A stretch of 43,739 nt of DNA from a virus (IMGVR_UViG_3300033148_003279:1-43739); one strand, 5' to 3'; counted from the first letter of the stretch, positions 1 through 43,739 are shown. Numbers and translations are program-made. The notes: generated from the sequence alone by a model not told the origin.

Positions 1-114
1 AGCGAATCTTACGGGAGCGAACCTTTCAGGAGCAGACCTTTCAGGAGCGAATCTTACGGGAGCAAATCTTACGAGGGCGGACCTTACGGATGCGAAGCTT
101 GCAGGGGCGAGGCT
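1..114. repeat. Left copy of a 114-bp terminal direct repeat, identical to 43626-43739. It indicates a circular assembly or a terminally redundant genome of about 43,625 bp.
   Basis: Direct reading: agcgaatcttacggg...gcaggggcgaggct occurs at both window ends. Confidence 0.9.
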
Positions 115-148
115 GGAGGGGACGGACCTTCAAAGGGGACAAGAATGA
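1..148 (+). CDS. 3' end of the pentapeptide-repeat protein gene, continuing 43117..43739 across the junction (stop TGA at 146-148)
   Basis: The frame from base 2 reads [48 protein letters not shown]. This is the same frame as the ORF left open at the right edge. Confidence 0.7.
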
Positions 149-275
149 AGCAGCACATAAGACCTACAGTGATGGATGGTCCCGTGGTAACGTACGCGGC
201 TGACTTTGGAAAGCTTGATGAGAGTCTTCGATTTCATACTCGTTATGCAGAAGCAAAAGGAGAAAGGAGCATCAG

Positions 276-773
276 ATGAAAACCTACAAAATGAATATGG
301 ATATGGCGATGAAAGCTGCTGCTGAAAAGGCACCCTTTGAGGCAAGCAACCCATCATTCCAGTTCGAGGACGATATTGAGTATGGATGTCCTTACAATAC
401 AGCGCCTCCAGAATATTGTCGGAGGATTGCCTCCATCACGCAGACACGTGCAGAAATTGCAGGCGAGCTTATGGGCATCGATAAGGACGTGATAAAGACA
501 TACTCAGGAGGTCCTGGTGGATTGAGGAACCGAATCAATAACATGACCATCGCTGAGAATGATGGTACAACTCGGTGGTGTGAATGGCGTGAATTGCTGA
601 AGCGCTGGGCAGATGTCTGCAAAGCTGATGATTTCGAGGGATTGCGGAAGCTTCATCAGGACCTGTTAGCATTCCAGCAGCGCCTGGCCAACGGAAATAT
701 AAACGATGTTGTGCTTCAGCGTGAGTGTTACCTTGTGATTGGTGGCATTGCAGGATTTCTGCGGCTTATGTAA
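276..773 (+). CDS. hypothetical protein (165 aa)
   Basis: ORF track. SD aaaggagaaaggag lies upstream of the ATG. There is a possible HTH-like stretch, TQTRAEIAGELMGIDKDVIK. No family recognised. Confidence 0.6.
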   Translation: MKTYKMNMDMAMKAAAEKAPFEASNPSFQFEDDIEYGCPYNTAPPEYCRRIASITQTRAEIAGELMGIDKDVIKTYSGGPGGLRNRINNMTIAENDGTTRWCEWRELLKRWADVCKADDFEGLRKLHQDLLAFQQRLANGNINDVVLQRECYLVIGGIAGFLRLM

Positions 774-797
774 ATAGAATGGATAAGAAAGGAGAGA

Positions 798-1160
798 ATG
801 ATGTGCATTGATGCTGGTCCTGCGAGGAAAACCTCACATACCATATATCTGACTTGTGATTGCTCGCCCAACGCAGTGACGATGAGTGTAATAAGGGGGA
901 AGGAGGAGATCACGGAGTCGGCGATGGTATGGACGCCTGATCCCGATCAGCTTGTAGTGTGTCGCTACTGTGGTCGGAAATATCAGCCTCAAATCGTACG
1001 TAAGGAGTTCATTCATCGGCCTTACATGCGTACAAGCTTATGCTCGTATGAGGGCAGCCTGAGCGTTGATGGTGAGGTCTACAATGTTCGATCATTGAGA
1101 AAGGAGACTGGTGATGCCAACGAAGAGCGAGCTGCGGACACAGCTTTCAACCATGATTGA
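798..1160 (+). CDS. hypothetical protein (120 aa) with a CxxC pair
   Basis: ORF track. SD aaaggagag lies before ATGATG. Contains CRYCG. Confidence 0.55.
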   Translation: MMCIDAGPARKTSHTIYLTCDCSPNAVTMSVIRGKEEITESAMVWTPDPDQLVVCRYCGRKYQPQIVRKEFIHRPYMRTSLCSYEGSLSVDGEVYNVRSLRKETGDANEERAADTAFNHD

Positions 1161-1278
1161 TGATGCAATCGTGGAGAGACTCAAGCGGCTGAGGGATGTG
1201 TGTGATGATCTCACGCGCCTCCTCAAACTAAGAAAGGAAAACAGCGATGCCAATGACATCAGATATCAAGCTCGATGA
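1114..1278 (+). CDS. possible small protein (54 aa, MPTKSELRTQLSTMIDDAIVERLKRL...)
   Basis: Below the track cutoff. SD aaggag lies about 7 nt before ATG 1114. It overlaps both neighbours, so it is uncertain. Confidence 0.3.
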   Translation: MPTKSELRTQLSTMIDDAIVERLKRLRDVCDDLTRLLKLRKENSDANDIRYQAR

Positions 1279-1996
1279 GGTGAGTCAAGTGATCCTGATT
1301 CAGGGACCTCCAGGATCAGGCAAAACTTGGCTCCTCCAGACCTTCCCTCCGCCCGTATATGTATTCGACTTCGATGGAGGCGTTGACACTCTGCGGAACG
1401 TCGAAGGTATCGAATATGATACGTACGTCGATCCTCCATCACCGAATCAGCCTACTGCATGGGCGGCATTCGTCCGCATGCTGAACAACTTCGTCCAGCA
1501 GAAGGAGGGCAGGATTCAGAAGGGAACCCTCGCCATCGATAGCCTCAGCAGCATGATGCTGATGCTGCAGCATTATGTAATGCAGCACAGCAAGCAGAAG
1601 AACCCCTGGGCTCGCCCCTCCCTCCCTGATTGGGGAACCATGATCAGTAATGTCCAGGAGCTCTTCATGGAGTTTCGCTGCCTCAATATGACCGTCGCAA
1701 TCACCTGCCACGAACAGCAGACGATGGATGAGGTCGAGCGCACCCACCTCATCACTCCCAACGTTCCGGGCAGATCGCTGCCGTCTGATATTCCTAAGTG
1801 GTGCGATGGCGTCTATCGGCTCGAAGTGACGCAGTCACCGAAGGGCGAGCTCAGCAGGGTTCTGCGAACCGTATCCACCAGTCGAGTGAATTGCAAGACC
1901 AAACTGCTGGGGCTTGAGCCTGTTGAGGAGCCGAACTATCTCCGCCTGCTGGAGAAGAATCGAGCCGCCGAAGGCAGAAAGGAGGTGACGAACTGA
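1247..1996 (+). CDS. AAA_24 / Sak4-like RecA-fold ATPase (recombination/replication)
   Basis: Walker A VILIQGPPGSGKTW, Walker-B-like LAIDSLS and ITCHE. The ~250-aa size is typical of phage AAA_24 proteins. Confidence 0.8.
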   Translation: MPMTSDIKLDEVSQVILIQGPPGSGKTWLLQTFPPPVYVFDFDGGVDTLRNVEGIEYDTYVDPPSPNQPTAWAAFVRMLNNFVQQKEGRIQKGTLAIDSLSSMMLMLQHYVMQHSKQKNPWARPSLPDWGTMISNVQELFMEFRCLNMTVAITCHEQQTMDEVERTHLITPNVPGRSLPSDIPKWCDGVYRLEVTQSPKGELSRVLRTVSTSRVNCKTKLLGLEPVEEPNYLRLLEKNRAAEGRKEVTN

Positions 1997-2067
1997 AGCA
2001 CATTCGTTGATGTGGCCGTCTGACGGCCTGTTCGATGTAGAGTCATATGGTTTTTGGAGGTATTGTC

Positions 2068-2490
2068 ATGGTGATGAACCTACTTGAGATTCCGCATGCC
2101 GCTGACCTGCCGACATCTGTGCCTGAGGGGGACTACACCCTCGAGCTCCAGCGGATCAGTAAGGCATACTCGAGAGACGCGCAGGCTCCTGGCATCAAGT
2201 GCAGCCTCGCTACCCTCGCTGATGAAAGCCCTGATGGAATGCCTGTCGATGTCTTGAAATGGTGCAGCCTGGAGGCTGAGCGCGTTTGGGTGCTTGCCCA
2301 GTCGCTCGACTTCCTTGATGCTCTTGGCATCGAGCGACAGCAGCTCCAGGCCAACAGCAGCGGAGCGATGAGCGATGAGGAGCTCAACGCATACCTCGCT
2401 ACATTCCAAGGAGCGCAGGTCCGCTGCCATCTGACTGTCCGTGAGTATGAGGGCAGGAGTGTAAACGACGTTCAGAGTGTTGTGGCATAG
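2068..2490 (+). CDS. DUF669-like putative ssDNA-binding protein
   Basis: Directly follows the AAA_24 gene, as in many phages. About 140 aa, with a VPEGDYTLEL pattern. SD ggagg lies 7 nt before ATG 2068; the track start at 2047 has no SD. Confidence 0.4.
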   Translation: MVMNLLEIPHAADLPTSVPEGDYTLELQRISKAYSRDAQAPGIKCSLATLADESPDGMPVDVLKWCSLEAERVWVLAQSLDFLDALGIERQQLQANSSGAMSDEELNAYLATFQGAQVRCHLTVREYEGRSVNDVQSVVA

Positions 2491-2513
2491 TTTCTTCAAA
2501 GTTTGAAAAAACT
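2489..2513 (+). promoter_or_regulatory. palindromic motif copy 1: AGTTTCTTCAAAGTTTGAAAAAACT
   Basis: Overlaps the upstream stop codon TAG. Lies 20 nt before ATG 2534. Confidence 0.8.
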
Positions 2514-2533
2514 CCAAAAAAGGAGCACTAAGA

Positions 2534-2878
2534 ATGGCAAAAGTGAAGAGAGAATGGTCCAGTGCGGATGAGCAAGTCATTTGCACCGTTGACGATGTGA
2601 AGAAGTTCATCGCTCGAGGCGGCAACTCGATTCAGATCAACGCTTCTATGTCCGCTGAAACAGTGGACTATGATGTCCTGGAGCAACTCCTGGCCATCAC
2701 GAAGACAGACTCTGAGGGCAATGAGAAGCCCGCCATCAGTGTCATCGTTCGCAAGTACCCGAAGACCACCGCATCCAAGGTCAGCCCCGCCGTGAGGGCC
2801 CTCTTGGATCAGGGCCTCTCTCCTGACGAGCTCGTAGCCCGCCTGGAGGAGATGGCCTCAGGACCCGAATCCGAATGA
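2534..2878 (+). CDS. hypothetical protein (114 aa)
   Basis: SD aaaggag. Preceded by palindromic motif copy 2489-2513 and followed by GC hairpin 2891-2915. Confidence 0.65.
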   Translation: MAKVKREWSSADEQVICTVDDVKKFIARGGNSIQINASMSAETVDYDVLEQLLAITKTDSEGNEKPAISVIVRKYPKTTASKVSPAVRALLDQGLSPDELVARLEEMASGPESE

Positions 2879-2890
2879 CCATCCGACAGG

Positions 2891-2915
2891 AGGGGGAGGG
2901 CCCATCCCTCCCCCT
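2891..2915 (+). terminator. GC hairpin agggggaggg-cccat-ccctccccct (10-bp stem, no U tract)
   Basis: Direct reading. Lies in the intergenic gap after 2534..2878. Confidence 0.3.
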
Positions 2916-2934
2916 CCTTCGAAGGAGAACCGTT

Positions 2935-3123
2935 ATGAACCGAAACTGTTGGCTCATCACGATCGAGGCATACAAGACGCCGCGCGGCTGGTTAGTGACC
3001 ATACCCGAACAGCTATGCACAGATGGCCGAAGTACTGACATCCTGCTTCAGGATGAGGACTTCCATGAGTTGATTAGCGAGCACGGCCCCTATGACGAGT
3101 CTGAGTCGGAGACCCTAGTATGA
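2935..3123 (+). CDS. hypothetical protein (62 aa)
   Basis: SD gaaggag lies before ATG 2935. The track start at 2875 would read through the hairpin. Confidence 0.5.
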   Translation: MNRNCWLITIEAYKTPRGWLVTIPEQLCTDGRSTDILLQDEDFHELISEHGPYDESESETLV

Positions 3124-4520
3124 GTTACAAATACATTCATCCACATCAGGAGATTCCTAATGGATCCGAGCCGAATGCCGAGCCGAATGCCGAGCCGAAT
3201 GCCGAGCCGAAGAAGGCTCCTGGCCCAAGAGTCGAGAACATCCTCATCGACTCCATCCGCATAGGAGCGCGGCAGCGCGCAGACTATGGTAACCTCGATG
3301 AGCTCGCCCTCTCCCTTCAAGCATTTGGCCTCCTCCAGCCCATAGTCATTGATGCGGATACCAACCTCATTGCAGGGGAGCGCCGCATTCGCGCTGCTCG
3401 CAAATTGGGCTGGACTCACATCCCTGCGACGAGAAAGGAGACTCTTGACGAGGTAGAGCGCGCTGAGATGGAGCTGGAGGAGAATGTCAAGAGGCAGAAT
3501 CTCGATTGGAAGGAGAAGTCCATTGCGATACGGGACATCCAGCTAATGAAGCAGGAGAAGTTTGGACGCAGGGGAAGGGGTCCAAATCGCCCGGGATGGG
3601 CTCAACAAGACACTGCGGCTCTGGCAGGAGTCAGCAACGCTGCTGTGTCTAACGCCATCAAGCTGGCTAACGCCCTCGACGCCGATCCCAGCCTTGCCAA
3701 GTGCAAGACAGCCAATGAGGCCATGCAGAGGCTCAAGCGGGCCGAGGCTCAGCTCATCGACCAAGAAGTTGCTCGCCGATTCAAGCAATCCGAGATCGTC
3801 CTGACGAACCAGCTCAAGCATGGGGATTGCCTCGTGGGGCTTCGTCAGTTGGATTCGGAGTCCGTGGATTTGGTGCTGACTGACCCCGAGTACGGATATG
3901 GGATTGAGGATGCCGCATCGATGAAGGCCCATGCTGGCGACCTCGCCCATCTATCCAAGCCAGCCGATGTGCTGTTCGTCCTCCTCGATCAGGTTCTTCG
4001 AGAATGCTTTCGAGTCCTGAAGCCTGATCGCCATCTCTTCATCTTTTATGGATGTGAGCATTATCAGGCCATTCGAGATTTGCTGACGAATGCGGGTTTC
4101 GAGGTCTGCTTGTGGCCCCTGATATGGGATAAGGGACATTCCGTGTCAGGCACAACTGGAGGGTATTGGCATAGCTGCTCATACGAGCCATTTCTCCAGG
4201 CCAGAAAGGGGAGCCGTCATCTCAAGGGCCACAAGAATGCAGTCTATCGATACAACACAGTTCCCACTCAGCGACGCATCCATGAGACGGAGAAGCCTGT
4301 TGGATTGTTCCTCGAAATAATCGAGGCAGCTTCCGAGCCTGGAGAGTTGGTGTGCGATCCATTCGCAGGATCCGCTGCATGCCTTGAGGCGGCCCTCTTG
4401 AGCGGGAGGCAAGCGCTGGGATGGGAACTCGATGATGTGCGATTCTCGAAGGCAACCATCAGAATCAATGATGTGATTGAGCGTCTCCGCTCAGAGGAGA
4501 AGTCCAATGATGAACGATGA
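3120..4520 (+). CDS. ParB-like nuclease domain fused to a beta-class N6A/N4C DNA methyltransferase
   Basis: The N-terminus has the ParB/Srx motif IAGERRIRAARKLGW. The C-terminus has MTase motif IV variant TDPEY, then motif I DPFAGSAA; the order IV then I is beta class. ATGA overlap with the upstream stop. Confidence 0.85.
   Translation: MSYKYIHPHQEIPNGSEPNAEPNAEPNAEPKKAPGPRVENILIDSIRIGARQRADYGNLDELALSLQAFGLLQPIVIDADTNLIAGERRIRAARKLGWTHIPATRKETLDEVERAEMELEENVKRQNLDWKEKSIAIRDIQLMKQEKFGRRGRGPNRPGWAQQDTAALAGVSNAAVSNAIKLANALDADPSLAKCKTANEAMQRLKRAEAQLIDQEVARRFKQSEIVLTNQLKHGDCLVGLRQLDSESVDLVLTDPEYGYGIEDAASMKAHAGDLAHLSKPADVLFVLLDQVLRECFRVLKPDRHLFIFYGCEHYQAIRDLLTNAGFEVCLWPLIWDKGHSVSGTTGGYWHSCSYEPFLQARKGSRHLKGHKNAVYRYNTVPTQRRIHETEKPVGLFLEIIEAASEPGELVCDPFAGSAACLEAALLSGRQALGWELDDVRFSKATIRINDVIERLRSEEKSNDER
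3168..3212 (+). repeat. 12-bp tandem repeat gagccgaatgcc, about 3.7 copies, encoding (EPNA)3EPK in the ParB-MTase N-terminus
   Basis: Direct reading. Confidence 0.9.
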
Positions 4521-4531
4521 GGAGAAATCTG

Positions 4532-4798
4532 ATGTCCAATAGGAGTAAGGACGCCAAGATTGAGTCTTTGAAAAGAGACCTTGATCTGGCAGAGGAACAG
4601 GTAAACTTGCTGTTGGATGAGATCAAGAGCTTGAAGGCGGAGAATGAGCGCCTACGCCAGGCTGGCGAGGAAAGCGAAGCGGCGTGGCTGATGCTGGATG
4701 ATGACTATGTGCTGCACTGCGATCCAATGCTTGTAGCAAAATGTACGAGGGCGAAGATCGAGCGCCTCCAGGAGATGACTGATGAAGGTCCAGAATGA
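4532..4798 (+). CDS. hypothetical coiled-coil protein (88 aa)
   Basis: SD gaggag lies 7 nt before ATG 4532. ATG 4517, overlapping the upstream stop, is an alternative start. Confidence 0.55.
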   Translation: MSNRSKDAKIESLKRDLDLAEEQVNLLLDEIKSLKAENERLRQAGEESEAAWLMLDDDYVLHCDPMLVAKCTRAKIERLQEMTDEGPE

Positions 4799-7061
4799 AG
4801 GACGACCAACTGCTCCACTATGGCTGGTGGGGGAGGCCCCAGGCGCTGACGAGGCGGCATGCGGGCGCCCATTCGTGGGCTCCGCTGGTCAGCAACTCAA
4901 TCGGCTTCTTAGCGCCGCCGGCATTCGCAGGACGGACTGCTTCCTGACGAACATTCTCGACGAGCGGCCCGGACCCAACTCCAATGACTTCGGCCTCCTC
5001 TACGAGGACAAGAAGCGGGAGCATCCCACTGACCGCCTCCTTCTCGCGTGGAGCGCCCTCCATCACCTTGTTGCCAAGTATGGCCCAAAGTGCATCGTTG
5101 CCCTCGGGGAGGAGCCAATGCGCGCACTCACCGGCCATCGCGGGATCACCAATCATCGCGGCTCCGTATATCGCCTCAACCAAACCACATTCGTTGCTCC
5201 TACATTCCACCCCTCATACATCATGCGAGGGCAGTGGCATTGGAGGACTCCTGTCGTGGCTGACCTCACGAATGCACGCCAAATCGCCTCCTCTGGCACA
5301 TATCCTCTCCCAGACCCCTCCATCCTTACTATGCCCACTCTTAGTGAGGCCCTGAATGCGCTGGAGGCCGCGGGGGCCGCGGAGCGCACAGCCATTGACC
5401 TCGAAACTGCTGGACCTGTAATCCAGACGTTTGGCTTCAGTTGGGAGGAGGACGTCGGCGCCTCCATCCCCTTCACCTCCGGCGGTCCCGATGCCTCATA
5501 CTGGTCCCCTTCCGATGAGGCAGCCATCTGGGAAGCCATTGCTCGGTTCCTCCTCAGCCCGACTCGTAAGGTCTACCAGAATGCCACCTTCGACCATACA
5601 TGGCTCAAGTGGATTGTTGGGCTTCCCATTAGAGGGTTATGGATGGATACCATGCTGGCTCATCACATCCTCTATCCTGAGCTCCCCAAATCCCTCCAAT
5701 TCCAAACTGCCGCATACACTCACTATCCCTTCTATAAGGATATGGGTCGAACATCCGATTACGGGGAGCTGGCCAGATATAACGCGCTGGATGCCATCAC
5801 GACATTCATCATCAGTCACGAGCTGGAGCGTCAATTGACTCAGCATAACTTGTGGTGGCAATACAACGCGCTGACCCATGCCCTCATTGAGCCCGTCTGC
5901 ATGATGATCGCGCGGGGAATGCGGATTGATATCGAGGCGAGGGAGGAGGCCGACCGCTCGATTGCAGAGCAGATGGCTGAGTTGGAGGAGGTCCTCCGGC
6001 AGGAGAGCGGTGAGGATGCATTCAATGCGCGATCTCCCAAGCAGGTCGCGTATGTCATCTATGACAAGCTCAAGCTGAGTCAGCGTCGCGATCGCTCGAC
6101 CAATAAGAAGTTCCTCAAGCCGATGGCGGAGCGTCATCCTCTCATCCGTCACATCATCGAATACCGCGAGCTCTCATCCCTCCGCTCTACATTCATCCAG
6201 ATGCCCCTTGCGAAGGATGGACGACTTCACACCTCATACAACATCGCGGGGACCGTTGAAGGTCGTTGGTCCAGCTCCCAATGGCTCATGAGCACAAAGG
6301 GACAGAAGCTGGGAGGCAATCTTCAGAATGTCCCAAAGGGGCCAGCGCGAAAAGTAGTGGTACCCGACGAGGATGGGTGGTTGATGATTGGGGTGGACCT
6401 CAGCAAGGCGGATGCCCGCATTGTGGCATACCTAAGTGATGACCCTAACTATATCGCCATCTTCGAGGACCCTACCCGCGATCCTTACTTCATCATTGCA
6501 TCCATCATCCATGACCTTCCCTATGAGAGGGTCGAGGGAGACCGAAGCAAATATGCTATGGGGAAGAAGCTTACTCATGCCATTCACTATGGAGGGACAG
6601 AGCGAACCATTGCTATGAATGTCGGTTGCTCCCTCGCAGAAGCGACTCGCGCATACCATACCATCCATAGTAGGTTTCCTGGGATTCGCTCATACATCGA
6701 GGGAGTTGAGGATCAAGTTCGGCGCAAGAAGACCCTCTATAACATCTTCGGGAGGCGGCGCATATTCCTCGATTTGTGGTCCAAGAAGATGCGGGATGAG
6801 GCGCTCGCGTGGATTCCCGCATCCAGCGTCGCTGACTACCAGCATCTCGCTCTCGCGTCCGCCCACAGTGCCCTACCCTCGCCAGCAAGGGTATGCCTTG
6901 AGATTCATGATGCATTTGTCATCACTACACCTCCCGAGCTGGAGGGTCAATGCCAACAGGTGCTGAAGAATGCTTTCGATATTGCTGTTACGATCAAGGG
7001 TAGATCCATCAAAATCCCGTTCGAGATAAAGGTAGGCAGGAACTGGGATGAGGTGGGATAA
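4782..7061 (+). CDS. Family A DNA polymerase with an N-terminal family-4 UDG-like domain and a 3'-5' exonuclease domain
   Basis: UDG-4-like motifs GEAPGADE..GRPFVGSAG and HPSY. Exo I DLETAG, Exo II NATFDHTWL, Exo III YNALDAI. Pol motif A VDLSKADARI, motif C EIHDAF. Confidence 0.9.
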   Translation: MKVQNEGRPTAPLWLVGEAPGADEAACGRPFVGSAGQQLNRLLSAAGIRRTDCFLTNILDERPGPNSNDFGLLYEDKKREHPTDRLLLAWSALHHLVAKYGPKCIVALGEEPMRALTGHRGITNHRGSVYRLNQTTFVAPTFHPSYIMRGQWHWRTPVVADLTNARQIASSGTYPLPDPSILTMPTLSEALNALEAAGAAERTAIDLETAGPVIQTFGFSWEEDVGASIPFTSGGPDASYWSPSDEAAIWEAIARFLLSPTRKVYQNATFDHTWLKWIVGLPIRGLWMDTMLAHHILYPELPKSLQFQTAAYTHYPFYKDMGRTSDYGELARYNALDAITTFIISHELERQLTQHNLWWQYNALTHALIEPVCMMIARGMRIDIEAREEADRSIAEQMAELEEVLRQESGEDAFNARSPKQVAYVIYDKLKLSQRRDRSTNKKFLKPMAERHPLIRHIIEYRELSSLRSTFIQMPLAKDGRLHTSYNIAGTVEGRWSSSQWLMSTKGQKLGGNLQNVPKGPARKVVVPDEDGWLMIGVDLSKADARIVAYLSDDPNYIAIFEDPTRDPYFIIASIIHDLPYERVEGDRSKYAMGKKLTHAIHYGGTERTIAMNVGCSLAEATRAYHTIHSRFPGIRSYIEGVEDQVRRKKTLYNIFGRRRIFLDLWSKKMRDEALAWIPASSVADYQHLALASAHSALPSPARVCLEIHDAFVITTPPELEGQCQQVLKNAFDIAVTIKGRSIKIPFEIKVGRNWDEVG

Positions 7062-7076
7062 AGGAGGACCGATTCA

Positions 7077-7259
7077 ATGACTCGAAGGACCATCAACAGG
7101 CTCGCCCTTGTACAGATTGGACGAGTACTCACGATGGACGAGATGGAGGACGCTCAACTATGCCGAAACATGTCTGAGCTCAAGGACTTTCTTAGGGATT
7201 TGGGGGACGAAGAACGCTTTCCATGCGTTCTACCTTCCCTCCGTTGCAAATCAAGATGA
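7077..7259 (+). CDS. hypothetical protein (60 aa)
   Basis: ORF track. SD aaaggagg upstream. Confidence 0.5.
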   Translation: MTRRTINRLALVQIGRVLTMDEMEDAQLCRNMSELKDFLRDLGDEERFPCVLPSLRCKSR

Positions 7260-7271
7260 AAGGAGATCACG

Positions 7272-7643
7272 ATGATGGACCTCAAACAAATGCTTGAACT
7301 GCTTCCGCCAATGGGCGACGCCAGCCGCCATGTCTACGTCGCTGGCCCCTACGATCAGGGTGACGTAGCCATCAATGTCAAGCGGGCGATGGACGCAGGG
7401 ACGCGCGTGATGGATGCAGGATTCATTCCCTTCATTCCTCACCTCACCCACTTCTTTCACATGTCCAGGCGTCGCAGTCGCACTGAGTGGCTCACCTTCA
7501 GCGCATCATGGCTTCTTCGCTGCGGCGCTGTCTATAATTACGATCCGCACCTCCCATCTGAGGGACGAGATCTCGAGCTTGAACTCGCTCGGTGGTATGG
7601 CATTCCTATTGTGGAATCCACCCTCGACCTTTGCAAGGACTAA
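7272..7643 (+). CDS. DUF4406 / nucleoside 2-deoxyribosyltransferase-like protein
   Basis: Pattern read by eye: VYVAGPY..GDV..N, AGFIPFIPH, LLRCGAVY, S.G...E...A...GIPIV. SD aggag lies 6 nt upstream. Confidence 0.5.
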   Translation: MMDLKQMLELLPPMGDASRHVYVAGPYDQGDVAINVKRAMDAGTRVMDAGFIPFIPHLTHFFHMSRRRSRTEWLTFSASWLLRCGAVYNYDPHLPSEGRDLELELARWYGIPIVESTLDLCKD

Positions 7644-7656
7644 GGAGGAACCTCAA

Positions 7657-7950
7657 ATGCCAGGGAAACCATTCCGAAGCAGATCTGAAGTCGAAGAACG
7701 TATGATGTCGAGAATCAACAAAACCCCATCAGGATGCTGGACATGGCAGGCAGCCTGCGGGCCTCATACGGGCCCTGTGATGTGGCACCCATACAAGCGT
7801 CGCACAGTTTCCGTTGCGCGCTATGTATGGGCGATGGCTCATGGGCCAATCCCTAAAGGCCTCTGCCTCTACAATACTTGTGGAAATAAGTACTGTGTAA
7901 ATCCTGACCACCACGAAGTCAGGCCGAGGGGTCGAAAGGGGGTTCTTTGA
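7657..7950 (+). CDS. HNH_3-like protein in which the first catalytic His appears to be replaced by Asn
   Basis: SGCWTW...ARYVWAMAHGPIPKGL.LYNTCGNKYCVNPDHH. SD taaggagg lies 7 nt before ATG 7657; the track ORF 7414 is an upstream extension overlapping the previous gene. Confidence 0.6.
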   Translation: MPGKPFRSRSEVEERMMSRINKTPSGCWTWQAACGPHTGPVMWHPYKRRTVSVARYVWAMAHGPIPKGLCLYNTCGNKYCVNPDHHEVRPRGRKGVL

Positions 7951-9168
7951 TTGAGGAATTGCGCAAACTGGCTTTATTCATACTTAGAGCTGACTGAAGC
8001 AAGTGAGGCTCCAGAGACCTATCATTTGTGGGTTGGAATTGCATGCATCAGCGCTGCCCTCCGTCGGCAAGTATGGGTTCCTCATGGGTTCGGGCCCATT
8101 TATCCTAACCTCTACATCGTACTGGTGGGAGACTCAGGGACTCGCAAATCCTCGGCTCTCGACATTGGGCGAGGCATCATTGAAGCGCTGGACCGTCCAA
8201 TCACTCAATTCGCTCAGCGAGGATCTCCCCAAGCGATCATCAAAATGCTCAAGCCAGAACCCGTTGGACCGAACGGTCGCATGGAGTCTCATGGGATCAT
8301 CATCGCCTCGGAGTTCGCTGAGTTCCTCGGTCCCGACGCGGAGCAGATGGACATGTTTACATTCCTTACCAACCTCTATGACAGTAAGGACCATTGGGCA
8401 TACCATACAATCACTCGAGGCTGGGAAAAGGTGGACTATGCATATGTCGTCATGCTGGCCGCCTCAACTCCTGAGCAGCTCCAAGGCATCATTTCCCCAA
8501 GGGCTATCCGCGGGGGATTCGGTGCCAGACTCATTATCGTCCCTGGAGAGGTCGAGCGCTGCATCCCCGAGCCAGAAGTGTCGGAGGATGCAATGGCTCT
8601 GCGACAGAACCTCATTGCAGACCTCAATGCCATCAGCGAGCTGCGTGGGGAGTTCGCCGTTGATGAGAAAGCGAGGGAATGGTTCAAGCGATGGTATACT
8701 GAGGAGCGCAATGTATTCCACGCATCCCCTATGATGGCCAGTTGGGTCGCTCGTAAGGGGACCACACTGAAGAAGCTGGCTATGATCAACTCAGTCGCCA
8801 TCGATGACGAGCTCCGCATCACTCTGGAGGACTACGATTGTGCGTCCAGGATGCTGAATCAGATTGAGGGCCAAAGGGAGTCCTTACTGGAAGCGGCTGT
8901 GATGACTGATACGGGGAAGAACAGCGCTCTGGTCCGATCCACACTTAGTAAGGCGAGGGATTGGATGAGTCGCTCTGACCTCCTGAGGAAGGTTCAGTAT
9001 CGAATAGGTGGGAGGGAGTTGAGGGAGATTCTATCCGATTTAGTGGATGCGGGGATCATAGATTGTGAGGTCAGGAGGAGCGGGAAGGCGGGAGGGAGAC
9101 GAGCAACATTCTATAGATATCGAAGCCATCGATCAATCATGGGTCCAAGATCAGGAGAACAACAATGA
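7951..9168 (+). CDS. putative replication-associated P-loop-like ATPase with a C-terminal wHTH-like region (possibly DUF3987-like)
   Basis: 405-aa ORF. There is no in-frame ATG near the 5' end, so the start is TTG 7951, directly after the upstream stop, with aaggggg upstream. It has a Walker-A-like LVGDSGTRKSS. Confidence 0.35.
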   Translation: MRNCANWLYSYLELTEASEAPETYHLWVGIACISAALRRQVWVPHGFGPIYPNLYIVLVGDSGTRKSSALDIGRGIIEALDRPITQFAQRGSPQAIIKMLKPEPVGPNGRMESHGIIIASEFAEFLGPDAEQMDMFTFLTNLYDSKDHWAYHTITRGWEKVDYAYVVMLAASTPEQLQGIISPRAIRGGFGARLIIVPGEVERCIPEPEVSEDAMALRQNLIADLNAISELRGEFAVDEKAREWFKRWYTEERNVFHASPMMASWVARKGTTLKKLAMINSVAIDDELRITLEDYDCASRMLNQIEGQRESLLEAAVMTDTGKNSALVRSTLSKARDWMSRSDLLRKVQYRIGGRELREILSDLVDAGIIDCEVRRSGKAGGRRATFYRYRSHRSIMGPRSGEQQ

Positions 9169-9530
9169 CCATTAGAGACTTCTTTGATAGAGTGAATGAT
9201 GATCCAGAGCTGGAGGGCATAGACATCATATTTGGACATACTCCGGAGGAGGATGCCGTAGTGGTGCGGGAGCATATCAGTGGAGGTCATTGGTTTACCC
9301 GCATCGCAACAGAGGCGATCCTAACCAACTCATGGACTCTCCTCCGACACCTAATTACTGCAGAGGTCCCTCCGAACCCTCTAATCCTGATCACTCGCAT
9401 CGTAGGATATTACTCCGCGACGAGCAACTGGAATGAGTCGAAGCTCGGAGAATTGAAGGATCGACGGAAGGGAAACTATGGTATATCGAGTGGCGCCGTT
9501 GATGGGTGGCCTGACCAAGTTTCGAGATGA
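9165..9530 (+). CDS. stand-alone NrdD C-terminal glycyl-radical-domain-like protein (121 aa)
   Basis: ITRIVGYYSATSNWNESKLGELKDRRK resembles the class III RNR C-terminus (RVCGYLG....FN.GK..E..KRR.K). Confidence 0.5.
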   Translation: MTIRDFFDRVNDDPELEGIDIIFGHTPEEDAVVVREHISGGHWFTRIATEAILTNSWTLLRHLITAEVPPNPLILITRIVGYYSATSNWNESKLGELKDRRKGNYGISSGAVDGWPDQVSR

Positions 9531-9533
9531 CCA

Positions 9534-9558
9534 AGTTTCTTCAAACTTTGAAAAAACT
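9534..9558 (+). promoter_or_regulatory. palindromic motif copy 2: AGTTTCTTCAAACTTTGAAAAAACT
   Basis: Starts 3 nt after the upstream stop. Lies 16 nt before ATG 9575. Confidence 0.8.
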
Positions 9559-9574
9559 TTGGGAGACTGATGAC

Positions 9575-9748
9575 ATGGAAGACTTGTTAGACATCCTGGA
9601 AACAATCCTCGAGGCAGTATCCATAGTCCTCGGTCTATGGTTCTGGGGAGGAGTCATAATAATGGTATTCATTCGTACGTTCCTGGAGGATGATGATGAA
9701 CCGAGCGTCTCCGAGCTCATCGAGGAGATGCAGAAGGAGGAGGAGTGA
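9575..9748 (+). CDS. small single-pass membrane protein with an acidic C-terminus (57 aa)
   Basis: TM segment AVSIVLGLWFWGGVIIMVFI. SD gggag lies 9 nt before ATG 9575. The track start at 9527 would run through motif copy 9534-9558. Confidence 0.45.
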   Translation: MEDLLDILETILEAVSIVLGLWFWGGVIIMVFIRTFLEDDDEPSVSELIEEMQKEEE

Positions 9749-12700
9749 TGCCCATCGCTTCGGCTCGCTCCATTCGCAGCACTCGGTATCTGCTCTTCTG
9801 CAACAGGAGCTCATGGGCAGCTGACATAGCCTTCTTCTTCTCCGCGTTCTTGAATAGCCGAGCGACATCATCATAATCCATCAAAAGTCTATGATCTATG
9901 ATGTACTGCGCTATCCCATCGAAGTCCCTCCGCACCGCAAAATCGCTCAGCCGCTTCGCATGCGTTCTCTCCTCCCTCATCAATGCATGGAGGAACTCTC
10001 TGCTCTTTGTCTCCCTCAATGGAGTGATCCCAAATGCTCTCATCAGCCACTCACTCGCCCTCAGCTCATCCACCGGCCTCCCCTTCCCTGACCTCACCAC
10101 CGGATCCCCCATCAGCAATGCTCTCCACGATTCAGCCATTTTCCCAATCCCTGAGCTGAATGTAGTCAGCGTCTTGAGTGGGTCTGCTCCCATCGGAGGC
10201 TCCGCCACCACGCCCTCTCCTCCCACTATAGGCTTACCCATGAGGCGCCTTGCCGTCTGCATGAGGGCTACCCCTGTCTGCAGCGCTGGAGGCGATGTCA
10301 GTCCTACGAGCGCTCGGCCTGCTGGACCGAACCGACTCTCAATGGGAGTCTCTGGGACTCCCACCTTCCTATGCCAGTCCATCCCCACAAGCGATCCAAA
10401 TCCATAGTTGAACCAATCAGGGAACGTTTGGGATGCCCAATCCACAGGGGACCACTTGAATACCGCATACGTGAGTTCATCGATCCCCTCCACCCCAGGG
10501 AGACCGAACATTCCGCTCGTCGCTTGCTGAGCCATCAGCAGTCTGCCCAGCTTCGCTGTGTCCCCCCGCAGTACTGCATCCGTCGCGCTGCCTCCGAGGA
10601 AGTTGATGTAGTTGATATAGAAGTGCTTGAATTGAAGTACTGTTTGCCAAGAAGGCTTCCTCAGCAGCCTCCCTCGACCTGCCATTCCGTAATAAAATTG
10701 AGTTCGATCAATCCCCGCCTCCATCGCTTTGGCCAACTCCCCATACGTTGCCTTCGGATTCCTCTCCAGCACCTCGGCGAAGCATGTTGCTCCCTCCACC
10801 ATCCGTACAGCAGCTTCGGTATTGGCGAAGCTGAACATCAGGAAGTTCCTCGGCTCTCCCACCATCTCCGTTCTTTGCTGCCATACTCCTCCCAGATTCA
10901 TCCGCCTCAGTATCCGCATCAATCTGGGCTCTCGCCTCACCAGCAGTCGCGTACCCTCCGCCATCGCTCTCGGGCCATGCTCGATGTATGTATTCGCCGT
11001 TCCCGTAATGAAGTTGGCCAGTGCGCTTGACTGATTGAATATCCCCAGCTTCAATATTGATGTGGCATTCCTTGTAGTCCCCAGCAATGCCCTGGTGGGA
11101 CTCCTCCCCTTCATCAACTCCTTCATCCCAGGAATCCACTCCATCGCCTCCCTCAATAATGGATGCCTCTGAACATACTTATCCAATCGGCTGGGGGACA
11201 CATGGCCCAGCACATCCCTCGCATAGTCATCCAGCTCGGCCCTCGCCTCTGGACTCAACGCTCCAGCCCTCACCTTATTCCAGAACCTCTTCACTTGGTC
11301 CATTCCCAGATATCTCGTCACCGTCCGAACGTCTCTCGTCAGCGCATCCACCAGGTCGAGACGCAAATGGCCGGGAGCCATCTCTGAGTGGAGGTGCCAC
11401 CAGGGGAACCTCCCGCCCCACTTCGCCGCTGCCACATCCCTCACAATTGCCGCGGCCCTCTGCCTCGTCAATCCCTCCGCTGCGAGCATTGCATCAGGGA
11501 TCGCGTTGAAGCTTGACATCAGCGTCTCCGCTCCATCAACCCTCGCAATGTCATCAAACCCCTCCATAAGCATCTTGAATGCATCCTCGTTCCCCTTCCT
11601 CAGTGCCTCATCCACCTCCTTGATCATCCTCGCGTACTGCCAAATCGGGAGTTGAACTCGACTGTCCGTTCCGGGCCACTTGAAGGGCATCTGCTTGATT
11701 GTGATGATGATGTCTCCAGGAGCCATCTTCTCGAACTCCCGAATCGCATTGCCTAAATCTTGAATCTTCGCCATCTGCGCAATGCTCTGCTCGCTGCCCG
11801 CCGGCATCCCTTTCAACCCCTCGACAGCATCATGCAATTGCGCTTGCAGCCTCTCTTTGACCTCCCTCTTCGCATTTACTCCTCGTCCTCCCTCCTTCAT
11901 CCACTTTCTCAAATCCCTTATGCTCTCAAATGACTGATAGGCATACGTAGGACCCACTCCGGGCACATCAACCTTGACCCGAATCGGGCCGAAGTAGTGA
12001 GTAAGGTGGCCCACTCTCTTCCCAATCCTCCCCTCAGCCCGAATCGCCGCAAGCTGCTTCTCCAACTGCTCTACTTTCCCCTTGAATGCTCCCCTCACCG
12101 ACGCTGGATTGTATTTCATCCCCAGTTCCGAAACAAGGTCCTCCCTCTCCTCCACCACTTTCTCCAACGCCTTCTTCACCTTCTCCAGCTTCGGCCCCAG
12201 GCCCCTCTGTCTGAACAAGTACCTCTCCTGCAATCTATGCATCACATCCTCAAGTCGGTATCCTGCCTCAAGTGCTCGGATGATGCGCTCCTGCGACTTT
12301 GCACCTACCTTCTTCTCAAGAATGTCCATCAACTCAGGGGCTACTCGCCCGGTATGGTGATTGACCCACTCAATGCCCCTCTTCTCCCCCTCGTATGCCA
12401 ACTTAGTAGCCAGCTTCTGCTCCGCCCAAGTCAGATTCCGAGCCGGCTCGACATACTTCATGAGCCTCTGATTCAACTGCTCTACTGTCCTCTCTCCTCT
12501 CTTGGCTGCTTTCACGAACTCTCCCAGTGTGCCCTTCTTGGGAGGCAAGAGCAGCGATCCCAATCCAAGCTCCTCAACTCCCTTTGGGTCGAGCTCATAC
12601 AGCTCGCGCTTCAATGATGGATGCAGCCGGCGCCACAATGCAGCCGGCGCCCTCCACGCCCTCCGCATAAGCCACGTTACTCCGGGTATGGCAGTCACCA

Positions 12701-13724
12701 GAGCCCCTGAGGCCACTGCGGACTCCAACGCGGCGCTCCCTGCCTCAAATGTGTCTGTCCCCTTTACCTTCTCCACCGCAAATCGCGTCGCTCCAAATAT
12801 CCCTCCTGTCTCCAATCCTCCTGCAATTGCCCTCTCCACCATCAGCTTCCTCGCTGTCCCCACTCCCATTCCCGCCTTCTTCGTCAGCGCCTTTATCACC
12901 TCCTCGCCTGCTCCTGCCCTCTTGGCATTCCCAATAGCCCTCAGAAGCTTCGCAGCAATGTCTGCCCTCTTAGCTAGCTGCGGAGCCACCTTCTTCATCC
13001 CCCACTTGAATGGTGCAGCCGCCAGCTTATATACCTTTTCTGCTCCAATGATGCCAGGAATCCATGCTGCATATCTCGCTACATGCTCCGCAGGAGTCTC
13101 GGGCTCGGGGATCGGAACACCCAGTTCCCCTGGAATGCCCAACGCCGCGATGTCTGCTGTACGCGCTGCTGCGAGCTCATACAATCGACCAAGTCTCCCA
13201 CCAAGAGATGCCTCTTGCCGAGCCATCCGCTCAGGGAGTACTGGCAGGGTTCTCCTCAAGTGTTCACCGATGTCCCTGAAGACGCTATCCCACGTGCTCC
13301 ACGGACGAGGTACGGGTCTCTTCCTCAACTCCTCTTTGAACTCCTCCCACTGCTTCCTCTCTAACTCTTGGACAGCCTCCTCCGTAGGCACAGTCCGCGG
13401 AGGCCCGAAGAACCATCCTCCTGGCTGCAAAATCTCATCTCCACGAGCCTCTGCCAGTACCGGTTCGATGGGCGTAGGCGGGATGCGCTCCCTCTTCTTG
13501 AATGCGGGCTGTGGCGGCAGCGCAATGCTCCTCGCCCTTCCCCACGGCGTCATTTCCCAATGAGGAGGAATCTCCACTTCCCTCTCCTTCGCTATCTGCT
13601 CAAACACAACTTTCTGCTTCTCGTATGGCAGCTTCGCAAACGCGGGAACCCTCATCATGCGCTTGAGCATCTCACGGAGGGCGAACTCATCTGGAGGCTT
13701 CTTGGGTAGGACTTCTGGCATCAC
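9717..13724 (-). CDS. large internal virion / ejection (core) protein, 1335 aa
   Basis: This is the last and largest gene of the virion operon. Its size and position match T7 gp16. It is helical and rich in K/E/R/A. The genome has no tail tube or sheath genes. Confidence 0.45.
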   Translation of the reverse strand: MMPEVLPKKPPDEFALREMLKRMMRVPAFAKLPYEKQKVVFEQIAKEREVEIPPHWEMTPWGRARSIALPPQPAFKKRERIPPTPIEPVLAEARGDEILQPGGWFFGPPRTVPTEEAVQELERKQWEEFKEELRKRPVPRPWSTWDSVFRDIGEHLRRTLPVLPERMARQEASLGGRLGRLYELAAARTADIAALGIPGELGVPIPEPETPAEHVARYAAWIPGIIGAEKVYKLAAAPFKWGMKKVAPQLAKRADIAAKLLRAIGNAKRAGAGEEVIKALTKKAGMGVGTARKLMVERAIAGGLETGGIFGATRFAVEKVKGTDTFEAGSAALESAVASGALVTAIPGVTWLMRRAWRAPAALWRRLHPSLKRELYELDPKGVEELGLGSLLLPPKKGTLGEFVKAAKRGERTVEQLNQRLMKYVEPARNLTWAEQKLATKLAYEGEKRGIEWVNHHTGRVAPELMDILEKKVGAKSQERIIRALEAGYRLEDVMHRLQERYLFRQRGLGPKLEKVKKALEKVVEEREDLVSELGMKYNPASVRGAFKGKVEQLEKQLAAIRAEGRIGKRVGHLTHYFGPIRVKVDVPGVGPTYAYQSFESIRDLRKWMKEGGRGVNAKREVKERLQAQLHDAVEGLKGMPAGSEQSIAQMAKIQDLGNAIREFEKMAPGDIIITIKQMPFKWPGTDSRVQLPIWQYARMIKEVDEALRKGNEDAFKMLMEGFDDIARVDGAETLMSSFNAIPDAMLAAEGLTRQRAAAIVRDVAAAKWGGRFPWWHLHSEMAPGHLRLDLVDALTRDVRTVTRYLGMDQVKRFWNKVRAGALSPEARAELDDYARDVLGHVSPSRLDKYVQRHPLLREAMEWIPGMKELMKGRSPTRALLGTTRNATSILKLGIFNQSSALANFITGTANTYIEHGPRAMAEGTRLLVRREPRLMRILRRMNLGGVWQQRTEMVGEPRNFLMFSFANTEAAVRMVEGATCFAEVLERNPKATYGELAKAMEAGIDRTQFYYGMAGRGRLLRKPSWQTVLQFKHFYINYINFLGGSATDAVLRGDTAKLGRLLMAQQATSGMFGLPGVEGIDELTYAVFKWSPVDWASQTFPDWFNYGFGSLVGMDWHRKVGVPETPIESRFGPAGRALVGLTSPPALQTGVALMQTARRLMGKPIVGGEGVVAEPPMGADPLKTLTTFSSGIGKMAESWRALLMGDPVVRSGKGRPVDELRASEWLMRAFGITPLRETKSREFLHALMREERTHAKRLSDFAVRRDFDGIAQYIIDHRLLMDYDDVARLFKNAEKKKAMSAAHELLLQKSRYRVLRMERAEAMGITPPPSASPR

Positions 13725-14602
13725 TCACCCCTCCCCATTGCCGCTGCTCTAATCATTTCCATCTCCTCCTTCGACAATCCAATCCCCGATCCAGCCTCCT
13801 CTATCGCACTCCTCCTCCCTGCAGCACTCCCCTCTCCAGTCCTCCCAAGCCTCCCCTTAAGCTCCGATCTCAAATATTGGAGCAGGTTCTCCAAAAGCTC
13901 GATCCTGCGATTCCACTCCTCCACCTCTTCAGGTGGCGCCTGCCTCCCCAGCATTCTCAGGTTGCCCTTCGCACTGTCGATGGCATTACTCACGGCGGAT
14001 ATCTGCTGAGCGATTCGCAGCGGATCCATGCCGACCAACTCTGCTTGGAGTGCCTCTGGACTGAGAGATCGCAGATACTCCAATTCAGCTGCTGCCTTGA
14101 GTTCCCCAAGAGCTGTCTTCGCACCCTCCTTAGGTCGCGGCTCTAACGTCGCATACCACCGCAATAACTCCTCTACGGATGCATCGGGAGGTGGGGGTTC
14201 GCCTCCCATACCAGGTCGCGGCTGCATCTCCTTCATCGCTTCTGCAATGAAATCAGCCTTCCACCTTGCCTCTTGTGCCCTCTGCGATGGAGTCAGTCCT
14301 CCCTTTGCCCTTGCTCGACGTTCCGCTGTCAGTGCCTCCGCTTCCTCGATCCTGCTCAATCGCTCCTCCCGCTCGAGCCAGGGGTCCCACCACAACATCT
14401 TTTCCTGCTCCGTCAGGAGATCGAACTCTCCTTTTCGCATTTGGAGGTCATGAAGCGCCTTCTGCATCTTCAATCGCTCCTCCTCCATCCGCAGCCGCTC
14501 TCGCGCATCCCTCATCTCCCTCCCCTTTTGGAGCCCCACAACGAGCCCCCTGAGTGCCTCCCCAAACGGATCACTCGCTCTTTCATGAATTACTGTAGCC
14601 AA
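13721..14602 (-). CDS. internal virion protein, coiled coil (~293 aa)
   Basis: The track start at 14623 is TTG. An in-frame TTG at 14602 has SD aggagg 6 nt upstream. The start is uncertain. Confidence 0.45.
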   Translation of the reverse strand: MATVIHERASDPFGEALRGLVVGLQKGREMRDARERLRMEEERLKMQKALHDLQMRKGEFDLLTEQEKMLWWDPWLEREERLSRIEEAEALTAERRARAKGGLTPSQRAQEARWKADFIAEAMKEMQPRPGMGGEPPPPDASVEELLRWYATLEPRPKEGAKTALGELKAAAELEYLRSLSPEALQAELVGMDPLRIAQQISAVSNAIDSAKGNLRMLGRQAPPEEVEEWNRRIELLENLLQYLRSELKGRLGRTGEGSAAGRRSAIEEAGSGIGLSKEEMEMIRAAAMGRGE

Positions 14603-14655
14603 TTCGCACCTCCTGCCACCCAAAGCGGGATCGTTCTCATACTCTATATCTCCCG

Positions 14656-14680
14656 AGTTTTTTCAAACTTTGAAGAAACT
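14656..14680 (-). promoter_or_regulatory. palindromic motif copy 3. Read in gene direction it is identical to copy 1.
   Basis: Overlaps the stop TGA of 14680..15387, upstream of the 13721.. gene. Confidence 0.8.
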
Positions 14681-15387
14681 CACTTCCCGCCGCCGGCTCC
14701 GCCGCCGGCTCCTCCTCCGCCGGCTCCGCCGCCGGCTCCGGCGGCCCCACTAGTTCCGCCCTTCCCTCCTATTGCCGCTGATCCTATTTGACCTCCTGCC
14801 TGAAACAGAGGGCCAATGACGTTTGGTCGCTCTGTCACTGTCGCGATGTTCTCCATCGATGGGGTGCCCAAGAAAGCCAATCCCTGGCTCATCCCATACG
14901 CCCTCTCGGGATACTCCCACTTAGGCTGCGCTCGCAAAACCTCCAACCCACTCATCACATTCCCAAGCTGTCTCTGCTCCTCTGCCGCCTCCGTCGCTGC
15001 TCTTTGCAGATTGATCGCCCTCATCCAGTCATCCCACGCCTCCTGCTCAGCCAGCATCCTCGGCCCTGACCAGTAGTTCCCTCCAGGTCCCGCATAGGAT
15101 GCCCTCAGCGATGGCAGAACCGTCTCCTTCATCAACCTCCTCTGAGGCTCCACCACCGCCTCTTGGAACCGCTGTTCTCGCTCTCGCCCATAATCATAAG
15201 GCAGAGCGCCCTCCCCCATCAGCGACATCCCAACCTGCTCCATCACCGGAGCCCAATCCGCTCGCTCTGGAGCCCTACCAATCAACTCCTGGATGATGTT
15301 TGAGATGTCGGTCTCAACAGCCTGTTGGGCAGGGCTCAATCGGGGATACTGTCTCGTATGTGTCTTCGATCCGCCAGCCATACTCAT
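14680..15387 (-). CDS. internal virion protein with a Gly-rich C-terminal tail (235 aa)
   Basis: ORF track. The C-terminus reads GGKGGTSGAAGAGGGAGGGGAGGGAGGGK. ATGA overlap with the upstream gene. Confidence 0.45.
   Translation of the reverse strand: MSMAGGSKTHTRQYPRLSPAQQAVETDISNIIQELIGRAPERADWAPVMEQVGMSLMGEGALPYDYGREREQRFQEAVVEPQRRLMKETVLPSLRASYAGPGGNYWSGPRMLAEQEAWDDWMRAINLQRAATEAAEEQRQLGNVMSGLEVLRAQPKWEYPERAYGMSQGLAFLGTPSMENIATVTERPNVIGPLFQAGGQIGSAAIGGKGGTSGAAGAGGGAGGGGAGGGAGGGK
14686..14745 (-). repeat. imperfect 12-bp repeat GCCGCCGGCTCC, about 4 copies, encoding the Gly/Ala-rich C-terminal tail
   Basis: Direct reading. Perfect units lie at 14689-14700, 14701-14712 and 14728-14739. Confidence 0.85.
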
Positions 15388-15797
15388 TCATCTCCTGGGT
15401 CCATCACAAAGCATATGGATGTCTGTTTGAATCCATACTTCTCCCACACCTTCGCGCTACGCTGACTATCCATACTTACCCCCTTCGCTCCCAACACTCT
15501 GCATCCCTCAACTACTTTCTCCATCAGCGCCTTCACCACCCCTGGAGCCTCTGGTCGCCCCTTTGCCTCAATCACATGAATACGACTGTTGAGCAGATGT
15601 GGAGGTACACATATCGCATACCCCGCCAGAGCATCAGACGCCCAGCACGTCAGCATAAACCACGACCCCTCCTGCTGACTGAGCCACACCATCAGCTCCT
15701 CATGCCCATACGAGGAGCATTTCACCTCAATATCCCTCAGCTCTCCCATTACCCTCAGCGCTTCAGTCGCTCTACGCACCACCTTGATATCCATCAT
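15384..15797 (-). CDS. GNAT-family N-acetyltransferase-like protein (137 aa)
   Basis: The C-terminal half, GRPEAPGVVKALMEKVVEGCRVLGAKGVSMDSQRSAKVWEKYGFK, looks like GNAT motifs A and B. Confidence 0.5.
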   Translation of the reverse strand: MMDIKVVRRATEALRVMGELRDIEVKCSSYGHEELMVWLSQQEGSWFMLTCWASDALAGYAICVPPHLLNSRIHVIEAKGRPEAPGVVKALMEKVVEGCRVLGAKGVSMDSQRSAKVWEKYGFKQTSICFVMDPGDE

Positions 15798-16352
15798 TCA
15801 CCCTCCCGCAGTATGGGTGGGAGTGTCCCGCCGTGGTCCTAACCACATCGAAAACTTCACCTGCACTCGCCTATCGAAGGCTGTTACATCACAGTAGAGC
15901 CTTCCCGTTCCGCTCTCAAGATAGAGCTTGACTACTGTTCCCCCTACATTGTTCTCAAGTATTTTCGAGTCATTGCCAGGTGGAACGCTTACCCAATCCG
16001 AACCATAAGCGCCCCTGTTGAAATTGTAGCTTGTCCATATCTCCCCATTCGCTACGTCGGGTGACCCTATCACGGCATCACTATTTATGAGGAAGTCCCT
16101 TCCCCTCCAATCATCATCAGTCAAGTAGCACTTGGTAGCGAGCCCTTGAACATCCACCCATACATCGAACACGCTCCAGCGATCTTCCAGCACACTGATC
16201 CGATCCTCATGATCCTCTAACTGCGCCCCGCAATCCTCCAGGGCCATCAGATCGTGGAATACATCCCTAATGAACTGCCTCACCTCAGCAATCGACCGAA
16301 CGAGAACGTCCTCATCCGCATCGGGGAATGAATATTCTGGCTTGGTCCACAT
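15798..16352 (-). CDS. virion-associated protein (184 aa), possibly a tail accessory or fibre
   Basis: ORF track. Lies between the nozzle and GNAT genes. N-terminal helix, beta-rich C-terminus. Confidence 0.35.
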   Translation of the reverse strand: MWTKPEYSFPDADEDVLVRSIAEVRQFIRDVFHDLMALEDCGAQLEDHEDRISVLEDRWSVFDVWVDVQGLATKCYLTDDDWRGRDFLINSDAVIGSPDVANGEIWTSYNFNRGAYGSDWVSVPPGNDSKILENNVGGTVVKLYLESGTGRLYCDVTAFDRRVQVKFSMWLGPRRDTPTHTAGG

Positions 16353-16354
16353 CT

Positions 16355-19006
16355 TTAGCGATTCATCTCCTTATAGAACAGCTCGACTCGCTTCACACTT
16401 AGCACTCCTGCTGCCTGAGTTAGCCTGAATCTCGCCCTCCGCGTTACGATATTGTAGAATACTTTATGCATCTCATACGCATTCGGGTTGAGAGGAATCA
16501 CCTGCTCCCCTCGCCACGTCTCTCCCTCATCATCAGACCACTCGATGTGAATTGGATGCCCTTTTCCTGTAACCTCAATCCGCATTACACGAATATCCCT
16601 CTCCATGATGATGGGCGGGCTCTCCCATGATGCCTCATCCGTACCAGACCCTCCACTATTGACGCTCCACACATTCCCATCCAGATCTCCTAACAGCACC
16701 ATACTCTGCTGGTCAGATAGCCCTTCTACCCAATCAAATGGGGTACTGCTGCGCGCGATAGCGCTAGCCCTCTCCATCCAAGCCCTGCGAGGGAATGCAG
16801 CTCCAGCCACCGCCGCAGTAATATCATCCATCTCCCCTCGCGTCCACTGTCCGGTGCGATAATTGAAGAACCAAACTCTATTGAGCTCCCCTTCAGCATT
16901 GGGGGTAAACAGAACATAGAGATCATCTGGAGGGAATACAGCGGAAGTGCTGATCCGCATTAGCTCCGGTGGAGCATCCTCGAATAGTCTGGACTCAATC
17001 GACCCACTCACCCTATTTGGTGATCCACCTCCATACACATACACTCCGTCATTGCCCAACCAGATCAGCGCATCGCCTCTATCCGTAGGAATGGTACGCA
17101 ACGTGTGGGGTGCTCTGATGCCGACAGAAGTATTGAGAGGCCTTACATTGAAATAGTTCGGACTACCCACGTACGCACATACAGACATACGCTCCTCATG
17201 GAACAGCACCAGATTCATTCCCCATACTTCCGCCGCCAGCACCGGGTCCGCTGCCTCCAGTAGATCGACATAATTAGTATCAGTAAATGCATCAGCATCC
17301 CCAACATCTGACCATCGAAATCTGAATGGAAACGTGACTGACGTAGCCGCTCCAAACGTTGTAGCATTCCTCGTAATAGCACTCACTGCATCGCTAAGGG
17401 TCAACATTCCCTCTGACGGCTCTACAGATATCTCCGCCCATTCATCATCGCTTGCAGGATTCCAGTTGAGATAATCACCAGCAGATGTATTCTCCCACTC
17501 TCCATCCGCTGATCCAATCTCCTTCTCCCCGTACCATGAGCAGTCCCTATTCTCATCAACCTTATGATATGTCCTAGCCACCAGGGGACCCCCATTGATA
17601 GTAATCTCGCCGGCGAGATGAAGAGTCTGGTACGTAGCGTCAGTTACAACTCCCACCTCAGGTCCTGTAGACGCATCCCAAATGATGTAGTCCCCTACGG
17701 ATGGCTCTAACCAGTCATCAGAGTTGTTTGTAATAGTATGTCCATCCTCTCCTACGGTCACATCAGAGTTATGCTGTTGTACTGTCCCGACCCCGCATCT
17801 TTGACCCCAACCCTGAGGAATGGATCTTGTTCCCGAAGCAACATACACATAAAACCTATCAAACTTGCCACTTACGCCAGTAGCATAAGCATAAACCGTA
17901 CCCCAATCTATAGCAGCCTTCCCGTCATCAGTCTCAAAGAACACTCGATCACCATTCTTGACTCCTGGCCACCCGCCACCATCCTCATATTCATCGCCAA
18001 GATACGACCTTACCTCATACTTACCATGTCCTATATGATCAGTCCAGCAGTTCGTACGCCGTACAATAGTATGATAGAGTGTCGCATCTCTGCTAGCCTC
18101 CGCAGTCAGATCCGCATCGGTATAGATTACTTCTTTACCCCTCCCAATCACCTCAGCCCTCTCATTTAGCCCATCCGGGTCCCACCACACTATATCTCCT
18201 ACCTGCGTATCATCCCACCCTCCCTCCGCCGAAGTAATAGTAGTAGCAGTAGGAGCGGAGCAGTCATCATTCGAGTCCTTCATCGTATATGCTATCCCCA
18301 CCCCTGTCCGAATCGGATCGACCGGCTCCGTCAGAATGAGAGTGCTCCCATTGATTTCGGCCACCTCACGCCAATGTGCATAATCCCAACATACCCTCTC
18401 CCCTACTGAGGCATCTGTCCAATCGCCTGCAATAGTAGTCAGCCCCAATCCAGAGATGTCTACGTAACAGTCATCATTTGAATCAGTTTTCGCTGACACC
18501 ATCTCGTGCATCCCAAACAGCATCAAATATGATCCGAATACTCTGATGAACTCACAATAGTGCCCATCCTGATCCTCTGCATATCCATCATACCCTTCCA
18601 GCGTCCCCAACTCCGATGCTGATCCATCCCACGTCTTGATGCTGTCCATCCCATTGCATATGATGAGCATATCATTTAGTGTATCCATCGAGAACCGATC
18701 CACTCGATTCCCACTAAAGCATCCCTCCTCAACCAGCGTCCAACCATCCGCCGCATCATAGTAGTAAAGGGATCTCTTCGTAGCAGCCACCAAAACATGA
18801 GACCCATCAACTCGATGCCAATCGTATAGAAAGCACACTCTCCCATCCAGCTGTGATCCGAACGAACTCAGCACCGGCGCCCTCTTCAACTCTCCATCCT
18901 TGATGATCACGTTCCGGCAGTCTGGAGTCCTTCCTCCATATGCCGTTCGATAATCCAGTCCAGGCGGAGGAGGAATCACCAATGATGTCTCAATCGTCCT
19001 CCGCAT
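16355..19006 (-). CDS. tail nozzle / tail tubular protein B-like protein with five internal ~60-aa repeats
   Basis: Size and position are as for T7 gp12. ATG 19006 overlaps the upstream stop (TGATG) and has SD ggggagagg. The track start at 19033 is GTG. Confidence 0.5.
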   Translation of the reverse strand: MRRTIETSLVIPPPPGLDYRTAYGGRTPDCRNVIIKDGELKRAPVLSSFGSQLDGRVCFLYDWHRVDGSHVLVAATKRSLYYYDAADGWTLVEEGCFSGNRVDRFSMDTLNDMLIICNGMDSIKTWDGSASELGTLEGYDGYAEDQDGHYCEFIRVFGSYLMLFGMHEMVSAKTDSNDDCYVDISGLGLTTIAGDWTDASVGERVCWDYAHWREVAEINGSTLILTEPVDPIRTGVGIAYTMKDSNDDCSAPTATTITSAEGGWDDTQVGDIVWWDPDGLNERAEVIGRGKEVIYTDADLTAEASRDATLYHTIVRRTNCWTDHIGHGKYEVRSYLGDEYEDGGGWPGVKNGDRVFFETDDGKAAIDWGTVYAYATGVSGKFDRFYVYVASGTRSIPQGWGQRCGVGTVQQHNSDVTVGEDGHTITNNSDDWLEPSVGDYIIWDASTGPEVGVVTDATYQTLHLAGEITINGGPLVARTYHKVDENRDCSWYGEKEIGSADGEWENTSAGDYLNWNPASDDEWAEISVEPSEGMLTLSDAVSAITRNATTFGAATSVTFPFRFRWSDVGDADAFTDTNYVDLLEAADPVLAAEVWGMNLVLFHEERMSVCAYVGSPNYFNVRPLNTSVGIRAPHTLRTIPTDRGDALIWLGNDGVYVYGGGSPNRVSGSIESRLFEDAPPELMRISTSAVFPPDDLYVLFTPNAEGELNRVWFFNYRTGQWTRGEMDDITAAVAGAAFPRRAWMERASAIARSSTPFDWVEGLSDQQSMVLLGDLDGNVWSVNSGGSGTDEASWESPPIIMERDIRVMRIEVTGKGHPIHIEWSDDEGETWRGEQVIPLNPNAYEMHKVFYNIVTRRARFRLTQAAGVLSVKRVELFYKEMNR

Positions 19007-19770
19007 CAGCTGCCTCTCCCCATAACGCTCCACACCTTACTATACCTCTTCTCATCCCACACTCGCGCCTCCTTCACCGCCCTCGCTCCCTCCGCTGCGA
19101 ACACCGCCGCCTGATCAGGCTCCCCCACGCTCCTGAATCCTCTCGCCGTCACCAACGCAATCAGCGCATCATCCACCTTCTCAATCGTCGGTGAATCCTC
19201 ATCCCCATCCATCGCATCCTGATCCAAATAATAACAGGTGAAATCCCCATTGAGGGTCAGAGCCCAATGGGAGGAGTCCACGGAAGGCTGAGTTGAGCCG
19301 TCGCCTGGACCTGTATGATCCTCCTCGCACACATACTCCCGCCCATCCGTCGGGTCCTTCACTAAGTCCCCCTCCTCATATTCTGTCGAGTCAACCCAAT
19401 CATCTGGCGCAGCATTGCTTGGCTCAGGATGGAAGTAGATGGTAGACCCCTGGAGCCAGTAGTCAGTAGGATAGCCAGTACTCCTCGGATAAAGGAAGTG
19501 CTTCCTAGCGTAGTAGAAGGACCTGGCCGTTAGCCGCCCACTATTCCCCATTATCCCCAGCAACCCATAATTGGAGGGCTCTCTGACTGTGGGTGAATCC
19601 GCTGTGACTGTCAACACGCTACTGGTCAGCATCTGCCCAAATCTCCAATCCCTCTGGATGTCAGCCAGCGCTGATGCAAACCACGCATTCAGCAACCCAT
19701 CAGGCACTCTCGTATCCCCTCCGAGGTTGAACAGAACCTCTTCCTTCATCGATGCTCGATTTCTTGCCAT
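19006..19770 (-). CDS. head-tail adaptor / tail tubular protein A-like protein with a CBM5/12-like insertion
   Basis: Lies between the capsid genes and the nozzle. SD aaggggga. Confidence 0.4.
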   Translation of the reverse strand: MARNRASMKEEVLFNLGGDTRVPDGLLNAWFASALADIQRDWRFGQMLTSSVLTVTADSPTVREPSNYGLLGIMGNSGRLTARSFYYARKHFLYPRSTGYPTDYWLQGSTIYFHPEPSNAAPDDWVDSTEYEEGDLVKDPTDGREYVCEEDHTGPGDGSTQPSVDSSHWALTLNGDFTCYYLDQDAMDGDEDSPTIEKVDDALIALVTARGFRSVGEPDQAAVFAAEGARAVKEARVWDEKRYSKVWSVMGRGS

Positions 19771-19786
19771 CCATCATCCCCCTTAT

Positions 19787-19811
19787 GGGGAGGGGCAGGA
19801 AGCCCCTCCCC
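19787..19811 (-). terminator. GC hairpin ggggaggggc-aggaa-gcccctcccc (10-bp stem, no U tract)
   Basis: Direct reading. Lies between motif copy 4 and the SD of 19006..19770. Confidence 0.3.
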
Positions 19812-19813
19812 CA

Positions 19814-19838
19814 AGTTTTTTCAAAGTTTGAAAAAACT
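19814..19838 (-). promoter_or_regulatory. palindromic motif copy 4: AGTTTTTTCAAAGTTTGAAAAAACT (perfect palindrome)
   Basis: Lies between the stop at 19844 and the start at 19770, followed by GC hairpin 19787-19811. Confidence 0.8.
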
Positions 19839-19843
19839 CAAAC

Positions 19844-20731
19844 TCACTCAAAGCAGAGATACACCAACCCAATGGATCCGCTAGTAATAGCCTCAAGGCT
19901 TCGGGCGACCACGCAGGAATATGCTGCATCTTTGCCTAGCGAGTTGCTGTCAAGGTCCATCGTATCGAGACATCCTGCAGCATCCTCGGAGATCACCAGA
20001 GGCACCCCCTCAGCCGCGACCCCTGCCCCATTGATTTTCACGGGACATGGACCACGTGTCTGAATCCATCCATACGGATACTCACTGACATCCCAATCTC
20101 CAGTGACTACGACGCCCAACCCGAACTCAGCATCATCCGATGCATATGTCGGGTTCTGCGCCTGATCACAGAATCCCCACGGGTTCCTGTATATGGTCCC
20201 CGCTGAAGTCTGATCCAGAATGTGGCGAAGGCCTGGAGTGATCTGCAAGTCATACGCACCCACCGTACCAGCGGTGATCGCATCATGACTGACGATCTTA
20301 TAATAATCCCCTGCTCCATCTCCGCTGGCATTATCCGTATGAATGAGCAGATACCCATCTTCATACTCATTCTTCGTGATGGTCACAGTGACATCACAGA
20401 TAATGAGCCTCTCATCGCCTATCGCGCCACCGTGCCCCGACGCAGGAGCCGTACTCTTATCCTTCCCGAAGAAGGTCGCGCTGATGTCCGACTCATTCAG
20501 ACCCGTAACACCGGCTAGGGCATCCAACGACACTACGTCGCCAGCCACCAAGTCCGTCGTCCCGACGATCCTGACATACCTGAATCGTCGGCCATCCGCG
20601 AAATCGCAGATACATCCCAACGAGTTCCTCTTGGTCGCCGATGGATCATCCCACACACTCCCATTGATATGCGAGTGGAGGACATCATTCAACAGCATGT
20701 TACCAAAGTTCACAACATCCTCCTTTCTCAC
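19844..20731 (-). CDS. virion structural protein (295 aa), possibly capsid decoration or a minor capsid protein
   Basis: Translationally coupled to the capsid gene (ATGA overlap). Beta-rich. Confidence 0.35.
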   Translation of the reverse strand: MRKEDVVNFGNMLLNDVLHSHINGSVWDDPSATKRNSLGCICDFADGRRFRYVRIVGTTDLVAGDVVSLDALAGVTGLNESDISATFFGKDKSTAPASGHGGAIGDERLIICDVTVTITKNEYEDGYLLIHTDNASGDGAGDYYKIVSHDAITAGTVGAYDLQITPGLRHILDQTSAGTIYRNPWGFCDQAQNPTYASDDAEFGLGVVVTGDWDVSEYPYGWIQTRGPCPVKINGAGVAAEGVPLVISEDAAGCLDTMDLDSNSLGKDAAYSCVVARSLEAITSGSIGLVYLCFE

Positions 20732-21759
20732 ACAGTAACCGCATTATCCGGCAGCACCTGCAAGCGCCCATGCGCATTCCTCTTCCCTGTAACCAAGTTA
20801 CAGGTGCAGCTGATGGCCGTCTCGCGGTCCAGTGTTTGCTCAATGGCGTGCCACGGAATCATGGTGAACCAATACCCAGGATCATAAACAAGCTTGAGAT
20901 GCGATGGGTTGATGAAGAGAATGATTCCATACTCGTCACCCCCAGCCATCTCGTGAAGCCGGGATGCACCCATCACTACATCAGCGTTCCTAAATCTAAG
21001 GGAGGCGAACCCCGCGTCCGCCCAATCCTTATTGACGATCTGCTTGAACTCAAGGCACTCGTCCTCGTACGCTTCCCATGCTGGCTGGTCAGCGTACAGG
21101 AAGGTAGCGAACTCTCCTGACTCTACGTACACCTTATTATGTACGTATCGCATATCACGTCGAAGCCAGTCCGAACTCACTCCAGTCGCTGCCTTGTATG
21201 TGTTCCTCCACCAGCTATGGTCTGCTGCGTTGATGTTCCCAACTGTCCCGCTTTCGGGAGTGGCAGAAATCAGATTGTCAAGCCCGTTGATGTCGAGGCC
21301 ATTCGAGCCTGTTCCATCCCCATGCAACTGCCTCTCATACTCCTCAATGATGTCCTTCCGAAGGCGCTCCAGCTTCTTCTTGAGCATGTCATAGATTTTC
21401 GCCTGCCCTCGGTTGGTCCGCTCATCCGCCTGGTATCGCACCAGAGAGCCAGCTACGGTTCCCCACTGATAGTAGGCCGTAGTCATGATTTGGGGATCGG
21501 GACGGCTGAGTGTCCCGCCTCGGCCTATCGACTTGACCGATCCAATCCCTGCATACTCGAGGTCAATCTTAATGAAGTCGTCACCGACTTGCGTATCCAT
21601 CTGCCCTTTCTTCGTCATCCAAAACCAGAAGGGGTTCTTGCTCTCAGCGAACGTCTGGTCGATGTATCCAAGACGCTTCTTCCCCCATGTACTGGTATAG
21701 AGGTTGTCGAAGTATATGGTGGTAGCAGATGGAGCAGTGGTGACACCATGTGTAGCCAT
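20728..21759 (-). CDS. major capsid protein (HK97 fold)
   Basis: 343 aa, downstream of the scaffold gene. Typical patterns include GTGSNGLDINGLDNLIS...HSWWRN. SD gggaagga. Confidence 0.75.
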   Translation of the reverse strand: MATHGVTTAPSATTIYFDNLYTSTWGKKRLGYIDQTFAESKNPFWFWMTKKGQMDTQVGDDFIKIDLEYAGIGSVKSIGRGGTLSRPDPQIMTTAYYQWGTVAGSLVRYQADERTNRGQAKIYDMLKKKLERLRKDIIEEYERQLHGDGTGSNGLDINGLDNLISATPESGTVGNINAADHSWWRNTYKAATGVSSDWLRRDMRYVHNKVYVESGEFATFLYADQPAWEAYEDECLEFKQIVNKDWADAGFASLRFRNADVVMGASRLHEMAGGDEYGIILFINPSHLKLVYDPGYWFTMIPWHAIEQTLDRETAISCTCNLVTGKRNAHGRLQVLPDNAVTV

Positions 21760-21782
21760 ACTCTATCCTTCCCTTATCCAAG

Positions 21783-22535
21783 TCACGATGAAATAGGAGG
21801 CGGACCATAGGTCTTGAAGAACCTATCCACCTCATCCCAAATCTCCGAATCACGACCCACTGTCGGGGTCGAGGGTTTCTCCAGCGGCTCAATCCGCTCC
21901 AGCCCCTCCTCCATACCTGCAGGCATCATAGAGGGGATAGGAGGTGGAGGCGCCTCCTTCTGCTTGAGCCCAAGCACACGACATGCCTCCACAGCGGTCA
22001 TCCCAGGATACTTCTGAAGGGTGGCCTTCAGTTCGTCCTTGTGAAGACGCAAGTCGGCGAACTGTTCATTAGCTTCTGCGAGTTGCGAAGTCAACTCCAT
22101 TCGAGCGATCCGCCCTCTGAGGGCCTGCGTATCCTCCACAAGCGGCTTTGAGTGAGCCTCCAGAGCCCTACCTACGATGCTCTGAATGTATGTAGGGAGG
22201 CGCTCCGTTGCCATCTGATGATATGCATTGAGTGCTTCACCAACCGTCATACCCTCAAAGTTGATTCCCAAATCCGTCGCCTGCGCCGGAGATTGCTGTT
22301 GCTGCTGCGCTCGTACTGCCTCCAAAGCTGCTAGCACCTCAGGGTTCTCAAGAACCCCTCGCAGTTGTGCGTTCTCCGCCTCGGACTTCTCCAGCAATTG
22401 CTCCAAACTAAGTTCGCCACCATCGGCCGTCGTCGGATCGCCTTGCGAATCCGCCGCCGGACCGCCATCTGGAGCACTCTCACCAACATTTGGCGTTCCC
22501 GCTCCTGGCTGCGGGCCTACTGGTTCTTCAGCCAT
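21783..22535 (-). CDS. scaffolding protein (250 aa)
   Basis: Acidic, helical and Q/E/A-rich. Lies between portal and capsid. ATG 22535 (MAEEP) has SD gaggag 8 nt upstream. Confidence 0.55.
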   Translation of the reverse strand: MAEEPVGPQPGAGTPNVGESAPDGGPAADSQGDPTTADGGELSLEQLLEKSEAENAQLRGVLENPEVLAALEAVRAQQQQQSPAQATDLGINFEGMTVGEALNAYHQMATERLPTYIQSIVGRALEAHSKPLVEDTQALRGRIARMELTSQLAEANEQFADLRLHKDELKATLQKYPGMTAVEACRVLGLKQKEAPPPPIPSMMPAGMEEGLERIEPLEKPSTPTVGRDSEIWDEVDRFFKTYGPPPISS

Positions 22536-22890
22536 TTCGTCGTCTCCTCGGCCGCTCAGCGGCCACATTTTGATCAAACTTCTCCATCGCAGCCTCCCGC
22601 GCCATCAATTCCTCAAAGGTCCGTCTCCCGGATCGTCTCCGAAAGGCCTTCCCTATGGCATTCATAGCAACGGAGGTCCGATGACCATCAAACTTCCCCC
22701 AGAACGTTACGACAGGCGCTCCTCGCTCGAAGAAGTCAACGGTTATGGATCGAGTGCGCTTTCCTCTGTCCTTCGACCTCTTCTCGCGCGCAGCATCCTC
22801 CGCAGCGATCCGCTTCTCAACCATCTCATCTACACTCGTCGGCGAGGCCGACCCCGCCTCAGCACTATGTGCCGTCCCTTCACTCATCAT
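22528..22890 (-). CDS. hypothetical basic protein (120 aa)
   Basis: ORF track. SD-like aaaggtgg. Confidence 0.5.
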   Translation of the reverse strand: MMSEGTAHSAEAGSASPTSVDEMVEKRIAAEDAAREKRSKDRGKRTRSITVDFFERGAPVVTFWGKFDGHRTSVAMNAIGKAFRRRSGRRTFEELMAREAAMEKFDQNVAAERPRRRRNG

Positions 22891-22900
22891 CCACCACCTT

Positions 22901-23170
22901 TCACCATTCCAACAACTTAGAAGTCAAGTTCCTCTTATGACACTCCTCACGCAGTTGCCCACGCGACCTAATTTCTATTGGCTCAACATCAAGGTCCTCC
23001 CACAGTCCCTCATACTTGGAGAAATCCCATACAGCGGGCGCCTCGCCTTCCCAATCGAATGCCATTTCCCCTCCACACTCAGGGCACATCGGATACGGAT
23101 CATCCATCAATTTGAATTGGTCCACCATCCGATGTCCGCACTCCAAACATTTGATATCATACAGGGGCAT
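22901..23170 (-). CDS. zinc-ribbon protein (FmdB-like)
   Basis: CLECGH...CPECGG. Overlaps the portal stop by 14 nt. Confidence 0.55.
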   Translation of the reverse strand: MPLYDIKCLECGHRMVDQFKLMDDPYPMCPECGGEMAFDWEGEAPAVWDFSKYEGLWEDLDVEPIEIRSRGQLREECHKRNLTSKLLEW

Positions 23171-24827
23171 GCTGTCCTCCTACAGGAACCGGCTGCCCTG
23201 GCCCTCTCACAGGAATCGGCTGCTGGCCCACTGGACCCAACATCACTCCAGCCCTCGTTCCACTCGCTACATTGGGCATCAGGCTCATCAGATATTGAGT
23301 CATCTGAGGACCCAACACGGGCATGAGGTTCATCGCCTTCTGTTCCCTCTCCAACGGCGTCTCCGGCTCGTCACTCACGATCTCAGTAGTGATTCCATAA
23401 TCAATGTCTCGCATATCAGAGGCTCTGAAATATAGAAGGAAGCGCAGCGCATCCGGTCCCCCTCCTCCCACTTCTACCGCTTCCGCCTCTGTCCAGTATC
23501 TGGTGATTAGCCAATTCATCTTCCTAATGATTCGCTCAAATATCATAATCCCATCCCTCCGCTTCTCCAACGTCCTGCTCGCGGCTCCGCCCGCCACGAT
23601 CCCCGCTTCTGTCGCTGTCCGCCTCGTTGACCTATCATACTCGCCCATCTGGTTTCGCCCCTGTCCCGTAATCTCCCTCACATCCTGCCGAATCAGCTCG
23701 GCATAGTTGAACAGGCCTATAGGAATGTCTGCCAGAACCAGCTTCTCGATTGCATCCCTCGGTGCCCCCTTCACCTTCAAGACCATATCAAACACGTCTT
23801 CATCTGTCAAATCGCTCAGCTGCTCCTCATCGAACGTCCCCTCCTCCACCAAGAACCGAATGAGAATCATTCGACGCAGCCGCCTCATCGTGTGTCTCAC
23901 ACTATTCATCTCCAGCTGCTGATACCAAAACTGACCTACATCCCCTTGTGCCCAGAAGCACGTTGGGTCCTCATTCCACACCGTCGATTCAAACGGGTTC
24001 CACAATGTCCCATGTCTAAAGTTCAGCAGCCATTCATCGCTATCAAAAGACATCACTCTGACTGCTCCCTCCCTCAGATCATGGATTTCCCACAACTCCA
24101 CCAACTCCGTATTCACATCCCTGTCTGACAGTGGACCATTCATCCTGAATCCCCCTTCAAGGGACCCAGCAATGAGATTTGGCTTCAGTTTCCGAGCCAC
24201 CCTCGAATCATACGCAGGGTCCGCTCGCACGTCATCGATATGCCTAACAATTCTGTGGAATATGGCTCTCAAGTCATTGAATCGAGTGCTGCCCCACGGG
24301 ACATATACCATCTGCGCCGGAGTGTGGATGCACCAGGGGAGACCCTGACGAATGTTGACGTTGTATTCCGTTCGTGGTCCTCCTCCAGGTCCCGGATCCA
24401 GCCCTACCGGAGTGAACTCCCTATGTATCCCCATCTTCACAAACCCCCTCCCATAGAGGTATGTATCCTTGTGCGCGAGGCGCAACTCCCTACTGATTCC
24501 CAAAACCTGAATCAGCATATTGTCCACTGCCTCCAGCGCCTTGACGTGGAGGAATGCGTTAGGATCGCGCCTGGGGTAAAGATAGACACGAGGATGAGCA
24601 ACATTGATCGCGGGGCTCAACGCCTTCTCATTGGCAAACACCAAATTATATGTGATCTTGCTCCCAGGACGAGAGGACACCATCTGGTCCCCATGCAGCT
24701 CCTCCTCAAACCGATTGTTATATGCCTGACGATATATGTTCCACGAGCTCCCACCACTCTCGTCGCGGAACCTCTCCGCTGCCTTGATTCGCTCCTGCCA
24801 TCGCTGAATTTCATCCTTGGCCGCCAT
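23157..24827 (-). CDS. portal protein (556 aa)
   Basis: Size and position upstream of scaffold and capsid. SD ggggagg. Motif copy lies 14 nt upstream. Confidence 0.65.
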   Translation of the reverse strand: MAAKDEIQRWQERIKAAERFRDESGGSSWNIYRQAYNNRFEEELHGDQMVSSRPGSKITYNLVFANEKALSPAINVAHPRVYLYPRRDPNAFLHVKALEAVDNMLIQVLGISRELRLAHKDTYLYGRGFVKMGIHREFTPVGLDPGPGGGPRTEYNVNIRQGLPWCIHTPAQMVYVPWGSTRFNDLRAIFHRIVRHIDDVRADPAYDSRVARKLKPNLIAGSLEGGFRMNGPLSDRDVNTELVELWEIHDLREGAVRVMSFDSDEWLLNFRHGTLWNPFESTVWNEDPTCFWAQGDVGQFWYQQLEMNSVRHTMRRLRRMILIRFLVEEGTFDEEQLSDLTDEDVFDMVLKVKGAPRDAIEKLVLADIPIGLFNYAELIRQDVREITGQGRNQMGEYDRSTRRTATEAGIVAGGAASRTLEKRRDGIMIFERIIRKMNWLITRYWTEAEAVEVGGGGPDALRFLLYFRASDMRDIDYGITTEIVSDEPETPLEREQKAMNLMPVLGPQMTQYLMSLMPNVASGTRAGVMLGPVGQQPIPVRGPGQPVPVGGQHAPV

Positions 24828-24841
24828 CTGGCCTCCCCTGG

Positions 24842-24866
24842 AGTTTTTTCAAACTTTGAAGAAACT
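24842..24866 (-). promoter_or_regulatory. palindromic motif copy 5. Read in gene direction it is identical to copy 1.
   Basis: Overlaps the stop TGA of 24866..25183. Lies 14 nt before the portal ATG. Confidence 0.8.
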
Positions 24867-25183
24867 CAAACCAAGTCCGCAATAATATCCCACACTCCTA
24901 CATACACCGTATAAATGGCATCGCCCACCTCCGCCTTCAGCTCCGCATCGCCCCCGCTCACTGCCGTCGCGGTATCCTCAGCAGACAGCGCCATCATCAC
25001 GTACCCCTCATCCGCAAGCTTGCTTGCGTCGAACTTCGCATTCGCCACACTGAACACCTCTTCCCCATCCTGATCGTTGAGCCTGAATGAATAGCTCGCA
25101 TCCGCCAAGTCCCCCGCCTCGCCCTCCACCAACACGAATTTCACCTCAGGGATGTCGTCCTTACGTATCTGAATCCTATCCAT
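24866..25183 (-). CDS. hypothetical acidic protein (105 aa)
   Basis: ATG 25183 (MDRIQIRK) has SD ggagg 7 nt upstream. The track start at 25306 has none. Confidence 0.5.
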   Translation of the reverse strand: MDRIQIRKDDIPEVKFVLVEGEAGDLADASYSFRLNDQDGEEVFSVANAKFDASKLADEGYVMMALSAEDTATAVSGGDAELKAEVGDAIYTVYVGVWDIIADLV

Positions 25184-25247
25184 ATACCTACCTCCATCAC
25201 TCCCAACACTGAACTCCACACAGGCAGTCATCCGAATTCGCTTTACT

Positions 25248-25397
25248 TCAGCTCTGAACCTCATCCCCATCCTCCTCTTGATGCTGCTGCACGAACCTCG
25301 CAGCATCCGCAGGACTGTCCTCTATCCGCTCCACCTCCCAATCGCCCCCCTCCACCTCCCTCACCACCACTCTACCTACAGCCGCAAGCCGCATCAT
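25248..25397 (-). CDS. possible small acidic protein (49 aa)
   Basis: Below the track cutoff. The ATG overlaps the upstream stop (ATGA). Confidence 0.3.
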   Translation of the reverse strand: MMRLAAVGRVVVREVEGGDWEVERIEDSPADAARFVQQHQEEDGDEVQS

Positions 25398-25552
25398 GAT
25401 CCCCCTTTCTTGCGAGCCCGAGCCTGACTATAGCATACCGCCAGCCTTTGCTTCTGATTTGGGAACTCCGCCTCCATCACCGTGCTCCTCATGCAGCGCT
25501 TGATGAACTCCTTCGTCGTCTCATCTTTCCTTTTAGTTGGTAGCGGCACCAC
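25394..25552 (-). CDS. small protein (52 aa) with the motif KEFIKRCM...EFPNQKQRLAVCYSQA
   Basis: Below the track cutoff. GTG start directly after the upstream TGA. From memory the motif resembles a widespread phage small-protein motif; this is unverified. Confidence 0.4.
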   Translation of the reverse strand: MVPLPTKRKDETTKEFIKRCMRSTVMEAEFPNQKQRLAVCYSQARARKKGGS

Positions 25553-25741
25553 TCATCCCCTTTTTCTAATCTTGCTGAGCGTCTTCGCAAGGTTGGCCTG
25601 CCTCTTCGTCCTGGTGCTCGCCTTACTGCCTGGCTTCGTTACCTTCTTCGCATAGGCCGACGTGCTCATCCCGGCCCTTTTCGCTTTTGCCTTGAATGCG
25701 CCAGGACGCTTGATTGCCCCCTTGATCCACTTCTTCGCCAT
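25553..25741 (-). CDS. small lysine-rich protein (MAKKWIKGAIKRPGAF...)
   Basis: SD gaggagg lies before ATGATG. The track start at 25756 overlaps the SD. Confidence 0.55.
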   Translation of the reverse strand: MAKKWIKGAIKRPGAFKAKAKRAGMSTSAYAKKVTKPGSKASTRTKRQANLAKTLSKIRKRG

Positions 25742-25815
25742 CATCGTCCTCCTCATTCAGTCGCTCGGTCGCACTCCCATCCGCAAGCAATCCTGGCGAC
25801 CGAGCGACCTTCGAA

Positions 25816-25998
25816 TCATCCTTGCCGGCCCTTACCGCCGCCTCGGCCGCCGCCACGACCGTGGCCTGGGCCGCCGCGCGAGCAGGCCCCTATGTTCCTC
25901 CCGGATCGCCGTCCGCCAGCCATGCCGCGTCCGCCGCCCCTACCATCTCTGGGTCTCGCTTGTCCTCTCGGATTCGTCATCTTTTTTCTCCTCGTCAT
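25816..25998 (-). CDS. Arg/Gly-rich (RGG-type) small basic protein (60 aa)
   Basis: ORF track. It starts 3 nt after the upstream stop and is the only same-strand ORF filling the 245-nt gap. Confidence 0.4.
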   Translation of the reverse strand: MTRRKKMTNPRGQARPRDGRGGGRGMAGGRRSGRNIGACSRGGPGHGRGGGRGGGKGRQG

Positions 25999-26001
25999 CC
26001 T

Positions 26002-26163
26002 TCACCTCTCCGCATCGTGGAGAAACCACGCGATCAGCGCCGCCATCAATGCATTGACCGGCGTATGGATGGGCTCAAGCACTGGGAATATCTCACAAGC
26101 AGCATTCCAGAGCACTGTAAAGACGGCCGTAATCTTCGTTCTCCTACCCTTCAGTTTCAGCAT
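26002..26163 (-). CDS. small two-TM membrane protein (53 aa), holin-like
   Basis: Below the track cutoff. Reads MLKLKGRRTKITAVFTVLWNAACEIFPVLEPIHTPVNALMAALIAWFLHDAER. TAATG overlap with the upstream gene. Confidence 0.45.
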   Translation of the reverse strand: MLKLKGRRTKITAVFTVLWNAACEIFPVLEPIHTPVNALMAALIAWFLHDAER

Positions 26164-26396
26164 TACTCATCTCCTGTACGCCTCAAATGCTCCTCAAGAC
26201 GTTGAGTGAGGAGCGCCTGATTCCTATCAACCTTTATCAAAATCTCCATCATTCGCTTATGCTCAACAGCCAACCTCTCTACTCTCGCCGAGTTGTCGCT
26301 GACCGTCTGGCTCAGGGCACCATACCCAAACGCTCCTGCTGTGAGGGCCGACGCACCCATCACCACAGTAGCCCAACTAATCTTCTTCACTCGCAT
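26163..26396 (-). CDS. N-terminally anchored membrane protein with a coiled coil (77 aa)
   Basis: TM segment ISWATVVMGASALTAGAFGYG. SD aaaggagg lies next to the ATG/GTG. The start is uncertain. Confidence 0.45.
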   Translation of the reverse strand: MRVKKISWATVVMGASALTAGAFGYGALSQTVSDNSARVERLAVEHKRMMEILIKVDRNQALLTQRLEEHLRRTGDE

Positions 26397-26440
26397 CCTC
26401 CTTTTCTGTATGTTGGGGCTACGCCATCGAATAGACCGCA

Positions 26441-26740
26441 TTACATTGGAGGCATTACTGATGTGGTCATCCGGACGGGGAGGATCACAACATCCGCTGT
26501 ATCGCTCTTTCCCGCCAGCACGACCACATCCGCACTCATCTCCGCTGCCGTCAAAGTAATCTTATACTCGCCGGGGCATTTCGTCGCATCGACCTCCGCA
26601 GGCGATCCAGAGGGAGCGACAGCCGTCCCATCCCGAATCAGCCGCAACGTATGATTCGTTGAGTCTCCCGTCTTCCCTACGCTATTCGCCGTATCCCACG
26701 CAGTGTAGGTTATGGTGATTGACTTGCCTCTTATTGCCAT
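26441..26740 (-). CDS. tail-fibre-associated small beta protein (99 aa)
   Basis: ATG 26740 has SD ggag 9 nt upstream. Contains the motif EVDATKCPGEYKITLTAAEM. Confidence 0.4.
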   Translation of the reverse strand: MAIRGKSITITYTAWDTANSVGKTGDSTNHTLRLIRDGTAVAPSGSPAEVDATKCPGEYKITLTAAEMSADVVVLAGKSDTADVVILPVRMTTSVMPPM

Positions 26741-26767
26741 CACTTTTGGCTCCGTTCGCACATTCGA

Positions 26768-27301
26768 TTACTCCATCATGCTCTCAAATAGTCCAGGAGG
26801 GACCCCACCCGACTCCACCTCCCACCCAACGACATCGTAAAGATCGCCAGTAAAGGTATATCCCGCGCAACCAGGTCCACTGAGGTCGGGAACTATCGTA
26901 AACTTGAATCCCTTCACCGACTCTCCTCCAGACCCAATCGAGTATTCCCCATCGATACTAACCTGCCCAGATTTTCCAGACACAACATCCCGCCAAGCGT
27001 CATTATAATAGGCATATAGATGCCACAAAACCTTACCATCTCCGCAGGGTGATTGTGCCTGAAACTTGAGCCATGCCTTACTGAGCGATTTCTCGGTTGC
27101 GTCATCTGGTCCAGTAGCACTCTCGCCATACCACATCTCCAGAATCGCCATATACCATGTCATGCCGCCAGCGTCAGGCAATATTGCCCTTGCATAAGTA
27201 GTTACCGAATCATCGATAGCATTGCTCGGACTATTCCAGTATGTTGGCGAAGTGCTCTTATCGTATGCCTTATCAGGTCTGATCCACTCATCCGACATCA
27301 C
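26768..27301 (-). CDS. hypothetical beta-rich protein (177 aa), possibly a tail accessory or binding module
   Basis: ORF track. Overlaps the upstream gene by 14 nt. Confidence 0.45.
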   Translation of the reverse strand: MMSDEWIRPDKAYDKSTSPTYWNSPSNAIDDSVTTYARAILPDAGGMTWYMAILEMWYGESATGPDDATEKSLSKAWLKFQAQSPCGDGKVLWHLYAYYNDAWRDVVSGKSGQVSIDGEYSIGSGGESVKGFKFTIVPDLSGPGCAGYTFTGDLYDVVGWEVESGGVPPGLFESMME

Positions 27302-27578
27302 CTGACTCCACGCTCAGAGTCCATCGCTCCGGCACCTTCTGCTTGGCGAGTTCTGCATCAGCCTCAGCCATCAGCAATCGCTCAACCTCCGCCTTTACCT
27401 CTGCCATCACAGCAGGCAGCAGAGCCTTATCCTCCAGACTTGTAGTGATTGGCACCTGTACGACGCGGATGCCGAGATACTCTTTGCCCTCGATCACGAA
27501 TTCGAGCGTCAGGAGGTCGAAGCCTCCACTGTTTCGGATTATAGAGACGTTTCTACGAATGACTGCCACTTCAATCAT
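27288..27578 (-). CDS. hypothetical protein (96 aa)
   Basis: ORF track. ATGA-type overlap with the upstream gene. Confidence 0.5.
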   Translation of the reverse strand: MIEVAVIRRNVSIIRNSGGFDLLTLEFVIEGKEYLGIRVVQVPITTSLEDKALLPAVMAEVKAEVERLLMAEADAELAKQKVPERWTLSVESGDVG

Positions 27579-28078
27579 GATGATGCTCCATCCCCCAAAT
27601 CGACACGCGAACCAGGAGCCACTGCCGTCCAGTATGCCACGAACAACATCTGTCCATCCGATCCCGCCGCCCCAGTGATCTCGTAGAACACATCATGCCC
27701 CACTACCCCCTCCCACACAGCATCGGAGGTGGGCGTGAGGTATGGTGTAGGCAATCCGTTCTTCTGGAGGATTGCTCCCGTCTGCAGGGTAATCTGAGGG
27801 GATGCGTTGGTATAGTAGAGGTCAGTGTTCGACGACGGCCCTACCCCTTCAAACACGAATGCACCTCCCGCCGAGTCCAGACTCTCGGTCACCATGATGG
27901 CAAGACGCAGGTGGACAAAGCCCACAACGTGGAGGAGTCGATGCTTGGCCGCCGCATTCCAGGGGCCCAGAGCCATATCCGCCAGCAGACTTAGTCCATG
28001 CTTGAGAGGCTGCCCCGCCACAAACTGAGCATAGTCAGGGATGCCCGGATCGGTCCACTTATGTGTGATGTGTGCCAT
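27575..28078 (-). CDS. hypothetical virion/tail protein (167 aa)
   Basis: ATG 28078 (MAHITHKW) has SD ggagag. The track start at 28090 is TTG. Motif copy lies 13 nt upstream. Confidence 0.5.
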   Translation of the reverse strand: MAHITHKWTDPGIPDYAQFVAGQPLKHGLSLLADMALGPWNAAAKHRLLHVVGFVHLRLAIMVTESLDSAGGAFVFEGVGPSSNTDLYYTNASPQITLQTGAILQKNGLPTPYLTPTSDAVWEGVVGHDVFYEITGAAGSDGQMLFVAYWTAVAPGSRVDLGDGASS

Positions 28079-28091
28079 ATATCTCTCCAAG

Positions 28092-28116
28092 AGTTATTTC
28101 AAAGTCTGAAGAAACT
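28092..28116 (-). promoter_or_regulatory. palindromic motif copy 6 (degenerate): AGTTATTTCAAAGTCTGAAGAAACT
   Basis: Lies between the tailspike stop at 28120 and ATG 28078. Confidence 0.7.
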
Positions 28117-28119
28117 CGG

Positions 28120-30300
28120 TTAAGCCGGTTTTGCGTACGCTCCAGGAGTCAAAGGCGTATATGCGAGGGTCCAAACAATCTGCCCCGTACTAGCGGCCCC
28201 CATTGTTACGGTAATTGCGCTCGTGATGGCTTTCCCATACGCCGTAAACGAATGCTGGACAGCCGTTGCCGACCCCTCATACACGCTCACATCAGTAGTG
28301 CCAACAAGGGCATCACTCGCATCCTTGTTCCAGTGAATGTCGCTATCAACAGCAAACCCATCGATGTCCAGCGTACCCGCATCGAGATCGACAGCCGCTG
28401 CCGCCTGGGACGCTTTCACCTTCAGTGCCACCGTCGTCGCTTGGGCCTGGATCGCTTGACTAATGTGTCCATCAATGTTATCAATGCTAATCCTCCCGAT
28501 GAAATTGAACAAATCAACGGCGGAAGCAGTAAACGGAGAGCCATCCACCTTCGTAAGCAGAATCGGTCCCGTCCCTGAGTATGCAACATCACGATCGCCC
28601 CCTCCTGCAATCTCATACCCAGCAACTCCGTCCCAACAATTACGCACAATGAATGTCGATCCTCCGACAGTATCCACGACATCCTTCGTTACTGCAGCAC
28701 TCTTATTGTGGAACGTGCAATCCTCAATGAGTGCATTCGTACAAGCTCCTGTAGTGAAATCCACACAGGCCGTACTGAAAGTTCCACTGAAGTGGCACCC
28801 TCGAACGACGAGCCCATCAACCGGACCAACGATGTTTATTCCATGTGATGGTAAGGTATCAGCGACGTTGAACGAACACCTCTCAACGCGTAGACGATCA
28901 GCGGCGTTAGTAGTAAGAATGCAGCTCGAGATGTCAGTATCTGTATCAACTCCTCGAAACTCCAAATCTCGAAGCGTGACTCCCGCACCACTAATCGTAA
29001 CCGCGGCAGTTACGTCGGTTGTCCCAGAAACCGTAATGATCATATTCTCCAGCCGAACGCCGTTTCCGCTGATGGGGATATTACCCGCGGCATTCGTCAT
29101 AGTGATTATGGGTCGGTTGTCTCCCGTTCCCTCACCAATGATCGAAACATCAGCTATATCAGGGACAATGGACGTCGCATCAGCAACGTTCTCCGTATAC
29201 CGCGCATCTACATGAATGACGTTTGCTTCTGACGTGGTGCACTTATTGATGGCATTATCAATACTATCCAACGCCGTCGCCCACGACTCGCCACTGTTCG
29301 TTGAAGCCCCATCAGGACTTACATAGAAATGCTGTGTTGCGGTCGGAGCTCCAGCAATGGTTATAGGCCCACCTCCGCCTCCGGTCAGAGGGACAATGTT
29401 ACCCCCATCGGCCAGAGCTATGCCTACGTCCTCGCCAAGATTGACCTTACCCAGAACGAGAGCATTCTCAATCTCGCTGGCTCCACCAGCTCCGCCTAGA
29501 CGCCCCCTAAATCGAGTAACCATACCCGTCGCATTGGCATCAAAGGCAAGTAGGATGTTCTCAGTGGCTTCAGTCATGAGGGTGCAATCCTCAATGAGGA
29601 CATCCAACGCTTCGTCACCCTCATTCTTTATTACTCCCTCCTCCCAATCGCCCCCTCTGGCGGTCAATCTGCGGATGGTGCACTGATCGCAGCCGTTGAG
29701 ATGCACCGCGCAATGAGCATCTCCATCTCCTGTGTTTTGTCCCTCAATAACAATGTCTTCAAGAACAATGCGAGCGGCAGCTCCAACGGACAGCAGATCC
29801 ACTGCCTCGCAATCGGTCGCCTCAACAATCTCCAGCCTCGACAATCGCGATCCAGCTCCAGACACCACAATGGGTGCTGCCGCCGCATCGATGGCTATAC
29901 TAATCCGCACATTGTCGAGCAGCGTACCAGCTCCACTAAGGAGGATGTTCGCTCCCGCGTCCGTATCAATGGTTAGAAGGGGCCTATTGTCTCCGTAACC
30001 CTGTCCAATTACAGACACGTCAGCCTTATCGATGTCCAAGTCACCATCAGCACTAATGGACTCTGTATGGCTGCTGCCAAGCACGATGCGATCCCCACGC
30101 CCTGCAACGCATTGCGCAAGAGCGCTCTTGATGCTATCAAGGGGCGCAGTCCACGCACGGCCATACCCCGTAGTGGCTCCTGCAATGCTGTTCCCCTGTG
30201 CGTCAGTGGCATTCGCATTCACAAAGAACGTCTTGCCATAACCAAGAAAGGCGTCATCCAACCTCTCCGCAGTCACAGCAGTAAACCTATCATTCCTCAT
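28120..30300 (-). CDS. tailspike with two tandem right-handed beta-helix (pectate-lyase-like) modules
   Basis: 726 aa. The block W..(A/P)LDSI..A...C ... ADVS.IG.G.GDNRP..T ... SG.G..L.N ... VSGAG..L..LE occurs twice. SD gaggag. Confidence 0.6.
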   Translation of the reverse strand: MRNDRFTAVTAERLDDAFLGYGKTFFVNANATDAQGNSIAGATTGYGRAWTAPLDSIKSALAQCVAGRGDRIVLGSSHTESISADGDLDIDKADVSVIGQGYGDNRPLLTIDTDAGANILLSGAGTLLDNVRISIAIDAAAAPIVVSGAGSRLSRLEIVEATDCEAVDLLSVGAAARIVLEDIVIEGQNTGDGDAHCAVHLNGCDQCTIRRLTARGGDWEEGVIKNEGDEALDVLIEDCTLMTEATENILLAFDANATGMVTRFRGRLGGAGGASEIENALVLGKVNLGEDVGIALADGGNIVPLTGGGGGPITIAGAPTATQHFYVSPDGASTNSGESWATALDSIDNAINKCTTSEANVIHVDARYTENVADATSIVPDIADVSIIGEGTGDNRPIITMTNAAGNIPISGNGVRLENMIITVSGTTDVTAAVTISGAGVTLRDLEFRGVDTDTDISSCILTTNAADRLRVERCSFNVADTLPSHGINIVGPVDGLVVRGCHFSGTFSTACVDFTTGACTNALIEDCTFHNKSAAVTKDVVDTVGGSTFIVRNCWDGVAGYEIAGGGDRDVAYSGTGPILLTKVDGSPFTASAVDLFNFIGRISIDNIDGHISQAIQAQATTVALKVKASQAAAAVDLDAGTLDIDGFAVDSDIHWNKDASDALVGTTDVSVYEGSATAVQHSFTAYGKAITSAITVTMGAASTGQIVWTLAYTPLTPGAYAKPA

Positions 30301-30344
30301 CTTTCTTACTCCTCTGGCCGTCTAACGGCCTCTGCTGTTCGGCG

Positions 30345-30369
30345 AGTTCTTTCAACATTTGAAAAAACT
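30345..30369 (-). promoter_or_regulatory. palindromic motif copy 7 (degenerate): AGTTCTTTCAACATTTGAAAAAACT
   Basis: Lies in the 167-nt terL-tailspike gap, 44 nt before ATG 30300. Small hairpin 30316-30330 lies in between. Confidence 0.7.
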
Positions 30370-30467
30370 CATTACATATCACTTCTGCCATCTCGCCCTC
30401 ACCCATAATGAATCCACGAAGGTGATTCTGCTCATGGACAATCCGTCGGGCGATCCGACGAGCCACA

Positions 30468-32099
30468 TCATACGACGAAATCCCTTGACACATATGCCAC
30501 CTCCCTCCCGCGCCCTCGACCAATCATCTGGTTGAGGCGCCTACGCATACCCTCGAAGGTCAGCAAGGGCGGCCCCCCATTAGGGTCCTTTGCCCAGTCA
30601 GCCACAACCTTCTCCGCAACCCGCGCAGTTGGGCGACGAGCCAACTGAGTATGGTATGCGAGGGCATCGAGGAGGTCATCATGCCTCCCATTGGGATACT
30701 CATCCATTTCCTGTTCAAGGGCAGCACTGCGCCCCTGCTCTAAGAACAGTTGCCCCCTCGCACACAGCGGCTGAATCGATTCGATTCTTCGCTGCTTGGC
30801 TTCAGCAATATTCTTCGATTTCAATTCCAGCGTCTTGATATAGAGATTGTGATCCCTCGCATACGCATCAATCCACTTCTTATATGTCAATTGGGCAGCG
30901 ACGCACTCCACCCCCAAAACCCTCGCATTCCACCTCTCATACATCCTCACAGCCTCCTTCACCGTATCCTCTGGAGCCATTCGCTTCTTGACATAATCCA
31001 GCACATACCAGTTGCCCGACCCATCCGACCCTACCGCTACCAGAGCAGTATAATCGGAGTGCCTATGCTGTCGGTTAGCCGGATCGAGGGTGATGGCAAT
31101 CCACAAGTCTTCAAGATTGGGGAGGGCCGCAATGGAGTCATTGGGAGGGGTTCGACTCCAATACCTGCGCCACTCCTTCTTGAAGAGGTGATCCACCTCA
31201 GCTATGGGCTGATTCATGTACTGGGATGCCCACAAATATGGTCCGACCTCAGCCCGAATGTCATCCAGCACCCCCACTGGATATCGCTCGTACGTGGCCC
31301 TCCCCTCAGCGTCGAGTGCCGCCATCTCGAATGTGGCGACCAGGGGCGTACCATCGGCACGCTGAAGACCCTTGAGGTACGCGATGGGGTCATAGTGAGC
31401 CCATCGTGTTCCTGAGTGGTAGACGCGAGTCTCACTGGGATCAGTGAAATACGGACGGAGTTTCGAGATGAAGGAGATGGCAGTATCAATGTCATCTTTG
31501 GTCGGCGCTGCCTCCTCCCCCGTCCGGTCGTCTCGCTTCGCGGCTACTGGGTCATCGACGATGATTCTGCGATAATGGCGCCCCGTCATCGTAGTCGAGA
31601 CGCCGGCTGCCTCGAACGTCATTTCCTTGCTGACCACCTTGCGCTTGAGACACACCTGGCTGTCTGACCACTTCTCCGCCTCAGACGCGGACGCGGGGAT
31701 CACTTCGGGCCACAGTGCCCTCAACAGCTCGTTGCGCTCGATGGTCGTACGGAGCTCCCCAAGCATCTTCCTCGCGTTGTCATCGCTATTCGTGACCAGG
31801 AGGATGGTGAGGGATGGATCTTGGAGAGCCATCCAAAGGGGAAGGCTTAGGGAGTTGAGGGTCGATTTGAGGAATGAACGAGGGAGGACGAGGAGGCGAT
31901 GCTGAGGGCTTGGGGATTCGAGGAACTCACAGACGGCACGATGGGGATGCGGGCGTAAATAGTCCTTCTGAAGGATGACCCTCGCGAAGAGATAGAGAGA
32001 GGAGGAGGCGAGGACACGAATGGCAGCTACCCGCTCGGTCGGCGAGCCCCTCTGCAAAGCAGAGAGGAGGTCATTCTCCTTCAGTCGTTCGTTCGTCAT
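30468..32099 (-). CDS. terL: terminase large subunit
   Basis: ATPase motifs LLVLPRSFLKST and RRIIVDDPV. Nuclease-domain patterns ITLDPA...SDYTALV and GRHDDLLDALAY. Confidence 0.85.
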   Translation of the reverse strand: MTNERLKENDLLSALQRGSPTERVAAIRVLASSSLYLFARVILQKDYLRPHPHRAVCEFLESPSPQHRLLVLPRSFLKSTLNSLSLPLWMALQDPSLTILLVTNSDDNARKMLGELRTTIERNELLRALWPEVIPASASEAEKWSDSQVCLKRKVVSKEMTFEAAGVSTTMTGRHYRRIIVDDPVAAKRDDRTGEEAAPTKDDIDTAISFISKLRPYFTDPSETRVYHSGTRWAHYDPIAYLKGLQRADGTPLVATFEMAALDAEGRATYERYPVGVLDDIRAEVGPYLWASQYMNQPIAEVDHLFKKEWRRYWSRTPPNDSIAALPNLEDLWIAITLDPANRQHRHSDYTALVAVGSDGSGNWYVLDYVKKRMAPEDTVKEAVRMYERWNARVLGVECVAAQLTYKKWIDAYARDHNLYIKTLELKSKNIAEAKQRRIESIQPLCARGQLFLEQGRSAALEQEMDEYPNGRHDDLLDALAYHTQLARRPTARVAEKVVADWAKDPNGGPPLLTFEGMRRRLNQMIGRGRGREVAYVSRDFVV

Positions 32100-32626
32100 T
32101 CTGCCCCCTCGTCCGCATCCGGGACCGCAATGTCAATGCCGAACAAATCCCTTACCCCTGCACGGAGGTGGTCATTCAGCTCAGGAGTTATGACATTGGT
32201 AGTAACGTTGACCGTTGGGCCGCCTCGCCCCTGAACGCCCAAGCACTCAAGAATGGCCTTTGAAGCGCGGAGGCGAATCGAGGGGTCAGCATCGTCGAGG
32301 AGTTCGACTTGAGTAGCCGCAGCCAGCGGTCCAGCGGCCCCAAGAAGGTCAGCCACATTCTCCGCACACTCAGCGACTCGGTCGCCGAACACCTCCATTG
32401 CGCGGTCCTGAAGCATGACGAACATGTCGAGGAATCGAGGGTCGTCCTTGAGGCGGAGGATGGATCGCTCTTGGACATTCATTGATTCGGCGATGGCCCC
32501 TGCTGATTCTCCCTTCAACAGCCGCTCGGCGACCTCACCATAATCAGATGGGAGGACTCCGGGGCGGTCGGGAGAAGGAGGCGCCCCAATGCGATCCATC
32601 AGAAGGGCTCGACTGGAGTCGGACAT
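32096..32626 (-). CDS. terS: terminase small subunit (HTH)
   Basis: Overlaps the terL start. HTH GESAGAIAESMNVQERSILRL. ATG 32626 lies 18 nt downstream of the motif copy. The track start at 32743 would run through the motif. Confidence 0.6.
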   Translation of the reverse strand: MSDSSRALLMDRIGAPPSPDRPGVLPSDYGEVAERLLKGESAGAIAESMNVQERSILRLKDDPRFLDMFVMLQDRAMEVFGDRVAECAENVADLLGAAGPLAAATQVELLDDADPSIRLRASKAILECLGVQGRGGPTVNVTTNVITPELNDHLRAGVRDLFGIDIAVPDADEGAE

Positions 32627-32644
32627 TTGGACATCCCCTGGAGG

Positions 32645-32669
32645 AGTTGTTTCAGAGTTTGAAGAAACT
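32645..32669 (-). promoter_or_regulatory. palindromic motif copy 8 (degenerate): AGTTGTTTCAGAGTTTGAAGAAACT
   Basis: Lies 18 nt before the terS ATG 32626. It is the first element of the leftward arm. Confidence 0.7.
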
Positions 32670-32858
32670 TGACGGCCCTGGGGGCTGCTACTATTATAGG
32701 ATGTATTGTGGTGTTTGTCAAGGATATTCCGCGGAAAACTCATTGTGGCGGCCCGCTTCGGGTCGGGAGGGTCGTCAGCACAATAAGTGAAAAATATGAT
32801 GAAGGGATGAGGGAGGGGTTAGAGGAATTCCGCAGGGGGGCCTGGGGGGATGCCTCGC

Positions 32859-32890
32859 GCGCGCCCGCCTGCGCGCCCGCCCGCGCGCCC
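32859..32890. repeat. GC-only 12-bp tandem repeat gcgcgcccgcc(t/c), 2.7 copies, flanked by G6 runs. The minus strand has four GGG tracts.
   Basis: Direct reading. Confidence 0.85.
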
Positions 32891-32916
32891 AACCTTGAAT
32901 CATCGACGGCCCCCTT

Positions 32917-32970
32917 CTCGAATCGTGAATCTCTGAATCTCGAATCTCGAATGTGTGAAACTCTGAATCG
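32917..32970. repeat. iteron-like 7-8-bp periodic repeat (C/G)TGAATCT. There are seven GAATC cores between 32897 and 33001.
   Basis: Direct reading: tcgaatcgtgaatctctgaatctcgaatctcgaatgtgtgaaactctgaatcg. Confidence 0.75.
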
Positions 32971-33210
32971 CATTATGTCAACAATCATCAATCGATGAAT
33001 CTACTTGATCGACCGACCGACGGACCGCCGACGGACGATATGCACCCGCGGCCACAGACGCACAGAGCGGGCCACAGATACAATCCGATTGCATACCGGT
33101 ATCATTGCACCCCTAATCTAATATCAGTCTCAATTCGCCGGAGAATGCGTTGAACTCATAATTCGCAAATTCGCCCCCACACAATTGTGCGGTTTTTTCA
33201 CACCCCATCT

Positions 33211-33225
33211 TGTGGATAATCCACA
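33211..33225. promoter_or_regulatory. back-to-back DnaA boxes forming the 15-bp palindrome TGTGGATAATCCACA
   Basis: TGTGGATAA is the exact complement of the consensus TTATCCACA. TAATCCACA has one mismatch. Confidence 0.6.
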
Positions 33226-33437
33226 ACATATAGTATACCCGTCCACCCCACCCACAACATGTAACAATAACGCACAAGCCATAATGAAATAACGGATACT
33301 ATATGTCGTGGGTAACGTCGCGTTGACAACAAGACCTTGCGGAATCGGTCGCGAAAACAGTTAATTCATTCACGTTGCCGCGGGTTCGCCGTCGGAACGG
33401 GCGGCGAATTGACGAATTGAACGATTAGAAAGCATGC

Positions 33438-33519
33438 AATATGATATGATATATACATATATACATATATACATATATATATAATACTAATATATCTAAT
33501 AATATAATATATATATAAC
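33438..33519. other. AT-rich tract of ~80 bp containing (ATATACAT)n; candidate DNA-unwinding element
   Basis: Direct reading. Flanked on both sides by CCACA-type boxes. Confidence 0.5.
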
Positions 33520-33644
33520 GGTTTCAGATCTGTCAATTTTACAATTCCATAGAATCGCACCCGACGTGAAATAATGAATTAACCTTATACCATATCTTGT
33601 ATGTTTCGCGGCGAAACAGCATACTTTATACCATATATAGTGGA

Positions 33645-33656
33645 AGTTATTTCAAA
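33645..33656. promoter_or_regulatory. isolated left half-site AGTTATTTCAAA of the palindromic motif
   Basis: Identical to the left arm of copy 11. Lies inside the non-coding origin-like region. Confidence 0.4.
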
Positions 33657-33748
33657 ACTCGGCGTGAAATAATTGATTCGCGAACGCACGCCTTTACAAC
33701 CGTTGAATCCGCACCCACAACATGTAGTGTTGTCCACTATCGTGGACA

Positions 33749-33757
33749 CTATCCACA
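33749..33757 (+). promoter_or_regulatory. DnaA-box-like CTATCCACA (one mismatch), within a cluster of TGTCCAC / CCACAACAT boxes
   Basis: TGTCCAC occurs at 33731, 33742 (complement) and 33821. CACCCACAACATGTA occurs at 33250-33264 and 33712-33726. Confidence 0.45.
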
Positions 33758-33772
33758 ATACCGAACAAGACA

Positions 33773-33801
33773 CCTAAACTCTTTCCCTACAACAGTTTAC
33801 G
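33773..33801 (+). repeat. 29-bp direct repeat, copy A: cctaaactctttccctacaacagtttacg
   Basis: 28 of 29 identical to 33891-33919, 118 bp away. Confidence 0.85.
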
Positions 33802-33819
33802 TAAACCTTTGAAAAAACT
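33794..33819. promoter_or_regulatory. degenerate motif copy with a 2-nt centre: AGTTTACGTAAACCTTTGAAAAAACT
   Basis: The right arm is perfect; the left arm has 3 mismatches. Lies in the non-coding region between the two 29-bp direct repeats. Confidence 0.45.
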
Positions 33820-33890
33820 CTGTCCACGATACCGGACACCAAACCTTGAATCGTTGTCAACGCTGTTTCGTTACAGTTTTTTACAATTTC

Positions 33891-33919
33891 CCTAAACTCT
33901 TTCCCTACAACACTTTACG
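33891..33919 (+). repeat. 29-bp direct repeat, copy B: cctaaactctttccctacaacactttacg
   Basis: 28 of 29 identical to 33773-33801. Confidence 0.85.
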
Positions 33920-33956
33920 ACACCAAAACCGACAGTTTTCATTCAACATTCGCCAA

Positions 33957-33985
33957 TTGGCACAGTTTTTGCGCCTTATTATAGT
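33957..33985 (+). promoter_or_regulatory. candidate sigma70-type early promoter: TTGGCA, 17-nt spacer, TATAGT
   Basis: Hexamers and spacing were read directly. Lies about 110 nt upstream of the first rightward gene. Confidence 0.35.
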
Positions 33986-34094
33986 GTTCTTTGATAATTT
34001 ATGGCGGCAAGCCGACATCGTGTTAGGTTTCTCGGCCGCGTGGTGCGGCCACCAGTGCGATACGTTGGCATTGCCATAGGATAGGGGAAAGACA

Positions 34095-34577
34095 ATGGCA
34101 AAGCGGAAACTGATCTGGACTAAGTCGGTGAAGTCGGTCGCGGAACTGGACGATTTGATTGCCAATGGTGTAATCGGTGCGGATGGGCAAATGCATGCCG
34201 CTACTAATGTTCAATACGACGTTGGTATCAGTCTGCAGGCCGAAACTGGTGTGGCCCGCGCGCGCCGGATTCTCGGCGTCCTTGCCGATGCGGGTTTAAT
34301 TGGCAAGGGCTTAGTCGGCTGTTTCGTTCGGTCGTATTCGTCACCAACCGCTGAGGCTAAGGCGAAAGCGGAGGCGGAACGTCGGGAACGAGATCGTAAC
34401 CGTATGCTCGATCTAAGTCGGCAAGCGATGGCGCTCGGCCTACAGGGTAACGAGTTTGTATCCGCCGTCCGTGATGCGATGGACAAAGGATTGTCGGTGT
34501 TACCTGGATTCGACGGGTTCCCCGACGATTGGCCCAACTCCGACGAATCCGATTCCAACGCCGACGAATCCGAATAA
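34095..34577 (+). CDS. first rightward gene: wHTH-like protein with an acidic C-terminal tail (160 aa)
   Basis: SD ggggaaag. Contains ETGVARARRILGVLADAGLIGKG. C-terminus DDWPNSDESDSNADESE. Its codon usage is CpG-rich with no AGA/AGG, unlike the rest of the genome. Confidence 0.65.
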   Translation: MAKRKLIWTKSVKSVAELDDLIANGVIGADGQMHAATNVQYDVGISLQAETGVARARRILGVLADAGLIGKGLVGCFVRSYSSPTAEAKAKAEAERRERDRNRMLDLSRQAMALGLQGNEFVSAVRDAMDKGLSVLPGFDGFPDDWPNSDESDSNADESE

Positions 34578-34591
34578 GCAAGCCAACAGTA

Positions 34592-34628
34592 GTGGCAAGA
34601 CGCTAATTCAATATTAGCGTCTTGCCAC
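34592..34628 (+). terminator. perfect 16-bp-stem hairpin gtggcaagacgctaat-tcaat-attagcgtcttgccac
   Basis: Direct reading. Starts 15 nt after the stop of 34095..34577. No U tract. Confidence 0.45.
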
Positions 34629-34678
34629 TCCGCCAATTCACCGTGCAACATTCGCAAACAGTCAACGGAGATTCGACA

Positions 34679-35011
34679 ATGCAGAATGAAAAGCTATTCA
34701 CCCTCCTCGACCTCTTAGGCCACGAACTCTACAGCAGAGGGCATTTGGACCTCGTGGATGTGGTGTCCGACATCGAGGATGAGGCCTTCGGGCCTTTGGG
34801 CCTTCGTAGCCGTCAAACGGCCAACGGGCATTCGATAGAGTGCGAGAATCGTGAATGTGTCTTCAACGATTTCGGAGAGTGCACCTGCGATCACGTCCAG
34901 CTTATCCGATCCTACACTGGGGACCTCGTTTGCAATTCGTTCTGGACAGATGCGGATTTGCGAAGCAGGGTTGAGTTTGGAAAGATGCTGACGCGAAAGG
35001 TTCAGGACTAA
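34679..35011 (+). CDS. Cys-rich small protein, DUF1540-like (paralog of 41024..41224)
   Basis: ECENRECVFNDFGECTCDHVQLI...LVCNSFW. SD ggag lies before ATG 34679. The track start at 34622 is a TTG inside the hairpin. Confidence 0.55.
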   Translation: MQNEKLFTLLDLLGHELYSRGHLDLVDVVSDIEDEAFGPLGLRSRQTANGHSIECENRECVFNDFGECTCDHVQLIRSYTGDLVCNSFWTDADLRSRVEFGKMLTRKVQD

Positions 35012-35021
35012 CCGTCAACGG

Positions 35022-35047
35022 GGGAGGCGCCTTTGGTGGCGCCTCCC
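35022..35047 (+). terminator. GC hairpin gggaggcgcc-tttggt-ggcgcctccc
   Basis: Direct reading. Lies after 34679..35011, just before motif copy 10. Confidence 0.35.
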
Positions 35048-35058
35048 TCCATCCACTC

Positions 35059-35083
35059 AGTTTCTTCAAACTTTGAAGAAACT
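35059..35083 (+). promoter_or_regulatory. palindromic motif copy 10: AGTTTCTTCAAACTTTGAAGAAACT (perfect palindrome)
   Basis: Follows GC hairpin 35022-35047. Lies 55 nt before ATG 35139. Confidence 0.8.
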
Positions 35084-35138
35084 CCAGTTTGGGCCTTCGG
35101 GCCTTCGGGCATTCGACAAAAAGAAAGGAGATCTGACA

Positions 35139-35366
35139 ATGCGTGTCATAGTGTGTAGTGCAGACGTCGAGGATGCGGCTGACCGCATCCGCAGATTCGT
35201 CGATGGGTTCCCTACTTCATCTGAGGAGTTCCAACGCTTCAGGCGTTGCCTCAGCGAGTCCGCCAACGGCCTGCTCGCATCGTCTGAAGATGCGATCATT
35301 GAGGCAGCAATAACAGAGTTCATCGAAGGCGAAGGGAGAGGCGATCATGGCTTACGTTCGTCCTAA
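35139..35366 (+). CDS. hypothetical protein (75 aa)
   Basis: SD aaaggag lies 8 nt before ATG 35139. The track start at 35073 lies inside the motif copy. Confidence 0.55.
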   Translation: MRVIVCSADVEDAADRIRRFVDGFPTSSEEFQRFRRCLSESANGLLASSEDAIIEAAITEFIEGEGRGDHGLRSS

Positions 35367-35556
35367 CTTCCGCACGAAGAAGGCTCTCCGTGAAGCCCTC
35401 AGGGCAGGCGAGCCTGTTGAGGTGTTTCAGCCTGGGATCGGGACCATCCCCAATGATGGTCCCGTCACCCTGGAGGGTCCTTGGCACCCTCAGCCTCACA
35501 CCTGGTATGCCAGAGGCATAATGAAGAATGGGCAGTTGACCAGGCTTGTGAGTTGA
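35347..35556 (+). CDS. hypothetical protein (69 aa)
   Basis: ORF track. SD gggagagg. Confidence 0.55.
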   Translation: MAYVRPNFRTKKALREALRAGEPVEVFQPGIGTIPNDGPVTLEGPWHPQPHTWYARGIMKNGQLTRLVS

Positions 35557-35669
35557 GGGCCACCGGCCCCGCACCTGCTGGACGTAGTGCATATTTCAGC
35601 AGGTGCCCATCTGACGGCCCCGCACTGTGCGAAGGGCCAATCTCGAAGAAGGTCGTAAGGAGAAATGAT

Positions 35670-35873
35670 ATGAATGCAAGGACTTTGTTTGACGATGTGA
35701 GAGCAGGACGCCTGACATTCGATGAGGTCAGGCGCTGGTTCGGCCATGAGGTCGGCCTTCGGGACGCCTCCTGCCCATTCCTCACCCCTGCTCAGGGCCG
35801 CACAGTCTGCACCCTGACAGGCGAACTGAATCCCCAATGCTCCGCCTGCCCATACGCAGAGAAAGGAGAATGA
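35670..35873 (+). CDS. four-Cys small protein (paralog of 40875..41021)
   Basis: CPFL...GRTVCTLTGELNPQCSAC. SD taaggag lies 7 nt upstream. Confidence 0.55.
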   Translation: MNARTLFDDVRAGRLTFDEVRRWFGHEVGLRDASCPFLTPAQGRTVCTLTGELNPQCSACPYAEKGE

Positions 35874-35875
35874 TA

Positions 35876-36124
35876 ATGGACCATCGACGAAGAAGCGCAG
35901 AGCTCTTGTTCAAGGCAGAGGAGGCGCTGCAGCAATCAAATGAGAACGTCTACTTCCCCGGCTGGCCTCCAAAATCGGACATAGCCGAATATGAGACGAT
36001 CAAGGAAATGGCGAGGGCCATCCTCGCCGAAGGCGTCGCTGAGGATAGAGGGACATACGTTCAGGCAAACAGTCTGGCCACGCTGCTGAACTACGTCGGC
36101 TCGATGATCGATCCTGAAGCGTGA
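35876..36124 (+). CDS. hypothetical protein (82 aa)
   Basis: Conserved initiation cassette aaggagaatgataATG. Confidence 0.55.
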   Translation: MDHRRRSAELLFKAEEALQQSNENVYFPGWPPKSDIAEYETIKEMARAILAEGVAEDRGTYVQANSLATLLNYVGSMIDPEA

Positions 36125-36138
36125 TGGCCATAAGAACC

Positions 36139-36165
36139 CATCCCCGAGGATCGACCTCGGGGATG
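36139..36165 (+). terminator. hairpin catccccgagg-atcga-cctcggggatg (11-bp stem)
   Basis: Direct reading. Lies in the intergenic gap after 35876..36124. Confidence 0.35.
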
Positions 36166-36188
36166 CCCCATCATCAAGGAGAATGACA

Positions 36189-36428
36189 ATGGATTCCAAA
36201 TACGTTGCAATGGCAGGCATCCACGGATGCACTCCGAACCACATCACGGAATGCGACACATTCGATGAGGCCGTCGATGACCTCACGATGATGCACGACC
36301 TCAACGCCCAGCAGGTTCGTCGCCTCCGCACTGTCGGCAGCGTCGAACTCGACCTCCAAACGCAAGGCAATGAATATGCAGAAGTCACCTGCTGGCCGTC
36401 TGACGGCCCGCCAAATGATGGAGAATGA
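36189..36428 (+). CDS. hypothetical protein (79 aa)
   Basis: Initiation cassette aaggagaatgacaATG. Confidence 0.55.
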   Translation: MDSKYVAMAGIHGCTPNHITECDTFDEAVDDLTMMHDLNAQQVRRLRTVGSVELDLQTQGNEYAEVTCWPSDGPPNDGE

Positions 36429-36430
36429 CA

Positions 36431-36586
36431 ATGAATGACAATCCCTCCAGAAGTCACCAACTCGCCATCGCCCGCAAGACGCTTCGGATGAATGATGTGA
36501 TGGTGCGGGTGATGGGCGGAATGACGAAGGCGGAGGCGCGACGCCTTCTGGCCCGATCGCAGAGAAAGGAGAATGACAATGAATGA
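36431..36586 (+). CDS. small protein (51 aa, MNDNPSRSHQLAIARKTLRMNDV...)
   Basis: Below the track cutoff. Initiation cassette ggagaatgacaATGaatgac. Confidence 0.45.
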   Translation: MNDNPSRSHQLAIARKTLRMNDVMVRVMGGMTKAEARRLLARSQRKENDNE

Positions 36587-36911
36587 CGAACTCAGAAGAA
36601 TCGTATGGCGACAGGTGTATGGGCGCCTGACGAAGGAGATGGAGGAGGGCCTCTCGGTCCTCCTCATCGATGATGCCTGCAGGGCCTCAGGGGCCAACCC
36701 GAAGCAGGTCGCTGCGGAGGTGGACCTCATCCGCCAAATCATCCAGGATGCCATCTTCGGTGGCCCCCATCAGGAGCCCCTCTATGACTCCATCAAGGCC
36801 GTCATCCTCCCCCTCGTCAATAACGACGGGCAGCGGGCAGGGAGGTTGGCCGAGGATGCCCTGGCCGACGCCTGTGATGCATCAGCGGATCCCTGGTGGG
36901 TCGGCGAATGA
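36579..36911 (+). CDS. hypothetical protein (110 aa)
   Basis: Initiation cassette aaggagaatgacaATGaatgac. Confidence 0.55.
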   Translation: MNDELRRIVWRQVYGRLTKEMEEGLSVLLIDDACRASGANPKQVAAEVDLIRQIIQDAIFGGPHQEPLYDSIKAVILPLVNNDGQRAGRLAEDALADACDASADPWWVGE

Positions 36912-36982
36912 CGAATGGCGAAGGTGAATGATGTTCTTTGGCGGCCTCGCTCTGGGTTCATGTCGCCTCTCCAGCGCCGCCT

Positions 36983-37015
36983 CCCCCATCCGAAGCGAGC
37001 GGGATAGGATGGGGG
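36983..37015 (+). terminator. hairpin cccccatcc-(15 nt)-ggatggggg
   Basis: Direct reading. Lies after 36579..36911, before motif copy 11. Confidence 0.3.
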
Positions 37016-37045
37016 CCCAAAAGGGACCCTGGGCGGAATGGAGAA

Positions 37046-37070
37046 AGTTATTTCAAACTTTGAATAAACT
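37046..37070 (+). promoter_or_regulatory. palindromic motif copy 11: AGTTATTTCAAACTTTGAATAAACT
   Basis: Follows hairpin 36983-37015. Lies 16 nt before ATG 37087. Confidence 0.75.
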
Positions 37071-37086
37071 TCATTGGAGCCTCTCA

Positions 37087-37368
37087 ATGTCATCAAACCA
37101 AATCATCAGGGATGCGATTGCGGACCTCCTTGAGGCCTCAATCACAGACGATTGGGAGCAGGACCTCCTGTCTCGCATGCCGTCAGACGGCCATCCAGAG
37201 GACCTCATCGCTGACTCCATCAATCACGCGATGGCCCTCATCCGAGGGATGACTCCTACTCCCCTCTCTCAATTGTGCATCGACCTCGATCAGCAACTCT
37301 CGTCGATGCGCCGTCAGTTTTGGTCAATCATAAGCGCGGAGGGCCGCCAGACGGCCCAGGAGGAATAA
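37087..37368 (+). CDS. hypothetical protein (93 aa)
   Basis: SD ggag lies before ATG 37087, 16 nt after the motif copy. The track start at 36928 crosses a hairpin and the motif. Confidence 0.55.
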   Translation: MSSNQIIRDAIADLLEASITDDWEQDLLSRMPSDGHPEDLIADSINHAMALIRGMTPTPLSQLCIDLDQQLSSMRRQFWSIISAEGRQTAQEE

Positions 37369-37749
37369 ATGCGATACAAAGGTCAGAAGTGCCGCGTTCT
37401 TTGGGAGCGCGATGGAGAATCCAGCATCGTGATGATGTCAGGACGAGATATGGGGAGGCAAATGATTGTCCCCTCAGCCGACATCCAAATCCCTCCGAGT
37501 CCCCCCGAGGAGCTCAAGGCCCTCTCCACAGAGGAGCTCCTTGAGCGCGCGGAGGCCCTCCGCCGCGGCCGCCAGACGGCCCGCGCGGACTGGGCCCTGA
37601 AGCGCCTCCGGAAGGCCCAGAAGGCTCCTACCCATACCTCTGCCCTCCGCCTTCCCCATTCGGAGGTCCAGCGCATCCTGGATGCTGGAGGGGAGTCGGC
37701 TAAGCGGATGCGGCAAATGCTGAAGCAGGGCAAGGTCATAAGCGTCTGA
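37369..37749 (+). CDS. hypothetical protein (126 aa)
   Basis: ORF track. SD aggagg. Confidence 0.6.
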   Translation: MRYKGQKCRVLWERDGESSIVMMSGRDMGRQMIVPSADIQIPPSPPEELKALSTEELLERAEALRRGRQTARADWALKRLRKAQKAPTHTSALRLPHSEVQRILDAGGESAKRMRQMLKQGKVISV

Positions 37750-37763
37750 AAGGAGAAATGCAA

Positions 37764-38009
37764 ATGCAGAACACAATCCCCCGACGGATCCTCCAATCCC
37801 TCAACCAATACATCCATCGGAGGCTCGAGCCTGGTGGATTCCTGAAGGCTGTGCTGATGAATGACCTCAGTGGTGCCCTCAGCCATGCCGACCCAGATTG
37901 CCTCCAATCATTGAAGACCCTCCACCATCACCTTTATTGGCATGCCCCATCCGAATGCTGGGGCAATGCGAAGCGGGTCCAGGAGTGGCTCAAAGGAGGG
38001 CCCGAATGA
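37764..38009 (+). CDS. hypothetical protein (81 aa)
   Basis: SD aaggag lies 8 nt before the second ATG. ATG 37758 is an alternative start. Confidence 0.55.
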   Translation: MQNTIPRRILQSLNQYIHRRLEPGGFLKAVLMNDLSGALSHADPDCLQSLKTLHHHLYWHAPSECWGNAKRVQEWLKGGPE

Positions 38010-39025
38010 ATGACATTCGGATCGGGATGGCGAGCCAGTTGACTGATGGGGTGATGTGGTGTGACTACTCCATGATGCATGAATGGCTCATCTGCCCGCG
38101 CATGTTCTATTGGCACTACATCAGAGGCCAGGTCCCTCGCATTCCCTCCCCAGCCCTCTCTGCTGGTGCGGCATGGCATAGGGGCATGGCATCCCTATGG
38201 CAATCCTGGAATCCTGCCATCGCTACTGCAGAGGCCCTCGATGGCTATGACCCGCCTCCAGAGGATCCTCGCTCTCCGTCCCGCATCGAGTTCCTGCTGC
38301 ATCGCTATGTGGAGGCCTACCCTCCGGAGCAGAACCCCTGGATGATGCTCCTCAACGAGAATGTCTTCAGCGTGGAACTTGCTGACGGGCTCGTATGGAG
38401 GGGCAGAGTTGATAAGGTGCTGCAGCACAGGGGGAATGGCAACATAGTAGTTATGGACCATAAGACCACATCCCGCTATGGGCACCATTTCTTCGAGCAG
38501 TTCTTCCCCTCCTGGCAATTGACAGGATACCAGCTTGGAGCAGAGCGCCTCCTTCGAGCAGGCCGCACTGCGGGGCGCCTTGCGCCCCTGGTGGAAGGGA
38601 TGGACATCCTCGGGGAGGGGCGCATCGCGCCCTTTGCCATCATCGATGTCACAATCCTGACATACGCGAATGTGGAGAATCCCCTCATGACTAAGTCCGG
38701 CCATCCTCGCGCTGGGCAGAAGACATGGAGGGATTGCTTCCACCGCGCGATGCCCCGCGTAACTCCATTCGAGCCTTCGGTCAAGCGGCAAATCATCCAA
38801 GTGATGGAGCAGGAGATGAAGCCCGCCATTGGCATCCTCTCGATGCCCTCGCCGACTGACGCTGAGCTCGATCGCTTTGCTCCCCAGCGTCCTGGAGAGC
38901 ACTCCTGCGATAGGTATGGCGGGTGCCCGTATCGGGAGCTGTGCCGCAGCCCTCAGAACATTCCCGACTTCCTTCGCCATTCCTTCGAGTTCCGGCAGTG
39001 GGATCCGGAGGAGGCCTCATCATGA
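38006..39025 (+). CDS. PD-(D/E)XK nuclease, Cas4/RecB-like, with a Cys cluster
   Basis: GRVDKV, VVMDHKTT and SWQLTGYQ motifs. N-terminal Cys (WLICPR) plus C-terminal CDRYGGCPYRELC. ATGA overlap with the upstream stop. Confidence 0.7.
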   Translation: MNDIRIGMASQLTDGVMWCDYSMMHEWLICPRMFYWHYIRGQVPRIPSPALSAGAAWHRGMASLWQSWNPAIATAEALDGYDPPPEDPRSPSRIEFLLHRYVEAYPPEQNPWMMLLNENVFSVELADGLVWRGRVDKVLQHRGNGNIVVMDHKTTSRYGHHFFEQFFPSWQLTGYQLGAERLLRAGRTAGRLAPLVEGMDILGEGRIAPFAIIDVTILTYANVENPLMTKSGHPRAGQKTWRDCFHRAMPRVTPFEPSVKRQIIQVMEQEMKPAIGILSMPSPTDAELDRFAPQRPGEHSCDRYGGCPYRELCRSPQNIPDFLRHSFEFRQWDPEEASS

Positions 39026-39045
39026 CCTCCGGATCGGGATCAAGA

Positions 39046-40215
39046 ATGTTTTTTCAAACTTTGAATAAACTTTCGGAGTGTGAAGAATGCGGTCGAGAGG
39101 CTGAACTCACACATCTCGAGGGAGTTGGATACGTATGCTCCGAATGCGAGTCTGAATTCTCCCAGTGCGATGATTGTCATCTGTATGCTGACCGAGATGG
39201 CATGACCATACTGGCGAATGGCGAGCGGATCTGCCATTCCTGCATAGACCTGGGAGGTTACGGTCGGTGCGATAACTGCGGTGAATACGCCGCCGAGGAC
39301 GACATGACCATATTGGCGAATGGCCAACAGGTCTGCGAGTCCTGCATCAACTCAGACGACTACTATGAGTGCCGCGAATGCGGGGAGATCCATCACTACA
39401 GCGATATGTCAACCGATGACATCTGTGATGCTTGCTGGGAGGAGATGCGCCACCGCATCCGCGATCATCACGAAGGTCCAGATCCCAATCCTCTCGATGA
39501 TGGCGAGCCCCTGATTGGCGTCGAACTGGAAATCGATGGTGGCGAGCGCGCCGATGTTGTCGATCAACTAATGGACCTCTCCGACTCCGAGGCTTTGTTT
39601 TGGATGGAGGAGGATGGCTCCCTGTCCGATGAAGGCATTGAGATAATCAGCCACCCCGCCTCTGCCCATTATCACACTCACAAATATCCGTGGGCGGACA
39701 TCTGCCACATCGTAAGCAAGGCTGGGTATTACAGTCATAATACAAGCGATTGCGGATTGCATATCCATCTCGAGCGTCGCCGCCTATCGATACGTCAGCA
39801 ACTTGCAATCGGAGTCCACATCTATAATCATCTCCAGCAGTGGCAACAGTTCTGTCGCCGCAAGGTCAATGGATACTGTAAATCCAAGCCTCCTGAGAAA
39901 CATCTTGAGGAGCTTAGAGCGTGTCCATCCTATCCTCCGATTCAGGACGACCGATATGAGGTCCTAAATTATCAGAACGCTGATACAATCGAGTTCCGCC
40001 TCCCCCGCGGGACTCTGAAGCCTGAAACGATCAAGGCAACCATTCAAGCCATCGATGCCTTATGGCATTACGTCCGCCGCCCAGAGACCTCACTCGATGA
40101 TATTGCCCAGCCGCAGGCCTGGGATGATTTCATCCAGTATGCTACGGCTGATCGACGGGCGGAGCTTCGACAGTATTTAGTCGGGAGAGCCCTAATGCGA
40201 AAGGAGAAAGATTAA
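39046..40215 (+). CDS. amidoligase (Amidoligase_2, glutamine-synthetase-like) with an N-terminal array of zinc ribbons
   Basis: IGVELEIDGG and EEDGSL..EGIEIISHP patterns. Five CxxC pairs, with the DMTILANG..(I/V)C.SCI repeat occurring twice. The only usable in-frame start is ATG 39046, so the motif copy lies in codons 1-9. Confidence 0.6.
   Translation: MFFQTLNKLSECEECGREAELTHLEGVGYVCSECESEFSQCDDCHLYADRDGMTILANGERICHSCIDLGGYGRCDNCGEYAAEDDMTILANGQQVCESCINSDDYYECRECGEIHHYSDMSTDDICDACWEEMRHRIRDHHEGPDPNPLDDGEPLIGVELEIDGGERADVVDQLMDLSDSEALFWMEEDGSLSDEGIEIISHPASAHYHTHKYPWADICHIVSKAGYYSHNTSDCGLHIHLERRRLSIRQQLAIGVHIYNHLQQWQQFCRRKVNGYCKSKPPEKHLEELRACPSYPPIQDDRYEVLNYQNADTIEFRLPRGTLKPETIKATIQAIDALWHYVRRPETSLDDIAQPQAWDDFIQYATADRRAELRQYLVGRALMRKEKD
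39047..39071 (+). promoter_or_regulatory. palindromic motif copy 12: TGTTTTTTCAAACTTTGAATAAACT
   Basis: Lies 21 nt after the Cas4-like stop and overlaps the first codons of the amidoligase ORF. Confidence 0.75.
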
Positions 40216-40869
40216 ATGTGTGTCATCATAGCAAAATCCGCTGGATTGCGATGGCCATCAACAAAGACCCTCGCTCAGTGCTGGGCTGCCAATCCTGATG
40301 GAGCTGGATTGATGCTGCTCTCCGGAGGTCAGGTCCAAATCCATAAAGGCTTTATGGACCTCCCCAGCCTCAAAGCAGCATTGAAGAAGGTCCGCCCTGC
40401 ACAGTCGGCTGTCCTGCACTTTCGCCATGCAACCTCTGGCTCTCGGTCTGCGGCAATGACTCACCCATTCCCAATATCAGCAGATCCAGACGATCTCCAA
40501 TCAATGAACTGGAGTGGCGATGCGGGAGTGGCTCATAATGGAATCTTTGGAAGTGGAGAGGGATCGCTCTCCGACACGGCCGTATTTGTTAGGGATGTCC
40601 TGACTCCGCTGCGGGATCGATTGACCCATTCTGCGGTCCTCCAGCTCCTCTCTATGGCAATAGATACCAGTTCCTTAGCACTGCTGACCGCCGACATTGA
40701 CGATCCTCTGCTGCTGGGCAGCAGTTGGATCAATCAGCGTGGCATTTGGTATTCCAATCTCGATTGGCGTTCGAGGGATTGGCATCCGATGGAGTGGCGC
40801 CAAACTGTCGGCTACTGTCCGAACTGCCATACTGAGATTACTGAAGACGACCTTTGGCTAGTGGAGTGA
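40216..40869 (+). CDS. class-II (Ntn) glutamine amidotransferase
   Basis: N-terminal MCVII (nucleophile Cys2), HFRHATSGS and VAHNGIF. C-terminal CPNCH. Confidence 0.75.
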   Translation: MCVIIAKSAGLRWPSTKTLAQCWAANPDGAGLMLLSGGQVQIHKGFMDLPSLKAALKKVRPAQSAVLHFRHATSGSRSAAMTHPFPISADPDDLQSMNWSGDAGVAHNGIFGSGEGSLSDTAVFVRDVLTPLRDRLTHSAVLQLLSMAIDTSSLALLTADIDDPLLLGSSWINQRGIWYSNLDWRSRDWHPMEWRQTVGYCPNCHTEITEDDLWLVE

Positions 40870-40874
40870 GAACT

Positions 40875-41021
40875 ATGTCCAGAGACCTAACCCAGCGGCA
40901 GCCCCAGTGTGTGTATCTGGAGAGGCATCAAGGCCGAGCGATATGCACCCTCAGTGGAAAACTGAATCCACGTTGCGTGTTGTGCGAGGAATATGAGCCG
41001 AAGCAGACAAAGGAGAGGTGA
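40875..41021 (+). CDS. four-Cys small protein (48 aa), paralog of 35670..35873
   Basis: Below the track cutoff. Reads CVYL...GRAICTLSGKLNPRCVLC. Confidence 0.5.
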   Translation: MSRDLTQRQPQCVYLERHQGRAICTLSGKLNPRCVLCEEYEPKQTKER

Positions 41022-41023
41022 AG

Positions 41024-41224
41024 ATGACCAGAGTATTGTGCGATAAGTATGATTGCAAGTGGAACAGCAAGCGAGGAGAGCATAATCCCTTAGAACCAGG
41101 ACAATGCGAAGCAAATGAGATCGAGCTTGCTTGCATCGATACCTCAGCAAACATGCTCGAATGTTATAGTTTTTGGAAGATGCAAAGAGAGAAAGGAGGA
41201 GAGAATGACTCTGAAGTGCAGTAA
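41024..41224 (+). CDS. Cys-rich small protein, DUF1540-like (paralog of 34679..35011)
   Basis: LCDKYDCKWN...QCEANEIEL...LECYSFW. SD aggagagg. Confidence 0.5.
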   Translation: MTRVLCDKYDCKWNSKRGEHNPLEPGQCEANEIELACIDTSANMLECYSFWKMQREKGGENDSEVQ

Positions 41225-41435
41225 ATGCGGATCCTTCTTCTCATCAAAAGATGGAGGATTCAGATGTCAAGAATGCGAGCGTGCGTTCTGCCCAGAGTGC
41301 GAGGAAGAGCAAAGGAGGAATGTAGACAGGCTTTTTGGCACAATGAGTGAGTCCTTGACAATGGTTCGCTGTGAGGCTTGTGCTAGGGCGAAGCTGTTAG
41401 AAGCAGTATTTCATAAGCAAGGAGAAAGAAGATGA
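41205..41435 (+). CDS. zinc-finger small protein (76 aa)
   Basis: CSKCG..CQEC..CPEC..CEAC. SD aaaggagg. Confidence 0.55.
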   Translation: MTLKCSKCGSFFSSKDGGFRCQECERAFCPECEEEQRRNVDRLFGTMSESLTMVRCEACARAKLLEAVFHKQGERR

Positions 41436-41632
41436 GCCCAGACTCGCATCTGATAGCATCCATCAACCACCTGGGCCGCGACCACGTGGCATATTTGCTC
41501 GACGACTGGCCTGCTCGCATAGGGACCGCTTATACATGGTTGGCGAGTAGTATAGACGACCTCCGAGCATACGTCCAACTGCTGGAGGCCGGACCAGCCG
41601 CCATCCGCGCGGCACTGGAAACAGGAGACTAA
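41432..41632 (+). CDS. hypothetical protein (66 aa)
   Basis: ORF track. SD aaggag. Confidence 0.55.
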   Translation: MSPDSHLIASINHLGRDHVAYLLDDWPARIGTAYTWLASSIDDLRAYVQLLEAGPAAIRAALETGD

Positions 41633-41638
41633 ACCACA

Positions 41639-41818
41639 ATGACTACGAATGTCCCAAGCTGGTGGATTTACGAGATACGTCATCCATGCGGGCAAAAACG
41701 GATCGTGCAAGCGATGCATCCTTGCGATAAGGAAGTGGAGCGCCTCAAGCGGATCCATGAGCAATGCTGCTCGGATTGCATCCGCCTTCGGGACAAAACA
41801 AGAAGGAAAGGAATATGA
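41639..41818 (+). CDS. possible small Cys-containing protein (59 aa)
   Basis: Below the track cutoff. Reads MTTNVPSWWIYEIRHPCGQKRIVQAMHPCDKEVERLKRIHEQCCSDCIRL. Weak SD. Confidence 0.4.
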   Translation: MTTNVPSWWIYEIRHPCGQKRIVQAMHPCDKEVERLKRIHEQCCSDCIRLRDKTRRKGI

Positions 41819-41819
41819 C

Positions 41820-42020
41820 ATGGATAATGTGGTCTTTGTGGACAGGCTCCCAAGGTGCGACTTCTGTGGAGATGAAGCGCACTATGAGGGACAGACGATC
41901 TTTGGCCTATGGGGATACATGTGCCTATTCGACTTTGCAGATTTCGGTGTAGGGCTCGGACTCGGCAAAGGACAAGAACTCAGGCTAAGAGATGCACAAA
42001 AACAGGAGAACACGACATGA
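41820..42020 (+). CDS. small protein (66 aa, MDNVVFVDRLPRCDFCGDEAHYEG...)
   Basis: SD aaggaaagg lies before ATG 41820. The 5' part of track ORF 41649 overlaps the previous gene. Confidence 0.5.
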   Translation: MDNVVFVDRLPRCDFCGDEAHYEGQTIFGLWGYMCLFDFADFGVGLGLGKGQELRLRDAQKQENTT

Positions 42021-42103
42021 AGGTCCGAATGTTTTTCGAGAAGTGGCCGCTTGATCCCATCGTGACCGAGATCAGTATCGACCTTTAGAAAGGAGAGGCG
42101 AAG

Positions 42104-42364
42104 ATGATACAATACTATACACGTTCCGGTCATGAGGTAGCGGAAGAGCAGGTCCGCCGTACGAAACAGGAGTACATCGAAGGCAAACGCGCCGGACGCC
42201 TCCCTGCGGATCGCGTCAACAGCATGACTTTGCCCCAGTTTTGTCGATGGTCGGGTGAATACACGTACCGACTTGTAGATAAAGAAATGCCTAAGAGAAT
42301 GGCACAGCTCGCACGGCTCATGGAGAGTCGAAAAGGAGATAAAGATGACAAAGCGAAGCGCTGA
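42104..42364 (+). CDS. hypothetical protein (86 aa)
   Basis: ORF track. SD aaaggagagg. Confidence 0.55.
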   Translation: MIQYYTRSGHEVAEEQVRRTKQEYIEGKRAGRLPADRVNSMTLPQFCRWSGEYTYRLVDKEMPKRMAQLARLMESRKGDKDDKAKR

Positions 42365-42689
42365 TGACAAAGACCAAGCCTTGAATGCGCTGATAAAAGA
42401 CGCAATCAAATGGAATAAGGAGATAAAGTCAAAGCTCGATGAGAAAGATCAACCTTTGGAGAGCCTCATGCAGTATGCAATTGACGTGAGGCGCCGCGCA
42501 GACGAATGTCAGCGTTACGTAAATCACACCACCGATGGCATCATAGGGCGGCCGGAGGGAGTGGAATCACCAAAAGAAGAATCTTTCGTACCTGTGGAAT
42601 CAGCGGAGGGACAGATACATCAAGCGCTCGAAGGCATCGATCGTGCCCTGTGGTTGATCGAGAAGGATTTGGATCGGCTCTATGTATGA
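42345..42689 (+). CDS. hypothetical protein (114 aa), tandem paralog A
   Basis: SD aaggag. Similar to 42769..43050 throughout. Confidence 0.55.
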   Translation: MTKRSADDKDQALNALIKDAIKWNKEIKSKLDEKDQPLESLMQYAIDVRRRADECQRYVNHTTDGIIGRPEGVESPKEESFVPVESAEGQIHQALEGIDRALWLIEKDLDRLYV

Positions 42690-42768
42690 CTGATGTGCAG
42701 CACCTGCCTGCTGGTATGTAGGTATGATTGCAGCAAAGCATGATTTCAGGTGGAACAAGGAGATAAAG

Positions 42769-43050
42769 ATGACAAAGTCAATCATCGACGAGAAAGCTCA
42801 GGGTTTGAACGTCCTCGTGAAATACGCAATCAAGGTACAGGATCAAGCAAACGAATGTGCGGGTTTGGCAAAGGGCGTCGTTGATGCCATCGTGGGGCCG
42901 GAGCCGGAAGAAGTAAAAGTAGTGAAAGGGGATTCTTCTCAGCTCGTGCCTCAGCCCTTGCCTCAGTCGGTGTACGGGCAGATACTCCAAGCGCTCGACG
43001 GCATCGAATGCGCCCTGTGTTCGATCACGGAGTATATCGAGCGACTATAG
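42769..43050 (+). CDS. hypothetical protein (93 aa), tandem paralog B
   Basis: Same aaggagataaagATGacaaag start context as paralog A. Confidence 0.55.
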   Translation: MTKSIIDEKAQGLNVLVKYAIKVQDQANECAGLAKGVVDAIVGPEPEEVKVVKGDSSQLVPQPLPQSVYGQILQALDGIECALCSITEYIERL

Positions 43051-43116
43051 GACTGATGTGCAGCAAATGTATCCGCGTCGTATGAAAGTAGTCTGCAGAA
43101 ATGGCAGGAGACCAAA

Positions 43117-43739
43117 ATGCTGCTCTACAAAGTTCTTATGAATAATAGATCGTGCCACGGTGGGGACATAGAGTATCCACCACCAGGCGTTTGGACGCCA
43201 GACGAAACTCCCTGTATCTGCGGGTCAGGTTATCATTTGACAAGCGATCCCCTGTTTTGGTGGGTGCCTCATGCTGAACTATGGTTAGCCGAGCCTGATG
43301 GCCTGATGAGTAGTGATCAGCAAGGCAAGGCAGCATTCACCCGTGTGCGGCTTGTTGAACGAATCACGCGGGACTGGAAGTACCTGCCTTTATTCCCGCG
43401 TGTCCGTGCATTTCTGGCCGCGTCCCTGCGTTCGGATGATCCAAATGCGGATATATCGTGGGCGAAGCTTGCGTGGGCGAAGCTGGAGGGGGCGGACCTT
43501 ACAGGGGCGAGGCTGGAGGGGGTGGACCTTACAGGGGCGAACCTTATAGGGGCGAACCTTGCGGGAGCAAACCTTGCGTGGGCGGACCTTACGGAGGCGC
43601 GCTTTGCGGGGGCGGACCTTTCAGAAGCGAATCTTACGGGAGCGAACCTTTCAGGAGCAGACCTTTCAGGAGCGAATCTTACGGGAGCAAATCTTACGAG
43701 GGCGGACCTTACGGATGCGAAGCTTGCAGGGGCGAGGCT
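43117..43739 (+). CDS. pentapeptide-repeat protein with a distinct ~100-aa N-terminal domain. Open at the window edge; it continues to base 148 after circularisation.
   Basis: Read by hand: [26 protein letters not shown]...[17 protein letters not shown]..., then a run of A(D/N)L.x pentapeptides ([33 protein letters not shown]...). Confidence 0.75.
43626..43739. repeat. Right copy of the 114-bp terminal direct repeat
   Basis: Identical to bases 1-114. The pentapeptide ORF stays in frame across the join. Confidence 0.9.

Follow-up and report, generated by a model that had tools for sequence, protein, structure and literature searches.

Eleven copies of a 25-bp palindrome, a possible operator, at the gene junctions of an uncultured phage

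Introduction

The closest described systems come from mycobacteriophages and their relatives. In Cluster K mycobacteriophages, the ESAS, which occur together with the SAS, are imperfect inverted repeats found at many gene junctions (PMC3203893; PMC11373665; PMC12699233). Stoperators are known from Cluster A mycobacteriophages and relatives, for example L5, Bxb1 and Streptomyces R4 (PMC6550527; PMC9283540; PMC10276819). Such genome "punctuation" is known from a few other phages and has never been explained in a phage of the present kind.

Here, we describe an uncultured phage of 43.6 kb, in which a single 25-bp palindrome is found in eleven copies, on both gene arms. Its closest analogues are the Cluster K ESAS and the Cluster A stoperators, and it is a member of neither. 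We tentatively read the 25-mer, with a probability of about 0.4, as an operator-type duplex-DNA site for a candidate dimeric protein, which would act on transcription through both arms. The window is the whole stretch of DNA analysed (43,739 nt), and coordinates are counted from its first letter.

Results

The whole genome was searched for the motif with up to 3 mismatches, with 100 dinucleotide-preserving shuffles as controls. All eleven full copies of the original prediction were recovered, with no further sites (Table 1), and the full motif had 0 occurrences in the 100 shuffles. The half-site AGTTTYTTCAAA, with at most 1 mismatch, occurs 22 times, compared with 0.12 expected. Twenty of these are inside the eleven full copies; the other two belong to the partial copies previously proposed for the non-coding region, and are the only half-sites outside the full copies.

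Table 1. Motif copies and neighbouring features in the window.
Feature	Coordinates	Strand	Context
Motif copy AGTTTCTTCAAAGTTTGAAAAAACT	2489..2513	+	Overlaps stop of upstream gene (2047/2068-2490); ends 20 nt before ATG 2534; heads block 114 aa - 82 aa - ParB_N/MTase - PolA
Motif copy	9534..9558	+	3 nt past stop 9530; GGGAGA 2 nt downstream, then ATG 9575 of last + arm gene
Motif copy	14656..14680	-	Overlaps stop of gene 14680-15387; then GGGAGA, ATG 14640
Motif copy, perfect palindrome	19814..19838	-	5 nt past stop 19844; then GC-rich hairpin 19787-19811, SD, ATG 19770
Motif copy	24842..24866	-	Overlaps stop of gene 24866-25306; 14 nt before portal ATG 24827
Motif copy, 2 mismatches	28092..28116	-	3 nt past stop of 726-aa beta-helix gene; 13 nt before ATG 28078
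Motif copy	30345..30369	-	167-nt gap, TerL (stop 30468) to 726-aa gene (ATG 30300); then small hairpin GGCCG-N5-CGGCC (about 30316-30330)
Motif copy	32645..32669	-	18 nt before TerS ATG 32626
TTGACA-17-TATAAT promoter	32693..32721	-	Heads structural arm
Isolated half-site AGTTATTTCAAA	33645..33656	+	Non-coding region between arms
Isolated perfect right half-site TTTGAAAAAACT	33808-33819	+	Within partial copy 33794..33819; adjoins a different perfect 12-bp palindrome, GTTTACGTAAAC (33795-33806)
Two-gene early block	34095..35011	+	160-aa protein plus Cys-rich protein of 110-129 aa
Motif copy, perfect palindrome	35059..35083	+	After first two + arm genes; preceded by GC-rich hairpin (about 35020-35049); then GGGCCTTC x3 repeat/hairpin 35091-35115, SD, ATG 35139
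Motif copy	37046..37070	+	175-nt gap; 134 nt past stop 36911, 16 nt before ATG 37087
Motif copy	39047..39071	+	21 nt past stop 39025; 15 nt before SD + ATG 39087

Each copy consists of two 12-bp half-sites, AGTTTyTTCAAA, flanking a variable centre base (C in seven copies, G in three, T in one). Seventeen of the 25 positions are invariant across the copies, every G and C among them, and the degenerate positions (5-6, 13 and 20-21) are symmetrically arranged, with 5-6 mirroring 20-21. Pair 6/20 is mismatched in 8/11 copies, and pairs 5/21, 11/15 and 12/14 change on one side only; no compensation of arm differences is seen within the genome. Two copies are perfect palindromes, and copies 2489, 14656 and 24842 are identical when read in gene orientation, both as described before. 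An asymmetry that follows gene direction, also claimed, is suggestive: position 6 of the half-site is C in 7/11 upstream halves and in 1/11 downstream ones (Fisher p = 0.024, uncorrected for 12 positions). However, the bias sits at one position, and relative L148 has two copies in opposing orientation inside one gene arm. Copy spacings fall in near-equal sets of about 2.0, 2.3, 5.1 and 7.1 kb.

All copies fall within non-coding DNA, which makes up 9.3% of the genome, and none, as noted originally, within a gene body; of 20 gaps with a length of 25 nt or more, 11 hold one. Each lies after a stop codon and ahead of the following ribosome-binding site, with six overlapping or almost touching the upstream stop. 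The distance from motif end to next ATG is 13-55 nt, the range given originally, and 8/11 copies end 13-20 nt ahead of the start codon, with the SD 2-8 nt off. The junction order is constant: motif, optional GC hairpin, SD, ATG. Copy 37046, far from stop 36911 and close to ATG 37087, adjoins the SD and not the stop. All genes but the first two of the + arm are downstream of some copy. Copy 39047 was thought to overlap the amidoligase ORF, but this need not be so: an SD (GGAG) and ATG 39087, probably the true start, follow as at other junctions. Likewise, copy 37046 need not overlap coding sequence, with ATG 37087 following. ATG 14640, downstream of copy 14656, opens an ORF of 16 codons only, and the 293-aa gene there more likely starts at TTG 14602 (SD AGGAGG).

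The promoter heading the structural arm is alone in the window in matching the sigma-70 consensus at 12/12 positions, and copy 32645 lies at about +18..+42 relative to it, ahead of TerS. Across 43 kb there are two sigma-70-like promoters only. The best + arm candidate (33957-33985) has half-site TTTGAAAAAACT about 140 bp upstream. Upstream of the ten internal copies no promoter-like sequence was found (mean best score 5.90, compared with 5.92 at random positions), and thus these copies are likely transcribed within long mRNAs. As sense-strand RNA, the copies are predicted to form AU-rich hairpins with stems of at most 11-12 bp and energies from -2.8 to -10.5 kcal/mol, 8/11 being at -4.1 or weaker.

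Gene junctions of some distant relatives (GC 33-46%), patchily distributed, carry related motifs with the core TTCAA-N3-TTGAA, as variants that differ by lineage. For example, TTCAAA/TTTGAA of the window is TTCCAy/rTGGAA in L002 and TTCAAT/ATTGAA in L148. Between lineages 7/11 pairs are altered on both sides, and the arm covariation score is 0.257, compared with 0.100 in shuffles (0/500 reach 0.257). Both half-sites shift together, and the symmetry itself is therefore under selection. The order promoter, motif, TerS is also present in three distant relatives, L002, L039 and L147 (degenerate in L147), with a variable promoter-to-motif distance. Relatives' junctions were compared, as put forward with the original prediction: downstream of TerL, L002 (as a variant), L039, L147 and L148 carry the motif. 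The closest relatives, L001 and L146 (66-71% protein identity), lack the word at the same junctions. At the junction of copy 28092, L001 and L002 have a GC-rich hairpin in place of the motif.

Some sites in relatives are placed differently. In L039, motif copies flank the promoter at about -84..-72 and +39..+51, and one follows directly after the MCP stop, 68 nt from the next start. L147 carries GTTTTTTCAAA...TGAAAATAC at a long distance upstream of the promoter, and a motif copy of L010 is preceded by a GC hairpin. Across relatives, no gene gave a clean case of co-occurrence with the motif.

Searches of the scanned ORFs, the early and small + arm proteins among them, against Pfam, PHROGs and PDB retrieved no HTH, repressor or sigma family. 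Sequence searches of the same databases also retrieved no phage RNA polymerase or sigma factor, as anticipated for the polymerase, and the DxDGD motif is absent from every long ORF. For several large proteins (1335 aa, 892 aa) annotation is sparse or absent; the 1335-aa protein is helical, basic and of internal-virion type, and the 726-aa protein is beta-helix-like. No integrase or repressor was found in the phage, which encodes its own PolA and primase and looks virulent. Further encoded are a PD-(D/E)XK nuclease, an HNH endonuclease and an AAA_24 ATPase, a family that includes Sak4-type recombinases.

The products of 34095..34577 and 276..773, previously suggested as HTH/wHTH proteins, were not confirmed as such and neither had a family match. 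The former, of 160 aa, has no homolog in the protein database, a weak tblastn match in L146 (34% over 73 aa) and an unusable AlphaFold model (pLDDT 55). Because the two genes of the early block are the sole + arm genes without a preceding copy, we infer that they are candidate sources of the motif-binding factor.

Discussion

In the operator reading, each half-site would be read by one subunit of a two-fold-symmetric protein, probably encoded by the phage itself. Copy 32645 is positioned just past the start site of the consensus sigma-70 promoter driving the packaging/structural arm, and the other ten copies are within the two long transcription units, heading gene blocks. The bound protein would affect RNA polymerase during start or passage. 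The sites may be roadblocks or attenuators, gating each block downstream, or loading points for a factor modifying elongation; in both cases, a single protein would govern the two arms simultaneously. Directly observed are the architecture of the sites, their confinement to non-coding DNA, their relation to the one promoter and their evolution in relatives. From these we infer a protein ligand, its binding to DNA and not to RNA, its origin from the phage and the sign of its effect.

Operators fit best because the arms are conserved and the centre is variable, the degenerate positions are symmetric and the within-genome variation is uncompensated, and because related sites also lie outside the arm's mRNA, as in L039, L147 and the two isolated half-sites of the window. 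In structured RNA, the loop would normally be conserved and the stems would covary. The joint change of both half-sites between lineages and the promoter, motif, TerS order shared with relatives also support this reading. Furthermore, the patchy spread and the lineage-specific variants are more in line with a factor co-evolving with its sites than with a universal signal of the host. Several points speak against an operator. The searches identified no DNA-binding protein and no cleanly co-occurring gene. Symmetry leaves the SD adjacency, kept even in the 175-nt gap of copy 37046, unexplained, as well as the fixed junction order and the C6/A20 bias. A roadblock at the six stop-adjoining copies would truncate the upstream message, and it is not evident why a seemingly virulent phage would need a repressor acting across its genome. 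A hairpin predicts symmetric covariation between lineages equally well.

An RNA-level cistron leader is the best, though still unlikely, alternative, and the covariation of the two arms counts in its favour. Here, the motif would work within the polycistronic mRNA, immediately 5' of the SD, either as a protein-binding operator hairpin that sets translation per block, like coat-protein, RegA and gp43-type operators, or as an AU-rich endonuclease processing site dividing long transcripts, with neighbouring GC hairpins shielding the new ends. The tight spacing of 8/11 copies to the start codon, the SD adjacency kept in large gaps (37046, 39047 and the 32645 leader) and the transcription of ten promoterless copies within long mRNAs would all be expected. 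Long spacers (19814, 30345, 35059) hold a GC hairpin between motif and SD, and at 35059 and in L010 one also precedes the motif, the layout expected around a cleavage site. The RN|WUU-like AU-rich tracts resemble RNase E sites, but a loose RNase E preference would not keep 17 positions invariant. The hairpins are weak, pairing at 5/21 or 6/20 is lost in 40% of the copies across lineages, and an invariant stem with a variable loop base is the opposite of typical RNA operators. In addition, copies and half-sites upstream of promoters lie in DNA that is probably not transcribed, the L039 copy behind the MCP stop is far from the next start, and there is no match in Rfam.

A phage-specific promoter with unrecognised machinery is less probable again. 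Initiation at the downstream edge of the 25-mer would give short SD-containing leaders, by a novel phage RNA polymerase or by the host enzyme under the direction of a phage factor; recognition might involve extrusion of the DNA as a hairpin, as with the N4 virion RNA polymerase. The layout is T7-like (a conserved element of ~25 bp, optional 5' stem-loop, GGAG, ATG), the GC hairpins that immediately precede copy 35059 and the L010 copy could be terminators, and the scarcity of sigma-70-like promoters, the position of nearly every gene downstream of a copy and the poorly annotated large proteins leave room for such a system. However, the searches gave no enzyme, and the 726-aa and 1335-aa proteins are beta-helix-like and of internal-virion type, respectively. 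Promoters of single-subunit polymerases are asymmetric, the motif-to-GGAG spacing varies from 2 to 8 nt, one copy is directly behind a perfect host promoter, and replication and structural genes alike have the same signal. The hairpin would be unstable, with uncompensated mismatches.

About as improbable is another DNA-level role, not primarily transcriptional: a binding site of a conserved nucleoid or regulatory protein of the host, single-strand initiation (priming) hairpins of the lagging-strand template, nicking at specific sites, or conserved linkers favouring recombination and the exchange of gene blocks among phages. Near-identical words in phages with 26-34% protein identity and GC of 33-54% could stem from an external reader common to them or from recombinational exchange. 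The encoded ATPase and two nucleases, and the near-equal spacing sets, would also suit such a role. Moreover, gene direction agrees with GC skew and with the presumed fork direction in each of the two arms, so the orientation bias could follow replication as easily as transcription. Nevertheless, the absence of the word in L001 and L146 argues against a universal host reader, and we know of no bacterial operator matching the motif. Hairpin stability is low, nothing ties the sites to nuclease or primase specificity, and recombination linkers need no dyad symmetry.

The familiar explanations rejected at the outset stay rejected: a CRISPR array, a sigma-70 promoter (the internal copies score as random, and a -10 box after TTGAAA would hit the start codon), an intrinsic terminator (GC-rich stem and U tract are both absent) and an RNase III substrate (short AU-rich stem, mostly -4 kcal/mol or weaker). 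The original interpretation is thus partly supported, and its three candidates can be ranked with the operator first, the RNA hairpin weaker and the phage-specific promoter left with no candidate polymerase.

Turning back to the operator, known systems resemble the motif to different degrees. PeSL (promoter-early stem-loop) cassettes of T4-type phages are likewise short regulatory modules repeated between genes and common to divergent phages, thought to favour gene shuffling; unlike the motif, they hold a sigma-70 early promoter and a stable stem-loop and are restricted to hyperplastic early regions. N4 hairpin promoters, with 5-7-bp stems and for early genes only, show how an inverted repeat read on one strand gives a symmetric-looking element direction, but the stem of the motif is unstable, genes of every class have copies ahead of them, and no gene for a polymerase like the virion-carried one of ~3500 aa was found. 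In the T7 group, ~40-kb podoviruses, about 10-17 conserved junction elements, phage-polymerase promoters and RNase III sites, often precede a 5' stem-loop and SD and split long transcripts into units. T7 promoters, however, are asymmetric and need a phage RNA polymerase, which was not found here, and RNase III sites are irregular hairpins of ~50 nt, compared with our 25-nt AU-rich palindrome.

The conserved inverted repeats (CIRs) of phiC31, bound by the c repressor, and the C1 operators of P1 are dispersed operator sets of temperate phages (about 15-20 copies, operator ~17 bp, genomes 40-90 kb). Like the motif, they are spread over the genome with many intergenic positions, and the phiC31 CIRs are palindromic. 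They serve lysogeny repressors and mostly overlap promoters, whereas here no lysogeny genes were found and only one copy is near a promoter.

ESAS share with the motif a place directly upstream of an SD-containing element and start codon, sometimes over the upstream stop, arm departures that do not support an RNA hairpin, a consensus varying by sublineage and sites tied to different gene families. However, their arms are 15-17 bp long and 4-14 bp apart, compared with 12 bp around a single base. Adephagia ESAS contain a SigA-type -35/-10 promoter, while our ten internal copies are promoterless; ESAS occur only in the non-structural arm of temperate siphoviruses, while the motif is found in both arms of a phage that looks virulent; and the separate conserved 13-bp SAS is absent here. 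There is no sequence or protein relationship.

Stoperators, roughly 20-30 or more per genome, are also many copies of a short word on both arms, in short intergenic gaps and often touching stop or start codons, with a further site at a major promoter and one DNA-binding protein proposed to act on elongating polymerase genome-wide. They are 13-14 bp, asymmetric, strongly one-oriented and bound by a monomeric immunity repressor, and their temperate phages encode this repressor plus integrase or parABS; here, a 25-bp palindrome in 11 copies has only a weak orientation signal, and no repressor or integrase was found. Of the "stoperator-like operator" proposed originally, the operator of a dimeric regulator therefore fits best, and the stoperator, being asymmetric, monomer-bound and temperate, is an analogy only.

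Genome architecture and encoded proteins

The window, a JGI metagenome contig, has at its ends an exact 114-bp repeat situated inside a 15-bp tandem array, which indicates that the genome is complete, with about 43.6 kb, and either circular or circularly permuted. The copy number of the array may be mis-assembled, and the array itself could represent iterons or a second origin. The genes form two arms on opposite strands, which lead away from each other on either side of a 1.4-kb non-coding region (about 32750-34090) and meet near 9.7 kb. The portal protein has a weak SU10-portal similarity, below the Pfam cut-off. Pfam and PHROGs searches, covering most ORFs, revealed no integrase, repressor, HTH, sigma factor or RNA polymerase families, and the window contains no tRNAs. 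The phage seems to be virulent, not temperate. A megablast of the whole window against GenBank phages gave no match, and the best TerL match among these phages, by tblastn, had 25% identity. Consensus sigma-70 promoters, strong Shine-Dalgarno sequences (SDs) and DnaA-box-like sequences point to a bacterium as the probable host.

Features of the phage genome, with the start coordinates of the motif copies
Feature	Position	Strand	Details
+ arm	34095 across contig ends to 9748	+	small early genes, PD-(D/E)XK nuclease, amidoligase, AAA_24 ATPase
+ arm, further genes		+	ParB_N-methylase fusion, UDG-PolA fusion, HNH endonuclease, DUF3987 primase/helicase
arm	32626 to 9717	-	TerS, TerL, 726-aa protein, portal, major capsid protein (MCP), large virion proteins
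15-bp tandem array	43460-43735 and 1-100		within + arm; consensus GGGCGAACCTTGCGG, about 18 + 7 copies
GC-rich 12-bp repeats	32853-32890
GANTC sites	32897-32997		seven within 100 bp, in GAATC-type repeats
DnaA-box-like sequences	33211-33225; 33749		TGTGGATAA/TAATCCACA; CTATCCACA
(AT)n tract	33439-33517
29-bp direct repeat	33773 and 33891
Full motif copies	2489, 9534, 14656, 19814, 24842, 28092, 30345, 32645, 35059, 37046, 39047

With its repeats and DnaA-box-like sequences, the inter-arm region has the appearance of an origin combined with early control elements. Since the methylase of the phage (3120-4520) belongs to the N6/N4 type, the GANTC sites may be methylated. A perfect 12-bp palindrome, GTTTACGTAAAC (33795-33806), which we take to resemble the KorA operator of IncP plasmids (GTTTAGCTAAAC), may be the site for a second regulator.

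A 726-aa protein is encoded between TerL and portal (28120-30300, - strand). It has two similar beta-helix-like segments, with the repeats GDRIVLGSSHTESI... and VSVIGQGYGDNRPLLTID..., and is conserved in the related contigs L001 (71%) and L002 (52%). It is probably a tailspike or a fibre-like protein, encoded at an unusual place in the genome.

A palindromic motif confined to non-coding DNA

The motif is a 25-bp palindrome, composed of two 12-bp half-sites (AGTTTyTTCAAA) around a variable centre base. A search with AGTTTCTTCAAANTTTGAAAAAACT, allowing at most 3 mismatches, recovered exactly the eleven full copies of the original prediction and no others, while 100 dinucleotide-preserving shuffles contained none. 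The half-site AGTTTYTTCAAA (12 nt, at most 1 mismatch) occurs 22 times, compared with 0.12 expected. Twenty of these occurrences are inside the full copies, and the other two (33645-33656 and 33808-33819) are isolated between the arms, where partial copies had been predicted. The second of them, a right half-site (TTTGAAAAAACT), is abutted by the perfect 12-bp palindrome. Non-coding DNA makes up 9.3% of the genome, and all eleven full copies, on both arms, are located in it, which bears out the earlier claim that gene bodies are free of the motif. There are 20 gaps of 25 nt or longer, and 11 hold a copy. Only the first two genes of the + arm (34095-35011) have no copy upstream.

Six copies overlap the upstream stop codon or lie within 5 nt of it, and eight of the eleven end 13-20 nt before an ATG, with a GGAG or GGGA 2-8 nt after the motif. 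Even in roomy gaps the motif stays beside the SD: for copy 37046 the stop is 134 nt upstream, the ATG only 16 nt downstream. Copy 39047 (21 nt after the stop, 15 nt before the ATG) had been thought to overlap the amidoligase ORF. With SD-guided starts, however, both 37046 and 39047 are intergenic like the other copies, and the overlap was probably a start-codon artefact. The copies with a long spacer (19814, 30345 and 35059) have a GC-rich hairpin between motif and SD, and 35059 has a further GC hairpin 5′ of the motif. Copy 14656 is followed by GGGAGA and ATG 14640, which opens an ORF of 16 codons only (14590-14655 region), overlapping the likelier start of a 293-aa gene at TTG 14602 (SD AGGAGG). 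The short ORF may encode a leader peptide, or it may have been left behind by a duplication of the motif-SD-ATG unit.

The distances between successive copies around the circle form near-equal sets (1987, 2001; 2253, 2300, 2414; 5028, 5122, 5158; 7045, 7181). These may reflect chance, gene-block size or a structural constraint.

Symmetry and conservation of the motif

Read in gene orientation, the eleven copies share 17 of 25 positions, among them all the G and C residues (G2, C9, G17, C24). At the centre, seven have C, three G and one T, and the other degenerate positions are only 5-6 and 20-21, which are mirror images. As originally described, copies 19814 and 35059 are perfect palindromes, and 2489, 14656 and 24842 have one and the same sequence along the direction of their genes. 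The pair 6/20 is mismatched in 8 of the 11 copies (six C·A, two T·T), and changes at 5/21, 11/15 and 12/14 are one-sided, so that arm differences within the window are uncompensated. Conserved arms, a free centre and symmetric degeneracy together are what characterizes a duplex site recognized by a protein with two-fold symmetry. For structured RNA, a conserved loop and covarying stems are normally expected. The 25-mer folds as sense RNA with -2.8 to -10.5 kcal/mol, 8 of the 11 copies having -4.1 or weaker.

It had also been proposed that the asymmetry follows gene direction. The copies hint at this: position 6 of the half-site is a C in 7/11 upstream halves and in 1/11 downstream halves (Fisher p = 0.024, uncorrected). 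However, the bias concerns a single position, and in the related contig L148 two copies have opposite orientations.

In a larger set of 24 copies from six lineages, 88% of the cells pair and both sides change in 7 of the 11 pairs, with the pairs 5/21 and 6/20 unpaired in about 40% of the copies. The covariation score (0.257, shuffle mean 0.100) was above all 500 shuffles, hence the dyad symmetry is under selection. Such a selected symmetry is expected equally for a dimer site and for a hairpin.

Promoters and known signals

The single perfect sigma-70 promoter of the window, TTGACA-17-TATAAT (32721-32693, - strand), has copy 32645 at about +18 to +42, 18 nt before TerS. A weaker candidate, TTGGCA-17-TATAGT (33957-33985), is found ahead of the first + arm gene. 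In the 80 nt upstream of the ten other, internal copies there is no promoter-like sequence (mean best score 5.90, versus 5.92 at random positions). The internal copies are therefore within long transcription units, unless they are themselves unconventional promoters. Because these copies have no promoters upstream, we also rejected a unit of promoter and operator like the ESAS of mycobacteriophages.

The original prediction had argued against several familiar signals, and our analysis leads to the same conclusions. A sigma-70 promoter was rejected, given that a -10 box after TTGAAA would land on the start codon and is absent, and that scores upstream of the internal copies are at random level. 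An intrinsic terminator was rejected too, as the stem is AU-rich and followed by AAAACT rather than being a GC-rich stem with a U tract. A terminator scan did not flag the motif itself as a hairpin; the motif only provides the T-run tail of two terminator matches on the antisense strand, the stems of which are adjacent sequence. An RNase III site of the T7 type is a long irregular hairpin with some two turns of dsRNA, for which a stem of at most 11-12 bp with internal mismatches is too short. No covariance model of Rfam 15 matched anywhere in the window at E ≤1.

Promoters of single-subunit RNA polymerases have an asymmetric conserved sequence at a fixed distance to the initiating nucleotides. 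A T7-like promoter was rejected, since the element is symmetric and stands at variable distances (2 to 8 nt or more) from the GGAG. As already stated in the original prediction, no phage RNA polymerase gene is recognizable: Pfam and PHROGs gave no RNAP family for most ORFs, the part covered, and no long ORF has a DxDGD motif, although a very divergent enzyme is possible. The 726-aa and a 1335-aa protein, both without PDB sequence, Pfam or PHROG match, were rejected as polymerases, the first for its duplicated beta-helix-like repeats and the second for being helical and basic. N4-type promoters are stable short hairpins extruded from DNA, precede early genes only and are used by a giant virion RNA polymerase. 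This type was rejected for the mismatched stems, mostly of -4 kcal/mol or weaker, the presence of the motif before all gene classes, and the lack of a giant polymerase gene. REP/MITE-like palindromes have a stable GC-rich hairpin, hundreds of host copies and a RAYT transposase, whereas our motif gives a weak, AU-rich hairpin and the phage has no transposase. Further resemblances (parS, KorA/KorB operators, CodY box, ARG boxes, FNR/CRP sites, dif, attC, lambda boxB) presumably each differ in spacing or polarity.

The motif in related phages

Relatives are rare and mostly short contigs. In L002 (TerL 70% identical) a variant motif has both half-sites changed together: GGTTACTTCCAT-T-GTGGAAGAAACT is found at the junction downstream of TerL, and GGTTTGTTTCAC-G-ATGGAATTAACT just behind a TTGACA-18-TATAAT promoter, ahead of TerS. 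L039 (GC 38%), syntenic and with TerL, portal and MCP 26-28% identical, has near-identical copies. Two surround its promoter, one downstream (+39 to +51) and one upstream (-84 to -72), and further copies are found at the TerL end, immediately behind the stop of MCP, and ahead of an SD with ATG. L024 has two copies. At about 30% TerL identity, L147 (part of SDBU01000720.1; GC 46%) carries the core TTCAAA-N-TTTGAA and L148 (GC 37%) the core TTCAAT-N-ATTGAA, in both at stop/SD junctions, including the one downstream of TerL. For the core TTCAA-N3-TTGAA, the chance expectation is about 0.03-0.04 per locus. L010 (MTase, PolA and primase 32-34% identical) has one copy, with a GC hairpin 5′ and an SD and ATG 3′. 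It was rejected as an ortholog of copy 2489: the flanking genes have no detectable homology, so that this orthology would depend on synteny alone.

The expected conservation at equivalent junctions was thus seen in L002, L039, L147 and L148, in each of them downstream of TerL, but not throughout. L001 and L146, from the same sample and 66-71% identical, lack the word and have a GC hairpin or a different recurring word at these junctions, and the core was not found in 22 IMG/VR TerL relatives or in L149-L154, which makes the distribution patchy. L001 and L146 are probably one phage, the closest relative. In L001 (5172-5219) and L146 (4563-4600), TTGTTTAmCCrTTGAATwA recurs upstream of the portal gene and downstream of TerL, at junctions that in the window carry the palindrome, and may be a diverged or replaced counterpart of it.

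An exact-motif scan of IMG/VR gave 0 matches, and a version with A/T tracts gave 45 single matches, all chance or coding. In L160, L169 and L183, the word represents the FSNFEK codons inside an HNH gene. Single matches in AT-rich DNA are not evidence for the motif. A metagenome scan with the invariant core found L039, L024 and L010 and, among the matches listed, mostly single chance ones.

Some relatives show other peculiarities. Four IMG/VR TerL relatives (L126, L127, L136 and L145) have their own recurrent non-palindromic 11-mers, for example CTGCACCCGTC four times and TGACGGGGGCA five times, near TerL and portal gene ends, on both strands and partly coding. These 11-mers are a repeat system of another kind within this broad group of phages. 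In L144 and L145, the match to TerL comes in two pieces separated by 600-800 bp, which suggests an intron, intein or homing-endonuclease insertion, and LAGLIDADG genes adjoin TerL in L148 and L150. L149 (CAZQXW010000016.1; 42.5 kb, TerL 33%) was assigned to a MAG that carries the label of an uncultured Thermoplasmatales archaeon, probably a binning artefact, because related phages have bacterial-type promoters.

A putative operator and the competing explanations

The architecture of the motif, its restriction to non-coding DNA, its relation to the promoter and its lineage-specific co-variation are read directly from the genomes. From these we infer, tentatively (a probability of roughly 40%), that the motif is an operator-type site in duplex DNA for a putative dimeric protein, which would probably be phage-encoded. 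The dimer would act at the late-arm promoter through one copy, and on the polymerase travelling along both arms through the other ten. Its effect could have either sign: the bound protein may be a gate or attenuator, or the site may be a loading point for a factor that modifies elongation.

Pfam and PHROGs searches of most ORFs and PDB sequence searches of five proteins found no DNA-binding regulator, and no binder was found among the small + arm proteins. The early 160-aa protein (34095-34577) has no homolog among 5.8 billion proteins, and its AlphaFold model is unusable (pLDDT 55). A conserved small early protein (35347-35556), basic and of 69 aa, is 49% identical to a protein of L147, though TerL is only 29% identical; its model (pLDDT 77), a small beta-rich fold, has no fold match in the PDB. 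Comparing the occurrence of window proteins and of the motif among the relatives gave no lead either.

A symmetric operator leaves unexplained the consistent adjacency of motif and SD, and the fixed order of motif, hairpin and SD. Both would fit an element acting at the RNA level in the leader of each cistron, as a translational operator or processing site, an explanation we consider unlikely. In L039, L147 and the inter-arm region of the window, sites are located outside mRNA.

It is conceivable, though quite unlikely, that the palindrome signals a gene-expression mechanism new to virulent phages. It could be a new promoter class, read by an unrecognized phage-encoded or phage-modified polymerase, or it could provide dispersed loading sites at which a phage factor would repeatedly board the host polymerase along the two ~20 kb operons, in a dispersed form of Q-like or RfaH-like antitermination. 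If so, one 25-bp word would switch on the whole genome, except for the two-gene early block. That the motif is an unconventional promoter is likewise quite unlikely; this would fit the same adjacency and order, but for a phage-polymerase promoter no polymerase was found. Other roles in DNA (in priming or nicking, as a host factor site or as a recombination linker) are given equally little credence.

Comparison with known systems

A few groups of actinobacteriophages carry genome-wide repeated regulatory words, namely stoperators and SAS/ESAS, from which it was learned that a single small protein is able to govern an entire phage genome. To our knowledge, the ESAS class has had no explanation for 15 years. 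The ESAS/SAS of Cluster K mycobacteriophages appear to be the closest analogue of our motif by position, and the Cluster A stoperators by concept.

ESAS are inverted repeats just upstream of the ribosome-binding site and start codon, with non-compensatory arm differences and a subcluster-specific consensus (PMC3203893). They consist of two 15-17-bp arms with a spacer, are now thought to contain SigA-type -35/-10 promoters (PMC11373665), and their function still lacks tests (PMC12699233). Like ESAS, our motif is an inverted repeat directly 5′ of the ribosome-binding site and start of many genes (8/11 copies, 13-20 nt before the ATG). Unlike ESAS, it has arms of 12 bp around a single centre base, and sequences upstream of the internal copies score as promoters no better than random background. 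Furthermore, only generic GGAG-type SDs follow the motif, without the 13-bp SAS GGGATAGGAGCCC alongside, and copies are present on both arms, whereas ESAS are restricted to the non-structural arm.

In stoperator systems, the bound protein is proposed to block the elongating RNA polymerase, and the phage is temperate, with an immunity repressor gene and an integrase or parABS. Stoperators are asymmetric 13-14-bp sites for a monomeric repressor (PMC9283540), mostly in one orientation relative to transcription (PMC6550527). The motif resembles those of Cluster A in having many copies in short intergenic regions of both arms. It differs in being a 25-bp dyad-symmetric element of two 12-bp half-sites, and, unlike in stoperator phages, no immunity repressor or integrase was found by Pfam and PHROGs in most ORFs, and the ParB_N domain is fused to a DNA methylase. 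Lacking the defining features of both ESAS and stoperators, the motif is a member of neither family.

Here, a comparable system occurs in an uncultured, podovirus-like and seemingly virulent lineage, unrelated to the actinobacteriophage groups. Its unit is a compact palindrome of 25 bp, which is present on both arms and has no attached promoter; distant relatives with widely differing GC contents share it in recognizable variants. Should the reader protein be found, the pair would offer an orthogonal operator and regulator for synthetic biology, and an insight into how phages time two 20-kb operons without a polymerase of their own and with only two recognizable host-type promoters. The word would also be a sequence marker, by which gene blocks in metagenomic phage genomes can be recognized and delimited. 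The motif adds to phage genome punctuation a structurally different system, comparable to stoperators and SAS/ESAS.
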